In this document: one piece after another, positions 1-64,000 of the stretch
Layout of the letters: each line of letters opens with the position of its first letter
Position numbering within the stretch: position 1 is the first letter of the stretch
Origin: Mizuhopecten yessoensis
Taxonomy: Eukaryota
DNA length: 64,000 nt
Direction of reading: 5' to 3'
Assembly: GCF_002113885.1 (NCBI RefSeq)
Contig: NW_018408747.1
Coordinates: 59,655 to 123,654, forward strand
Program-made: the position numbers and the translations under genes
The notes under the pieces: model-generated
The model's database searches: none
Seen by the model: only the letters and a program-made list of their open reading frames with translations
Told to the model about the DNA's origin: nothing

Positions 1-143
1 AGACAAACACGAACATATCGCAGCCTCCCAAAATACACACACATACACTACACGCATGCATCTTGCACACAGGGGAGGCCGTCCTTAAATGACCTTAGCT
101 GTTAATAGGACGTTAAACAAAATCAAACAAACAAACAAACAAT
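1..143 (+). mobile_element. 3' end of a bivalve-type SINE with (CAAA)n tail
   Basis: (CA)n-like tract, then taaatgaccttagctgttaataggacgttaaac, then a CAAA-repeat tail. Resembles 3' ends of mollusc SINEs; family not verified. Confidence 0.55.
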
Positions 144-1830
144 CTTCTAGTGGATATTGTAATATTTTTATTATTGAGTAAATAATACAAATCTTGTGTC
201 TCTTTTTTCCTGCGGAAAAGTATTTCTAGATTAATTCGTATGAAAAGATAGATAGGACATGGTAAATCTTGTTTCTGTATATGTTTTCGAATAGCTCAAA
301 TAAGTCCATGGTATGTAAGAAAGTTTGTATTTATACCAAAGACCTGTTGAAATTCCTGAAAAGAGTAAAACAAATTAGTGTCTTTATTAATCAAGTCGCT
401 AATAATAATAATTACTTTATTGTACCAATCCCGATAAAAAATACTACTTTAATTACATTATTATACCATATTGGTGTTTCGGCCAATTTATCTGGAGATT
501 GATAAGAATAGTGTTCATTTGATAAGTTTATCCATGCTTCAAAAACATCTTTCAAAAATGAATTTTTACAGTTATTGTGACATATTGCAATATACTCAGT
601 TCCAAAGTTAGTCAAAATATGATCATCAACAGAAGTTCTTAAAATAATTTGCCATTTACTTGGACTTGTGTAGAGTCTCCTTAACCATGTTAATTTTAGA
701 GATTCAATGAAAGACTTTACACGTAAAAAAAATTATACCTCCGTCAATGTAATTGTTAACAGTTATATCTCTTTTCACTTTATCTATTTTACTTTTCCAC
801 AAAGAACAGTACAGTTCTATGTTTAACTTTTTCAGGAATTCTCATCTGGGTTTGGTAAAGAGATAAAGAGATGATTAAACTGAGAAATTAATAGTGCCTT
901 TATAATATGGATTCTACCTATTGGAGTCAAAATTCTTCTTTCCCAAGTTCTAATAATGGTCTTTATCTTCACTAGTTTTTTTTTATCATAACTCAGTTTA
1001 GGTATTCGGTGTAGGTCAACATGAAACTCAATGCCTAAAAGTATAAATGTTTGATTTCCCCACTGTTTATTCAATTGAGGGTACACAACTTCATCACTAT
1101 ATATTTTACTCCCAATCCAAATAGCCTGTGTTTTAGATACATTCATTTTTAATCCAGATATGTTTGCAAAAGTTTTTAGTTCATCAATTGATTCTTTAAG
1201 TGATCTCTCTATTCCATCTAAAATCAGTAAAGTGTCATCCGCATATTGAGACAGTAAAATAGGTCTATTATCAATATCAATACCTTTTATATTTTTGATT
1301 GTTCCATATTTTGATAGCTAAATTTTCAGCACACATTATAAATATATATGGTGCGATGGGGTCCCCCTGCCTACAGCCTCTTTCAATTTCGAAAAATGGA
1401 GACAAATTTCCCCCCTGATTAATAGCTGAACTTGACTTGTTTTGTAGAATTTATACTCACTTTTTTATATCTTCCCCAAAATTAAAATAATCCATAACTT
1501 CATCAATAAACTTCCAAGAAACAAAGTCAAAAGCTTTTTCAAAATCAATAATTAACAACATTCCAGGTATATTTCTATCTTCTGCATATTGCATGATATC
1601 ATATACAATTCGATTGTTTTCCCCAATATAGCGCCCTGCAATAAATCCTGTTTGATCTGTATTCATTATTTTATTTCAAACTGTTTTTATTCTGCTTGCT
1701 ATTGATCCTGATGCAATTTTATAAATAATATTAAGTAAAGAAATTGGTCTCCAATTTTTAAGATATTGTCGATTTTTTACTGTATACCCATCGGAGCCTG
1801 GGCTTTTATTTTTTTCATAGTTTTTAAAGT
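144..1830 (-). mobile_element. Degenerate L1/Tx1-clade LINE ORF2 (reverse transcriptase) fragment
   Basis: Minus-strand motifs DQTGFIAGRYIGEN, LLIIDFEKAFDFVSW, GCRQGDP and SQYADD, plus LTPIGRIHIIKALLISQFNHL; interrupted by frameshifts and stops. Confidence 0.9.
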
Positions 1831-2031
1831 ATTATCTAAATGAAATTAAAATAGCCTGCCCACGCTCAGATTCCTTTGCGAATTGAAAACCACATACACT
1901 TGAATACATGTATATCTGTGATTAACATGATAACCTTTAGTGTGATTATTTGTTCTAATAGTGTTTCTTATTGCACTCTGTTGTACAATTGGGACACACT
2001 TAAATCATGAAGGATGATTTGTTTAAATGCT

Positions 2032-2222
2032 TGACCCTAGCTGTTGTTTGGCCCAACAAAAGTAGATACCGTCGTCATATGACCCTAGCTGTTGTTTGGC
2101 CCAACAATAGTAATCATCGTCGTCATATGGCGCTAACTGTTGTTTGGCCCAACATAGTAGATATCGTCCTCATATGCGCTAGCTGTTGTGTAGCCCCACC
2201 AGTAGTTGGCACCGTCGTCATA
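2032..2222. repeat. 48-bp tandem repeat, about 4 copies
   Basis: Unit tgaccctagctgttgtttggcccaacaaaagtagataccgtcgtcata; it accounts for the 16-aa periodicity in ORF 2007..2501. Confidence 0.85.
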
Positions 2223-2810
2223 CAAGACGCGTATGTTCACTGTGACGTAGATAGGTTGTTGCTGACAACATTTCCTTTGCTCTACAGGATATGTCATGAT
2301 TACCAGGTTTCAACTAAAGTGGCACAGGGAATATTTATTTACGAGTATTTTGCTTTTGAGTCTTCTCAGTGCATACTTTTGTTTTTGAATTTCGACTTTG
2401 AATTACGAATTGTCACTATATGGTATAGATATATATATATATATACTTATACACACATATTATTAAAATGTGTTTATGTATGGCTCATAGCGGACGTTTG
2501 AAACGTTTATCTACTGCCAGATAACAAAATATACAAGCGTTTGTAGCGTATCAGTACATATTCAATATCATGTCAATCACATGATGAAACGCTGATATAT
2601 TTATATCATTATGTACCATTATCAGGGTACTGAACTTGATAATAGTCGAAAGAACAGGAAGTTCTGTCCAATATATCCCATGTGTACTTACCTGTATTGG
2701 ATAGATACATTTAAAACCTTTTATAAGGATAGTTATTTACTACATTAACCACAGTCACAAACTCACTAATCTGAAGAATTAGCCGTCTAAAATTCTGTTT
2801 AAAACTTATT

Positions 2811-3368
2811 AAACAAGGAAATGTCTGTAAGACATAAATGCCCCGCTGTCATGGGAAATTAGTTTCAGTGTTCTATAAAAAGTAGCAACCACTTTGATCT
2901 TGATACCCTGAATGAAGTTGCTAAGTGTTTACGTTGAATCAGTCGATGATTTTCTATATAAAGCAAGTGTGACCTTGGCCTTGACCTTGGATACCTGAAA
3001 TACAACGATGTCCGAAGTATACTCATACCTGTACTTGACCTTTGTATTAAGTTTGACCATAATCTGTCAAAGAATGAAGTTGATAAGTATTTACATTGAA
3101 TCGGGACGGGACGGGACGATTTTCTATATATAGCAAGTGTGACCTTGCCATTGATCTTGGATCCCTAAAATACAATGATGTCCGAAGTATAATCATACTT
3201 GACCTTTGTATAAGGTTTGACCAAAATCTGTCAAAGAATGAAGTTGATAAGTGTTAACATTGAATCGGGACGGGACGGGACGCAACGCAACGTGACGGGA
3301 CGGGACGGGACGGGACGGGACGGGCATGGGTGATACTATATGACCTCATTTTATGGCGGGGGCATAAA
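2811..3368 (-). mobile_element. HINE/pearl-type non-autonomous Helentron-like element
   Basis: Ends aaacaag...atgccccgc and gcgggggcataaa (subterminal inverted repeat). Internal ~170-bp tandem repeats (gtgtgaccttg...gaatgaagttgataagt) and a (GGGAC)n microsatellite. Confidence 0.65.
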
Positions 3369-6300
3369 CATCATAGTTGTTATCTTAAGTTTAACTGAAT
3401 AACACTTTTCAATCTTCAAAATGATAGTTAATTGCTAAGTAATAAATGTCTCTTGGAGGTTGTGTAAAAACCTATTTTTAATAAACAAAATACAGATCTT
3501 GTAATTACAAAATTAGAAAAGTTTGTGTGATACAATATGCTTGGAGAAACCTCGGTTTAACGCCTATTGTTTTATCTGTCACTTCGCTTATTGCCAACAA
3601 ATTTCAAGGTTACAGTATCCATTTTTCTCAATAACATATGTATACGTTTCCTTCGCCTAACCTCTTTAAAATGACAATGTAAAACGATAATGTTGGATTT
3701 TACTATACATTTATAACCTCTTTATATATAACAGATACATGTCCTTATTTGGAGCAATCATGTAGTGCATACCATGTTGGTATAGGGGATGGGGGAATTC
3801 TACCAAATGGTGTATAATTTGGCTCAGAGCCAAGAGTTCGCCGACGTGCATAGCCTAATACTAGTAAACCCGAGAAAAAGGATTTCCCTGTTTTCCATAT
3901 CAAACATTATGATTGACTTTTTTCTCCCACTTTCTATCCGGGAATTACGTAAAAATCGACGATAACTTTGCGAATACTACAGTAACAAAGTAGATTTCAA
4001 GTTGACATACAAATTAAGTAAGAACACATTTGCTAACGTTTCACAGGACTTTGTTTTATTAATTGTTTATATCAGTGGGCTATATCAGATGACATCAATT
4101 AAATAATGTTACGTACACATTTGAATGATATCATGTTTCGGAAAGTCAGTCGATGAAATACTTAACATTTTAAACTCAAACAGTGTGTTTTCCACATGGG
4201 AAACGTATATCTTGCATACACAGACATGTGGAAAATATATGTATTGCATGACTGCCTGATTGATCTAAATCGTGACTAGGAAACGCATAAAAACAAACTG
4301 ATTCATTTAAACTGTTCAGTATCTGGTGTACCGACGTTTTGTAACCTGACGGTATCTTACTGTTTCAAATGACAACCGTCATTGTTTAATTGTCATTTTC
4401 ATCTGTGAAAAGATGTTTACCGCTAAAATACAGCGTATAACTGATATTGTCCCGCGGAAACAATACAATTATAAAACAATAGAACTGTCAAACTTTTCAA
4501 GCAGATGTTGTATTAGTAATGTACCATAAGTATACATTAATTTTCTGCTCTATTCTTATATGCGTTAAATATATTTGTTTTGTTACGTAGACCATTTATT
4601 ATAAACATTCTCAATGAAGATCGATTTTCACCTGAATCCCGGATTAACGGTCGGTTAAAAAGTCTCATATAGAAAAACAAACATTTTATCTTCGGTTGTA
4701 GGAATTCAGCCGAACAGTAAAGGATATCGCTATTGCCTAATTCACGAAAATCAAAATCAATACGAAATACTGTTTTTATTTAACTGAAGGAGAGATAATA
4801 AGACATATACATTGCCGTACATCGTACATTAAACACTGATATGGTTTTCACGAGCCATTTTTTTTTCTGCAGCAAAAAAACAAAAGAAGAAATAAAATAA
4901 AATGCGTATGCGGCGTTTAGGTCGAAATAAACACGATTATAAAAGAACACATAGTAAGTGTTGTATTTGACTTCTACATAACATCACAGCTCGACATATA
5001 TCTCTTTTCACTTTCGTCTTGGCCGAAGGTGATATCATTAAACAGGATATCACATTTAACTTAGGACCCATACAAACACAAAACACTCGTGCATTTCCTG
5101 TTTGACCAAGTGTGTATGTGTTAACATCTGATCTAGTAGCTCTATGATATAATTTCGATATCCTCCATTTCTGGCATGTATACCATAGGTCTAAAATTTA
5201 CTTTTTTTTAAATGAAGCATGACAATCCATCTTTACTGTGATCATAGGTGTATTGATAGAAAGCTTACTTACATTTTATGAACAATTTGACACAGAAAAC
5301 GCATACTTGTTAAAACAACATACTTATGGGACTGATAGTCTCCTTGTACATGTTGGATTCAGTGTTATGTATTGTTTTGTTAAATAATGGTCCTCATTTA
5401 AACATTCCCTAACAAACAGAAACCAGATTTTTCTTGTGAATTGTATAGTGTCTGAACATCCCACTACCGCTATATAACACATCCCAGAGCGGTATGTGGT
5501 TAATGAACAAACGAAAGCCGACAGGTGACATCACTCAGCATACCATTACAAGGAAACCTCCGTCCCCTATCATATAATAAAAATAATTTGAAATGCTCGA
5601 TAACTGGCAATTAAGATATTCCTCTATGCGACGACACACTGTCGTCGTATCAACCAGGCGATCGTAGTTTGCACAAAATACCTATTTGTTTGTTTATTAT
5701 ACTGCACTGTAGTGTGTATTTCTCTCTGTTATGGTAACATCGCATCACCGTTTCAAATTCCGATTTCCGCCCAAATCATGAGCATAATTCATGGTTACAA
5801 GAAATACATAAACTGAACCTAGGTATTCTTCCATGAACCCTTTTGTTGGGATGTTTGTTTTATTTTTCTATTTTGTTTTAAAAAGGTATTATAACTAAGT
5901 CACTGCTATGTCAAAACAATGTTCTTACACATACAGCTCTAACGTCACCAGTGACCAAGCTGGCAGAATGTCAGCGTAACTGTCTGGGTAAGAATATTGT
6001 TTTTGCACACATAAAAACGTTACTGGTTTAATATAATGGAGAGTAGCTTAATATATAGAGTGTCAGTCACCTTAAACAATGTATAAGAGTTCGACTTCAT
6101 TGTACTGACAAACCATGTAATAGACTGTTTAATCCCCTGACCCGTCAGTTGTGTACTAGCCATCTACATGTCTAAGGCGTTTTATATAGCCAGCGTTGGT
6201 CACAATGTAATCCATCAGCAAAAATGTCCTTTGTTGTGTTTTTTAATTGTAACGGAATATCTTTATGAGGAACATTTGTCATTTGTATGGCACTGAGGAT

Positions 6301-6773
6301 GAATCCTAAGTTATTACCTCAGTTTTAACCTATGCTCCATAAATTAATACCATTTTCAACGGATCTGATGTCATTCATCAAATACATAAACAGTAAGCAA
6401 GGTAAACCTATGCACTACGATTTCGTACTGTGCTTCCTTGGAGCACATGTGTATGTAAATGAGTTTCTTCCCTTCAATCAGAGATGAAACAGGTAACACG
6501 ATGGAGAGTCCATTAATGTCATTCTAGTTCTCTTAGGAAATCATTTGAATTGACATGCTTAATACTTGATTTTTGGCTATTGATATTTGAATGTACGATC
6601 AGAAATATTTCTTATATTGGCAGATGAATTGTTGTACTTCGTCAGTTCATATATTTTTATGTGTAACATGAACATGCAAAATGAACAATAAAGATTAAAT
6701 GAAGTGCATTATTCAATTTTTAATAATTTGGCATCATTTACATGTAATGCAAGGTTAACAGGATCAGCTGGAT

Positions 6774-8871
6774 CTAATATCCTGAAAAATAAATAAAGCA
6801 TATTAGTTGAACTTAACAGTTAAAATATATAATCGAAACAATTGTCACAAGAAGTTTGAGGTCAGAAAGTACTCATTTAAACATTAAGCAAGGGAATGTA
6901 AAAAGTCACAAGAAAAGTAAATATTTACTGGCTATTTTGTCAATTAAGAACACATCAGCGATACTAAACGTCAAACGTCTTAACGTTACATTTACAACAA
7001 TTAAAGGTACATTTGTAGTGTTTCCTGAAAACCGTCACAGAACGTATAATAAGGTCATATTCAAACTGTTAAAGGATTTGAACTGATGAGATTTGTTGTT
7101 AAGATATTTTCTTTTTGGAATTACAAGCTTGTTTATTGAGCGATACACATGTAGTTTCTCGTGCAGTTTTCAATTTAAAATAAAGAACAAGAATTAAAAG
7201 GATTTTTTCTTTTTTCTCCATATACCTTTTCCTCCGAATCCGCCTTTTCCTCCGAATCCGCCTTGGCCTCCCATTCCACTGCCAATTCCTCCGAAACCAC
7301 CATTTCCTCCGCCCATTCCTCCGAATCCACTTTTTCCGCCTGCCTTTCCTCCGAATCCGCCTTTTCCTCCGAATCCGCCTTTTCCTCCGAATCCGCCTTG
7401 GCCTCCCATTCCACTGCCAATTCCTCCGAAACCCCCATTTCCTCCGCCCATACCTCCGAACGCACTTTGTCCTCCCATTCCACCGTTCATTCCTCCGAAT
7501 CCACTTTTTCCGCCTGCCTTTCCTCCAAATCCCCCTTGTCCTCCCATATCACCGCCCATTCCTCCGAACCCACCATTTCCTCCGCCCATACCTCCGAACC
7601 CACTTTGTCCTCCCATTCCACCGCCCATTCCCCTGCCCATTCCACTGCCCATTCCTCCAAATCCACCGTTTCCTCCACCCATACCTCCGGATCCGCCTCC
7701 GTTCATGCCACCTCCCATTCCTCCTCCAGTACCGCCCATTCCTCCGAATACACCTTTTCCGCCTGCCTTTCTTCCGAATCCACCTTGTCCTCCCATTCCA
7801 CTGCCCATTCCTCCGAATCCACCGTTTCCTCCACCCATACCTCCGGATCCGCCTCCGTTCATGCCACCTCCCATTCCTCCTCCAGTACCGCCCATGCTTC
7901 CGAATCCACCACCATATCCTATAACACAGAGGGAAATGTTTTATTCATTTTTTAATCCAAACCATATAAGTATGTCAATTGTATTTCTTTTTACATATTT
8001 CTGTAAAGTGAATTGGACAATGCTTTACCAAATACCTGTGTTCAAATTAATATTTATGTAAAATACATGTATTTTCATTTTTGTTATTTTACTAGTTGCC
8101 TCCTAATGATAAACAAAAATTTATGTAAAAAAAACATATATTGAGATGTCCGAAAACGTGTGTAGGGATGTACCGCACACCGGCGTTTAAAATGATGACC
8201 ATCGCCTTACACTCCTTGAACGAGTATGACTGGATTTAAAGTGTTATTTCTATATTGCGTATTATTATATATTTTCTGTCCCTTTTCCGGCCCTGATACC
8301 GTATCTAGTTTTGATTCCTTTACGGACAACTTGGTTTTGATGTTGCCTCCGTAGTTAAGATGACGTAATTAACAGGGCAACACTAGTGGAATGTCCATTA
8401 CTTTGTATATTGTGGAATAAGAATAAGAATGATGGACTAAGAAAGCTCTAATCTGAATATCAAGTCAGTTTACGTATAACGCCAAACAGTGTTATAATTG
8501 TATTGAGACATATATTTTTTTCCGTCCATTTAGGACGCATACGTAGTACAAAAGGTCACAAGAATTAAACATTTATGTTTTAAACATTACGAAAAAGATA
8601 TTGACATAAAGGGAGAGGCGCTTATAAAATCTTTCACAACATGATAAATTAAAACATTTTGCTACAGCATATAATTTATCATCGAGAAATATATTAATGT
8701 AAAAATTGAAATGTCACAAATTATATTTCGTGTTCAGAAAGTAGCAGGGATAATTATTGAAATGATTTGGAAAGATGTACAGAGACACCTATTCGACATA
8801 ATTCTTTAAGACATACCAGCAGCTGAGACAGCAGCAACAAGGCAAACGGCAAGACAGATGTAGGTATTCAT
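6774..8871 (-). CDS. Abductin-like Gly/Met-rich secreted elastomeric protein (gene A, 251 aa)
   Basis: Coding exons 8871-8817 (signal peptide MNTYICLAVCLVAAVSAA), 7918-7226 (GYGGGFGSMGGTGG..., GGFGGM repeats) and 6781-6774 (GY*). All introns are GT-AG, phase 1; total 756 nt. N-terminus and KGY end match known scallop abductins as recalled (MNAYICLAACLIAAVSAAGYGGGAGSMGG...GGKGY). Probable non-coding exon ~9742-9686. Confidence 0.92.
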
Positions 8872-9765
8872 CCTGAGGATCTGTAGACAGACATGTGTAG
8901 ACAAATAATTATAAAGGCATTACATTTATTAAACATGTTGATATTTTGTATACTAAACTTCTTAACGAGCCTTTAAACTCATGTATTTATAGAACCTGTA
9001 ACAGTTTGTAGCTACTGCATGTTCTGATAACAGGGATATATCGAAATACTTGATACCCTGAAGTTATGTCGGGAAAGAATTCATAGTTTTCTTTCCACAG
9101 CTAGTAAATATAAGACAACGTTATGCATTTTAAATTGCGATAAATTCACATGATACATTTTAACTTTACATAATAATGTTTAACTTCACATGGTCAATTT
9201 TGAGCTACTGTAGCTAGCATTGTCTATCGCACCAAAGTTGTGATGTAGAGACCATAGCGTTATTCTTATGTATTTCACTACGTACAAAATACTCACAAGC
9301 AGGAGCTAAACGGAATCAATTATGAAGATACTTTAAGATATGTTAATAAGGATGCTTTGGCACATTTCTGATAGTGTTGATTATGACGTTTGTGTGTCAT
9401 CCCTCAAACATTAAGTATATTAATTAGAGAGTAATATATTTCTTTATTATAAAAGAGGTTTAAAACACCAATCTGAGAAATTACAAGCAATTGCCACCTT
9501 GATATTATGAGACTCAAACAGATTAAAAGACGAAGGCTTTATAGTACAACAGACAAACGTGTACCAAAACGTCAGCACATACGACAAATCCGGAACTGTT
9601 AGTCGACACAAATCGGCAATAAGATAATCCCAAAATACACTCCAAAAAGCACACAAAACGAGGTATTCTGAAATGTAAGTCGTACCTTGAAAAACAGGCT
9701 AGGAAATCTGCTGATGTCGGAGGGTAGAAAGGAGATGTGGTGATTTGTAACCTGAGGATAGCCAC

Positions 9766-9793
9766 TATTTATACTGTTAGAAACGGAAGTCTG
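9766..9793 (-). promoter_or_regulatory. Gene A core promoter: CAGACTTCCGT (ETS-like) + 9 nt + TATAAATA
   Basis: Reverse-complement motif at 9783-9793 and TATAAATA at 9766-9773. CACCAC lies ~31 nt downstream and a splice donor at 9685. Same layout as the plus-strand paralogues. Confidence 0.75.
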
Positions 9794-11440
9794 TAAAGAG
9801 CAGGTCATCACCTACATGTACGAGAAACACATCATTGATTGATCACAGAAATTAAACCCGTTAGAAAATGTCGCATATTGTTTTAAAGTTATTTAATTGT
9901 CGACAGTGGACCACATCAATATGTTTGTAACATGTAAAGTGCATGCTCAGCATGGGATAAGATACTCGGCACGTACTTGGGAATATGCATTGCGCTTTGA
10001 AGACGGTGATTGCATTAACTTGTTTTCTGTACGTGGTTGTGTAAAGGTAAAGCGTTATTGCCGACAGACACAATGCAAAATTAGATCAAAGGATAAACGT
10101 TATTTGCATAATGTAAAAGAATATGTAAGGGATGTATTTCGCATCAAAGAGTAAATTGATCAGAGAGATGCATCATCTTAATGAAATTAAAACAGTCTGC
10201 CCACGCTTAGATTTATTTGCACATCGAAAATCACATACATTTGCAAACATGTATATCTGTAATTAAAATGATAACTTTTAGTGTGATTATTTGTTTTAAT
10301 AGTGTTTCTTATTGCACTCTGTTATAAAATTGGGACACATTTAAATCATGAAGAGGGATTTGTTATAAGTGCTTAACATTTCAAAAGTAATATATTGCAA
10401 AATATGTGTAGTAATGCCCCTTGTATTCATATCTCAGATATATATTTTTTACTTCGGTTATCAAATGAATTGCAAAGAAAATAACAGAAATGGTAAAATA
10501 ATGTTAAAATTTTAATAATTTCCACGAGATGTAGAAAGCCTTAAAGACTATCATACATACCTGTGTTAAGTAAGTACGAAAAATGAGATTTGAAAGAAAA
10601 TGAAAATAGCTTTTCGTTTTTACTATTACCTATTTGTTGTATAACATTGCTTTTTTGTTCCATTTTAGTCTGTTTATCATATTGCTTTGGTTGTGAAAAA
10701 TGTAAAACAAACGTCCGATGTATGTAAAAAACTGTACAAAATATCACATTTAATATGCAAGCATTAAAACAGGGAGTTGTTTACTACATTCACCTTTTTT
10801 TTTGCCCAAATCGGGATTCAAACTAAAAAAGGTGTGAGGCAAGAATACATCCTTCACACATATTTATCTTGGTATCATATAAGTTTTGTTAGTCCGTAGT
10901 ACACCATCAACTCTGATTAATACGTTATGATCAACAAAATGGAGACATGAACGAAGTACATTCGATATGTTATGATTATCATGTTCTTGTATGCAGTGTA
11001 TTATAGGGAAATAGTATATTTTTTACATTGTTTTATATCCGTATATGCAGTTGTATTATGTATTCTCAGAATTACATGTAACATGCTATAAAAGCGACAT
11101 GATTACAAAATGGAAATCCTTGTGAAAAAAATGTTACTAAGGTATATATTTTGTCCAAACAATGATTTATATAATTATAAATATATCTAACATAATATAA
11201 AAATAATTGGATCGAAAAATAGGCTTGAAGTACATATACGTTTTTTGTAATAAACGTATGCGTCATCAGGAACATGCGAACTACCCACACCTGATGTACA
11301 TGTAGTTACAGCTAGATGTAAGAACGTGTTCAATCAATTATATAAATAACATTAATTCTATCAGATGTTCAATACAAGTGATTGCGGTGTAAAACAGTTT
11401 CGCACGATCTGACCAGACCCAATCAAAGACATTGCATGTG

Positions 11441-11468
11441 CAGACTTCCGTCTCATTTTGTATAAATA
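11441..11468 (+). promoter_or_regulatory. Gene B core promoter: CAGACTTCCGT + 9 nt + TATAAATA
   Basis: Motif 11441-11451, TATA 11461-11468, non-coding exon ending at donor GT 11537. Confidence 0.75.
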
Positions 11469-12104
11469 AAGACCCTAATCTATCTTCCTCTGCACCACCT
11501 CTCCAGTCCTCCACCAGTATCTTCTAGCCAAGTCCGGTACGTTTTATATTAAATTGATTATGCTATTTTTTTTTATACATTAGACCTAATTATCATTAAA
11601 AAAATATTGTAATTATAATTAAATGAATTCAAGTTCGTTGTGAAATATCTTGATAATCATTTAAAGAATTATTGATTGCTTTTGTTTATATTCATACATT
11701 GCTTCATTGTCACTATACAATTTATTTTTGAGATATAACAAGAAGCTTTCCGAACAGAAAATTCATATATAAGGTATTCTTTAGATGTGTTTAACTGTTG
11801 AAAGCTAAATAAAATTGGATTCGGTATATATACTTAGTATCTAAGGGTAGGCAGAAAAATGGAATAGAAATTATTTTTCGGAACACTTATTCTTTAACTA
11901 AACGATTTATATGAAATTAGATGATTTGATTAGCTAAACCTTGTTAGTTCAAATGATTGTCGGAACAAAAGACACAAGTAGCATGTTCATCCTGTTAACA
12001 GTTTAACTTTTCGATTGNTGTCGGAACAAAAGACACAAGTAACATGTTCATCTTGTTAACAGTTTAACTTTTCGATTGTAAGGTATTCCTTTCAGAACGC
12101 AAAA

Positions 12105-13901
12105 ATGAACACCTATATATGTATGTGTTTGGCTTCATGCCTCTTGGTCGCTGTAAGCGCTGCAGGTAAGAATCATTTTACAAAATAATCAATTTTTGAT
12201 ATTATGTATGAAATATAATAAAAGCTGAATTTTGAAATAAAAAAATAAATTAAAGTATAAACTAGTAGACTTCCAACAGATTAAGATAGTAATACCTTTA
12301 TTTACATTGATTCTGTAATCATGAATTATCAATATGATTTTACAAATTTTAATGTATTTAAAAAAGCTTTGTACTTTTTGAAAATTTAGAAAAGCAAAAT
12401 GAAATAATAGTATGAAACAGGAGACTTCCATNCTTTGTACTTTTTGAAAATTTAGAAAAGCAAAATGAAATAATAGTATGAAACAGGAGACTTTCATAAA
12501 TTTAAAAATATCAATACCTTTATTTACATTGATTTTATAATAATGCATTATCAATATAACATTCCATAATTAAAATAGGTTTGTAAGTTCAGTTTGAAGC
12601 TTTTGTAATCATCATTTTATGGTATGACTTGACAATCTTTGGAATGGCGCATATTAATAATGAACAATAAATTATTTCATTAAAGATATATTTACTGTAA
12701 TCAAATGCTAATGTGATTTACGCAATATCTATTACTGACAGGATATGGAAATGGATTCGGAAACGGAAATGGTAACGGAAATGGCGGCGGAAATGGTAAC
12801 GGCAATGGCGCCGGAAAAGGATACGACAATGGCGCCGGAAACGGTTACGGCAATGGCGCCGGAAACGGATACGGCAATGGCGCCGGAAACGGATACGGTA
12901 ATGGCGCCAGTAACGGCGGTGGACGTAAGTTTTTATTTAATAAATTATCATATAAAACGAACAGAAAGTGATTCTGATAAATGATTTCAAGATTTATCAA
13001 ATAAACTACACTGAAAATAAATATCTTAAATAATTTGAGTGGATCACACTGTAAACTGTTGGTTTCTTAACCAATATATTTTTATGATAAGGATTTGTTG
13101 ATAATCTGTTTCAATATACACTGACTGGTGGGTCAGCCTATACACAAAGTAATACAATTTGCTGTTATAAAAACACATGTTGAAATATCTATGTTTAAAA
13201 TTTTTGATATTGTGTACTTTTTATTTCAGGTTACAGGAGAGCTGGTAAGTTTTCAACGTTTTTCATGCCTGATATTTTCAATTGGAGGTAGTTAAATATG
13301 AAGAGATATGTGATGAAAATTAGATTTTATAAAATAAAATGCAGAATAATCATTTTTATAACAGGAATATCAAATAATAAAGTGATGTTATCCGACATAA
13401 TGGTTTTTATAAGGTTACGGAGGTGGTGCCGGCTCTATGGGCGGAAGTTTCGGTGGCTCCGGAATGGGAGGCAACGGTGGATTCGGAGGAATGAATGGAG
13501 GCGGATTCGGAGGTATGAACGGAGGTGGATCCGGAGTAATGGGCGGTGGAATAGGAGGCAAAGGCGGATTCGGAGGAATGAACGGAGGCGGATTCGGAGG
13601 AATGGGCGGTGGAATGGGAGGCCAAAGTGGACTCGGAGGAATAAACGGAGGCGGATTCGGAGGAATGGGCGGTGGAATGGGAGGCCAAAGTGGATTCGGA
13701 GGAATGAACGGAGGCGGATTCGGAGGAATGGACGGTGGAATGGGAGGAGGAAAAGGTAATAATGAACATGTTTGATATATCTCAAACGAAGAAAAAAATC
13801 AGATACATGTATGTCGCTTTTAAAATATTTATTAATAACCGTATCATGTGCATTGTATTGATTATTAACCGAACTTCCTTTTTTCTCTTTCAGGTTACTA
13901 G
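12105..13901 (+). CDS. Abductin-family two-domain precursor (gene B, 202 aa): signal, Gly/Asn/Tyr repeats, RYRR, Gly/Met abductin domain
   Basis: Exons 12105-12165 ([20 protein letters not shown]), 12742-12924 (GYGNGFGNG...(GNGAGNGY)n...GGG), 13230-13244 (RYRRA), 13414-13755 (GYGGGAGSMGG...GGK) and 13894-13901 (GY*). All introns GT-AG, phase 1; 609 nt open frame; AATAAA at ~13936 and ~13952. Confidence 0.88.
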
Positions 13902-16900
13902 ATGACTTGCCTGTTCGTTAAATCTTACAGTTTATAATAAAATGGATTTAAAATAAAATATTCGGAGAGAAAACATTTGTTGCTTGTATATGTTAATGTC
14001 CTTTTAAAATGGTTAGGTTCCTATTGCTATTTGATAACTTATAATAACAAATGGTGAAAGACAGAGAACAAACTTGTAAATGCCATAACAATCAGATGCT
14101 TGTAAAAGTGATATATTAAGATTTAACAGCATCACAAACATTGATATTAGTTTGTCAATTGATTCAAACTCATATTGATGTTTGTATCAACATATCGAAA
14201 CTGAAATATTTCCCGGTATCGTGTTACACTTTCTTGTCACTTCCTACCTTTGACCGTAACCTTGCAGCATCAGACCTCTCATATCTCAGATATTCCATAT
14301 CTACACTTGTAACTTCAGCTTACAATATGATTTGTATCCCTCAAAACATCATACCGTGTTACTGAAATACCAAATTATATAAGATGACAACTTGTTTGCC
14401 TATAGTGCATTTGTCTATTTTAAATTTTATTGCAGTGTAATTAACTTTTGGCATAATGTACCGTATATATTACCAGGAGATAATGGAGCAATCACTTGTG
14501 TGTACAAATTGTAATGTTCTCCTCGATTCCTGTTCCCATATCATAGAAAAGTGTGATAACAGTTTTGATAATCAGTCGTTTCCATTAGAGACATATTTTC
14601 AAATGGCAAATACAAACACCTTTGTAGCTAACACTGTCAAGTACTTGTGATAGTAAGAAACCTGTCTCTGTGAGTGCATTGTGGTTATCTGACGTCCTTG
14701 ACAGCACTTTCCAAGAAAAAAAGTTAAACAAAAGTAGTTCAATGAACTATAAATTATTCATATTTGGACATAATGATATACAAATGATAACCTTGTCGTA
14801 TATAATATTATATAATAATGCCATTACAAATTTAAACGGCTTTTATTTCTTTGCTAGGTAACAGATGTTAACAATCACGTGATAAAACATCTTGTCTACA
14901 TTCGTGTTGATGTGCTATTTCTCTATTCAGGAAATCTTAATGATGATTGAAATCAACAAGATCGCGGCGTTATTGTAAAATCTCTTGTACATAATGTCTA
15001 TGTTCATTTGGCTTTCTGCTCGCTCAAGGCTGTTCTTGGGAAAAGGTAAATTTCCAACTTTTGAGTGGGAATTGAAAGTAAAATAAAATGGAATGGGTAG
15101 ATATTTGTCAATATCACTCATGTATCTAGAATATCCTGTAACTTGAAAATTTTCTGAAAGTGTGAATCAACTTGATATAATTTAGGTGGAAGTTGTTATA
15201 TTACTTCAAATGAATAACACATAAAGTCGATACTTCTCAAAGAAATAGTACAAAACGGTATTAACTAATTTCCAAACTGTTGTTGTTGTGTGTTTTTGAC
15301 TGTAATTGTTCATTGTTTCCCTCTACAATTTAAAACCAACATACTACTGTAGCTTTACACAAGTTCATATCTGTTGACACCTTGGCAGTAATTATCACTT
15401 CACCACAAAATTCTATTACTTACAAAAATGGTCGTTACGTTTTCTTCCCTCAAAATAATATTAGATATAACAGGTATATTGAAGCTATATAATATAGACT
15501 TTCCTTTGTACTTGTGTATCAGCTGTTCTGGTCTAGTATCTTGTTTCAGTGTGCTTACGCCGTTATGTAAGTCTCTTTTTCATGTATAGAACAACCAAAT
15601 GCTTTGTACAAATATGGCTTGAATTTATACACTGTTGAACGGTTAACTTGCATTCCATATAGTTGGCAGGTAACACTGTAATATAGATTGAGCTTATAAA
15701 AAGTTGTGTCGGTGTAATGGTTAAGAATATATGTAAATCTACGACATATAGGGCTACTACAGAAAAATAGCGACCATGTTGAACCCTTGAGCTATATTTT
15801 GATGTTTCTTTTACATACTATGTTAAATGAGTTATTTTGTCCCCGAACTTACGTTGTATACCTTATTCTGATATGGATAGCTAGAGATAAATTTCAAATA
15901 TATGAGAGTCCTGAAACTGCTTTTTTCGACGAACTGTTGAAATCATAGGCAAATGTTTGAAATTTCCCTACATTTTCTCCTCANTGAACCCTTGAGCTAT
16001 ATTTTGATGTTTCTTTTACATACTATGTTAAATGAGTTATTTTGTCCCCGAACTTACGTTGTATACCTTATTCTGATATGGATAGCTAGAGATAAATTTC
16101 AAATATATGAGAGTCCTGAAACTGCTTTTTTCGACGTACTGATGAAATCATAGGCAAATGTTTGAAATTTCCCTACATTTTCTCCTCGACCGGCGTTAGT
16201 GTTTTGAGATTACTGATTATAACTATTCCTTTGATTTACCGTTCTCTATAAAACACCTTTTATCAAAACACATAACCATAACGAAATTTACATTACTGAC
16301 ATCTCTTGTCTATAAAAAAATCCTTCTCAGCCATTTTCAGTCTTTCCTAGTTTTCCAGGACTTCTTTCCAGATCATGATGCTACATCCATTATTTCTGTA
16401 AATAACCATCGCCGACATAAACAAATATGCCATTATCTATAAAAAGACTAAACATATACTGCCATTTCCCTTCACTAACAAAAGTCTTTTGACCAAACTC
16501 AGTCTCAGAGAAGCAGCGATAACCTTCAATTCAACCGTTTTAATATAATATTCACATAGTTTTGAATAAAATGATCCTCGTTTACTTTGTCAGTTTTACT
16601 GTTCCCCATAAACACAAACAATTAATCATCTGGATTAGTAAAGCAATGACTATATAGTTGAATCGTAAGGGTAGAAGTTATTTTATGTTGTAAATACTGT
16701 GTGAATAGAAAAAAACAACTCATCAACACGTATGTAGTTAATATAATTCATCACGTGACTTCTGTTGTCTTTGCTAGTGCTTACAAATACGGCATGTGAT
16801 GAATAAGCACTCATCGTGTCTAGCCGTTCAGTCCGTCGTTCTTCTAATAACTGGACTATTTAGGCTAAATTGGTGTTTGTTTTGAATAGAAAAAAATAAC

Positions 16901-17861
16901 TCATCAACACGTATGTAGTTAATATAATTCATCACGTGACTTGTAACATGTGTTTCCTCCTGAAAGAAATAACAATAATCTCAATTTGTTTTATATACAA
17001 TTATATGCAGTAATATATATTCAAAACGTATATCATTTTATAAAAGTATGAATAATAAATTTTTCGTGTTCAACCAATCATTTCTATTGTCTTTACAAGT
17101 TCTTACAAAGACGTCATGTGATAAAAAAAGCACTCATCGTGTCTAGCCGTTCCATCCGTCGTCCTTCTAATAACTGGACTATTAAGGCTAAATTGGTGCG
17201 CGTTTTGAAGAGTGACTATTGGACAAACACGACTAATTTTGACACATTTTTCCATTTATTTATGCATACAAAACATGGTCTCATTATGTCTTATTAGGTA
17301 AGTTTCGATATCTATCAAGTTTTAGCATGTGTGTGAGAAGGGGGCCTAACAAGGTCCTAAATTGATGGGAACAGTGTTCTAAGAGAGTTGGTTGATATTC
17401 ATTTTGACAATCGTTTTTCCCTGTTTGAATAAAGATATTTTCAGTATTAGTGATCCTCTAGAATTAAGCAGATCATATTTTACTTCACGCTTGCCTCTTT
17501 CGTAATTGATTTATGCATCCATACACTACAACGAATGGAAAAAGGGTCACCCTCTATTGGGAATTGGCATCAGATTGACATAGGGTTTCCAAAGAGTTAA
17601 CACGAAATGGAATGTGTATGGAAGGTTTAAATAAGAAAATGAAGATTAAAACAAGGATATATATTTTCCTGCTTTGCTAGGTTAAATTATAATTAGTAAT
17701 AAAATATGAACATATTTTGTTCAACCAATCGTTGCCTCTGAAACTTGGGCCTGCTGACAGAGACCTATATATGCAAGATACACACACATGACCGTGCACC
17801 GTTCTCATTATAACACGAACCTATCTGTATTGGTCATATTGCTTTGTACTGGCCATACAAG

Positions 17862-18009
17862 ATGATGTCTCTGACAGAAACGACTGAGTATGACAACTTT
17901 GACCCGGAGTGCTACATGAAAACCCACGATTGGTCTACCTCTGAGGAAGAGGAAGAAAGGATCATATTTCAATTCAATGTGGATTTTATGCATGATCTTT
18001 TTAATTCAG
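17862..18009 (+). pseudogene. NNMT/INMT-family methyltransferase, orphan exon 1 (unit 1)
   Basis: Near-identical to exon 1 at 50703-50850, with donor at 18010. Exons 2 and 3 are absent: at ~19325 the sequence jumps to DNA that lies downstream of exon 3 in unit 2. Confidence 0.85.
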
Positions 18010-18080
18010 GTAATTGTGAGATAATATTATAGGACTCTTTTATGCCCAGGGGTGTATTGTAGGAAAATTCCGCCCGAGGG

Positions 18081-18827
18081 TTTTTGCGATCACTTTTTGT
18101 CCGTCGTCGTCCGTCGTGCGTCCGTAAACAATTTACATTTTCGACTTCTTCTTCAAAACCCCTGAACCAATATCAATGAAATTTTGCAGGAACCTTCCAT
18201 GGACAAAGGTCAACAAAACTAGTGGCCGGTTTAGTCCCAAGCCCACAGGGGCCTGAGGGGCGGGGCCAAAAAAGACTCGAATTGACTGAAATTTCAAAAA
18301 TCTTCTTCTCAAGACCCAGATATGGTAGAATCAAATACTCTTCATAGATGGAATGGACTTAAGGTGCTTTACCAAAAATGTGAATTTCATGACCCTGGGG
18401 TCTCACGTTTACCCCTGGGGAGGGGGTAAACTTTACTATAGTTTATTTCGGGAAGGAGGGGGGGATTTTTATTATGATTTATAATGGCAAATGATACTTT
18501 GAACATAACATGTTAATAACTTGATTGGAATTATGACATTGAGTTGACAGTTTGATACTTTGAAAAGTTTGAGCCAGCCCTACCCTCAAGGGCTGTAGGG
18601 TGGGGCCCAAATGAGTCAGTGTGCTAAAATGTCTTCATTTTCCTTGTTTAGAATCAGAGGTGCTAGTTTCAAATACTTTTTAGTCTTAAATCTGTATGCT
18701 AGATATTGAATAAGGTGGTTTTATTGTTTTTTGTCAATTTGAATAATATTTCTGTTCAATTTAAAAACAAAATCAACTCTCTGTATAAATATATCAGTTG
18801 ACCGTTAAGGCCCATGGGCCTCTTGTT
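18081..18827 (+). mobile_element. HINE/pearl-type element inserted in methyltransferase intron 1
   Basis: Absent from the paralogous sites in units 2 and 3. Starts in a T-run, contains (ccgtcgt)n, and ends with a ggcccatgggcc hairpin + tcttgtt. Confidence 0.75.
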
Positions 18828-19009
18828 ATCTCATTCCAACTACCAGAATACGATAAGATACCATGACAATGCGTTTTGATTGGCGAAAATTAAAGTATAA
18901 ACTACAAAATATAATACAGAAACATCGTTTTGACAAACAACTACATAATAAATATAAATATAAACCTTATTAATTTTACAACAATTATGAAACAAGTTAT
19001 TTCAACTTA

Positions 19010-19185
19010 TATTAATCACCCCGGATGTAAGCGTTCGTAGGGTCTTAATGTGGGAGAAACACTTGGAGAATCCAAGTGGTCGGGCAGATAATCCTATACC
19101 TTTCCGAGTCCGATAGGGGAATTGAAACCCGGTCGTCTTGGTAAAAGGCGAGTGCGCTATTCACTGCACCACCGCACCACCCGAC
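19010..19185 (-). mobile_element. tRNA-derived SINE (degenerate)
   Basis: Minus strand ggtggtgcagtgaatag (A-box-like) and gggtttcaattccc (B-box-like); related to the SINE at 43055-43282. Confidence 0.65.
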
Positions 19186-19419
19186 CCCCCCCCCCCNNNN
19201 NCTAACTACTACTTCGTCCATATTTTCAACTTGAGTTGTTTAAATCAACACTAAATGCTTATTCATAACAACGTGTTTAAGACTTATGATACTTCAGTAT
19301 CTATAACAAATATTGACTTTCTGTTACTATACTGCTAAAGCCCTCGGTCTGATATTGGGTCCTCGGGCTGATATGGCATATGATATGGTTTTAACCATGT
19401 AATATTCTCTGTTTATCAG

Positions 19420-20150
19420 AAAATTTGATATTAGTAGAATAACACAATTGCGACATCTCAACGAAGTGAATTGGAGTAGAAATACACTAAATCGACATCT
19501 CAGGCGATTTGATAGGAGTAGAGTTACACTATTGCGACATCTCAGGGAATTTGATAGGTGTAGAAATACACTATATTGACATCTCAGGTGATTTGATAGT
19601 TAGTAGAATAACAATATACGAGTAGAAATACACTAGTGTAATATCTATGGTAATTTAATAGGAGTAGATTTACACTATTGCGACATCTCAGGGGATTTGA
19701 TAGATGTAAAATAACAATATACGAGTAGAAATACACTAGCGTAATATCTCAGAAGTAAATAGGAGTAGAAATACACTATTGCGACATCTCATGTGATTTG
19801 ATACTAGTGTAGGAGTAGAATTACACTATATCGACATCGCAGGTGATTTTATAGTAGCAGAATTACACTATATCGACATCTCAGGTGATTTGGTAGAAGT
19901 AGAATTACACTATATCGACATCTCATGTGATTTGATAGGAGTAGAATAACAATAAACGAGTAGAAATACACTAGTGTAATATGTTAGGGAATTGGACAGG
20001 AGTAGAAATACATTATTGCGACATCTCAGGTGATTTAATAGGGGTAGACTAACTCTGTTGCGACATCTCATGTGATTTGATAGGAGTAGAGTTACACTGT
20101 TGCGACATCTCAGGTGATTTGATAGGAGTAGAATTACACTATTGCGACGT
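19420..20150. repeat. 42-bp minisatellite (unit 1)
   Basis: Unit ttgataggagtagaattacactattgcgacatctcaggtgat, about 17 degenerate copies; gives 14-aa periodic ORFs. Confidence 0.9.
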
Positions 20151-20379
20151 TTATTTGTCAAGTGGGATGACACTCCGTATAGCATTATCACTAATAGGCA
20201 TCCATTACACTTTCGCGGCTGTTACAAGGTCACAGTTACAGTGCGAAGATAACAAAACTGGGTCGATGACGATGAGGCGGTAATTCCCAGGTAATGACCG
20301 CTAGAGAAAACAGCCGGATACGACTGTTGCATAATAGCATTGTTTATTTATAAATATTATCAATATTTATATTATATAT

Positions 20380-21050
20380 GTAGAGGTTACACAACAAGTG
20401 ATTGTTGAATATGGTATTTATTTCACTCGCGTTAGTTAATTTTCAAAAGTTACAAAAGACACGAGTTTTAGATGAACTACTGTAAATATTGAGAGCATGC
20501 AATATTGCATTAATTAATATGAATTAACCACGGACTATATGCGCGTAAGCATATCGTACGAAGTCTGCCTCCCGCCAAGTGATGAAGACGAACTAATCGC
20601 TGTCAATATGTCCAAAACCATAGGCCTGGGACGTTTCTTCGTTAGGTTCTATGGTTGACGTTTATAGTGAGGGCTCGCCATAGACAGGCCCTCCAAATAT
20701 TGATAACGGGACATGGGGAGAACGTCTCTGGGTTTCACGACCTGGACACGCGACGGTATGCCGTCGAAACGATATCGAGCGTCTGTAGCAGATTTGCGTG
20801 AAACTAGCGATCATATCTTTAAGCATCATCCTCTTTTGGTATTGCCTTGATAACCCCTTTTCCCATCGCATAACCTCACAAAAGTCGCCAACATTTGCCG
20901 GATGTTGACAGCAGTCGACGTAAAGAAAACAGCACGCGGCCTAAAGCTCGTGAAAAAAGTCGTCCGGTCAAGGTTCATCTTTTTGACCAATCAAAACTAC
21001 GGAAGTTCATATACCACGTGTGGTGTATAACTCATATTTATTCAACAGTC
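20380..21050. mobile_element. Putative non-autonomous DNA element with imperfect subterminal inverted repeats (paralogue ~40820-41560)
   Basis: gattgttgaatatgg...ttcactcg at the left versus cacgtgtggtgtataactcata...ttcaacagtc at the right. No coding capacity; absent from unit 3. Confidence 0.35.
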
Positions 21051-22088
21051 TGCATGTTTATACAATGATATGAGAGTGGAGTAACACAACGTGTTGTGAT
21101 AGAAAAACTATTCTACACTTTTACCTTGCAAGTCTTACTCGAATCCTTGTCTTATGATTATGAAATTAGTTAAACCGACATGCATTTATGTGTTATATAT
21201 AGATATCTGCAGGTTTGTATATAGACTGTTTATAATGATTATCAGAGTTTGGTGACTGTCTTTATGCAGTTTGAATTTCTGGCAATTTAATATGTTTCAT
21301 GAAACACTTGGGGTTGGTATTATTATAATTGTAGCTTTAAATCAGTCTCTTGTAATCCATCCCCTTCATTCTTCAAAATTGTTATCATGTCAAAACATTT
21401 GCCAATGCATATCTATACATATCTATGTATGTATTTTTTGGTTTGGAGAAGACCTTAATATTGTGCAGTCAATTTTATTTCTTTATAAAATTTGTTGAAA
21501 TTTAAGAAACTCTTCTGGTTTTGATGGATCTGCACATCATCTTTGCAAGATATATAAATAATATGTACTCATGTGAATTCATTATGATACAAATCCGGCT
21601 GTTACGCAAAAAAGAAAATAAATTAAGTCGACCAGCAAACCAACGACATGAAAAGAAAAGGAAATTTATTGATTATCGATTTAGGATATACTTACTGTAA
21701 CTAAACCGGTTTATTGTTGCCTGGACCGCCTTTTAATTAATGGTTGTAGATTCATTAATATATGAATACAGATGTATTGATGTCTATGTAATCAAATGAT
21801 AGCTGGGTTTATAGGTCATGTCTTATTAACCAACATCCTCTGACAGACTAAAACCACACTTGTCTGGTGACTGTTAGCGTATTTGATTTTCAAATTTTAG
21901 CGGAACGAAGATGGTATGACTCATGAGCGCACTTTTATATTAGTGGAATCGCAGTAACTAAACTCCTTGGAACAAAAAAACAGTCTTTCCTTCACGTATG
22001 TATGCAATTGAGCTGTTGCCAGTAACTGTCGAGTGAAACCCTACACGTATGGTATGGATACCATGTGCTTTGTGGTCTGATTTTAGCA

Positions 22089-22437
22089 GAGGCACTGTAG
22101 TCCAGTGGTAGGACGCCAGGCTCATACACGAAGGGTTGCGGGTTCGAGTCACGTCACGGCACTGTGTTATACCTTTGAACAAGATACGTTACTCTGCTTG
22201 TTCCAGTCTTCTCAGTTGTAAATGAGTACGTGGTTGGGCAGTGCTGGAATTGTTGAATGCTACATGTAGCTGTGAGCGCCGACATGGCAGCCTCGGCTGT
22301 ATGCTCTCCAGGGAGTTGAGAAATATATTGGCTGGTTGCATAGACCCTATAACCACGGATGATAATTCGTGAACCGCTTTGAGACGACCTACGAACTAGG
22401 TTGTGTTAAAGCGGTAGTCAAATTGTAATTATCATTA
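22089..22437 (+). mobile_element. tRNA-derived CORE-type SINE with L2-like tail
   Basis: A-box tagtccagtgg, B-box ggttcgagtc, core-like ttgaacaagatac...ctcagttgtaaatgagtac, tail accgctttgag...aaagcg...attatcatta. Confidence 0.75.
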
Positions 22438-23299
22438 GTTTAGTTTTCGAGCTTAAGCAGGGGACAGGTACTTGTATTCGCGGACGAGATGTAGCGCGAA
22501 AGCCGCTAAATTTACATTACCGCCAAAATATGTACACTTTCAATATCTCAATATATAATAATTGCGACTTAACTCTGCAAATCTTGATCGAATGATACCT
22601 TTAATTACTTTAAATTGTAAAGAGTTATTATGTTATTAGCATGAGTGCAAAATTACGTTGATCTTCGTAAATTACAAATATCAAGTATGCATCTAGCAAC
22701 ATTTGTGCTTATGTTGATAAGTGTGATATCAGCGACCTGATTACTTTAAAAGTTTGCACACTTTCGGACCTGACTTGAATATATACACTGTGATAAATTT
22801 TCAGCTAGAAGCGTAAAAACCCGTGCACATCTGGATATTCTTGATTTGCTGTATATCGATTGATGCTGAGATTAAAGCCGGAGTGTGGCGAATGACTTAA
22901 ACAGGTATGAATCCTTGGTAATTTAATACTGTGTTAACACAGATGGTCGTGATTCAAATCTGTCCTATGGTCATTATCCCCCTTTTTGCTTCAATAAAAA
23001 ATGAGTATGCATAGCATTTATCGATTTATGTATACCTATACATATATGTGTATGTTTTTTCTAGCAAAGATATGCTTGATTTATTGTTAAGTCTGTTTTA
23101 GTTCTTAATAAAAATTGCATTAATATGTACTCTGTATATTTATATATTTCAAACAGAGCTGGTACGACTATATCAATGTGTGAATTAATACATGAATATT
23201 TATAAGGAAATATTAGACCGGAACACACAATGGTATGAACAGAAACAGAAATCTCTTTAAAGCGTATTGATGTAAGCAAGTTAGAACAATTCTGTAGAA

Positions 23300-23444
23300 G
23301 TCTATGTAGGTGGCGCAGTGGATAGGACACTCGTCTTTCACCAAGAAAGGGGTTCAATTTCCCGATCGGACGTGAGAAGACATCGGGTCACTTGCTCGGA
23401 AACGTAGGTATTTTTCGGGTACTCAAGTTTCCCCCCACACTTTG
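23300..23444 (+). mobile_element. tRNA-derived V-type SINE, 5' part (3' part resumes at 30051-~30140)
   Basis: A-box tggcgcagtgg, B-box ggttcaattt, V-domain-like ttttcgggtactcaagtttccccccac. Uninterrupted paralogues at 43055-43282 and 55615-55845. Confidence 0.75.
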
Positions 23445-24739
23445 TGTTAACGTATGCCGAACTATTAATTCATTTGCAATTGACAACAAAAGAGGATCTA
23501 CAAATATACTTTTATTTACAATATACAATATCTTTATAAGCATACTCTTTCACACTCACTAATAACTCTCATATAATTCTACATTGGACATATATATTAT
23601 GATTTACTTACATCTATAAATAGATAAATATATATATTATATTACACCTAAATCCCTAAATCTATAATATAATGAATAGTCGTTGTAGCTTCCCACACGA
23701 ACAGATCACAAAGTTCCGTTAATGTTAATTTCAATCCCGTTTTCTGGCAAACACAATCAGTAGCCAAACACTCTTGGAATGTCCTCCTGGTCAACTGGCA
23801 GATGACATCTATGGCTGAACTGTATCTCAGCTGCTGAAGTCACAGTTGCTGTGTCGGAGTTCAACTCCACTCAACTATTACCGGGCCTCCATACCAGAGT
23901 ATGTCACATCATGCTCCCAGCCTCCATAATAGAGTACTATGTCTCCATAACTAGGGAAAATTTCATCACGTTCCCTCCCCCTTGGATAATCATATCCATA
24001 TGTATAAGTCAGTTCATAAAACTGCTGTCTCAGTGCATCGTAGGTGGAAAACATGGACAATAACACCGTCGGCCATTACGGGTTTCCATACTTTTGTCCT
24101 CAGACAAAACTGACAGGTCTCTCACTGGGAAATAAGCTACAAAATATAAATAACACTAGTAACTACATAATTGTACACTATCATGTTACATATCTATAAT
24201 ATACGCTTTAAACATATTACTTATACAACATTCTGCAACATGCGTAAACACACCACGTCGCNTGCCATTGTGACTTTGTTTATTATAAATAAATAAGCCC
24301 CAATGATCCTTATTCAATATCTAAACAACTACCACACAAACCCATTCGCTCTCACTGCACTCCGTACAATTTCGCACCTGTTTACTATTTGAGAAATACC
24401 GTTTATTACACGGTCAAACATACACAGAATCAACAATATAACTCAGGAGATACACACAGATCTATCGATGATTAAAATATAACTTACCGTGAGCTGTATT
24501 TCACGCTAACTCCCGAATACTTCACAATAACAGAAGCAGTAATGAAAACAATGGTCACGCCATTACACCTGCCTTTCACACCTGTCCAAACAACTCTGCG
24601 CGTGCCCAGGTAAGTATAAAGTTGGCGCGCTTTTCTTTACCCGCGAAATACAAATACCAATAACCTACCTTTCCTATTTAATTCTCACTCATACTTACCG
24701 CATGGAATATAAAGTAACCTCAAATGTCGATATGTGACA
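23445..24739 (-). repeat. 3' LTR
   Basis: Near-identical direct repeat of 28713-30050; reads TGTCAC...GTTAACA on the minus strand; an 'n' gap at 24262 coincides with ~70 missing bases. Confidence 0.92.
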
Positions 24740-27700
24740 CACGTCCCAATTTAGAAAAATTCATGTTGGAACAAATTGTATTTTTACAATACACATATGA
24801 CATTTTGCTCCTCACATTATATATCCTGGACTATGTACATATTGTCCTGCATGTATGCATATCTACAGTCTGCTGAGGCAGTCTGCCCCCACGTTGTCCT
24901 TGCCTCTGATGGCACAAATCGTAAAACGATATGGCTGTATCTGCAATGCCCATCGCATCAGTCTAGCGTTGTTGCCCTTCATCTTGTTGAGATAGATGAA
25001 CGGCTGATGATCAGTTTCTAGGATAAACTGCCTTCCATAAATGTACTTCTGGAATTTAGTGATTCCCCATACAACAGCTAAACATTCCTACTCGACCACA
25101 GCATAGGATTTCTCAGCATCTTTCAGCTTTTGGCTAGCATAGGCAACGGGAAATAGACTGTCAACAGCTTCCTGTAGAAGAACGGCCCCAAGACCGTAGT
25201 CTGACGCATAAGTCTGTAGTACAAACTCCTTCTCAATATCAGGTAGTTTCAGTATTGGACTGGATGATAACATTTTCTTTAAAGTTTGGAACGCTCTTTC
25301 TTGAGGTTCCAACCACTTAACTCGATTAGGTTGTCCTTTTCTAGTGAGATCAGTTAATGGCACTGATATCGAAGCAAAGTCCGGTATGAACTTCCTGTAG
25401 AAGCCTGCCATTCCCATAAATGATCGCACTTGCTTCTTCATCTCTGGTGTCTGAACATCCAGAATAGCTTTGATCTTGTCAGGATTTGGTGCAAGACGCT
25501 GGTCACCGACGATATGACCAAGACTTTCCAGACTTCCATACCCTATGGCACACTTTGTAGGTCTGGCTGTAAGACCTGCACTTCGAAGCCTCTGGAATAG
25601 CGTCTTCAAGATGAACAAATGTTCTTCCAACGTCCTGGTGTACACAAGAATATTATCTATAAAGCTCTCGATCCCAGTCATGTCTTTCAGAAGTTTCCTC
25701 ATCATACGACAAAATGTTGCTGGCACATTCACAAGTCCAAAAGGCATCACAGAAAATTCGAACAATCCTTTAGTGGTTGAAAAAGCTGTCTTTTGTTGAG
25801 CTGTCTTCGCCATAGGCACTTGCCAATAGCCTTAACTTAGATCCAATCGAGAGAAGTATCGATACCTGATAGGCGTGCAAATATCTCATCCGCATTCGGC
25901 ATTGGCTCTGCATCGAAGATGGTAACTCGATTCAGCTGTCGATAGTCAATACAAAACCTATTACTGCCATCTTTCTTTTTGACAATTACAACTGGAGCAG
26001 AGTAAGGTGACTCGGACGGCGTTATCACACCCACTTCCCCACTTCATCTTGGATTGTCGCCTTCATACTGTAGGGTATACTATGACTCTTAGCCCTGACT
26101 GGTTCATCTGTCAAAGAAGTTATGTCGAGTTCTCCAAGGTTGGTTTTTCCCGGAACATTTGTAAGGACGTCTTCAAATTCCTCTTACAATTCCTTGACAT
26201 CTGTCTTCTGTTCCACAGCGAGTAATTCTGATACCAGTACATCTTCAGTAGTTTCAGATCTTATTGGTCCTGGCGAGGTAACAATCGCGTCCTCGAGAAT
26301 CTCTTCGTTCTCATTGCTGTCTTCCTCCTCAATGACTGCAGCACAAGTGACTGACAGAACACCTGGATCATTTCTGACGACACAGTTACCATCCCTGTCA
26401 ACATATAGTCGCAATAGGTTTGCGTGGTAAGTCTTAGACTTTCCGTCGACTACAACTTTGTAGTCCATAGACCCCTTTCTCTCCTCAATTACATATGGTC
26501 CTATCCACTGCATTAACAACTTGTTCCTTTTTGTTGGCAGAAGCACCTTTCTGTCTTTCGCCTTCTTGTTATAGTACATTGCTTGACGAGTTCTGGCTGA
26601 CTTCAATTGCTGCTGAGCCATCTTGCATGTCTCTTCCAAACGCTCTTTCAGATCAATACCATATTGATAAGCGGTCTTTGTATCAGGATCAGGAATATCC
26701 TTGGTCAATAGTTCCCTGAGAATCATCATTGGGCCTCTAACCTATCGTCCGTATAACAACTCAAACGGAGAAATTCCAAGGCTCTCCTGCGTCACTTCAC
26801 GATAAGTAAACAACAAATCGTTGATATACTTGTCCCAATCACGAGGTCTTTTGGAACACATCCTACGAAGCATTTGCTTGAGAGTGCCATTAAATCGTTC
26901 AACAAGTCCATTGCACATCGGATGGTACGGCGTTGTAGTTAACTGACGAATAGACAACAAACGGCTGACTTCTCGCATCAAATCGGAAGTGAATTGTGAG
27001 CCCTTATCTGTCAGCACTTCTTGAGGAATTTCAACACGACTGTAGACATCAACTAAGGCCTCTGCAACTCGTTCAGTTTCAATGCTCTTCAATGGAACTG
27101 CTTCAGGATATCGCGTCGCATAATCGACTATGGTGAGTATGTAACGGTAACCTCTTTCAGTTACAGGATCCAATGGTCCAACTATGTCAATGGCTACACG
27201 TTGGAACGGAGTGTCCGTTGGCTAACACACATGTCTCCATTTCACTAGTAAGATACTCGTCTCCTACCAGGCATGTCTTGACAAAAGAACGCTCACAACC
27301 AGAGTCCCTCAAAACCGACACCGGATAAATACCAAAAAATCCCTGCACAACAGGCATTTCCGTATTGCATACTTGTCTTCGGCGTTTATTTTCCCCTTTT
27401 GATGACACACAGTTTGCCTGATTCTTTTTGTTTGTCTTCTGTGGACATCTGAAAGAAAGATGATCAGTTTTCTGGCAAATGTAACAATGTTTCACCAACC
27501 CTGTATTACTTTGTTTGTCCCTCGGTCCCGTCTCAGCAGAAGTCTTACCGAGTGTCCCTGAGGTTGACCACCACTGGATGATGACTTATGCCCTCCATAC
27601 CTTGGCCTTGCTAAACTGAATGCATCACCTCTTGCTTCAGCGTACTGATCAGCAAGTTTGGACATCTCTCCTATAGACTTTGGAATCCTCTCCTTCAGAA

Positions 27701-28696
27701 ACAAAGTAAGGTCGTTTCCACAAGCACGAATACATTGATCCCGAATCATCAAATCCTTGAGACCTGCAAAGGTTTTCTCAGTTCCCGCCATCTCTAGCCA
27801 TCGCTGGAAGTAACTCTCTAATCGGAAAGCAAATTGGCTAAAGGTTTCGCCTTTTTCCGGTCTTCCGTCTAGAAAACGCTTCCGGAAACCTTGCTCGGTC
27901 ATCTCGATCTCTTAAGGAGAGCACCCTTAAGTACATCGTAATCCATACTCTGGTCAAGAGGAAGTCTTGAAAATACATCTAAGGCTCTTCCTTTTAGAAG
28001 AACACTAAGGTTGGTTGCCCACTCTCTGTTCCTGTCCCAACCTTGCGTTGTCGCGTACCGCTCAAATCTTTGCAAATATGAGTCTATATTGTCCTTCCTT
28101 CCTCAAAAGAAGAAAGTTTAGGCCCCTTAACCACATGTGATGAATGAGGAGTTACTTGTGGTGATCCATCTCCTTGTTTGTTCTTCCTTTCTAGAAGCTG
28201 CATCTCTGTCGCTCATGCTCTCGTATAGCTCTGGCTTCTCTTTCCTTTTCTAAATCTGCCTGCATCTTCAACATGTTCAGCTCATGTTCCATTTCACCTT
28301 GGGCCTTTATCAAGTCTCTCTGCTTCTCTCTCTCATCACGTTCCCTGGCTTGCTCGTTGAGAATATAATCCTGAAGTTCTTTTCCTGACAATTCTAGTTC
28401 CCCTCCACGATCCTTCATTTCTCGAATGGAAGACATGATGAAACAATAGTGTAATATACAACGTACCACTATCCAGCGACTCAAATAGCAAACGTATGAT
28501 CATCTAATAATCAATATCTAAAACAAAATTTTAATTTGGAAATTTAAAGGACACTTACCTTTATAACAGCAGTATCCATGTGAACTAACACCTAGTCTAG
28601 TCTTTATATAGCTGAAAGAAAAACTAAAAAAAAGGACTCTCACAGATTCCCTCTCAGAGTATACAACACAAATCCTCATACAACTACAAACAAAAT

Positions 28697-28712
28697 AATC
28701 CCACCGCTGCCA
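28697..28712 (-). other. Primer-binding site complementary to the tRNA-Leu 3' end
   Basis: TGGCAGCGGTGGGATT immediately inside the 5' LTR; complement of ...AATCCCACCGCTGCCA, the 3' end of metazoan tRNA-Leu(AAG/TAG). Confidence 0.8.
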
Positions 28713-30050
28713 ATTCATTTGCAATTGACAACAAAAGAGGATCTACAAATATACATTTATTTACAATATACAGTATCTATACAAGCATACTCTTTCACAC
28801 TCACTAATAACTCTCATACAATTCTACATTGGACATATATATTATGATTTACTTACATCTATAAATAGATAAATATATATATTATATTACACCTAAATCC
28901 CTAAATCTATAATATAATGAATAGTCGTTGTAGCTTCCCACACGAACAGATCACAAAGTTCCGTTAATGTTAATTTCAATCCCATCTTCTGGCAAACACA
29001 ATCAGTAGCCAAACACTCTTGGAATGTCCTCCTGGTCAACTGGCAGATGACATCTATGGCTGAACTGTATCTCAGCTGCTGAAGTCACAGTTGCTGTGTC
29101 GGAGTTCAACTCCACTCAACTATTACCGGGCCTCCATACCACAGTATGTCACATCATGCTCCCAGCCTCCATAATAGAGTATTATGTCTCCATAACTAGG
29201 GAAAATATCATCACGGTCCATCTCTGGATAATCATATCCATATGTATAAGTCAGTTCATAAAACTGCTGTCTCAGTGCATCGTAGGTGGAAAACATGGAC
29301 AATAACACCGTCGGCCATTACGGGTTTCCATACTTTTGTCCTCAGACAAAACTGACAGGTCTCTCACTGGGAAATAAGCTACAAAATATGAATAACACTA
29401 GTAACTACATAATTGTCCACTATCATGTTACATATCTATAATATACGCTTTAAACATATTACTTATACAACATTTTGCAACATGCGTAAACACACCACGT
29501 CGCTCACTCATCTATGCTCAATCGTATATAGTAATGACCAGACTAACATTGATATATTATTGCATTTGTATAATGCCATTGTGACTTTGTTTATTACAAA
29601 TAAATAAGCCCCAATGATCCTTATTCAATATCTAAACAACTACCACACAAACCCATTCGCTCTCACTGCACTCCGTACAATTTCGCACCTGTTTACTATT
29701 TGAGAAATACCGTTTATTACACGGTCACACATACACAGAATCAACAATATAACTCAGGAGATACACACAGATCTATCGATGATTAAAATATAACTTACCG
29801 TGAGCTGTATTTCACGCTAACTCCCGAATACTTCACAATAACAGAAGCAGTAATGAAAACAATGGTCACGCCATTACACCTGCCTTTCACACCTGTCCAA
29901 ACAACTCTGCGCGTGCCCAGGTAAGTATAAAGTTGGCGCGCTTTTCTTTACCCGCGACATACAAATACCAATAACCTACCTTTCCTATTTAATTCTCACT
30001 CATACTTACCGCATGGAATATAAAGTAACCTCAAATGTCGATATGTGACA
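28713..30050 (-). repeat. 5' LTR
   Basis: Direct repeat of 23468-24739; lacks the last ~23 nt present in the other LTR. Confidence 0.92.
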
Positions 30051-31491
30051 CTTAGACTCCCTGAGCGCTAACGGCTTGGCCAAAAAGAGTGATTATTACT
30101 CGTTACCAATTTGTTGTAAACAAACTAAAGTTTAATTAAAGATTATTCTGATACCTACTCACTCACCTACTTATTCACAAAAAAAGCTTTAAAACAAACA
30201 CCAGCAATTGTGTGTATGGCCAAGTTGTACGTTTGATACTTTATTATGACAGATACAAACTGAACTGTAATACAAATCATCTTCATCATCCCATCTCCCT
30301 TATATTTGCGAAATTTTCACGAAATAGTATCAATACTCTTTGTGATAGTTTGTTTATTTCCAAGCGAAGAAAGGCTGCAAGTTACTTTTATTTTTTTTGT
30401 TCAAAGCTGTAATATCAAATAAAAAGAGGCATAAATTTCGCCTTTCCGCGATAGGAAACGAAATAATCTGTAAGGCCTCGGGTTCGATAATCAAAAAATG
30501 ATCACACATATGTCGCCTTCTACGATATCATGCTATGGCATAAAGCAGGCCTATTTTCCCCCATAGTTACAAGACTGGATATCTTCGCCACACCTTCAAG
30601 GAAGTTTAGATAATATTAATCTAAATGAGAAGGCAAAGGATCGGAGAAGTATCTTATTTTCCATCTGAATAGCCCGTTTTCATTTCGCTTATTAAAAATG
30701 GAAAAATAGAACACTTGAACTATAAAAATGGTATATTGTGTTGAAAAATGATGGCATAATTCCATGAGTGTTCATTGAAAAAATTGTATTTTTTTTTCAT
30801 TTAAAAATATGCATATATTTCACACTTCTTACTTACCATAACAGATAGTGTTTAAGATTATTAATGTTAGATTGTGGATAACGTTAAAAAGTAGGTTATC
30901 AAAGAAACTATACTTATGCCGAGTTCAATTGCCGTTAGATTATATAGTGAATACAATTTTAAATTACTGAAGCTGATATTTGTCAATTCAATACTGCAAG
31001 CGAGGTGAAATTTAAAACCCCGCTCTCTGCCCTTTTTATTTCTTTAATTGCATGCATGAAATTTACAACAGCGTAATTCAAAGGGGGAAGCTCAACTTGT
31101 CAATAATATTTCTAACATTTCAAATGGGAAAACACTTGTTTCGTTACAAATATGTTCAATAGTGTTACTAAGATAACTACATAATTAAAAACAAATGTTT
31201 TATTACAAAAGGATTTTACATCGTGAAACAATACCAAAGGGTTATAAAACCAAGCATTAAGCTATAATTAGATGCCACTATACACCAATAAAAGTAATGG
31301 GGCTATGCGTCATCTAGAACATGCTAACTACCCACACCTGATTACGTGTACAGGTAGTTACAATTAAGTGAAGTCTGACTTTAAACATTTAAAGATAGAT
31401 AATTTATTCTAGCAAGTGTACAATACAAGTTTTTACGTTGTACAACTGTTCCGCACGATCTGACCAGACCAATTCAATGACCTTGCATGTG

Positions 31492-31519
31492 CAGACTTCC
31501 GTCTAATTTTGTATAAATA
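31492..31519 (+). promoter_or_regulatory. Gene C core promoter: CAGACTTCCGT + 9 nt + TATAAATA
   Basis: Same module as genes A and B; donor at 31588. Confidence 0.75.
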
Positions 31520-32219
31520 AAGACCCTAATCTATCTTCCTCTGCACCACTTCTCCAGTCCTCCACCAGTATCTTCTAGCCAAGTCCGGTAAGTTTCATAT
31601 TAAGAACACATTAAATTGATTATGTTATTTTTTTTATACATAAGACCTAATTATCATAAAAAAATATTGTAATCATAATTTATNTAGCCAAGTCCGGTAA
31701 GTTTTATATTAAGAACACATTAAATTGATTATGTTATTTTTTTTTTATACATAAGACCTAATTATCATAAAAAAATATTGTAATTATAATTTAATGAATT
31801 CATTTAAGTTCATTGTGGAATATCTTGATAATCATTAAAAGAAGTATTGCTTGCATTGGTTTATATTCATACATTGCTTCATTGTCACTATACAATTTGT
31901 TTTTGAGATATAACAAGAAGCTTTCCGAACAGAAAATTAATATATAAGGTATTCTTTAGATGTGTTTAACTGTTGATATCTAAATAAAATTGGATTCGGT
32001 ATATAAACTTAGTATCTAAGGGTAGGCAGAAAAATGGAATAGAAATTATTTTTCGGAACACTTAATCTTTAACTAAACGATTGTATATGAAATTAGATGA
32101 TTTGATTAGCTAAACCTTGTTAGTTCAAATCATTGTCGGAACAAAAGACACAAGAAACATGCTCATCTTGTTAATAGTTTAACTTTTCGATTTATAGGTA
32201 TTCCTTTCAGAACGCAAAA

Positions 32220-33928
32220 ATGAACACCTATATATGTATGTGTTTGGCGTCATGCCTCTTGGTCGCTGTAAGCGCTGCAGGTAAGAATCATTTTACAAAA
32301 TGATCATTTTTTGATATTATGTATGAAATATAATAAAAGCTGAATTTTGAAATAAAAAAATAAATTAAAGTATAAACTAGTAGACTTCCAACAGATTAAG
32401 ATAGTAATACATTTATTTATATTGATTCTGTAATCATGAATTATCAATATGATTTTACAAATTTTAATGTATTTAAAAAAGCTTTGTACTTTTTGAAAAT
32501 TTAGAAAAGCAAAATGAAATAATAGTGTAAAACAGGAGACTTCCAAAAATTTAAAAATATCAATACCTTTATTTACATTGATTCTATAATAATGCATTAT
32601 CAATATAACATTCCATAATTAAAATAGCTTTGTAAGTTCAGTTTGAAGCTTTCGTAATCATCATTTTATGGTATGACTTGACAATCTTTGGAATGGCGCA
32701 TATCAATAATGAACAATAAATGATTTCATTAAGGTATATTTACATTAATCAAATGCTAATGCGATATACGCAATATCTATTACTGCCAGGATATGGAAAT
32801 GGATTCGGAAACGGAAATGGTAACGGAAATGGCGGCGGAAATGGATACGGCAATGGCGCCGGAAAAGGATACGGCAATGGCGCTGGAAACGGTTACGGCA
32901 ATGGCGCCGGAAACGGCTACGGCAATGGCGCCGGAAACGGATACGGCAATGGCGCCAGTAACGGCGGTGGACGTAAGTTTTTATTTAATGAATTATCATA
33001 TAAAACAAAGAGAAAGTAATTCTGATAACTGATTTCAAGATTTATCAAACAAACAACCAATATCTTTTCATGATAAGGTTTTGTTGATAATCTGTTGGAA
33101 TATACACTGGCTGGTGGGGCAGCCTATACACAAAGTAATACAATTTGCTGTTATAAAAACACATGTTGAAATATCTATGTTTAAAATTTTTGAAAACAAA
33201 TCGTTTATTGTGTACTTTTTATTTCAGGTTACAGGAGAGCTGGTAAGTTTTTAACGTTTTTCATGCCTGATATTTTCAATTGGAGGTAGTTAAATATGAA
33301 GAGATATGTGATGAAAATTAGATTTTATAAAATAAAATGCGGAATAATCATTTTTATAACAGGAATATCATATAATAAAAGTGATGTTATCCGACATAAT
33401 GGTTTTTTTCTAAGGTTACGGAGGTGGTGCCGGCTCTATGGGCGGAAGTTTCGGTGGCTCCGGAATGGGAGGCAACGGTGGATTCGGAGGAATGAATGGA
33501 GGCGGATATGGAGGTATGAACGGAGGTGGATCTGGAGGAATGGGCGGTGGAATGGGAGGCAAAGGTGGATTCGGAGGAATGAATGGAGGCGGATTCGGAG
33601 GTATGAATGGAGGCGGTTCCGGAGGAATGGGCGGTGGAATGGGAGGCAAAGGTGGATTCGGAGGAATGAATGGAGGCGGATTCGGAAGTATGAATGGAGG
33701 TGGATCCGGAGGAATGGGCGGTGGAATGGGAGGCCAAAGTGGATTCGGAGGAATGGGCGGTGGAATGGGAGGAGGAAAAGGTAATAATAAACATGTTTGA
33801 TACATCTAAAAGGAGGAAAAAATCAGATACATGTATATCGCTTTTAAAATATTAATAAATTAACCGTATCATGTGCATTGTATTGATTTTTAACCGAACA
33901 TCCTTTTTTTTCACTTTCAGGTTATTAG
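32220..33928 (+). CDS. Abductin-family two-domain precursor (gene C, 210 aa)
   Basis: Exons 32220-32280, 32790-32972, 33228-33242 (RYRRA micro-exon), 33415-33780 and 33921-33928. All introns GT-AG, phase 1; 633 nt open frame; ends GGKGY*. Confidence 0.88.
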
Positions 33929-36900
33929 AGGACTTGCCTGTTCGTTAAATCTTTCAGTTTATAATAAAATGGATTTAAAATAAAATAGTTGGAGAAAAAA
34001 CATTTGTTGCTTGTATATGTTAATGTCAATTTAAAATGGTTAGGTTCCTATTGCTATTTGATAACTTAACAAATGGTGAAAGACAGAACAAACTTGTAAA
34101 TACCATAACAATCAGATGCTTGTTAAAGTGATGTGTTAATATTTAACAGCATCATAAACATTGAAATTAATTTGTCAATTGATTCAAACTCATATTGATG
34201 TTTGTATCAACATATCGAAACTGAATTAATTCGCACTTTCCTACAAAAAAACTTAACTTTATGTGTATTTTTGTAATTGCCATTATGTTGAAATATGGAT
34301 GCAATTAAAAAAAACTGTTTTAACTTCAATTGATATTAATTTATAATAATAATAATGATAATAATTTGAGGTTCTTATATACCGCTTTATTAAAATAAAA
34401 CAAGAAATATGAAGAACGAAGCATTCCTTAAAAATAATATATTGATGCAGGAAGTGAAAGAAGTAAAATTTTACTGTACACAATGAATATTTCATGAATA
34501 TAGGACTCATCAGTGGGGCTAAAGGTCAAACGAATACATATATAAATCTAAGGTGCGCCAACAATTATGTCCCAACCACATTGTGTCATGAAATAATTAC
34601 AAGAAACGATTAAGGATCAGATTATACATACAGTCAGAATAACGTTCTACAGCCATGAAGCAACACTTCTTGTTGGCGTCAATTATTGACCTAAGGTAGA
34701 CAGTGGGTACGTTATAGAAGGTACCATCACTTGTGTGTCTGTTACCTTCCTATTTCAAGATACAAGATGGTAGACTCTGCTGGTGGATTGCATGGTTCCT
34801 TCGGATCACCGTAACCTTGCTTCCATCGACCTCTCATGTCTCAGATATTCCATATCTACACTCATACCGTGTTAATGAAACACCAAATTAAATAAGATGA
34901 CAATTGCCTATAGTGCATTTGTCTATTGTTGATTTTGTTGCATTGTAATTAACTTTTGGCATAATGTACATATTACCAAATGTTAAAGAAGCAATCACTT
35001 GTGTGTACAAATTGTAATGTTCTCCTCGCTTCCTTTTCCTATATCATAGACAAATGTGATAACAGTTTTGATAATCAGTCGTTTCAATTAGAGACATATT
35101 TTTAAATGGCAAATACAAACACCTGTGTAGCTAACACTGTCAAGTACTTGTAATAGTAAGGAACCTGTATCTGTAAGTGTCTTGTGGTTATTTGACGTCT
35201 TTGAAAGCACCTTCCAAGAAAAAAGTAACAAAAGTAGTTCAACGAACTATAAAGTATTCATATTTAGACATAATGATGTACAAATGATACTATGGTCGTA
35301 TATAATATTATATAATAATGCCATTACAAATGTAAACGGCTTTTATTTCTTTGCTAGGAAACAGATATTAACAATCACGTGATAAAACATCGTGTCTACA
35401 TTTGTGCCGTTGTGTTATTTCTCTATTCAGGAAATCTTAATGATGATTGAAATCAACAAGATCGCGGCGTTATTGTAAAATGTCTGGTAAATATTGTCTA
35501 TGTTCATTTAACTTTCTGCTCGCTCAGTGCTGTTCCTGGGAAAAGGTAAATTTCCAACTTTTGAGTGGAAATTGAAAGTAAAATATAATGGAATGGGTAG
35601 ATATTTGTCAATATCACTCATGTATCTAGAAAACCCTGATACTTCAAAATGTTCTGTTAAAGGAATAACATATAAAGTCGATACTTCTCAAAGAAATAGT
35701 ACAAAACGGTATTAACTACTTTCCAAACCATTGTTGTTGTTTGTTTTTGACTGTATGTGTTCATTGTTTCCCTCTACAATTTAAAACCAACACACTACTG
35801 TAGCTTTACATGTTTATATCTGTTGACACCTTTCCAGTAATTACTACATCACCACAAAATTATATTTCTTACAAACATGGTCGTTACGTTTTCATCTCTC
35901 AAAATAATAGTAGATATAACAGGTATATTGAAGCTATATACTATAGACTTTTCTGTGTACTTGTGTGTCAGCTGTTCTGGTCTAGTATCTTGTTTCAGTG
36001 TGATAACGCCGTTATGTAAGTCTCTTGTTCATGTATAGAACACGTAATCTAAACAACCAAATGCTTTGTACAAATATGGCTTGGATTTATACACTGTTGA
36101 ACGGTTAACTTGCATTCCATATAGTTGGCAGGTAACACTGTAATATAGACTGAGCTTATAAAAAGTTGTGTCGGTGTAATGGTTAAAAATATATGTAAAT
36201 CTACGACATATAGGGCTACTACAGAAAAATAGCGACCATGTTGAACCCTTGAGCTATATTTTGATGTTTCTTTTACATTCTATGTTAAATGAGTTATTTT
36301 GTCCCCGAACTTACGTTGTATTCCTTATTCTGATATGGATAGCTAGAGATAAATTTCAAATATATGAGAGTCTTGAAAAACTTTTTTTTTTCGGCGTACT
36401 GTTGTCAAAGGCAAATGTTTGAATTTTCCCTACATTTTCTCCTCGACCGGCGTTAGTGTTTTGAGATTACTGATTATAACTATTCCTTTGATTTACCATT
36501 CTCTGTAAAACACTGGCCTTTATTCAAAACACATAACCATAACGAAATTTACGTTACTGCCATCTCTTGTCTTGAAAAATTCCTTCTCAGCCATTTTCTG
36601 TCTTTCCTAGGTGTCCAGGACTTCTTTCCAGATCATGATGTTACATCCATTATTTCTGTAAATAACCATCACCAACATAAACAAATATGCCATTATCTAT
36701 AAACAGACTAGACATATACTGCCATTTCCCTTCACTAACAAAAGTCTTTTGACCAAACTCAGTCTCAGAGAAGCGGCGATAACCTTCAATTCAACAGTTT
36801 TCATAAACCATTCATATAGTTTTGAATAAAATGATCCTCGTTTACTTTGTCAGTTTTACTGTTCCCCATAAACGCAAACAATTAATCATCTGGATTAGTA

Positions 36901-37805
36901 AAGCAATGACTATATAGTTGAATCGTAAAAGTAGAAGTTATTTTATGTTGTAAATACTGTGTGAATAGAAAAAGAAATAACTCATCAACACGTATGTAGT
37001 TAATATAATTCATCACGTGAGTTCTGTTGTCTTTGCAAGTGCTTACAAATACGGCATGTGATGAAAAGCACTTATCGTATCTAGCCGTTCAGTCCGTCGT
37101 TCTTCTAATAACTGGACTATTAAGGCTAAATTGGTGCGCGTTTTGAAGGGTTACTATTGGACAAACACGACTGAGTTTGACACATTTGTCCATTTATTTA
37201 TGCATACAACACATGGCCTCATTATGTCTTATTAGGTAAGTTTCGATATCTATCAAGTTTTAGCATGTGTGTGAGAAGGGGGCCTAACAAGGACCTAAAT
37301 TGATGGGCACAGTGTTCTAAAAGTTTGGGTTTATATTCATTTTGACAGTCGTTTTTCCTTGTTTGAATAAAGATATTTTCAGTATTAGTGATTCTCTAGA
37401 ATTAAGGAGATCATATTTTACTTCACTCTTGCCTCTTCCGTAATTAGTTTATGCATCCATACACTACAACGAATGGAAAAAAGGGTCACCCTCTATTGGG
37501 AATTGGCATCAGATTGACATAGGGTTTCCAAAGAAATAATAAACACAAAATGGAATGTGTATGGAAGGTTTAATTAAGAAAATGAAGATTAAAACAAGGA
37601 TATATATTTTCCTGCTTTGCTAGGTTAAATTATAATTAGTAATAAAATATGAATATATTTTGTTCAACCAATCGTTGTCTCTGAAACTTGGGACAGCTGA
37701 AAGAGACCTTATATATGCAAGATACACACACATGACCGTGCACCGTTCTCATTATAACACGAACCTATCTGTATTGGTCATATTGCTTTGTACTGGCCAT
37801 ACAAG

Positions 37806-38891
37806 ATGATGTCTCTGACAGAAACGACTGAGTATGACAACTTTGACCCAGAGTGCTACATGAAAACCCACGATTGGTCTACCTCTGAGGAAGAGGAAGA
37901 AAAGAGCATATTTCAATTCAATGTGGATTCTATGCATGATCTTTTTAATTCAGGTAATTGTGAGATAGGATTATAGGACTCTTTTATGCCCAGGGGTGTA
38001 TTGTAGGAAACTCCGCCCGAGGGTTTGTATCTTAACTTACGGATTTTGTCTTAAAGAGAGAAAATGCAAAGTATATCCAATTATATTTATAACTGAAATG
38101 CATCTATGATTAAAATGCAGGCTACAGATATTTAGTAATATAATATATAATATTTGAAATTTTAAAATGCAATAAAAAAAGACCAACAAAAATAAACGAG
38201 ATATTGGCGAAGCGTTATGACAAGCATTTCAAAAAAGATTTTCAAATTGGGGGAAAATCAGGCGTGCGACAACCTGCCAGAAGAACGAACAATCTAATGT
38301 ATATGAAATTGTAACTGATATAAATAGTTGCAAAATTACGCATCTAGAAACAAAATTTATTTATATTTCAGACATAATTGTTTTAGTTGCTGAACTTGTT
38401 ATTTGAACCCTTACGATAAAAGTATGTCTTCATTAAAATTATGTATTAATTTAAGGCATTAAATAGCAGACAGACAGGAAAGGAATAAAGCAAAAGTTTG
38501 CGGAGTTCTTCCTATCAACGTCAGATTAGGACAACCGTTAGGCAAGGGAGATCATCCTCATCAGTTCGACGTAATAACAACGTGTCTCTGTTTTGAATCA
38601 GCTGCACAGACGACAGACGCTTATCGTCAGGTTGTGCAAAATGCGACTTCGTTGTTGAAAGTTGGCGGTCATTTGGTGGTCATCAGTCTCTTTAACAACA
38701 CCCATTATGAAATTGGTCATTTCAAATTCATGTGTGTTTCATTGTCGCAAGAAGAGATAGAAAAACTATACAAAACATGTGGATTCCGCAAAATCAATAT
38801 CACTCGAAAGGCCATAGGTAATGACGAGAAATAGAAACCTAATACGTGCAAACGTGAAAGTTTTGCAATGCATGCTGTCAAGACAACATAG
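37806..38891 (+). pseudogene. NNMT/INMT-family methyltransferase pseudogene (unit 2)
   Basis: Exon 1 (37806-37953) is intact. A deletion at ~38033 removes most of exon 2 including the SAM-binding motif, leaving 38034-38070. Exon 3 from 38456 has in-frame TAA (38460) and TAG (38832). Confidence 0.9.
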
Positions 38892-39040
38892 ATTGTTCTT
38901 TGCTGGTAATAATGTATTGTAGTATATATACACCACGAGTGACAATACAATATTATAATTTCTCAGGGTATTTGATACGAGTAAAATAACACTGTTGTGA
39001 CTTCTCAATGAATTTAAAAGGAGTAGAAATACACCATTGT

Positions 39041-39810
39041 GGTTTATCATATACTTAGTACAATATTCTGCATATCAGCCCTGTGTAACATGGTTAAATT
39101 CACGTGACCCATATCAGACCGGCGGTCAGGAATAGCATATCACGACTTTCGGAACTCTTCAAGTTCGAAACAACTCTAGAGTTAAAAGTACATCAGACTA
39201 CCACTGCTTTGTTTACATAAGATATGACGGTCACTTATGATTACAGGTCAAGAAAGGTGACAGAATTCTAAATTCACCTACAAATCGGATACCGGATCTT
39301 GATGACATTATTTACAAAGAAAATCTTTCTGGAGACAGAGCAGAAAATCAACAATCTTTTGCAGCTACTCAACAAATGCGAACTCAATAACTTCGCGATC
39401 ATCACAAGAAATAGTGGAATTTGATACAGAGTGAAATAGAGCAGTTTTCTGAATGACGAGACTTTTACATTATTGCACAAAAAGAAAACTCATGCCCGTC
39501 ACACAGCTAACAGGATTCCCAGCTAGTATGTGTTCTGGTACCATAATCGATGGAAATGTGGTATTTAATTATGGAAATACCTGCAACAGGAAAAGAGTAC
39601 GCGTCATTTACAGGACTCTGATTCCGATTTAACTGTCATGGTTGAACAATATGATAAATTGAATATTACATAGTAAACTCCATATCACATGGCATATCAG
39701 CCCTAGACTATTACAGACTTCGGGCTAAAGCCCTCGGTTTGATATTGGGTCCTCGGACTGATATGGCATATGATATGGTTTTAACCATGTAATATTCTCT
39801 GTTTATCAGA
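39041..39810. mobile_element. Putative non-autonomous DNA element splitting the 42-bp minisatellite (right end also at ~19330-19410)
   Basis: Interrupts minisatellite units. Internal inverted motifs catatcagccc/ggactgatatg and aacatggttaaa/tttaaccatgt. Confidence 0.4.
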
Positions 39811-39814
39811 AAAT

Positions 39815-40530
39815 TTGATATTAGTAGAATAACACAATTGCGACATCTCAACGAATTGAATAGGAGTAGAAATACACTGAATCGAACTCCCAGGCGATTT
39901 GATAGGAGTAGAGTTACACTATTGCAACATCTCAGGGGATTTGATAGGAGTAGAAATACACTATATCGACATCTCAGGAGATTTGATAGTTAGTAAAATA
40001 ACAATATACGAGTAGAAATACACTAGTGTAATATCTATGGTCATTTAATAGGAGTAGATTTACATTATTGCGATACTCAGGGGATTTGATAGGAGTAGAG
40101 TTACACTATTGCAACATCTCAGGGGATTTGACAGGAGTAGAAATACACTATATCGACATCTCAGGGGATTTGATAGTAAAATAACAATATACGAGTAGAA
40201 ATACACTAGTGTAATATCTAAAGTAATATAATAGGAGTAGAATTACACTATATCGACAGCTTAGGCAATTTGATAGGAGTAGAATTACACTATTGGGACA
40301 TCTCAGGGAATTTGATAGGTGTAAAATAACAATGTACGAGTAGAAATACACTAGTGTAATATGTTAGTGCATTGGATAGGAGTAGAAATACACTATTGCG
40401 ACATCTCAGGTGATTTAATAGGGGTAGAATTACTCTGTTGCGAAATCTCATTGGTTTGATAGGAGTAGAATTACACTGTTGCGACATCTCAGGTGATTTG
40501 ATAGGAGTAGAATTACACTATTGCGACGTT
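39815..40530. repeat. 42-bp minisatellite (unit 2)
   Basis: Same unit as 19420-20150. Confidence 0.9.
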
Positions 40531-41837
40531 TATTTGTCAAGTGGGATGACACTCCGTATAGCATTATCACTAATAGGCATCCATAACACTTTCGCGGCTG
40601 TTACAAGGTCACAGGAAAATGGATGTTGGCTTGCTCCATGCGATATTTTCGCAAAGTCAACTTGAATTGCATGACAATTTCGTTACAGTGCGAAGATAAC
40701 AAAACTGGGTCGATGACGATGAGGCGGTAAATCCCAGGTAATGACCGCTAGAGAAAACAGCCGGATACGACTGTTGCATAATAGCATTGTTTATTTATAA
40801 ATATTATCAATATTTATATATATAGGGGTTACACAACGAGTGATTGTTGAATATGGTATTTATTTCACTCGCGTTAGTTAATTTTCAAAAGTTACAAAAG
40901 ACACGAGCTTTAGATGAACGACTTTAAATATTGAGAGTATGCAATATTGCATTAATTAATAAAAATTAACCACGGACTATATGCGCGTAAGCATATCGTA
41001 CGAAGTCTTCCTCCCGCCAAGTGATGAAGACGAACTAATCGCTGTCAATATGTCCAAAACCGTAGGCCTGGGACATTTCTTCGTTAGGTTCTATGGTTGA
41101 CGTTTATAGTGAGGGTTCCGCCATAGACAGGCCCTCCAAATATTGATAACGGGACATGGGGAGAACGAAACATTTTCCGATACTGTTACAGATCTTGTTT
41201 GAGTTTCACAGAGACATATATTATTGTTATTACGTCTCTGGGTTTCACGACCTGGACACGCGACGGTATACTGTCGAAACGATATCGAGCGTCTGTAGCA
41301 GTTTTGCGTGAAACTAGCGATCATATCTTTAAGCATCATCCTCTTTTGGTATTGCATTGATAACCCCTTTTCCCATCGCATAATCTCACAAAAGTCGCCA
41401 ACATTTGCCGGATGTTGACAGCAGTCGACGTAAAGAAAACAGCACGCGGCAAAAAGCTCGTGAAAAAAGGCGTCCGGTCAAGGTTCTTCTTTTCGACCAA
41501 TCAATACTACGGAAGGTCATATACCACGTGTGGTGTATAACTCATATTATTCAACAGTCTGCATGTTTTTACAATGATCTGAGAGTGGAGTAACACAACG
41601 TATTGTGGTAGAAAAACTATTCTACACTTTTATCTTGTAAGTCTTACTCGAATCCTTGTCTTATGATAATGAAATTAGTTAAACAGACATGCATTTATGT
41701 GTTATATATAGAATACCTTGGAACAAAAAACAGTCTTTCCTTCACGTATGTATGCAATTGAGCTGTTGCCAGTAACTGTCGAGTGAAACCCTACACGTAT
41801 TGTATGGATACCATGTGCTTTGTGGTCTGATTTTAGC

Positions 41838-42186
41838 AGAGGCACTGTAGTCCAGTGGTAGGACGCCAGGCTCAGACACGAAGTGTTGCGGGTTCGAGTC
41901 ACGTCACGGCACTGTGTTGTACCTTTGAACAATATACTTTACTCTGCTTGTTCCAGTCTTCTCAGTTGCAAATGAGTACGTGGTTGGGCAGTGCTGGAAT
42001 TGTTGAATGCTACATGTAGCTGTGAGCGCCGACATGGCAGCATCGGCTGAATGCTCTCCAGGGAGTGGAGAAAGATATTGGCTGGTTGCATATACCCCAT
42101 AGCCACGGATAATAATTTATGAACCGCTTTGAGACGACCTACGAACTAGGTTGTGTTAAAGCGCTAGACAAATTATTATTATCATT
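41838..42186 (+). mobile_element. CORE-type SINE (segmental duplicate of 22089-22437)
   Basis: Near-identical sequence and flanks. Confidence 0.75.
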
Positions 42187-43054
42187 AGTTTAGTTTTCGA
42201 GCTTGAGCAGGAGACAGGTACTTGTATTCACGGACGAGATGTAGCGCGAAAGCCGCTAAAATTACATTACCGCCAAAATATGTACACTTACAATATCTCA
42301 ATATATAATAGTTGCGACTTAACTCTGCAATTCTTGATCGAATGATACCTTTAATTACTTTAAACTGTAAAGAGTTATTATGTTCTTAGCATGAGTGCAA
42401 AATTATGTTGATCTTCGTAAATTACAAATATCAAGTATGCATCTAGCAACATTTGTGCTTATGTTAATAAGTGCGATATCAGCGACCTGATTACTTTAAA
42501 AGTTTGCAAACTTTCGGACCTGACTTGAATATATACACTGTGATAAATTTTCAGCTAGAAGCGTAGAAACCCCGTGCACATCTGGATATTCTTGATTTGC
42601 TGTATATCGATTGATACTGAGATTATAGCCGGAGTGTGGCGAATGACTTATACAGGTGTGAATCCTTGGTAATTTAATACTGTGTTAACACAGATGGTCG
42701 TGATTCAAATCTGTCCTATGGTCATTATCCCCCTTTTTGCTTCAATAAAAAATGAGTATGCATATCATTTATCGATTTATGTATATGCTATACATATATG
42801 TGTATGTTTTTTCTAGCAAAGAGATCCTACATTTATTGTCAAGTCTGTTTTTGTGCTTGATAAAAATTGCATTAACATGTACTCTGTATATTTATACATT
42901 TTAAACAGAGCTGGTACGACTATGTCAATGTGTGAATTAATACATGAATATTTATAAGAAAATATTAGACCGGAACACACAATGGTATGAACAGAAACAG
43001 AAATATCTTTAAAGCGTATTGATGTAAGCAAGTTAGAACAATATTGTAGAAGTA

Positions 43055-43282
43055 TATGTAGGTGGCGCAGTGGATAGGACACTCGTCTTTCACCAAGACG
43101 GTGGGGTTCAATTTCCCGATCGGACGTGATAAGACATAGGGTCAATTGCTCGGAAATGTGGGTATTTTTCGGGTACTCAAGTTTCCTCCCACACTTAGAC
43201 TCCCTGAGCGCTAACGGCTTGGCCAAAAAGAGTGATTTTACTCGTTACCAATTTGCTGTAAACAAACTAAAGTTTAATTAAA
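43055..43282 (+). mobile_element. V-type tRNA-derived SINE, uninterrupted
   Basis: A and B boxes plus ttttcgggtactcaagtttcctcccac; defines the empty site of the LTR insertion. Confidence 0.75.
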
Positions 43283-44737
43283 GATTATTCTGATACCTAC
43301 TCACTCACTCACCTACTTACTTATTCACAAAAAAAGCTTTAAAACAAACACCAGCAATTGTATTTATGGCCCAGTTGTACGTTTGATACTTTATTATGAC
43401 AGACACAAACTGAACTGTAATACAAATCATCTTCATCATCCCATCTCCCTCATATTTGCGAAAATTTCACGAAACAGTATCAATACTCTATGTGATTGTT
43501 TGTTTATTTCCAAGAGAAGAAAGGCTGCAAATTACTTATATTTTTTTTTGTTCAAATACTTCATAAGCTGTAATATCAAGTAAAAAGGCATACATTTCGC
43601 CTTTCCGCGATAGGAAACGAAATAATCTGTAAGGCCTCGGGTTCGACAATCAAAACATGATCTCTCAGGTTGGAATCATCTATATTGTTTTCTTTGGCAT
43701 CAATTTCAATGTCCCTTAAAAGTAGAAGAAAACACCCGATTCCGCAGGTTGCCACACATATGTCGCCTCCTACGATAACATGCTATGGCATAAAGCAGGC
43801 CTATTTTCCCCCATAGTTACAAGACTGGATATCTTCGCCACACCTTCAAGGAAGTTTAGATCATATTAATCTAAATGAGAAGCCAAAGGATCGGAGAAGT
43901 ATCTTATTTTCCATCTGAATAGCCCGTTTTCATTTCGCTTATTAAAAATGGAAAAATAGAACACTTGAACTATAAAAATGGTATATTGTGTTGAAAAATG
44001 ATGGCATAATTCCATGAGTGTTCATTGAAAAAATTGTATTTTTTTTTCATTTAAAAATATGCATATATTTCACACTTCTTACTTACCATAACAGATAGTG
44101 TTTAAGATTATTAATGTTAGATTGTGGATAATGTAAAAAGTATGTTATCAAAGAAAGTATACTTATGCCGAGTTCCATTGCCGTTAGATTATATAGTGAA
44201 TACAGTTTTAAATTACTGAAGCTGATATTTGTCAATTCAATACTGCAAGCGAGGTGAAATTTAAATCCGCTCTCTGCCCTTTTTATTTCTTTAATTGCAT
44301 GCATGAAATTTACAACAGCGCAATTCAAAGGGGGAAGCTCAATTAGTCAATAATATTTCTAACATTTCAAATGGGAAAACACTTGTTTCGTTACAAATAT
44401 GTTCAATAGTGTTACTAAGATAAAAATATATTTAAAAACAAATGTTTATTACACAAGGATTTTACATCGTAAAACAATACCAAAGGGTTATAAAACCAAG
44501 CATTAAGCTATAATTAGATCCAACTATACACCAATAAAAGTAATGGGCCTATGCGTCATCTAGAACATGCTAACTACCCACACCTGATTACGTGTACAGG
44601 TAGTTACAACTAAGCGAAGTCTGACTTTAAACATTTAAAGATAGATCATTTATTCTAGCAAGTGTTCAATACAAGTGATTACGGTGTAAAACTGTTCCGC
44701 ACGATCTAACAAGACCAATTCAATGACCTTGCATGTG

Positions 44738-44765
44738 CAGACTTCCGTTTAATTTTGTATAAATA
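44738..44765 (+). promoter_or_regulatory. Gene D core promoter: CAGACTTCCGT + 9 nt + TATAAATA
   Basis: Same module; donor at 44834. Confidence 0.75.
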
Positions 44766-45355
44766 AAGACCCTAATCTATCTTCCTCTGCACCACTTCTC
44801 CAGTCCTCCACCAGTATCTTCTAGCCAAGTCCGGTAAGTTTTATATTAAGAACACATTAAATTGATTATGTTATTTTTTTATACATTAGACCTTATAATC
44901 ATAAAAAAATATTGTAATCATAATTTAAATAATTCATTTAAGTTCATTGTGGAATATCTTGATAATCATTTAAAGAAGTATTGCTTGCATTGGTTTATAT
45001 TCATACATTGCTTCATTGTCACTATACAATTTGTTTTTGAGATTTAACAAGAAGCTTTCCGAACAGAAAATTAATATATAAGGTATTCTTTAGATGTGTT
45101 TAACTGTAGAGAGCTAAATAAAATTGGATTCGGTATATAAACTTAGTATCTAAGGGTAGGCAGAAAAATGGAATAGAAATTATTTTTTTCGGAACACTTT
45201 TTCTTTAACAAAACGATTGTATATGAAATTAGATGATTTGATTAGCTAAACCTTGTTAGTTCAAATGATTGTCGGAACAAAAGACACAAGTAACATGTTC
45301 ATCTTGTTAACAGTTCAACTTTTCGATTTATAGGTATTCCTTTCAGAACGCAAAA

Positions 45356-46593
45356 ATGAACACCTATATATGTATGTGTTTGGCTTCATGCCTCTTGGTC
45401 GCTGTAAGCGCTGCAGGTAAGAATCATTTAACAAAATAATCATTTTTTGATTTTATGTATGAAATATAATAAAAGCTTAATTTTGAAATAAAAAAACAAA
45501 TTAAAGTATAAACTAGTAGACTTCCAACAGATTAAGATAGTAATACCTTTATTTACATTGATTCTGTAATAATGAATTATCAATATGATTTTCCAAATTT
45601 TAGTGTATTGAAAACCCTTTTTACTTTTTTGAAAATTTAGAAAAGCAAAATTAAACAATAGTATAAAACAGGAGACATCAAACAAATTAAAATATCAATA
45701 CCTTTATTTACATTGATTCTGTAATAATGCATTATCAATTTGACTTTCCATATTTAAAATAGCTTTGTAAGCTGAGTTTGAAGCTTTCGTAATCATCATT
45801 TTATGGTATGACTTGACAATCCTTGGAATGGCACATATAACTAATGAACAATAAATGATAGCATTAAAGATATATTTACAGTAATCAAATGCTAATGGTA
45901 TATATGAAATATCTATTACTGACAGGATATGGAAATGGATTCGGAAACGGAAATGGTAACGGAAATGGCGTCGGAAAGGGATACGGCAATGGCGCCAGCA
46001 ACGGATACGGCAATGGCGCCAGTAACGGATACGGCAATGGCGCCATAAACGGATACGGCAATGGCGCCAGTAACGGAAACGGCAATGGCGCTAGTAACGG
46101 AAACGGCAATGGCGCTAGTAACGGATACGGCAATGGCGCCGGTAACGGCGGTGGACGTATGTTTTCATTTAATAAATCATTATATAAAACGAACAGAAAG
46201 TGATTCTGATAACTGATTTCAAGATTTATCAAATAATCTACACGGAAAATAAATATCTTAAATAATTTGAGAGGATCATACTGTTAACTGTACCAATATA
46301 ATTGTTATTTTAACGATATGTAGTTAATCAGTTTCAATATGCACTGACTGGTGGGTCAGCCTATTCACAAAGTAATACAATTTGCTGTTAGAAAAACACA
46401 TGTTGAAATATTTATGTTTTAAAGTTTTGACAATAAAATCGTTTATTGTAAACATGTCTGATATATCTAAAAGGAAGAAAAAAATCAGATACATGTAGAT
46501 CGCTTTTAAAATATTTATTAATAACCGTATCATGTGAATGTATTGATTTTTAACCGAACAGCCTTTTTTTTTTTCTCTCTTTCAGGTTACTAG
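45356..46593 (+). CDS. Secreted Gly/Asn/Tyr-repeat protein of the abductin family (gene D, 99 aa), lacking the Gly/Met domain
   Basis: Exons 45356-45416 (signal), 45926-46156 ((GNGASNGY)n) and 46586-46593; 300 nt open frame ending GGGRY*. The micro-exon and Gly/Met exon are removed by a deletion with junction at ~46449. Confidence 0.85.
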
Positions 46594-47826
46594 ATGACTT
46601 GCCTGTTCGATAAATCTTTCAGTTTATAATAAAATGGATTTAAAATAAAATATTCGGAGAAAATACATTTGTTGCTTGTATATGTTAATGTCAATTTAAA
46701 ATGGTTAGGTTCCTATTGCTATTTGATAACTTAACAAATGGTGAAAGACAGAACAAACTTGTAAATACCATAACAATCAGATGCTTGTTAAAGTGATGTG
46801 TTAATATTTAACAGCATCATAAACATTGAAATTAATTTGTCAATTGATTCAAACTCATATTGATGTTTGTATCAACATATCGAAACTGAATTATTTCCCG
46901 GTAGCGTGTTACACTTTCTTAACACTTCCTACATTTTTTTTATAACTTTATGTGTAATTTTGTAATTGCCATTATGTTGAAATATGGATGCAATTAAAGA
47001 ACAATGTTTTAACTTCAATTGATATTAACTCATAATAATAATAATAAGTTGAGGTTCTTATATACCGCTTTATCAAAATAATAACAAGAAATATGAAGAA
47101 CGAAGCATTCATAAAACATAATATATTGATACAGGAAGTAAAAGAAGTAAAATTTTACTGTACACAATGACTATTTCATGAATATAGGACTCATCAGTGG
47201 GGCTAAAGGTCAAACGAATACATATCTAAATCTAAGGTACTCCGAAAAGTATGTCCCAATCACATTGTGTCATGAAATATTTACAAGAAACGATTAAGGA
47301 TCAGCTTATACATACAGTCAGACTACCGTTCTACAGCCATGAAGCAACACTTGTGTGTCTGTTACGTTCCTCTTCCAAGATACAAGATGGCAGACTCTGC
47401 TGGTGGATTTCTTAGTCCCTCTGAATTACCGTAACCTTGATTTATCCGACCTCTCATGTCTCAGATATTCGATTCGATATCTACACTTGTAACTGTAGCT
47501 AACAATATAATTTGTATCTCTCAAAACATCATTCCGTGTTAATGAAACACCAAATTAAATAATATGATAATTTTTTTTTGCCTATAGTGCATTTGTCTAT
47601 TGTAGATCTTTTTGCAGTGTAATTAACTTTTGGCATAATGTACATATTACCAAATGGTAAAGAAGCAATCACTTGTGTGTACAAATTGTCATGTTCTCCT
47701 CGCTTCCTTTTCCCTTATCATAGACAAATGTGATAACAGTTTTGATAATCAGTCGTTTCCATTAGAGACATATTTTTAAATGGCAAATACAAACACCTGT
47801 GTAGCTAACACTGTCAAGTACTTGTA

Positions 47827-48696
47827 CTGTATGTAATTATAGATAATAACCCAGCACAGGCCGCACAATCTCTCAACACTGATCTTACTAACATAGGTGA
47901 ATGGGCAACAACTTGGGACATTAAATTCAATCCAAGTAAAACAAAATCACTCATATTTTCTAGAAAACAAGACACCCATCACATCCCACTATTTTTCCAA
48001 AATAGCCAAATCATAGACACATGATCACATCAACACTTAGGACTTACACTTTAAGATGATGCAACATGGAAACAGCACATACAGAATATATACAAAAAAG
48101 CTTACAATAGACTTAATACTCTTCGCCATATCAAAACTAAAGTCAATAGAAAATCATTAATTAAAATATATATGGGATTTATTAGGCCAATTTTGGAATA
48201 TGCAGATATTATTTGGGATAATTGTACACAACAGGCAAAAGATGTTCTTGAATCTGTACAATTAGAAGCAGCTAGGATAATAACAGGTCTTCGTTCTGGG
48301 GTATTACATAACAAACTATACTATGAACTAGGTTGGGAAACACTATCTGTAAGACGAAATAAACACAAACATGTAATGATGTACACAATTATGCATTGGC
48401 AGACACCTCAATACTTACAAAATGTTTTAAATCCCTTTATTAGTAATCAAAATGATAACCCCTACCTTCTCAAACAAACTAGGCTCTTCAACCCACCGTT
48501 ATGTAGAACTAATAACTATTTCGACAGTTTTTTCCCTCAAATGTTCCGCACAATTAACATTGCAAATTCTGATCTTCTTAATTCTCCCTCTCCTGCAGCA
48601 TTAAAAAAATATTTAAATAAAGATATTATTTCTGATAATGAATCGGTTTCAATTTTCAAAACAGAAAGTAACCGAAGAGCAAGTATTATTCTATGA
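47827..48696 (+). mobile_element. CR1-like LINE fragment (RT C-terminal part)
   Basis: WATTWDIKFNPSKTK, HLGLTL and FIRPILEYADIIWDNC...LESVQLEAARIITG. Present only in unit 3, where it replaces roughly 0.8 kb of unit sequence. Confidence 0.88.
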
Positions 48697-50702
48697 TTAG
48701 ATATATATTGTATATTGAAGCTATATAATATAGACTTTCCTTTGTACTTTTGTGTCAGCTGTTGTGATCTAGGATCTTGTTCCAGTGTGATAACGCCGTT
48801 ATGTTAGTCTCTTTTTCATGTATAGAACACGTAATCTAAACAACCAAATGTTTGGTAAATATTGGCTTGAATTTATACACTGTTGAACGGTTAACTTGCA
48901 TTCCATACAGTTGGCCGGTAATACTGTAATATAGATTGAGCTTATAAAAAGTTGTGTCGGTGTAATGGTTAAGAATATATGTAAATCTACTACATATAGG
49001 GCTACTACAGAAAAATAGCGACCATGTTGAACCCTTGAGCTATATTTTGATGTTTCTTTTACATGTTATGTTGAATGAATTAGTTTTTCCCCAAACCTAC
49101 GTTTTATACTTTTTTCTGATATAGATAGATAGAGATACGTTTCAAATATACTGAAAAACTGGACAAAACCGGCGTACTGTTTAAATCATAGGCAAATGTT
49201 TGAATTTTCCCAATATTTTCTCCTCGACCGGCGTTAGTGTTTCGAGATTACTAGTTAAAACTATTCCCTTGGTTTACCGTTTCTGTAAAACACTGGCCTT
49301 TTATCACCACACATTTAAGTATTAAACCATAACGATATTTACACTACTGCCATCTCTTTCTCAGCAATTTTCAGTCTTTCCTAGGTTTCAGGACTTCTTT
49401 CCAGAACATGATGTTACATCCATTATATCTGTAAATAACCAAATATGCCATTATCTATAAAAAGACTAAACATAAACTGCCATTTCCCTTCACTAAAAAA
49501 AGTCTTTTGACCAAACTCAGTCTCAGAGAAGAGGCGATTACCTTCAATTCAACCGTTTTAATATACCATTCACATAGTTTTGAATAAAAGCATCCTCGTT
49601 TACTTTGTCAGTTTTACTGTTCCCCATAAACGCAAACAATTAATCATCTGGATTAGTAAAGCAATGACTAAATAGTTGAATCGTAAGGGAAGAAGTTATT
49701 TTATGTTGTAAATACTGTGTGAATAGAAAAAATAACTCATCAACACGTATGTAGTTAATAAAATTCATCACGTGACTTGTAACATATGTTTCCTCCTGAA
49801 AGGAATTACAATAATCTCAATTTGTAATGACAGTTTTATATACAATGATATGCAGTAATATATATTCCAATCGTATATCATTTTATAAAAGTATGAATAA
49901 TATATTTTTCGTGTTCAACTAATCATTTCTGTTGTCTTTGCAAGTGCTTAAAAAGACGTCATGTGATAAAAAAGCACTCATCGTGTCTAGCCGTTCCGTC
50001 CGTCGTCCTTCTAATACCTGGACTATTAGGGCAAATTGGTGCGCGTTTTGAAGGGTGACTATTGAACAAACACGACTGATTTTGGCACATTTGTCCATTT
50101 ATTTATGCATACAAAAAATGGTCTTATTAGGTAAGTTTCGATATCTATCAAGTTTTAGCGTGTGTGTGAGAAGGGGCCTAACAATGTCCTAAATTGATGG
50201 GCACAGTAATCTAAAATAGTTGGTTGATATTCATTTTGACAATCGTTTTTTCTTGTTTAAATATAGATATTTTCAGTATAAGTGATCCTCTAGAATTAAG
50301 GAGATCATATTTTACTTCATCCTTGCCTCACCCGTAATTAATTTATGCATCCATTCACTACAACGAATGGAAAAAAGGGTCACCCTCTATTGGGAATCGA
50401 CATCAGATTGACATAGGGTTTCCAAAGAATTAATAAACACAAAATGGAATGTGTATGAAAGGTTTAAATAAGAAAATGAAGATTAAAACAAGGATATATA
50501 TTTTCCTGCTTTGCTAGGTTAAATCGTTAGTAGTAATAAAATATGAAAAGTTTATTTTTGTTCAACCAATCGTTGCCTCTGAAACTTGGGCCTGATGACA
50601 GATACCTATATATGCAAGATACACGCACATGACCGTGCACCATTCTCATTATAATACGAACCTGTCTGTATTGGTCATATTGCTTTGCATTGGCCATACA
50701 AG

Positions 50703-52654
50703 ATGATGTCTCTGACAGAAACGACTGAGTATGACAACTTTGACCCGGAGTGCTATATGAAAACCCACGATTGGTCTACCTCTGAGGAAGAGGAAGAAAG
50801 GAGCATATTTCAATTCAATGTGGATTCTATGCATGATCTTTTTAATTCAGGTAACTGTGAGATAAGATTATAGGACTCTTTTATGCTCAGGGGTGTAGTG
50901 TATGAAAATTATTTTTTGTATCTCATTCCATCTACCAGTTTACGCTAAGATACCATGACAATGCGTTTGGACTGGCTACAATTTTCAAGAAAAATCGTTT
51001 TGACAAACAAGTACTTAGTCCATATTTTCTCATAGTCTCATATGTTTAAATCAACACTGAATGCTTATTCATCATAACTTGTTTAAGATCTATGATACTT
51101 CAGTATCTATAATAAGTAGATATAACTGACTTGCTGTTTGAATGTTAAAAAAATATTTTTTCTGATTTTAGTAGAGAAATCATGATATTACCTAAAACGT
51201 GTACTTTTTTATACCACCATGTTCACGTCTTTTTATTTTGTTCTGATATACTTTTGGTCCATCTTGTCTTTTTTTGTTCCGCTTTCGCATCTTGTCCTGA
51301 TATATTGACGCTGTGTTCAGTATTTGAATTCACATTTAAGTCAAACTTCATGTTAAAATTATTATGATATAAATAATACTGACATCTCTACAGAAACCAC
51401 GAAAACATGGTACCGTGCTCCGGAGGTGATATAATTTCCTTCATCACATGAAGTTTCGTGATGATGTCCACACGCCAGCAAGTATGACTAATAGGTCATC
51501 AACGAAAATAACATGAAAATGAATACGATAATGTCATCAAATAGTAGCTAATAGAAAGCAGAAAGCTCTGATCATAGTCGTAAATGTTGTATTTCACTTT
51601 GGTGACTTGACATATTGATTAATAGGTAGTAACATATATTCCTATTTTTAGAAACTTTGCCACTGTTATTGTTTTGAATTTTACCAGGTGTCATAAAAGG
51701 TCATACCTTACTGGACATTGGAACGGGTCCGACCATCCGAACTGTGGTCAGTGCCAGCGCCCACGTGCATGAAATATATCTCAGTGACGTATCTCAACGA
51801 AATCGAGCTGTAATGACTGACTGGTGGAAAGGTAATAGCATGGCTGAGGCTGAACTTACGGATTACGTCTTAAAGAGAGAAAATGCAAGGTACATCCAAT
51901 TATATGTATAACTGAAACGCATTCATCATATGATTAAAATGCAGGCTGCAGTTATATAGTTATATAATATTTTAAAATTGTAAAAAGAAAACAGCCAAAA
52001 ATGTATGAATTTAGCGTAGCATTAAGACTAGCGTTTCAAAGGATTTTCACCTGTGTAATACATTAGGGGAAATCAGGCATGCGAAAACCTGCCAAAGAAC
52101 GAACAATTCAATGTTTATACAATTGTAATTCATACTAATAGTAGTACAATTATGCATCTAGAAACAAAACATATTAATATTTCAAACATTTTTTTTTAAT
52201 TACTCAATTGTTATTTGAACCCTTACGATAATTAAAATTATGTATTCATTTAAGGCATTCAATAGCAGACAGACAGGAAATGATTAAAGCAAAGATTCGC
52301 GGAGTTCTTCCTATCGACGTCAGATCCGGACATCCGTTAGGCAAGAGAGATCATCCTCATCAGTTCGACGTAATAACAACGTGTCTCTGTTTTGAATCAG
52401 CTGCACAGACGACAGAAGCTTATCGTCAGGTTGTGCAAAATGCTGCTTCTTTGTTGAAAGTTGGCGGTCATTTGGTGGTCATCGGTATCTTTGACACCAC
52501 CCATTACGAAGTTGGAGATTTCAAATTCATGTCTGTTTCACTATCGCAAGAAGAAATAGAACAAATATACAAAACGTGTGGATTCCGCATAATCTATATC
52601 ACTCGAAAGGCCACAGGTAAAAGTTTTGCAATGCATGCGGTCAAGACAACATAG
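50703..52654 (+). CDS. NNMT/INMT(TEMT)/PNMT-family SAM-dependent methyltransferase (249 aa, ORF intact)
   Basis: Exons 50703-50850 (YDNFDPECYMK), 51688-51889 (KGHTLLDIGTGPTI, SAM motif I; EIYLSD) and 52255-52654 (DVITTCLCFESAA; SLLKVGGHLVV; HYEVGDFKF). GT-AG introns, phases 1 and 2; 750 nt. Colinear with human NNMT motifs (FNPRDYL, KGDLLIDIGSGPTI, DCVLSTLCLDAA, LLKPGGFLVI). No signal peptide. Confidence 0.92.
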
Positions 52655-53726
52655 ATTGTTCTATGCTGATAATAATGTATTGTAGTATATATAAACCAAA
52701 GCGATATCTCAGGTGATTTAGCTTGCAAGTCTTACTCGAATATTATAATTATGAAATTAGTTAAACAGACATGCATTTATGTGTTATAAGATATCGTAGG
52801 TTTGTATATAGACTGCTTATGATGATTATCAGAGTTTGGTGACTGTCTTTATGCAGTTTGAATTTCTGGCAATTTAATATGTTTCATGCCAGGAAACACT
52901 TGGGGTCGTTATTATTATAATTGAAGTTTTAACTCAGTCTCTTGTAATCCATCTCCTTCATTCTTCAAAATAGTTATCATGTAAAAACATTTGCCAATGA
53001 ATATCTATACATACCTTTGTATGTATTTTCTGGTTTGGAGAAGACTTTAATATTGTGCAGTCATTTTTATTTCTTAATAAAATTTGTTGAAATTTAAGAA
53101 ATTCTTCTGGTTGTGATGGATCTACGAATCATCTTTGCAAGATATTTATATATAATATGAACTCATATGAATTCATTATGATACAAATCCAGCTGTTACG
53201 CGAAAAAGGAAATAAATTAATAAATCATAAATATATAAACTTCAAATCGACCAGCAAACCAACGACATGAAAAGAAAAGGAAATTTATTGATGCAACTAG
53301 TTATGGCAATTGCAATGAACATGGACCACCTTTTAATTAATGGTTGTAGATTCATTTATATATGAATACAGATGAATTGATATCTATGTAATATAATGGT
53401 GACATGGTACTGTTAGTGTATTTATTTTAGCGCACCCTATTTCAGCGGAACGAAGATGGAATGACTTATTAGCGCACTTTTAAATTAGTGGAATCGCAGT
53501 AACTAAACTCCTTTATTCAGCAATTTGTTTTAATTTTCTATAAAATTGGCAAACTGAGTGTATAACGAATTGAATGCCGAGTGAGGTACAACCGCTGAAT
53601 ACCTTGGAACAAAAAAACAGTCTTTCCTTCACGTATGTATGCCATTGAGCTGTTGCCAGTAACTGTCGAGTGAAACCCTACACGTATGGTATGGATACCA
53701 TGTGCTTTGTGGTCTGATTTTAGCAG

Positions 53727-54763
53727 AGGCACTGTAGTCCAGTGATAGGACACCGGGCTCATACACGAAGGGTTGCGGGTTCGAGTCACGTCACGGCAAT
53801 GCTTCATTAAGGATATATCAGACACAATGTTAAAACTTGGAATACACTCGTTCTTTCTTAAATGTGTTCATGCAGTTCAAGATAATGGAAGCTCTTTGTG
53901 AAAAAACATTACAGAACAGTTTTATTGCCATGAATGGTGTTGTGAATGATTGTACAATGTGCTACTAAGTCATTTTAAGTGTATACATCCGTATATGGGC
54001 CCCAACCCTCTGAGGGAATTGAGCTTGAAATATCCAAAACTGACATGGACACTTGCAGAATTAGTAAAGCTCTCATATCGGACAGGGGCTGATTGTGTAA
54101 TTTGTAAACTGTGCCGTAAATCAACAGCCAACATAGCAGCAGTTGGGATAAGCTTTTAGAGCATGTTGTAAATACGCTAAAGGTTGTTGATTATGTTAAA
54201 ATTGATATGTTGGAAGAAGACGATCAGTACCTGTTTCTCTTAGGTAGTAGAGAATGGTGATGGAAATAGATGATGATGGATGGGAGAACTGCATCATCGG
54301 ATTTGCACGCTGTGTAGAGCACATGCTTTCTAAAGTTAACATTTGTCGTGGTAAGTAAATCTCAATTTTTGAGAGGTCAGTTATACTGACCAATATAGTG
54401 TGTAAATAATCTGCAGTGTTGATAACAATATGACATGTATATACCATGTTTTCTATAATTGAAAAGAGCTAATTATTGTAAAAGTTCACTTATGTAAGAC
54501 ATGTAATCTCTATTTGGAGGAAATAAAGGATGTGCTCGTCTGTCTGTCGTGGTTGGGCAGTGCTGGAATTGTGGAATGCTACATGTAGCTGTGAGCGCCG
54601 AAATGGCAGCATCAGCTGTATGCTCTTCAGGGAGTTGAGAAAGATATTGGCTGGTTGCATAGGCCCCATAACCACGGATGATAATTTGTGAACCGCTTTG
54701 AGACGACCTACGAACTAGGTTGTGTTAAAGCGGTAAATAAAGAACATCGAATTATTATTATTA
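53727..54763 (+). mobile_element. CORE-type SINE copy interrupted by ~750 bp of unrelated sequence (53798-54548)
   Basis: Head matches 22089-22160 and tail matches 22230-22437; the middle is replaced. Confidence 0.7.
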
Positions 54764-55614
54764 TTTTAGCTTTCGAGCTTGAGCAGGTACTTGTATTCGC
54801 GGACATGATGTAGCGCGAAAGCCGCTAAAATTACATTACCGCCAAAATATGTACATATATCTCAATAGGAAATAGTTGCGACTTTACTCTGCAACTCTTG
54901 ATCTAATGATACCTTTAATTACTTTAAACTGTAAAGAGTTATTATGTTCTTAGCATGAGTGCAAAATTATGTTGATCTTCGTAAATTACAAATATCAAGT
55001 ATGCATCTAGCAACATTTGTGCTTATGTTGATAAGTGTGATATCAGCGACCTGATTACTTTTAAGGTTTGCACACTTTCGGATCGGACTTGATTATATAC
55101 AATGTGATTAATTTTCAGCTATAGGCGTAGAAAACTCGTGCACATCTGGATATTCTCGATTTGCTGTATACCGATTGATGCTGCGATTACAGCCGGAGTG
55201 TGGCGAGTGACTTAAACAGGTATGAATCCTTGGTAGTTTAATACTGTGTTAACACAGATGGTCGCTATTATCTATGTGATTCAAATCTGTCCTATGGCCA
55301 TTATCCCCCTTTTTGCTTGAATACAAAATGAGTATGCATAGCATTTATCGATTTATGTATACCTATACATACATGTGTATGTATTTCCTAGCAAAGAGAT
55401 GCTTGATTTATTGTCAAGTCTTTTTTAGTGCTTAATAAAATTTGCATTAATATGCATTCCGTATATTTATACATTTTAAGCAGAGCTGGTACGACTATGT
55501 CATTGTGTGAATTTATACATGAATATTTATAAGGAAATATTAGACCGGAACACACAACGGTAGGAACAGAAACAGAAATCTCTTTAAAGCGTATTGATGT
55601 AAGCCAGCTAGAAC

Positions 55615-55845
55615 AACTCTGTAGGTGGCGCAGTTGATAGGGCACTCGTCTTTCACCAAGGCGATGGGGTTCAATTCCCCGATCGGACGTGATGAGACAT
55701 TGGGTCAACTACTCGGCAACGTGTGTTTTTTCCGGGAACTCAAGTTTCCTCCCACACTTCGACTCCCTGAGCGCTTTCGTCTGGGCCAAAAAGAGTGTTT
55801 ATTACTCGTTACACATTTGTTGTAAACAAACTAAAAATTAATTAA
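55615..55845 (+). mobile_element. V-type tRNA-derived SINE (third segmental copy)
   Basis: tggcgcagttgatag, ggttcaattcc, ttttccgggaactcaagtttcctcccac. Confidence 0.75.
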
Positions 55846-57694
55846 AACACTTTCTTAAAGCGAACAACAACAATTGTATTTATGGCCCAGTTGTACGTTT
55901 GATATTTTTTATGACAGACACAAACTGAACTGTAATAAACATCATCTTCCTCATCCCATCTCTCTTATATTTGCAAACAAAATAACGAATAGTATCTTGC
56001 CAAACGAAGAAAGGCTGCAATACCTTATAAAATGTTTGTTCAAACTCTTCATAAGCTGTAATTTCGAACCAAGTAAGTGTTGTTTTTTCATACGTCAATA
56101 TGTGCCTTTGTTTAAAAGCATACATTTCGCCTTTCCGCGATAGGGAACGAAATAATCAGCAAAAGCCTCGGGTTCGACAATTAAAACATCACCTCTCAGG
56201 TTGGAATCATCTATGTTGTTTTCTTTGGCATTGGGTTCAGCAGAGCAATTTCAATGCCCCTTTAAAAGTAGAAGAAAACACCCGATTCCGCAGGTTGCCA
56301 CACATCAGTCGCCTCTTACGATAACATGCTATGGCATTAAGCAGGCCTATTTTCCCCCATAGTTACAAGACTGGATATCTTCGCCACACCTTCAAGGAAG
56401 TTTAGATCATATTAATCTAAATTAGAAGTAAAGGATCGGAGAAGTATCTTATTTTCCATCTGAATAGCCCGTTTTCATTTCGCTTAATAAAAATGGAAAA
56501 ATAGAACACTTGGACTATAAAAATGGTATATAGTGTTGAAATATGATGGCATAATTCCATGAGTGTTCATTGAAAAAATTGTATCTTTTTTTCATTTGAA
56601 AATAGGCATATATTTCACACTTCTTACTTACCATAACAGATTGTGTATAAGATTATCAATGTTAGAATATGGATAATTTAAAAACGAAAAATTGAAGAAA
56701 GTATACTAATGCTGGTTTGCTTTTTCTTTAGATTATATAGTGAATACAGTTTTCAAATTACTGAATCTAAAATTTGTCAATTCAATACTGCAAGCGAGGT
56801 GAAATTTAAAACCCCGCTCTCTGCCCTTTTTTATTTCTTCAATTTTCAAATTTACAACAGAGCGATTCAAAGGGGCAAGCTCAACTTGTCAATAATATTG
56901 CTAACATTTCAAATGGGAAAACACTTGCTTCGTTACATATCTGTTCAATAGTGTTACTAAGATAAAAATATATTTAAAAACAAATGTTTTACATCGTGAA
57001 ACAATACCAAAGGGTTATAAAACCAAGCATTAAGTTATAATTAGATCCAACTAAACACAAATAAAAGTAATGGGCCTATGCGTCATCTAGAACATGCTAA
57101 CTACTTACACCTGATTACGTGTACAGGTAGTTACAACTAAGCGAAGTCTGGATATAACAATTATTAATAGATCATTAATTCTATCAGGTGTTCAAACCAA
57201 ATGATTGCGTTTTGGTAAAACAGTTCCGCACGATCTGACCAGACCAATTCAAGGACCTAGCATGTGCAGACTTCCGTCTCATGTTCCATAAATAGACCCT
57301 AGTCTTTAGTTCTCTGCACCACTTCTCCTGATCCACCACCAGTGCCTCTGGACTCAGTTATGCTTTGCATATATTAATGGGGGAAAAAGGGAAAAAAAGG
57401 TCCGCAATGACACCATACGATATATGAGAGAGATCTGTTGAGCAGAAACATAGCATGTACAACATATATCTTTACAAGTATCCTGGACGTTGATAGCCAG
57501 TTGGCGCATAGTTTGTTTTTGGTAAATCAGTCCAATAAGAGCCAACGATGGTTTACGAAAGTTGATCATTCATTTGTTGGAACCTTGTTAGTCTAAATGT
57601 TTGGTTCGTTAAAATATAAAAAGTGATCCGTTCCTTCCTATCGTTAATTTTATTTAACTTTACATTATATAGGTATTCCTTTCAGAACAGTACA

Positions 57695-58450
57695 ATGAAC
57701 ACCTTTATCTGTGTGCGTTTGGCTTCATGCCTCTTGGTCGCTGTAACCGCTGCAGGTAAGCATATCTTTGCAAAATAATTATATTTGTTTTCAGGAAAAT
57801 AAGACACAAGTTGTTCAAAACTTATTTACGATAACTGTTAAACCGTTATATTAGAAACAGGGTCCGTTATCAATTTATTTATTTATGTTGATTCTATGAA
57901 TTATCAGTATGGATATCCAAATCCTAATGTAACAAAACATACCTTATACCTAAGTAAGGGGTGTTCTATGAAAATAAGTGTATGACATGATTTGACAATC
58001 CTTCGAATAGCACATATACTTAATGAAAAACAAAAAATTGTATTCAATAATCAACTGCAAATGCGTCATAATAAGTATATTTTACTGACAGGCTATGGAG
58101 GTGGACCTGAAAACGGAAAAGGTAACGGAAATGGATACGGAAATGGCGCCGGAAATGGAACGGCAATGGCGCCGGAAATGGTAACGGCAATGGCGCCGGA
58201 AATGGATAGGACATTGGCGCTGTAAAAAGTGGATTCGAAGGTAGACGTAAGATTGTATCTATTAAAATAATAAATGGAATATCTGATGAGAAAAGGGTAA
58301 TGATAAACTTGTATATTTAAATATCTACATAGAACATATTTTATGACGACAATTTACAAGTATGCCGTTATAAAATTTTGTAAATAACAATATTTTATGC
58401 ATATGATTGATTTCTATCCTAGCATTTGTTTTTCGCTTTTAGGTTACTAG
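57695..58450 (+). pseudogene. Abductin-family Gly/Asn gene E, pseudogene
   Basis: Signal exon 57695-57755 (Arg in the hydrophobic core). Gly/Asn exon 58092-58246 is 155 nt, with a 1-nt deletion near 58159 and a TAG in the corrected frame. Terminal exon 58443-58450. TATA mutated to CATAAATA (57287). Confidence 0.85.
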
Positions 58451-58502
58451 ATGACTGGCCTATTTGTTTGACATTTCAATTAATTATAGCATAGATTAAA
58501 AA

Positions 58503-60140
58503 TAAATGACCAGTGAAGTGGCAATTGTGGCTACGCTGTAAGCGTATTTACAATAGTTGTTATATATACTTAAATGACTCGATTCAGCTACGCTTTGTTG
58601 TATTTGAGCACCCTCGTCTCGAATTAGAATTTGCCCACTGCGGCGTATCCAGATGGCTTTCTTTATTTGCCGCTCTCTCTGTCTCTATACCAGTCAATCA
58701 CATGATTCCTCTGTGTGGCATGTTCTGTGATTGTCGATTTATTTATCTGGGACTCCGACTGTTTCCTTTCTGATCTGGCGAATTTCCTGCCTTCTTGGGT
58801 TTCTGTATCTTTGCGGTGTTCACAAAGGCGGACCCCCAACACGCCTTCCAGTCTTTCCGATTTTGTATACGCATTCTGCGATGTTTTATTAAGGTGTTTT
58901 ATCCTTCGGGTGTACAAGGATATTGCGAAGCGTCTTGTGGGGCTTCATGTCTGTTTCTTTGCCATTACCGCGATATCTCCTCTAGATGGTTTCGGATATA
59001 TCCTTTATACGCGGGATGACCACTTGACCTTTGCTTTTGTTCTTATCCTTGATTGGCATCTACTTGTTCTTCCCATCATTTTGACACTGTTTTTGTACCC
59101 GTGCTATGGCCCCTTCCGGATATGATATGCACACGTTCTCATTGACCCAGCGATATGAATATACTCTTGTGTTTTGTCCTGTTGTTCTGTGACTATTGTA
59201 TCACATCTATTGAGCAATGTCCGTACGACGCCTAACTTCTGGTGCAAAGGATGGTGACATTTGAAGTTCAGGTATTGGTCTGCATGGGTCTTTTTTCCTT
59301 AGACCAATACCTTCACGGTTCCGTCTTCTTTTTTTACCAGTAGAGTGTCTAGGAAGGGCATTGCGTTGGTTTCTGTTTCTTCCTCACTTGTAAATTTGTT
59401 GTTGTCAGTGGCATCTATGGTGTTGATAATTGGGGTCAAATCTTTCTGTGAACGCCTTCTTGATTATCTTAAGTATGTCGTCAACATATCGTTTCCATAA
59501 GCTAGGCTTGCATTCTATGGGGGCAGTGTCTAATGCTTCTTTCTCCAGATGTTCCATGAACAAATTGGTCACAATGGGAGACACTGAACTACCCATAGCA
59601 GTGCCGAAGCGTTGTTGATCGATGTTTTTTCGAAAACTAAAATATGTTGTTGTCAGCACAAATTCGAGCAAATCCATGATGTCCTGAATCTTGAGGTTAG
59701 TGTTTTTGCGCCAGGATCTGTCTAATTCAAAGCGATTCCGAATGATTCAGTCAATGCGTCGTCAATGGATGTGTTGGTAAGAGAGACAACATCACGTGAA
59801 ATGAATTCTTCGTCTTCCTGAATCATGATGGAAGACATAGCTTCCGCTAGGGCTCCAAGACTCTTGCACATCTATGACCAAGAATTAAACAAAGCGTAGC
59901 TGTATCGAGTCATTTCGGTACATATATAACAAATTTTGAGCATACGCTTACAGCGAGCCGAAATCAACATCGATTTTGTGGACAACACGTACACATGTTA
60001 CACCTTTGTGTGCATACGCTTCACTGGTCATTTGTCTGATGAAGGTAATAGTGTACATATCGTACTAGTCATCGAAACGTCACATAGAAATTGTATTGGT
60101 TGTGTAAAAGGAACTTTTCATAATCCATACTTACCAACCT
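58503..60140 (-). mobile_element. Penelope-like retroelement, 5'-truncated (RT + GIY-YIG remnant) with inverted terminal copy
   Basis: Minus strand YFSF...QQRFGTAMGSSVSPIVTNLFMEHLE...WKRYVDD; VRLCEHRKD...KSTITEHATQRNHVIDW. Segment 58503-58605 is an inverted repeat of ~59885-60035. Confidence 0.88.
60030..60086 (+). ncRNA. Minimal type-I hammerhead ribozyme motif, degenerate
   Basis: TGT-CTGATGA(60036-60042)-imperfect stem II-GAAA(60074-60077)-CG-TC-ACA; palindromic ACGT helix III; lies in the Penelope terminal repeat. Confidence 0.55.
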
Positions 60141-60171
60141 GAAGAAAATATTTAGAAAAATTAAGATAAGT

Positions 60172-61287
60172 CCTCTACATATAGAGCTACCCGTGACTAA
60201 GGTTAGTCGTTTATATGTGGGGCTAGTAGTGACTAAGGTTAGTCGTACACATATGGAGCTAGTAGTGACTAAGGTTCGTCGTCCACATATGGAGCTAGAC
60301 GTGGTCTACAAAGGGAGCTACACGTAACTAAGGTTAGACGTCTACATATGGAGCTAGTAGTGAACTCCGTTAGTCGTGTACATATGGAGCTAATAGTGAC
60401 TAAGGGTAGTCGTTTACATATAGTGCTAGTAGTGACTTACGTTAGTAGTCTGCATATGGCGCCAGTAGTGACTTACGTTTTTCGTCTACATATGGAGCTA
60501 ATAGTGACTAAGGTTAGTCGTTTACATATGGTGCTAGTAGTGACTAATGTTAGTCGTCTACATATTGTGCTAGTAGTGATTAAGGTTAGTCGTCTACATA
60601 TGGAGCTAGTCGTGGTATACAAAGGGAGCTACACGTAACTAAGGTTAGTCGTCTACATATGGAGCTAATAGTGACTAAGGTTAGTCGTCTACATATTGTG
60701 GTAGTAGTGACTAAGGTTAGTCGTCTACATATTGTGCTAGTAGTGATTAAGGTTAGTCGTCTATATATGGTGCTAGTAGTGACCAACGTTAGTCGTCTTC
60801 ATATGGCGCTGGTGAGACTTATGTAAGTCATCTACATATGGCGCTAGTAGTGACTAACGTTTGTTGTCTACATATGGTTCTGGTAGAGACTAAGGTAAGT
60901 CGTCTACATATGGTGCTAGTAGTGACTTACGTTAGTAATCTGCATATGGCGCTAGTAGTGACTTACGTTAGTCGTCTACATATGGCGCCAGTATTGACTT
61001 ACGTTTTTCGTCTACATATCGTGCTAGTAGAGACTAAGGTTAGTTATCTACATACGGCGCTAGTAGTGACTTAGGTAAGACGTCTACACATGGTGCTAGT
61101 AGTGACCTACGTTAGTCGTCTACATATGGCGCTAGTAGTGACTAAGGTTAGTCGTCTACATATGGCGCTAGTAGTGACCTACGTTAGTCGTCTACATATG
61201 GAGCTAATGAGACCTTTGTAAGTCATCTACATATGGCGCTAGAAGTGACCTACGTTTTTCGTATACATATGGTGTTGGTAGAGACTA
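60172..61287. repeat. 36-bp minisatellite, about 30 copies
   Basis: Unit gtgactaaggttagtcgtctacatatggtgctagta with an internal GACTAA-gg-TTAGTC palindrome; gives 12-aa periodic ORFs. Confidence 0.92.
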
Positions 61288-61662
61288 TTTTCTGACGTCA
61301 TTTTGCAAATATTCCAATACACCACATGGAATCTATTATGAAAAATATTTATATATTTTAGCAAAGTGTAGAGGATATATGATGAAGGGCTTCTAGCGTT
61401 TTTAGAATATTTTCATCTGTTTGATATATTGGAACGAATATGCATGTGCGTAAACATGTCTTCAAATATTTTGACTTGCAGAAATGTATGGTACATATAT
61501 GCTCGATGAACGAACAATATTATGCATTTACATCTTATCGGTGCCGTTAAGTATAATAGGAACTGAAATTATTAACATTTGAAACATTATAGTTTGGTTA
61601 CTGAGCGAGTAACATTTACGATACAAATAAGCCTTTATTGAAGTTATTTTTTTTAGTTTCAG

Positions 61663-62043
61663 ACATTTCGCAGAAGAAAAACAATAATAGATGAAAGCAA
61701 AGATTCGTGGACTTCTCCATTATGACGTCAGATCCGGACATCCGCTGGGAAAGGGAGATTACCCCGATCAGACGGCAGAGTCGTATCGTCAAGTTGTGCA
61801 AAATGCGGCTTCGTTGTTAAAAGTTGGTGGTCATTTTGTTGTTTTGGGTCTCCTTAACAACATTCATTATGATGTTGGACGTTTCAAATTAATGTGTGTT
61901 TCATTGTTGCAAGATGGAATTGAAAATATATACAGAACTTGCAGATTCCGCATAATCAATATCACTCGAAAGGCGAGGAAGACAACTGAAAACCAAGGAC
62001 GTGCAGTGAAAGCTTTGCGACACATGCCGCCAAGACAATATAG
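61663..62043 (+). pseudogene. NNMT/INMT-family methyltransferase exon 3 relic (unit 4)
   Basis: Acceptor at 61662, in-frame TAA TAG at 61685-61690, internal deletion of the FDVITTCLCFESAA motif, C-terminal frameshift. Exons 1 and 2 are not seen. Confidence 0.85.
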
Positions 62044-64000
62044 ATTGTTCTTTGCTGAGTATGATGTATTGAGAAAATGTAAAGACAAGTTGAGAGTAGA
62101 CTAATTCTTACTTCTAGGTTGGATTTTAGTGCACTAGACTTATACTAGTAGTGCATACACTTGTGGTGCACTACTACTGTACAGGTGATGCCAAGTAGGT
62201 ACTTATGATTTTACATGTATTGTACAGGTATGTTACCTCCCATATATATTTGTAGTCATTTGAAGGGTTATGTAGTCTTTTATACTTAAAGATAAAAAAT
62301 AATTCATCTTACAGGTATACGTTTTTGTAATAAAGGGATTATAGTATGTACAGTCGTATGCTAGTCAGATGAATGTATTCAAATTATATAGTGGAATAAT
62401 CAGGTGAATGTAAATTTAATGATTGAAAAGTGTACAATACAAGTGTCCATCGAATCCTTATTTCAAATGAGTTGTTCAGAATAGTATATTAAATAGATAT
62501 ATAGCTATCCTGTTTTTTATGTAAGATCGAGGCGACTTGCTTTGATTTGTCTGAAAGTAATTTAATGTATTGCTTGAAATGTAATATTGAAGGGGAAGGG
62601 TTCACTATTACCAGAAATGTGTCTGCTTTAAACTGTTTCGATGGGAATTAATCTTCTTTGCTTCAATATAGCTATTATTATATATATTACATTCATAAAC
62701 GTATTTGTATATATAAACATGTTACTTGGCTAGGAAAACACTAAAACATTGTCTGTTCATTATGATTTTTTTATAAAATATGTCGAAATATAAAGAAGAA
62801 TTCTTGTTGTGGAAGATATAAATCAACACTTATGCAAGATATATGGAAGAATATGCAGTCAACGTACATAATGTATTAATAAATTTAGATTCCGCCAATC
62901 TGTAACACTTCTATTTCCATGTGAAAAAGGAAAAAAATTAGTAAATATTAGTAAATATTAGTCTTGAAAACAACGTCAGGAACAGAAACGAGAATAACTT
63001 CACACAATTTTGATGACACTTTAAGATAGAACAATTCTGGCAAAGTAGTTTAATGGTGAATTGGCTACACTTTTTCAGTTAAAACTGATAATTATGATAA
63101 ACCCTTGTGTATATGGTATGTAAACTACATAAGATGATAGGCGGTTATATAAGTATAAATGTAAGTTTTTGCATAATATTGATTTTGCATTCCGAATCAT
63201 ACCGTTCAGGTTCATCGTTTCGCACATAACCTTGATTTAATTGATGATGATGCAATCAAAAGAAAGATAACTGGGATTTTTAGTCTCCTCTTATCAAACT
63301 AACACACTGTCATAAATCAGAACTATTTCAAAAATAAAAAAATCTTTTAAAACTGTCAACCTTCGTAGGAACATCATCAAAACAGGTGTGCTGCACATGC
63401 TCACTGATTACAACGTCATGTCTGTGTCTTTTTATAGTTCTTAATAAAACAATAGCGTTCCTTTCTATTTCAGAGGATTGTAAATATATAATAAGTCTCA
63501 TATCTAAGAAGTACAAACGAACAAAGGATAAAGATTTATGATTTTATTGCAATGTTTTTGTCTCAACAATGCTTCATCAACTGTCATAGTAGTCTCTCCT
63601 TAGTATTTACCACCTAAAACAAGATATAAGGTACATGTATAAATAATCGGATTGTGCACATTCAGTAAAACCTTAGCAGTTAGGTATTGTTTTGAAGCTA
63701 TTGTTGTTTGTATTTCGTATGTATTTGTTTCTTATTTTTAACACTTAATTCATTATTACAATTCTAAAAATGGAAACAGCCAATATATACATATAGCTAA
63801 TGCTGTTCATACATTTCGAAACTTGATTTCAATTCAAATGTATTTTGTTTTAATCTGATGATCAACATGCGGCGCAATCACATGTCAAATTCACATCATA
63901 ATTCTTTTTTTTAGAGAGAAATATTAAAAAGATACTTATTTTGAAAATCCAGTTTGAAAACAAATTAGTTTGAACGTATTTATAAGTATAAGTATTATAT

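What the first reader, a model, noticed from the sequence alone, without database searches (positions are those of the whole stretch)
11441..62043. Abductin + NNMT/INMT-type methyltransferase cassette repeated four times in tandem
Seen: promoter modules at 11461, 31512, 44758 and 57287 (period ~13 kb after subtracting the 6.6-kb LTR element). Each is followed within 3-4 kb of the abductin-family stop by a same-strand methyltransferase gene or relic. Established: abductin is very Met-rich; hinge ligament has been reported to contain methionine sulfoxide and a 3,3'-methylenebistyrosine cross-link; this enzyme family methylates pyridine/amine nitrogens and thioethers using SAM. Inference: this could be a structural-precursor plus tailoring-enzyme cluster, handling Met/SAM flux or making a methylated small molecule used in ligament tanning. 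The enzyme lacks a signal peptide, so direct modification of the secreted protein is less likely. Passive co-duplication remains plausible because three of four enzyme copies are dead.
Basis: partly seen in the sequence, partly recalled or inferred. Interest (0 to 1): 0.72.

Follow-up and report, generated by a model that had tools for sequence, protein, structure and literature searches.

The report
Duplicated scallop abductin–methyltransferase gene block
A 13-kb block holding a hinge-rubber (abductin-type) gene and a small-molecule methyltransferase gene was copied four times in the Yesso scallop and then decayed, leaving two whole abductin genes and one working enzyme gene; this looks like ordinary co-duplication of neighbours, not a purpose-built gene pair.

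Summary
The window (Mizuhopecten yessoensis, contig C5420) carries a tandem ~13-kb unit four times. The TATA/exon-1 modules sit exactly at 11461, 31512, 44758 and 57287 and occur nowhere else in the genome. Each unit once held a secreted abductin-family gene and, about 4 kb downstream on the same strand, a three-exon NNMT/PNMT/TEMT-family methyltransferase (MT).

The decay is complementary. Units A and B keep whole abductin genes but have dead MTs. Unit C keeps the only whole MT (249 codons) but lost the Gly/Met repeat exon of its abductin gene. Unit D is a relic of both. RNA contigs from two studies carry the MT-C splice junctions I had predicted, so the gene is transcribed. Two deep RNA runs show no reads on its exons.

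The "precursor plus tailoring enzyme" reading gets no support:
- The contig holds at least 11 Gly/Met-rich genes, and every canonical GFGGMGG motif placed on a sizeable contig lies there; only this unit has an MT.
- At least 16 other NNMT-like exon loci lie on other contigs. The two I could read have no abductin-like neighbour.
- The MT has its own TATA promoter and no signal peptide.

Best reading: passive co-duplication with birth-and-death decay. Synteny in other scallops and tissue co-expression could not be tested.

The parts
11257..31500 (+). Unit A of the tandem array. It includes an inserted LTR retroelement at 23467-30051.
   Evidence: Self-alignment. A-B divergence is 0.051.
31400..44750 (+). 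Unit B of the tandem array.
44550..57300 (+). Unit C of the tandem array.
   Evidence: Divergence from A and B is 0.077.
57215..62104 (+). Unit D: an older copy with large deletions, 74-86% identical in the blocks that still align.
11441..11536 (+). Abductin-A promoter module (TATA box at 11461) and non-coding exon 1, ending at a GT donor. Equivalents: B 31490-31587, C 44738-44833, D about 57267-57345.
   Evidence: Alignment, motif positions, only 4 copies in the genome.
12096..13775 (+). Abductin-family gene A, coding exons. Exon 2 at 12096-12165 holds the ATG (12105) and the signal peptide. Exon 3 at 12742-12924 holds Gly/Asn/Tyr octapeptide repeats. The micro-exon is at 13230-13244. Exon 5 at 13414-13775 holds GGFGGM-type repeats and the stop.
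   Evidence: The reading frame is continuous across canonical GT..AG sites. This model is inferred; it was not checked with RNA.
32211..33800 (+). Abductin-family gene B, complete. Exons: 32211-32280, 32790-32972, 33228-33242, 33415-33800.
45347..46156 (+). Abductin-family gene C, truncated. It has exon 2 (45347-45416) and a lengthened exon 3 (45926-46156). The micro-exon and the Gly/Met exon are deleted.
57686..58240 (+). Abductin-family relic D. Exon 2 (57686-57755) is open. Exon 3 (58092-58240) has a 1-base deletion and a stop. No later exons remain.
17862..18009 (+). MT relic A. Exon 1 is still open. Exons 2 and 3 were lost in a deletion whose junction lies at about 19306/19334.
37806..38891 (+). 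MT relic B. It has exon 1 (37806-37953), the last part of exon 2, and exon 3 (38456-38891) with a TAA at codon 2 and a TAG in the C-terminal loop. It lacks the stretch matching C 50903-51824.
50703..52654 (+). MT-C, the one intact NNMT/PNMT/TEMT-family gene. Exons: 50703-50850, 51688-51889, 52255-52654, giving 249 codons. A TATA-like box lies at about 50605-50614. An alternative first exon ends at 50130.
   Evidence: tblastn, frame and length, Pfam, spliced RNA contigs in X1 and X2.
61664..62000 (+). MT relic D. Exon 3 only, with a 45-nt loss of the FDVITT..CFESAA segment and a frameshift near the end.
23467..30051 (-). LTR retroelement inserted in unit A. The LTRs are 23467-24740 and 28712-30051. 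The gag-like, RT, RNase H and integrase frames are fragmented.
   Evidence: The LTRs differ at 19 of 1273 aligned bases.
7194..7940 (-). A separate canonical abductin gene (repeat exon) on the opposite strand, outside the array and without an MT.

Best explanation
The window holds a young tandem array made by unequal crossing-over inside the scallop's single abductin gene cluster.

The repeated unit is about 13 kb. It happened to span two neighbouring, independently transcribed genes. One encodes a secreted abductin-family protein with a signal peptide, a Gly/Asn/Tyr octapeptide domain, a 5-codon micro-exon and GGFGGM-type repeats. The other encodes a cytosolic small-molecule methyltransferase of the NNMT/PNMT/TEMT family.

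The order of copying is inferred from divergence: D split first, then C, then A and B. The LTR element entered A last.

After each copying, redundant copies decayed independently. The MT was kept as one working copy (C) and destroyed by three different lesions in A, B and D. The abductin gene was kept whole in A and B, truncated in C and destroyed in D.

The MT is therefore a passenger of abductin-gene amplification, not a dedicated partner.

Shown: the array, the gene models, the lesions, the intact ORF and splicing of MT-C, and the distribution of both families in the genome. Inferred: the mechanism (unequal crossing-over), the order of events, and the absence of a biochemical link.
For: Array and modules.

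Divergence: A-B 0.051, A/B-C 0.077, D about 0.15 or more. The LTRs are 98.5% alike.

Independent lesions in the MT copies: A is a deletion. B is a 922-base deletion plus two stops. D has a 45-nt loss and a frameshift.

MT-C: 148+202+400 nt gives 249 open codons. PF01234 scores 42.8 bits for exon 2 and 87.1 bits for exon 3. The LLDIGTGPT motif and the following LSD align to INMT, PNMT and NNMT structures. RNA contigs of two studies carry the junctions 50850|51688, and X1 also carries 51889|52255.

Protein evolution: the MT-C branch (0.076) is shorter than that of relic B (0.13). C-B dN/dS is 0.58; C against the C5244 paralogue it is 0.18.

Family distribution: PF01234 exon hits lie on 9 other contigs. 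The GFGGMGG motif occurs 32 times in the genome, against 1 for the control. All hits are on this contig at 16-93 kb or on two contig scraps. More than 11 Gly/Met-rich genes lie along 1-190 kb of the contig, and only units A-D have MT sequence.

Promoters: no similarity between the abductin and MT promoters.
Against: MT-C is the only NNMT-like gene inside the only abductin cluster. It has been kept open and spliced since before the D split (C-D dS about 0.6).

Its protein is unusually diverged, at 54-60% identity per exon to its closest scallop homologues over exons 2 and 3, against 76% for another paralogue's orthologue. It has an in-frame 12-codon loss and changes in a segment that aligns with the substrate-pocket helix of human NNMT. 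These could reflect a new role.

Tissue of expression is unknown because run labels are coded. Linkage in other scallops was not tested.
Confidence: 0.75

Rival explanations
1. Functional cluster. The MT is co-expressed with the abductin genes in ligament-forming epithelium and serves them, for example by handling methionine/SAM flux or by making a methylated small molecule used in ligament curing. One enzyme copy is enough for several structural genes.
For: MT-C lies inside the sole abductin cluster. It is intact, spliced and evolves more slowly than its dead sister. Its expression is low or restricted: it is absent from two deep RNA runs and present in two others. Abductin cross-links are still unknown (PMC9999432), so there is room for unknown chemistry.
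Against: No MT copy survives next to the two whole Met-rich genes. At least seven other cluster genes have none. The promoters are separate and dissimilar. There is no signal peptide. The family is large and otherwise unlinked to abductin. No paper links the two.
Confidence: 0.1
2. Bystander co-regulation without a biochemical link. Because MT-C sits within the regulatory landscape of the abductin cluster, it is switched on in the same cells as a side effect.
For: MT-C lies 4.5 kb downstream of a strong-looking TATA promoter module of truncated gene C, on the same strand. Its expression is low.
Against: No chimeric or read-through contig was seen. RNA contigs start near the MT's own TATA-like box, at 50639, or in its own alternative first exon. 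Co-expression was not measured.
Confidence: 0.1
3. Assembly artefact. The 'tandem' units are alleles or collapsed/expanded repeats wrongly joined in a draft assembly.
For: The assembly is a draft of 82,659 contigs. Single Ns and one 5-N gap lie in units A and B.
Against: The units differ by 5-8% and by large, distinct structural changes: the LTR insertion, different deletions and different minisatellites. This is far beyond allelic variation. MT-C exon 2 is unique to unit C and is found in independent RNA runs, and DNA runs hold most of the MT-C stretch's words.
Confidence: 0.03

Closest known systems
Abductin of Argopecten irradians (Cao, Wang and Bayley 1997, as summarised in PMC9999432)
   Same: It shares a roughly 20-residue N-terminal signal peptide, followed by a Gly-rich (about 60%), Met-rich domain of GGFGGMGGGX-type decapeptides.
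   Different: Genes A and B carry an extra Gly/Asn/Tyr octapeptide domain and a 5-codon basic micro-exon between the signal peptide and the Gly/Met domain. Gene C has only the extra domain. Direct sequence homology could not be scored, because the low-complexity query gave no hit.
Vertebrate NNMT / INMT / PNMT (PF01234; structures 2a14, 2iip, 1hnn)
   Same: It has the same family profile and a three-coding-exon gene. The SAM motif DIGxGPT and the acidic residue after strand 2 are kept. It is cytosolic, with no signal peptide.
   Different: Similarity to the vertebrate enzymes is low (phmmer 50-55 bits over 104 residues of exon 3). It matches NNMT, INMT and PNMT equally well, so no substrate can be assigned. 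A 12-codon loop near the C-terminus is deleted. The position matching NNMT Asp197 is Gly in my reading of the alignment; the residue numbering is from memory.
Birth-and-death evolution of tandem gene arrays (unequal crossing-over, then pseudogenisation of redundant copies)
   Same: The units are in head-to-tail order with graded divergence. Lesions are independent in each copy, and one working copy of the passenger gene is retained.
   Different: Decay here is complementary between two unrelated genes of the same unit: abductin is kept in A and B, the MT in C. This is a tidy but not unusual outcome.
Other NNMT-like genes of scallops (M. yessoensis P0009 on contig C5244; Pecten maximus P0010 and P0011)
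   Same: They fall in the same well-supported subclade (100/100), with the same exon structure and the same FAMxA-type C-terminus as P0011.
   Different: They are 47-60% identical per exon, 54-60% over exons 2 and 3. The C5244 gene has no abductin-like ORF within 10 kb.

Membership tests
Abductin family | N-terminal secretion signal of about 19-20 residues | tested here: inconclusive
   Exon 2 encodes a 20-residue hydrophobic N-terminus ending in SAA, in all four units. No signal-peptide predictor was available, so this is judged from the sequence.
Abductin family | Repeats of the GGFGGMGGGX type | tested here: met
   ORFs at 13437-13775 and 33438-33800. The GFGGMGG DNA pattern hits A and B, with 32 genome hits against 1 for the control. 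The motif definition is from PMC9999432.
Abductin family | About 58-60% Gly with unusually high Met | tested here: met
   Exon 5 of A and B has Gly 0.59-0.61 and Met 0.11-0.12.
Abductin family | Scorable sequence homology to the founding A. irradians protein | tested here: inconclusive
   The word search scored 8000 candidates and none passed E 0.001. Composition correction defeats this low-complexity query.
Abductin family | Expression in ligament-secreting tissue, and presence of the protein in the resilium | not tested
NNMT/PNMT/TEMT methyltransferases (PF01234) | Profile match above the curated cut-off | tested here: met
   MT-C exon 2 scores 42.8 bits and exon 3 scores 87.1 bits, against a cut-off of 25. 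Relics B and D also match.
NNMT/PNMT/TEMT methyltransferases (PF01234) | SAM-binding motif I (DIGxGPT) and the acidic residue after strand 2 | tested here: met
   LLDIGTGPTI ... YLSD aligns to INMT 2a14, PNMT 1hnn and NNMT 2iip.
NNMT/PNMT/TEMT methyltransferases (PF01234) | Complete, open, correctly spliced coding sequence | tested here: met
   MT-C only: 249 codons, with both introns removed in RNA contigs. A, B and D fail.
NNMT/PNMT/TEMT methyltransferases (PF01234) | Methyl transfer to a defined acceptor (nicotinamide, indolethylamines, phenylethanolamine, thioethers) | not testable with these tools
   It scores equally against NNMT, INMT and PNMT. An enzyme assay is needed.
Precursor-plus-tailoring-enzyme gene cluster | A working enzyme gene retained beside the structural genes it serves | tested here: not met
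   A and B (whole abductin genes) have dead MTs. At least seven other cluster genes have none.
Precursor-plus-tailoring-enzyme gene cluster | Linkage conserved across species | not testable with these tools
No other tool here reads other mollusc genomes.
Precursor-plus-tailoring-enzyme gene cluster | Co-expression or shared regulation | tested here: inconclusive
   The promoters are separate and show no similarity. MT-C RNA is present in two studies and absent from two runs, but the tissues are coded.
Precursor-plus-tailoring-enzyme gene cluster | Enzyme located where it can meet the secreted substrate | tested here: not met
   The MT-C N-terminus is acidic and hydrophilic, with no hydrophobic leader. 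This is judged from the sequence.

The most novel reading that the evidence does not exclude
MT-C is a fast-evolving, lineage-specific small-molecule methyltransferase, kept as a single copy inside the only abductin cluster because it acts in ligament-secreting cells. It might make a methylated metabolite or buffer Met/SAM demand during synthesis of a protein that is more than 10% methionine. That would make this an animal example of a structural-protein gene cluster with a resident metabolic helper.
Probability: 0.1. Interest if true: 0.65.

Novelty: new member of a known kind. Interest (0 to 1): 0.27.

Why it matters
As it stands this is an ordinary tandem array undergoing birth-and-death decay. 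It is useful mainly as annotation.

It shows that the Yesso scallop's canonical abductin genes sit in one cluster on one contig. It gives exon-level models for a sub-family that adds a Gly/Asn/Tyr domain. It also identifies which copies are genes and which are relics, including one live, transcribed NNMT-like gene that gene-finders could confuse with its dead sisters.

For biomaterials work, the catalogue of abductin variants (Gly/Met, Gly/Met/Pro and Gly/Asn/Tyr types) is of some value.

The enzyme link would matter only if co-expression or conserved synteny were shown. Abductin cross-link chemistry is still unresolved (PMC9999432), so a genuine ligament-specific methyltransferase would be a concrete lead.

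Tried and rejected
- **More paralogue neighbourhoods.** Only C81 and C5244 were inspected. I replaced this test with a genome-wide pattern search.
- **Abductin homology by protein search.** The result was blank because of low complexity. The own-genome protein search likewise found only A and B. Neither blank says anything about relatives.
- **The 36-nt repeat at 60135-61290 as a fourth abductin repeat exon.** Rejected: the unit contains stop codons in the repeat consensus, and it is a minisatellite.
- **An in-frame TGA just upstream of MT-C exon 2 (one search flagged '1 TGA').** Rejected as a lesion: the stop lies in intron 1, 4 codons before the acceptor that RNA contigs actually use.
- **Loss of MT exons in unit A as an effect of the 5-N gap at 19197-19201.** Rejected: the deletion junction lies more than 100 bases beyond the gap, and intron-1 sequence continues on both sides of it.
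- **Chimeric abductin-C/MT transcript.** No supporting contig or loose end.
- **Literature.** No paper links abductin with a methyltransferase, or treats NNMT/INMT-like genes in scallops or bivalves.
- **Joined protein.** All searches were exon by exon, so whether a database already lists the 249-residue protein was not checked.
Full report
**Identity of the window**

The window is G000:C5420:59655-123654 of a 988-Mb, 82,659-contig assembly. Proteins encoded by paralogous loci of the same genome are named by NCBI as Mizuhopecten yessoensis proteins. The animal is therefore the Yesso scallop.

**Observation**

Self-comparison shows a head-to-tail array:
- Unit A, about 11.26-31.5 kb.
- Unit B, 31.4-44.75 kb.
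- Unit C, 44.55-57.3 kb.
- Unit D, from 57.2 kb. It is shorter and older, and only a few blocks still align, at 74-86% identity.

Unit A is 6.6 kb longer because an LTR retroelement sits at 23467-30051. Its LTRs are 23467-24740 and 28712-30051 and differ at 19 of 1273 aligned bases. It carries fragmented gag-like, RT, RNase H and integrase frames on the minus strand.

The four 'promoter modules' align over about 125 bases, with a TATAAATA box (CATAAATA in D) at exactly 11461, 31512, 44758 and 57287. A search of the whole genome finds these four copies and no others.

**The abductin-family gene**

After the TATA box comes a non-coding exon 1 ending at a GT donor. The coding exons follow:
- Exon 2 holds the ATG and a 20-residue hydrophobic leader. 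It is conserved in all four units.
- Exon 3 is made of 24-nt repeats encoding Gly/Asn/Tyr octapeptides.
- A 15-nt micro-exon encodes a basic RYRRA segment.
- A final exon holds GGFGGM-type repeats and the stop.

The frame runs continuously through canonical splice sites in A (12096-13775) and B (32211-33800).

The last exon is 59-61% Gly and 11-12% Met. That matches the published description of abductin: a signal peptide of about 19 residues, the [GGFGGMGGGX] repeat, 58 mol% Gly and high Met (PMC9999432).

Unit C has exons 1-3, but a deletion matching B 33211-33788 removed the micro-exon and the Gly/Met exon. Unit D has exons 1-2, a frameshifted and stop-bearing exon 3, and nothing more. The long 36-nt repeat in D (60135-61290) is a non-coding minisatellite.

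These abductin models are inferred from sequence. I did not check them with RNA.

**The methyltransferase gene**

Pfam places the large ORFs at 52280-52654 and 61691-62104 in PF01234, NNMT/PNMT/TEMT. Using full-length scallop homologues (P0001-P0011) as tblastn queries, I found three coding exons.

Unit C has all three: 50703-50850, 51688-51889 and 52255-52654. That is 148+202+400 nt, or 249 codons, open throughout.

The predicted junctions were then found in RNA:
- Contigs of two runs from two studies (X1, X2) join 50850 to 51688.
- X1 also joins 51889 to 52255.
- All have GT..AG ends.
- X1 also shows an alternative first exon ending at 50130, whose ATG would give a form lacking the first 49 residues.

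Two deep raw RNA runs (X19, X24, about 12 million reads each) had no read on MT exons. Expression is therefore low or restricted. Tissue labels are coded, so I cannot say where.

RNA contigs begin at 50639, about 30 bases after a TATATATG box. That upstream region shows no similarity to the abductin promoter module. The N-terminus is acidic and lacks a hydrophobic leader.

Motif I (LLDIGTGPTI) and the following LSD align to solved INMT, PNMT and NNMT structures with similar scores. The family is clear, but the substrate is not.

**The other three MT copies are dead, each in its own way**

- A keeps an open exon 1 (17862-18009) and the start of intron 1. It then jumps to sequence that lies about 0.8 kb beyond exon 3 in B. 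The junction (about 19306/19334) is not at the 5-N gap.
- B keeps exon 1 but lacks the stretch matching C 50903-51824, which includes most of exon 2. It has a TAA at codon 2 of exon 3 and a TAG in the C-terminal loop, where P. maximus P0011 has Trp.
- D keeps only exon 3, with a 45-nt loss of the FDVITT...CFESAA segment and a frameshift near the end.

MT-C itself has an in-frame 36-nt (12-codon) deletion in the C-terminal loop relative to B, D and all homologues.

On the exon 3 tree, the window copies fall in a 100/100-supported clade with the M. yessoensis C5244 gene and two P. maximus genes. The MT-C branch (0.076) is shorter than that of relic B (0.13). dN/dS is 0.58 for C against B and 0.18 for C against the C5244 gene. 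Polarising the C/B differences by eye with D and C5244 gives about 12 replacements on B and about 6 on C. MT-C looks constrained, though not strongly.

**Order of events (inferred)**

Aligned-block divergence is 0.051 for A-B, 0.077 for A-C and B-C, and about 0.15 for D in the few conserved blocks that still align. MT exon 3 dS for C-D is about 0.6.

So D split first, then C, then A and B. The LTR element, whose LTRs differ by 1.5%, entered A after that.

**Context**

A degenerate DNA pattern for G-F-G-G-M-G-G hits the genome 32 times, against 1 for the reversed control. Every hit lies on contig C5420 between 16 and 93 kb, or on two tiny contig scraps.

A composition scan of contig positions 1-243,654 finds Gly/Met-rich open frames at about 7.6, 16.3, 37.3, 49.9 and 66.9 kb (minus strand), at the A-D units (plus strand), at 123.8 and 134.1 kb (minus strand), and at 164.4 and 186.3 kb (plus strand). 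The window therefore lies in the middle of the animal's abductin cluster.

PF01234 exon hits on this contig are confined to the window. At least 16 other C-terminal-exon hits lie on nine other contigs, several of them in tandem clusters. The 20 kb that I could read around each of two of these (C81, and C5244, the closest paralogue) has no abductin-like frame.

**Reading**

A 13-kb unit that happened to include two adjacent, independently promoted genes was amplified. Redundant copies then decayed.

The pattern is the opposite of what a dedicated pairing predicts. The whole Met-rich genes (A, B) have lost their enzyme. The live enzyme sits behind a gene that has lost its Met-rich exon. The rest of the cluster never had one.

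One surviving enzyme copy could in principle serve the whole cluster, so a functional tie is not excluded. Nothing found here calls for it, though, and no paper connects the two. I put passive co-duplication at about 0.75. A real functional link and bystander co-regulation each get about 0.1.

**Limits**

- Reads were laid on MT-C, so abductin expression and co-expression are untested.
- The abductin protein search was blank because of low complexity.
- Spliced (joined) protein models were not submitted to any search or fold. All searches were exon by exon.
- Claims about human NNMT residue numbers rest on my memory, not on a tool.
The review I read says abductin cross-links are still unknown.

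Noticed in passing
window 7194-7940 (-); contig C5420 at about 7.6, 16.3, 37.3, 49.9, 123.8, 134.1, 164.4 and 186.3 kb (loci L003-L005, L009-L017): The array lies inside a cluster of at least 11 Gly/Met-rich genes of several repeat flavours: GGFGGM, GGMGGGPF, and nearly pure Gly/Met with 27-44% Met. Every GFGGMGG motif placed on a sizeable contig is on this contig.
   Followed up: partly
window 50020-50130: An alternative first exon of MT-C is spliced straight to exon 2 in one RNA contig. Its ATG at 50118 would give a protein lacking the first 49 residues, which form the N-terminal substrate-side helices in NNMT-type enzymes.
   Followed up: partly
window 52600-52625 compared with 38830-38870: MT-C has an in-frame 36-nt deletion that removes exactly the loop in which relic B carries a TAG (Trp in a Pecten homologue). 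It could be a chance deletion, or one that rescued the frame.
   Followed up: partly
window 45926-46200: Truncated gene C keeps a lengthened Gly/Asn/Tyr exon (two extra 24-nt repeats). An AATAAA lies just after its donor, so it may still make a short secreted Gly/Asn/Tyr peptide. RNA was not checked.
   Followed up: no
window 31576-31793: In unit B a 111-nt tandem duplication doubles the exon-1 donor region of the abductin gene, giving donors at 31587 and 31696.
   Followed up: no
window 23467-30051: An LTR retroelement is inserted in unit A after the A/B split. The LTRs are about 1.3 kb and 98.5% identical, and the coding frames are broken into pieces. I only described it.
   Followed up: partly
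window 19423-20148, 39806-40527 and 60135-61290: There are 42-nt minisatellites downstream of the MT position in units A and B, and a different 36-nt minisatellite (about 30 copies) in unit D.
   Followed up: no
window 47700-48700: Unit C holds a retrotransposon-like fragment (ORF 48172-48696), absent at that place in A and B. Many slightly different RNA reads and contigs cover it, evidently from other copies in the genome.
   Followed up: no

Follow-up and report, generated by a model that had tools for sequence, protein, structure and literature searches.

Among protein rubbers that work in compression, abductin is the textbook case, and the biomaterials modelled on it copy a single chain of 117 aa. 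In Argopecten irradians (Cao, Wang & Bayley 1997, summarised in PMC9999432), the precursor has 136 aa and consists of a signal peptide of ~19 aa followed by Gly/Met-rich repeats of the GGFGGMGGGX type, and the mature chain of ~116-117 aa carries Tyr at its extremities. The cross-linking and assembly of the protein are still unknown (PMC9999432). Our literature search on abductin returned only reviews, none of them on gene structure, splice forms, fusion or processing. Polyprotein precursors that are cleaved at dibasic sites are already known, and molluscan matrix proteins are among them. In Pinctada fucata, cleavage of Pif at RMKR yields Pif97 and Pif80, and BMSP of Mytilus is, like Pif, a shell-matrix precursor cut at a dibasic site into two matrix proteins (PMC11291548). 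The methionine-rich ligament proteins of P. fucata (LMP and others) are low-complexity and insoluble and have no acidic regions, and the paper cited here for them mentions neither a processing site nor a micro-exon (PMC7591529).

The window analysed here, a stretch of 64,000 nucleotides (C5420:59655-123654) from a scallop assembly, includes part of a tandem cluster of abductin genes. One type of gene in this cluster encodes an abductin module of 117 aa with Tyr near both ends and could yield an exon-skipped form of 136 aa, in agreement with Argopecten abductin, but differs from it in that a 64-aa Gly/Asn/Tyr module and an RYRR linker carried by a micro-exon come before the abductin module. As in Pif and BMSP, the predicted product is a secreted molluscan matrix precursor with a single internal R-X-K/R-R site between two unlike modules, and one mRNA would supply two cooperating products. 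There is, however, no sequence or domain relationship to Pif, which has VWA and chitin-binding domains. Here the site, which has a micro-exon of its own, lies between two short, disordered modules of low complexity; the product is an elastomer and not nacre, and cleavage, which was shown for Pif, is only predicted here. The arrangement also recalls the polyproteins of neuropeptides and prohormones, in which modules are split by dibasic sites and C-terminal basic residues are trimmed; in contrast to them, the peptides here would be structural and not signalling, there are only two modules, and the basic pair is not preceded by a Gly that could serve as an amidation signal. In the literature searched, we found no description of an abductin precursor with an Asn-rich partner, nor of a protease-site micro-exon in two subfamilies of ligament proteins.

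The first of these fusion genes (copy 1, 12105-13901, forward strand) has five exons, with GT-AG introns and phase 1 junctions throughout, as read directly and checked by script. Exon 1 (12105-12165, 61 nt, donor CAG/gtaaga) contains the start codon and encodes a 19-residue signal peptide, followed by A; its last base opens a Gly codon. The core of the signal peptide is hydrophobic, and its end, with Val at -3 and Ala at -1, agrees with the -3/-1 rule of signal peptidase, by which it was judged; a signal-peptide exon was found in all members of the family. Exon 2 (12742-12924, 183 nt) encodes the Gly/Asn/Tyr-rich module with a 24-nt repeat (GNGAGNGY), starts with GY and ends with GGG and a C, the first base of an Arg codon. 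The micro-exon GTTACAGGAGAGCTG (13230-13244, 15 nt), between the acceptor ttatttcag and the donor gtaagt, supplies the GT of this split Arg codon and gives, with its flanking split codons, R-Y-R-R-A-(G). Exon 4 (13414-13755, 342 nt), behind a weak acceptor (tataag), encodes the abductin module (GYGGGAGSMGG..., with GGFGGM-type repeats), and the 8-nt terminal coding exon GTTACTAG (13894-13901) adds (G)Y and the stop. The resulting CDS of 609 nt has no internal stops and encodes 202 aa. Across the junction the protein reads ...ASNGGG-RYRR-AGYGGGAGSMGGSF, and it has three Arg residues in total, each of them in the RYRR stretch.

The assignment of the downstream module to abductin agrees with what defines this class, namely a predicted secretion signal of ~19 residues, Gly/Met repeats of the GGFGGMGGGX type, a Gly content of ~58-60% and very little Pro. 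The 117 aa encoded by exon 4 include 71 Gly, 13 Met and 8 Phe but no Pro. The module begins with AGY and finishes with KGY, is built of tandem repeats with periods of 24 and 63 nt, and shares 70-74% DNA identity with the canonical abductin exon of the window. The latter belongs to a three-exon gene on the reverse strand (8871-6774; exons 8871-8817, 7918-7226 and 6781-6774), which encodes 251 aa reading ...VSA/AGYGGGFGSMGG...GGKGY-stop. Taken together, the sequence strongly supports the reading that copy 1 encodes a predicted secreted precursor of two modules, whose RYRR linker lies on a conserved micro-exon of its own.

Much depends on whether so short an exon is real. A first-pass annotation of this DNA had proposed the 15-nt exon and the RYRR junction, and both stand as proposed: the window contains the 27-nt string tttcag/GTTACAGGAGAGCTG/gtaagt at two places and no others (13224-13250 and 33222-33248), while shuffles lead one to expect none, and the frame was verified by script. 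With a crude generic PWM, the acceptor and donor of the micro-exon score 9.4 and 10.7, compared to 7.9 and 7.1 for exon 2 and 0.7 and 6.0 for exon 4. Within the 489-nt intron, it is the sole strong candidate that preserves the frame and is free of stops. On both strands of the window (128 kb), an acceptor and a donor of such strength at most 60 nt apart were found just at the two micro-exon sites, and the chance expectation of such a pair is 0.0013-0.0036 per 489-nt intron. We consider that the micro-exon is very probably a real coding exon. As for its origin, the micro-exon with its flanks was aligned locally with the terminal-exon region, with the first exon and first intron of its own gene, and with the first intron of canonical abductin, and these alignments were no better than those of shuffles (z between -0.4 and 2.2). 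A derivation from a relic of the signal-peptide exon or of the terminal exon is unsupported at this level of alignment.

On the opposite view, splicing always passes over the 15-nt stretch, which would then be a pseudo-exon, or else the fusion genes are silent. In line with this, the identity of the micro-exon in the two gene copies, which had been noted correctly, carries no weight as an argument for constraint, because the copies are recent duplicates whose neighbouring introns are 94-98% identical as well. Decayed members also occur in the family, i.e., copy 4 of the cluster, C704b and the C5420:8.7k copy, all of which are described below. It is difficult, however, to reconcile this view with a splice-site pair expected at most 0.004 times per intron by chance. 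Moreover, copies 1 and 2, C704a and C704c all retain an unbroken fusion reading frame.

Three further copies follow in the window, all on the forward strand. Copy 2 (32220-33928; exons 32220-32280, 32790-32972, the micro-exon 33228-33242, 33415-33780 and 33921-33928) is a second fusion gene, encoding 210 aa with the same RYRR junction as copy 1. Copy 3 (45356-46593; exons 45356-45416, 45926-46156 and 46586-46593) is a stand-alone Gly/Asn gene with a product of 99 aa and a predicted mature form AGYGNG...NGGGRY-stop. A block of ~553 bp (13213-13766 in copy 1), which contains the acceptor of the micro-exon, the micro-exon, the 169-nt intron and the abductin exon with its donor, is shared by copies 1 and 2 but missing from copy 3, so that the Gly/Asn exon of copy 3 is joined to the terminal exon and the protein ends in ...NGGGRY-stop. 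Copy 4 (57695-58450; signal exon 57695-57755, terminal exon 58443-58450) is a diverged pseudogene with 71-89% identity to the other copies, and its Gly/Asn exon (58092-58246) has a frameshift and a stop. It nevertheless keeps a relic, GAAAAGGGTAATGATAAAC, that corresponds to the last bases of the abductin exon together with the donor that follows them. This relic suggests that the fused architecture is older than the local duplications.

To find relatives, the scallop assembly (987.6 Mb in 82,659 contigs) was searched with the canonical abductin exon, and the matches were then scanned. On C704, there are three genes (C704a, C704b and C704c) with the same five-exon, all-phase-1 architecture as the fusion genes of the window. 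In these genes, an Asn-rich exon is followed by a Met/Gly-rich exon, and between them lies a micro-exon of 12 nt in the context ttatttctag/GTTACAAGCGTG/gtaagtag. Their signal exon has 61 nt (MNAYLFVSMASAIVVATNAA), exon A encodes GYGMMNN(GYGMNN)n...GG and ends with a C, exon B begins with AAYGMGGGMGGG, and the terminal exon of 14 nt encodes GGRY-stop. The reading frames are intact in C704a (220 aa) and C704c (120 aa), and the junction reads ...NNGG-RYKR-AAYGMGGG, with RYKR in all three. By composition alone, this Met/Gly-rich subfamily resembles the LMP of Pinctada.

A pattern search with the 12-nt micro-exon returned exactly the three sites on C704 and, at C5420:8720, a further copy that differs from the pattern at one position. 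A match on C1185 (L046), which reads (x)YKR, was rejected as a chance occurrence because it lies inside a satellite array, and the Gly/Tyr-rich matches on C4270 (L013 and L014) belong to unrelated matrix-like genes. At C5420:123.8k (L023), another Gly-rich member, the signal exon is ~355 nt upstream of the main exon, which leaves no upstream module or micro-exon. At two more such members, L024 and L035, a signal exon or micro-exon of the family type was not found within the 3-kb loci. Protein database searches with the abductin exon (HMMER-based, at E<=0.001 and at E<=10) and with representative proteins gave no matches; we attribute the blank HMMER-based results to the composition correction applied to a query with 60% Gly, and they are not evidence of absence.

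The comparison of the two subfamilies bears directly on the linker. Their introns give no alignment, and the similarity between them is confined to the exon level and to low-complexity sequence. Nevertheless, the core TTATTTC(T)AG/GTTACA.../GTAAGT is kept in both. At the level of the peptide, Arg is kept at P4 and P1, and P2 is either R or K, while the P1 codon is AGA in one and CGT in the other, which amounts to two synonymous differences. The exon boundary has also shifted by one codon, so that one subfamily has an Ala codon within its micro-exon and the other has it as the first codon of exon B, and still the peptide R-Y-[K/R]-R-A is constant. Unalignable introns, a retained core, a synonymous change at P1 and a slid boundary around a constant peptide together bear the mark of selection for the basic motif that the exon encodes. 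The first-pass annotation had named conservation of RxRR as a point to be checked, and the motif survives, in diverged paralogues of the same genome, as RYKR in the 12-nt micro-exon. This comparative support comes from paralogues in two independent lineages of one genome and not from orthologues. That the C704 genes have the splice-site pair too, within introns that do not align with those of the window genes and with the basic residues kept, also tells against the stretch being noise. A pseudo-exon that is never used is now unlikely, and we would give the whole alternative, silence of the fusion genes included, very little credence.

If the micro-exon is spliced in, the precursor would present, in order, the signal peptide, the 64-aa Gly/Asn/Tyr-rich module, the linker R-Y-R-R and the 117-aa abductin module. 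R-X-K/R-R is the established consensus of furin-type convertases. A protease of this kind would cut after RYRR in the secretory pathway of the mantle cells that secrete the ligament, and a carboxypeptidase would then take off the two C-terminal Arg residues. The products, released in equal amounts, would be a Gly/Asn/Tyr peptide of 64 aa (AGY...GGGRY) and an abductin of 117 aa (AGYGGG...GKGY), the latter beginning with AGYGGGAGSMGG, and a Tyr near each end of both would be available for cross-linking. The Met/Gly-rich sister subfamily seems to follow the same design, with a signal peptide, a GYGMNN module, RYKR and AAYGMGGG...GGRY. The host genome carries proprotein-convertase loci, with at least five strong P-domain loci: PF01483 has nine matches in it, all above the 21-bit Pfam cut-off and five of them at 72-86 bits.

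The ends of the predicted products deserve attention. It had been claimed that both would start with AGY, that the first would end with GGGRY, that each would have Tyr at both ends, and that the abductin product would begin like canonical abductin after signal-peptide removal. The translations bear out all four statements, each product having Tyr as its third and as its last residue. The GGGRY end of the N-terminal product is the C-terminus that the stand-alone copy 3 encodes directly, and the AGYGGG start of the C-terminal product is the sequence that follows VSA in the canonical gene (8871-6774). In the Met/Gly genes, the internal and the terminal modules both end with G-R-Y but encode it differently, by GGA C/GT TAC with an intron inside the Arg codon in the internal module and by GGA AGA TAC in the terminal one.

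These ends help to judge whether the linker is cut at all. The micro-exon could be spliced in and the linker left intact, giving a protein with an Asn-rich and an abductin block in which R-Y-[K/R]-R serves as a charged and aromatic 'sticker' or as a site of Tyr cross-linking. The Tyr of the motif is invariant in both subfamilies, which would suit such a role, and links through Tyr are among the proposals for the still unknown cross-links of abductin (PMC9999432). A conserved basic linker with Tyr could have another function without being cut. In both lineages, however, the motif is the optimal convertase consensus, with basic residues at P1, P2 and P4, in proteins that are otherwise almost free of Arg. 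In addition, the residues after the motif repeat the N-terminus left by signal-peptide removal (A-G/A-Y-G), and those before it repeat the C-terminus of the stand-alone and terminal modules (G-R-Y). Matching ends on either side of the motif are explained by cutting and not by a sticker role. We regard an uncut linker as unlikely, and cleavage, provided that the micro-exon is included, as likely.

Should the two-peptide precursor be confirmed, the ligament matrix would be laid down from precursors that also free, in equal molar amount, a Gly/Asn/Tyr peptide whose ends match and bear Tyr. The composition of the hinge, the topology of its cross-links and possibly the mineral interface would then need rethinking, and the recombinant mimics of abductin would be short of one component. 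The locus is also a clean example of a micro-exon whose sole content is a putative protease site, and it has natural controls within one genome, namely the modules that stand alone and a copy whose module and linker have decayed jointly.

Separate peptides could arise without proteolysis. The polyprotein interpretation of the first-pass annotation was correct in all its sequence-level statements, but it left unconsidered that the phase 1-1 exons can be skipped in frame. All internal exons are of this kind and the products of skipping are all open: loss of the micro-exon gives 197 aa (GGG-RY-GGG), loss of exon 2 and the micro-exon gives 136 aa (signal peptide and abductin), and loss of the micro-exon and exon 4 gives 83 aa (signal peptide and the Gly/Asn module). 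Alternative splicing could therefore produce the two modules separately, from a cassette-exon gene in which the micro-exon is minor or regulated. The weak acceptor of exon 4 (0.7) fits this possibility, as does the skipped form of 136 aa, which has the length of classical abductin; the sizes published for Argopecten abductin are in fact matched both by this form and by the 117 aa of the abductin module (PMC9999432). Against it, a gene that had only to make separate isoforms would have no use for a linker exon, and yet this exon and its strong splice sites have persisted in two old subfamilies and decay where the upstream module is lost. We consider it rather improbable, somewhat more so than an uncut linker, that splicing replaces proteolysis in this way, and it may be that alternative splicing and proteolytic processing both operate. 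With the micro-exon very probably real and cleavage likely once it is included, the overall interpretation, that the protein would be cut into two ligament peptides, has in our judgement a slightly better than even chance of being right.

On a broader scale, it is tempting to view the linker micro-exon as an old and modular system, and we offer this view as a tentative one that may well prove wrong. An exon of 12-15 nt encoding R-Y-[K/R]-R would couple an Asn-rich module to an elastomer module, either abductin or its Met/Gly-rich relative. Cleavage and trimming would turn the precursors into stoichiometric pairs with standardised ends (A-G/A-Y-G ... G-R/K-(G)-Y) suited to end-wise cross-linking through Tyr, so that the native abductin rubber would have two components. 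The canonical single-module genes would then be derivatives that lack the upstream module. The C5420:8.7k copy may show this change under way: its Asn-rich exon is without the 3' half and the donor, and the donor of its micro-exon has changed from GT to AT. The joint loss of module and linker, although a single case, is as expected if the linker serves only to join modules. In the same copy, the signal exon is able to splice to exon B in frame.

The window forms the 59655-123654 stretch of a large cluster of abductin-family genes that extends over about 7.6k-187k of contig C5420 in the genome assembly (G000:C5420). Canonical abductin genes lie on the minus strand of this contig at about 16.3k, 37.3k, 49.9k and 66.9k, and diverged Gly-rich members (Ser-rich, Pro/Phe-containing and Met-rich) are located at about 123.8k, 134.1k and 187.3k. 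The Gly/Asn-type genes, on the plus strand, are interspersed among the other family members.

A Met/Gly-rich abductin-like sister subfamily, with GMGGGMGGMPGMGMGG repeats and about 29% Met, was found on contigs C704 and C5420. The subfamily carries an Asn-rich module of its own, of the GYGMNN type, together with an RYKR-encoding micro-exon of 12 nt, and in composition it is reminiscent of the Met-rich ligament proteins of Pinctada. Its loci are G000:C704:5855-9160 (L072), about 20.6-23k (L073) and 33940-36865 (L074) on the same contig, and a decayed copy on the minus strand of C5420 at about 7.6-10.2k (L075). In C704b, one of the C704 genes, the Met/Gly-rich exon after the micro-exon (exon B) is disrupted at its 3' end.

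Repeats of several kinds occur in the window. A satellite-like tandem array with a 42-nt unit (19423-20148) appears again at 39806-40527, a recurrence that is part of a segmental duplication of about 20 kb; another such array, at 60159-61287, holds about 30 copies of a 36-nt unit. A host-genome LTR retrotransposon occupies 23467-29503 on the minus strand, where direct repeats (23467-24261 and 28712-29503, 97.6% identity) enclose ORFs whose translations are gag-like, integrase-like and reverse-transcriptase-like (25088-27902). Single Ns are present at 12018, 12432, 15984, 24262 and 31684. Those at 12018 and 12432 are flanked on both sides by direct repeats, near-exact in each case, of 61 nt (11958-12079) and 66 nt (12367-12497), and copy 1 of the tandem Gly/Asn-type genes carries a 66-nt insertion at 12432 compared to copies 2 and 3. 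These flanking repeats look like gap-closure duplications of the assembly.

Two related plus-strand ORFs of 124 and 137 aa (52280-52654, MIKAKIRGVLPIDVRSGHPLGK...; 61691-62104, MKAKIRGLLHYDVRSGHPLGK...) may be exons or fragments of one duplicated gene. On contig C4270, a Gly/Tyr/Lys-rich exon is present in two copies, at G000:C4270:417080-417138 (L014) and 440483-440548 (L013), which read GYGKGYGHGKGYG... and are succeeded by a Pro/Met-rich segment and GGFGGFGG; they probably represent another secreted matrix-type gene pair with no relation to the abductin micro-exon precursor.
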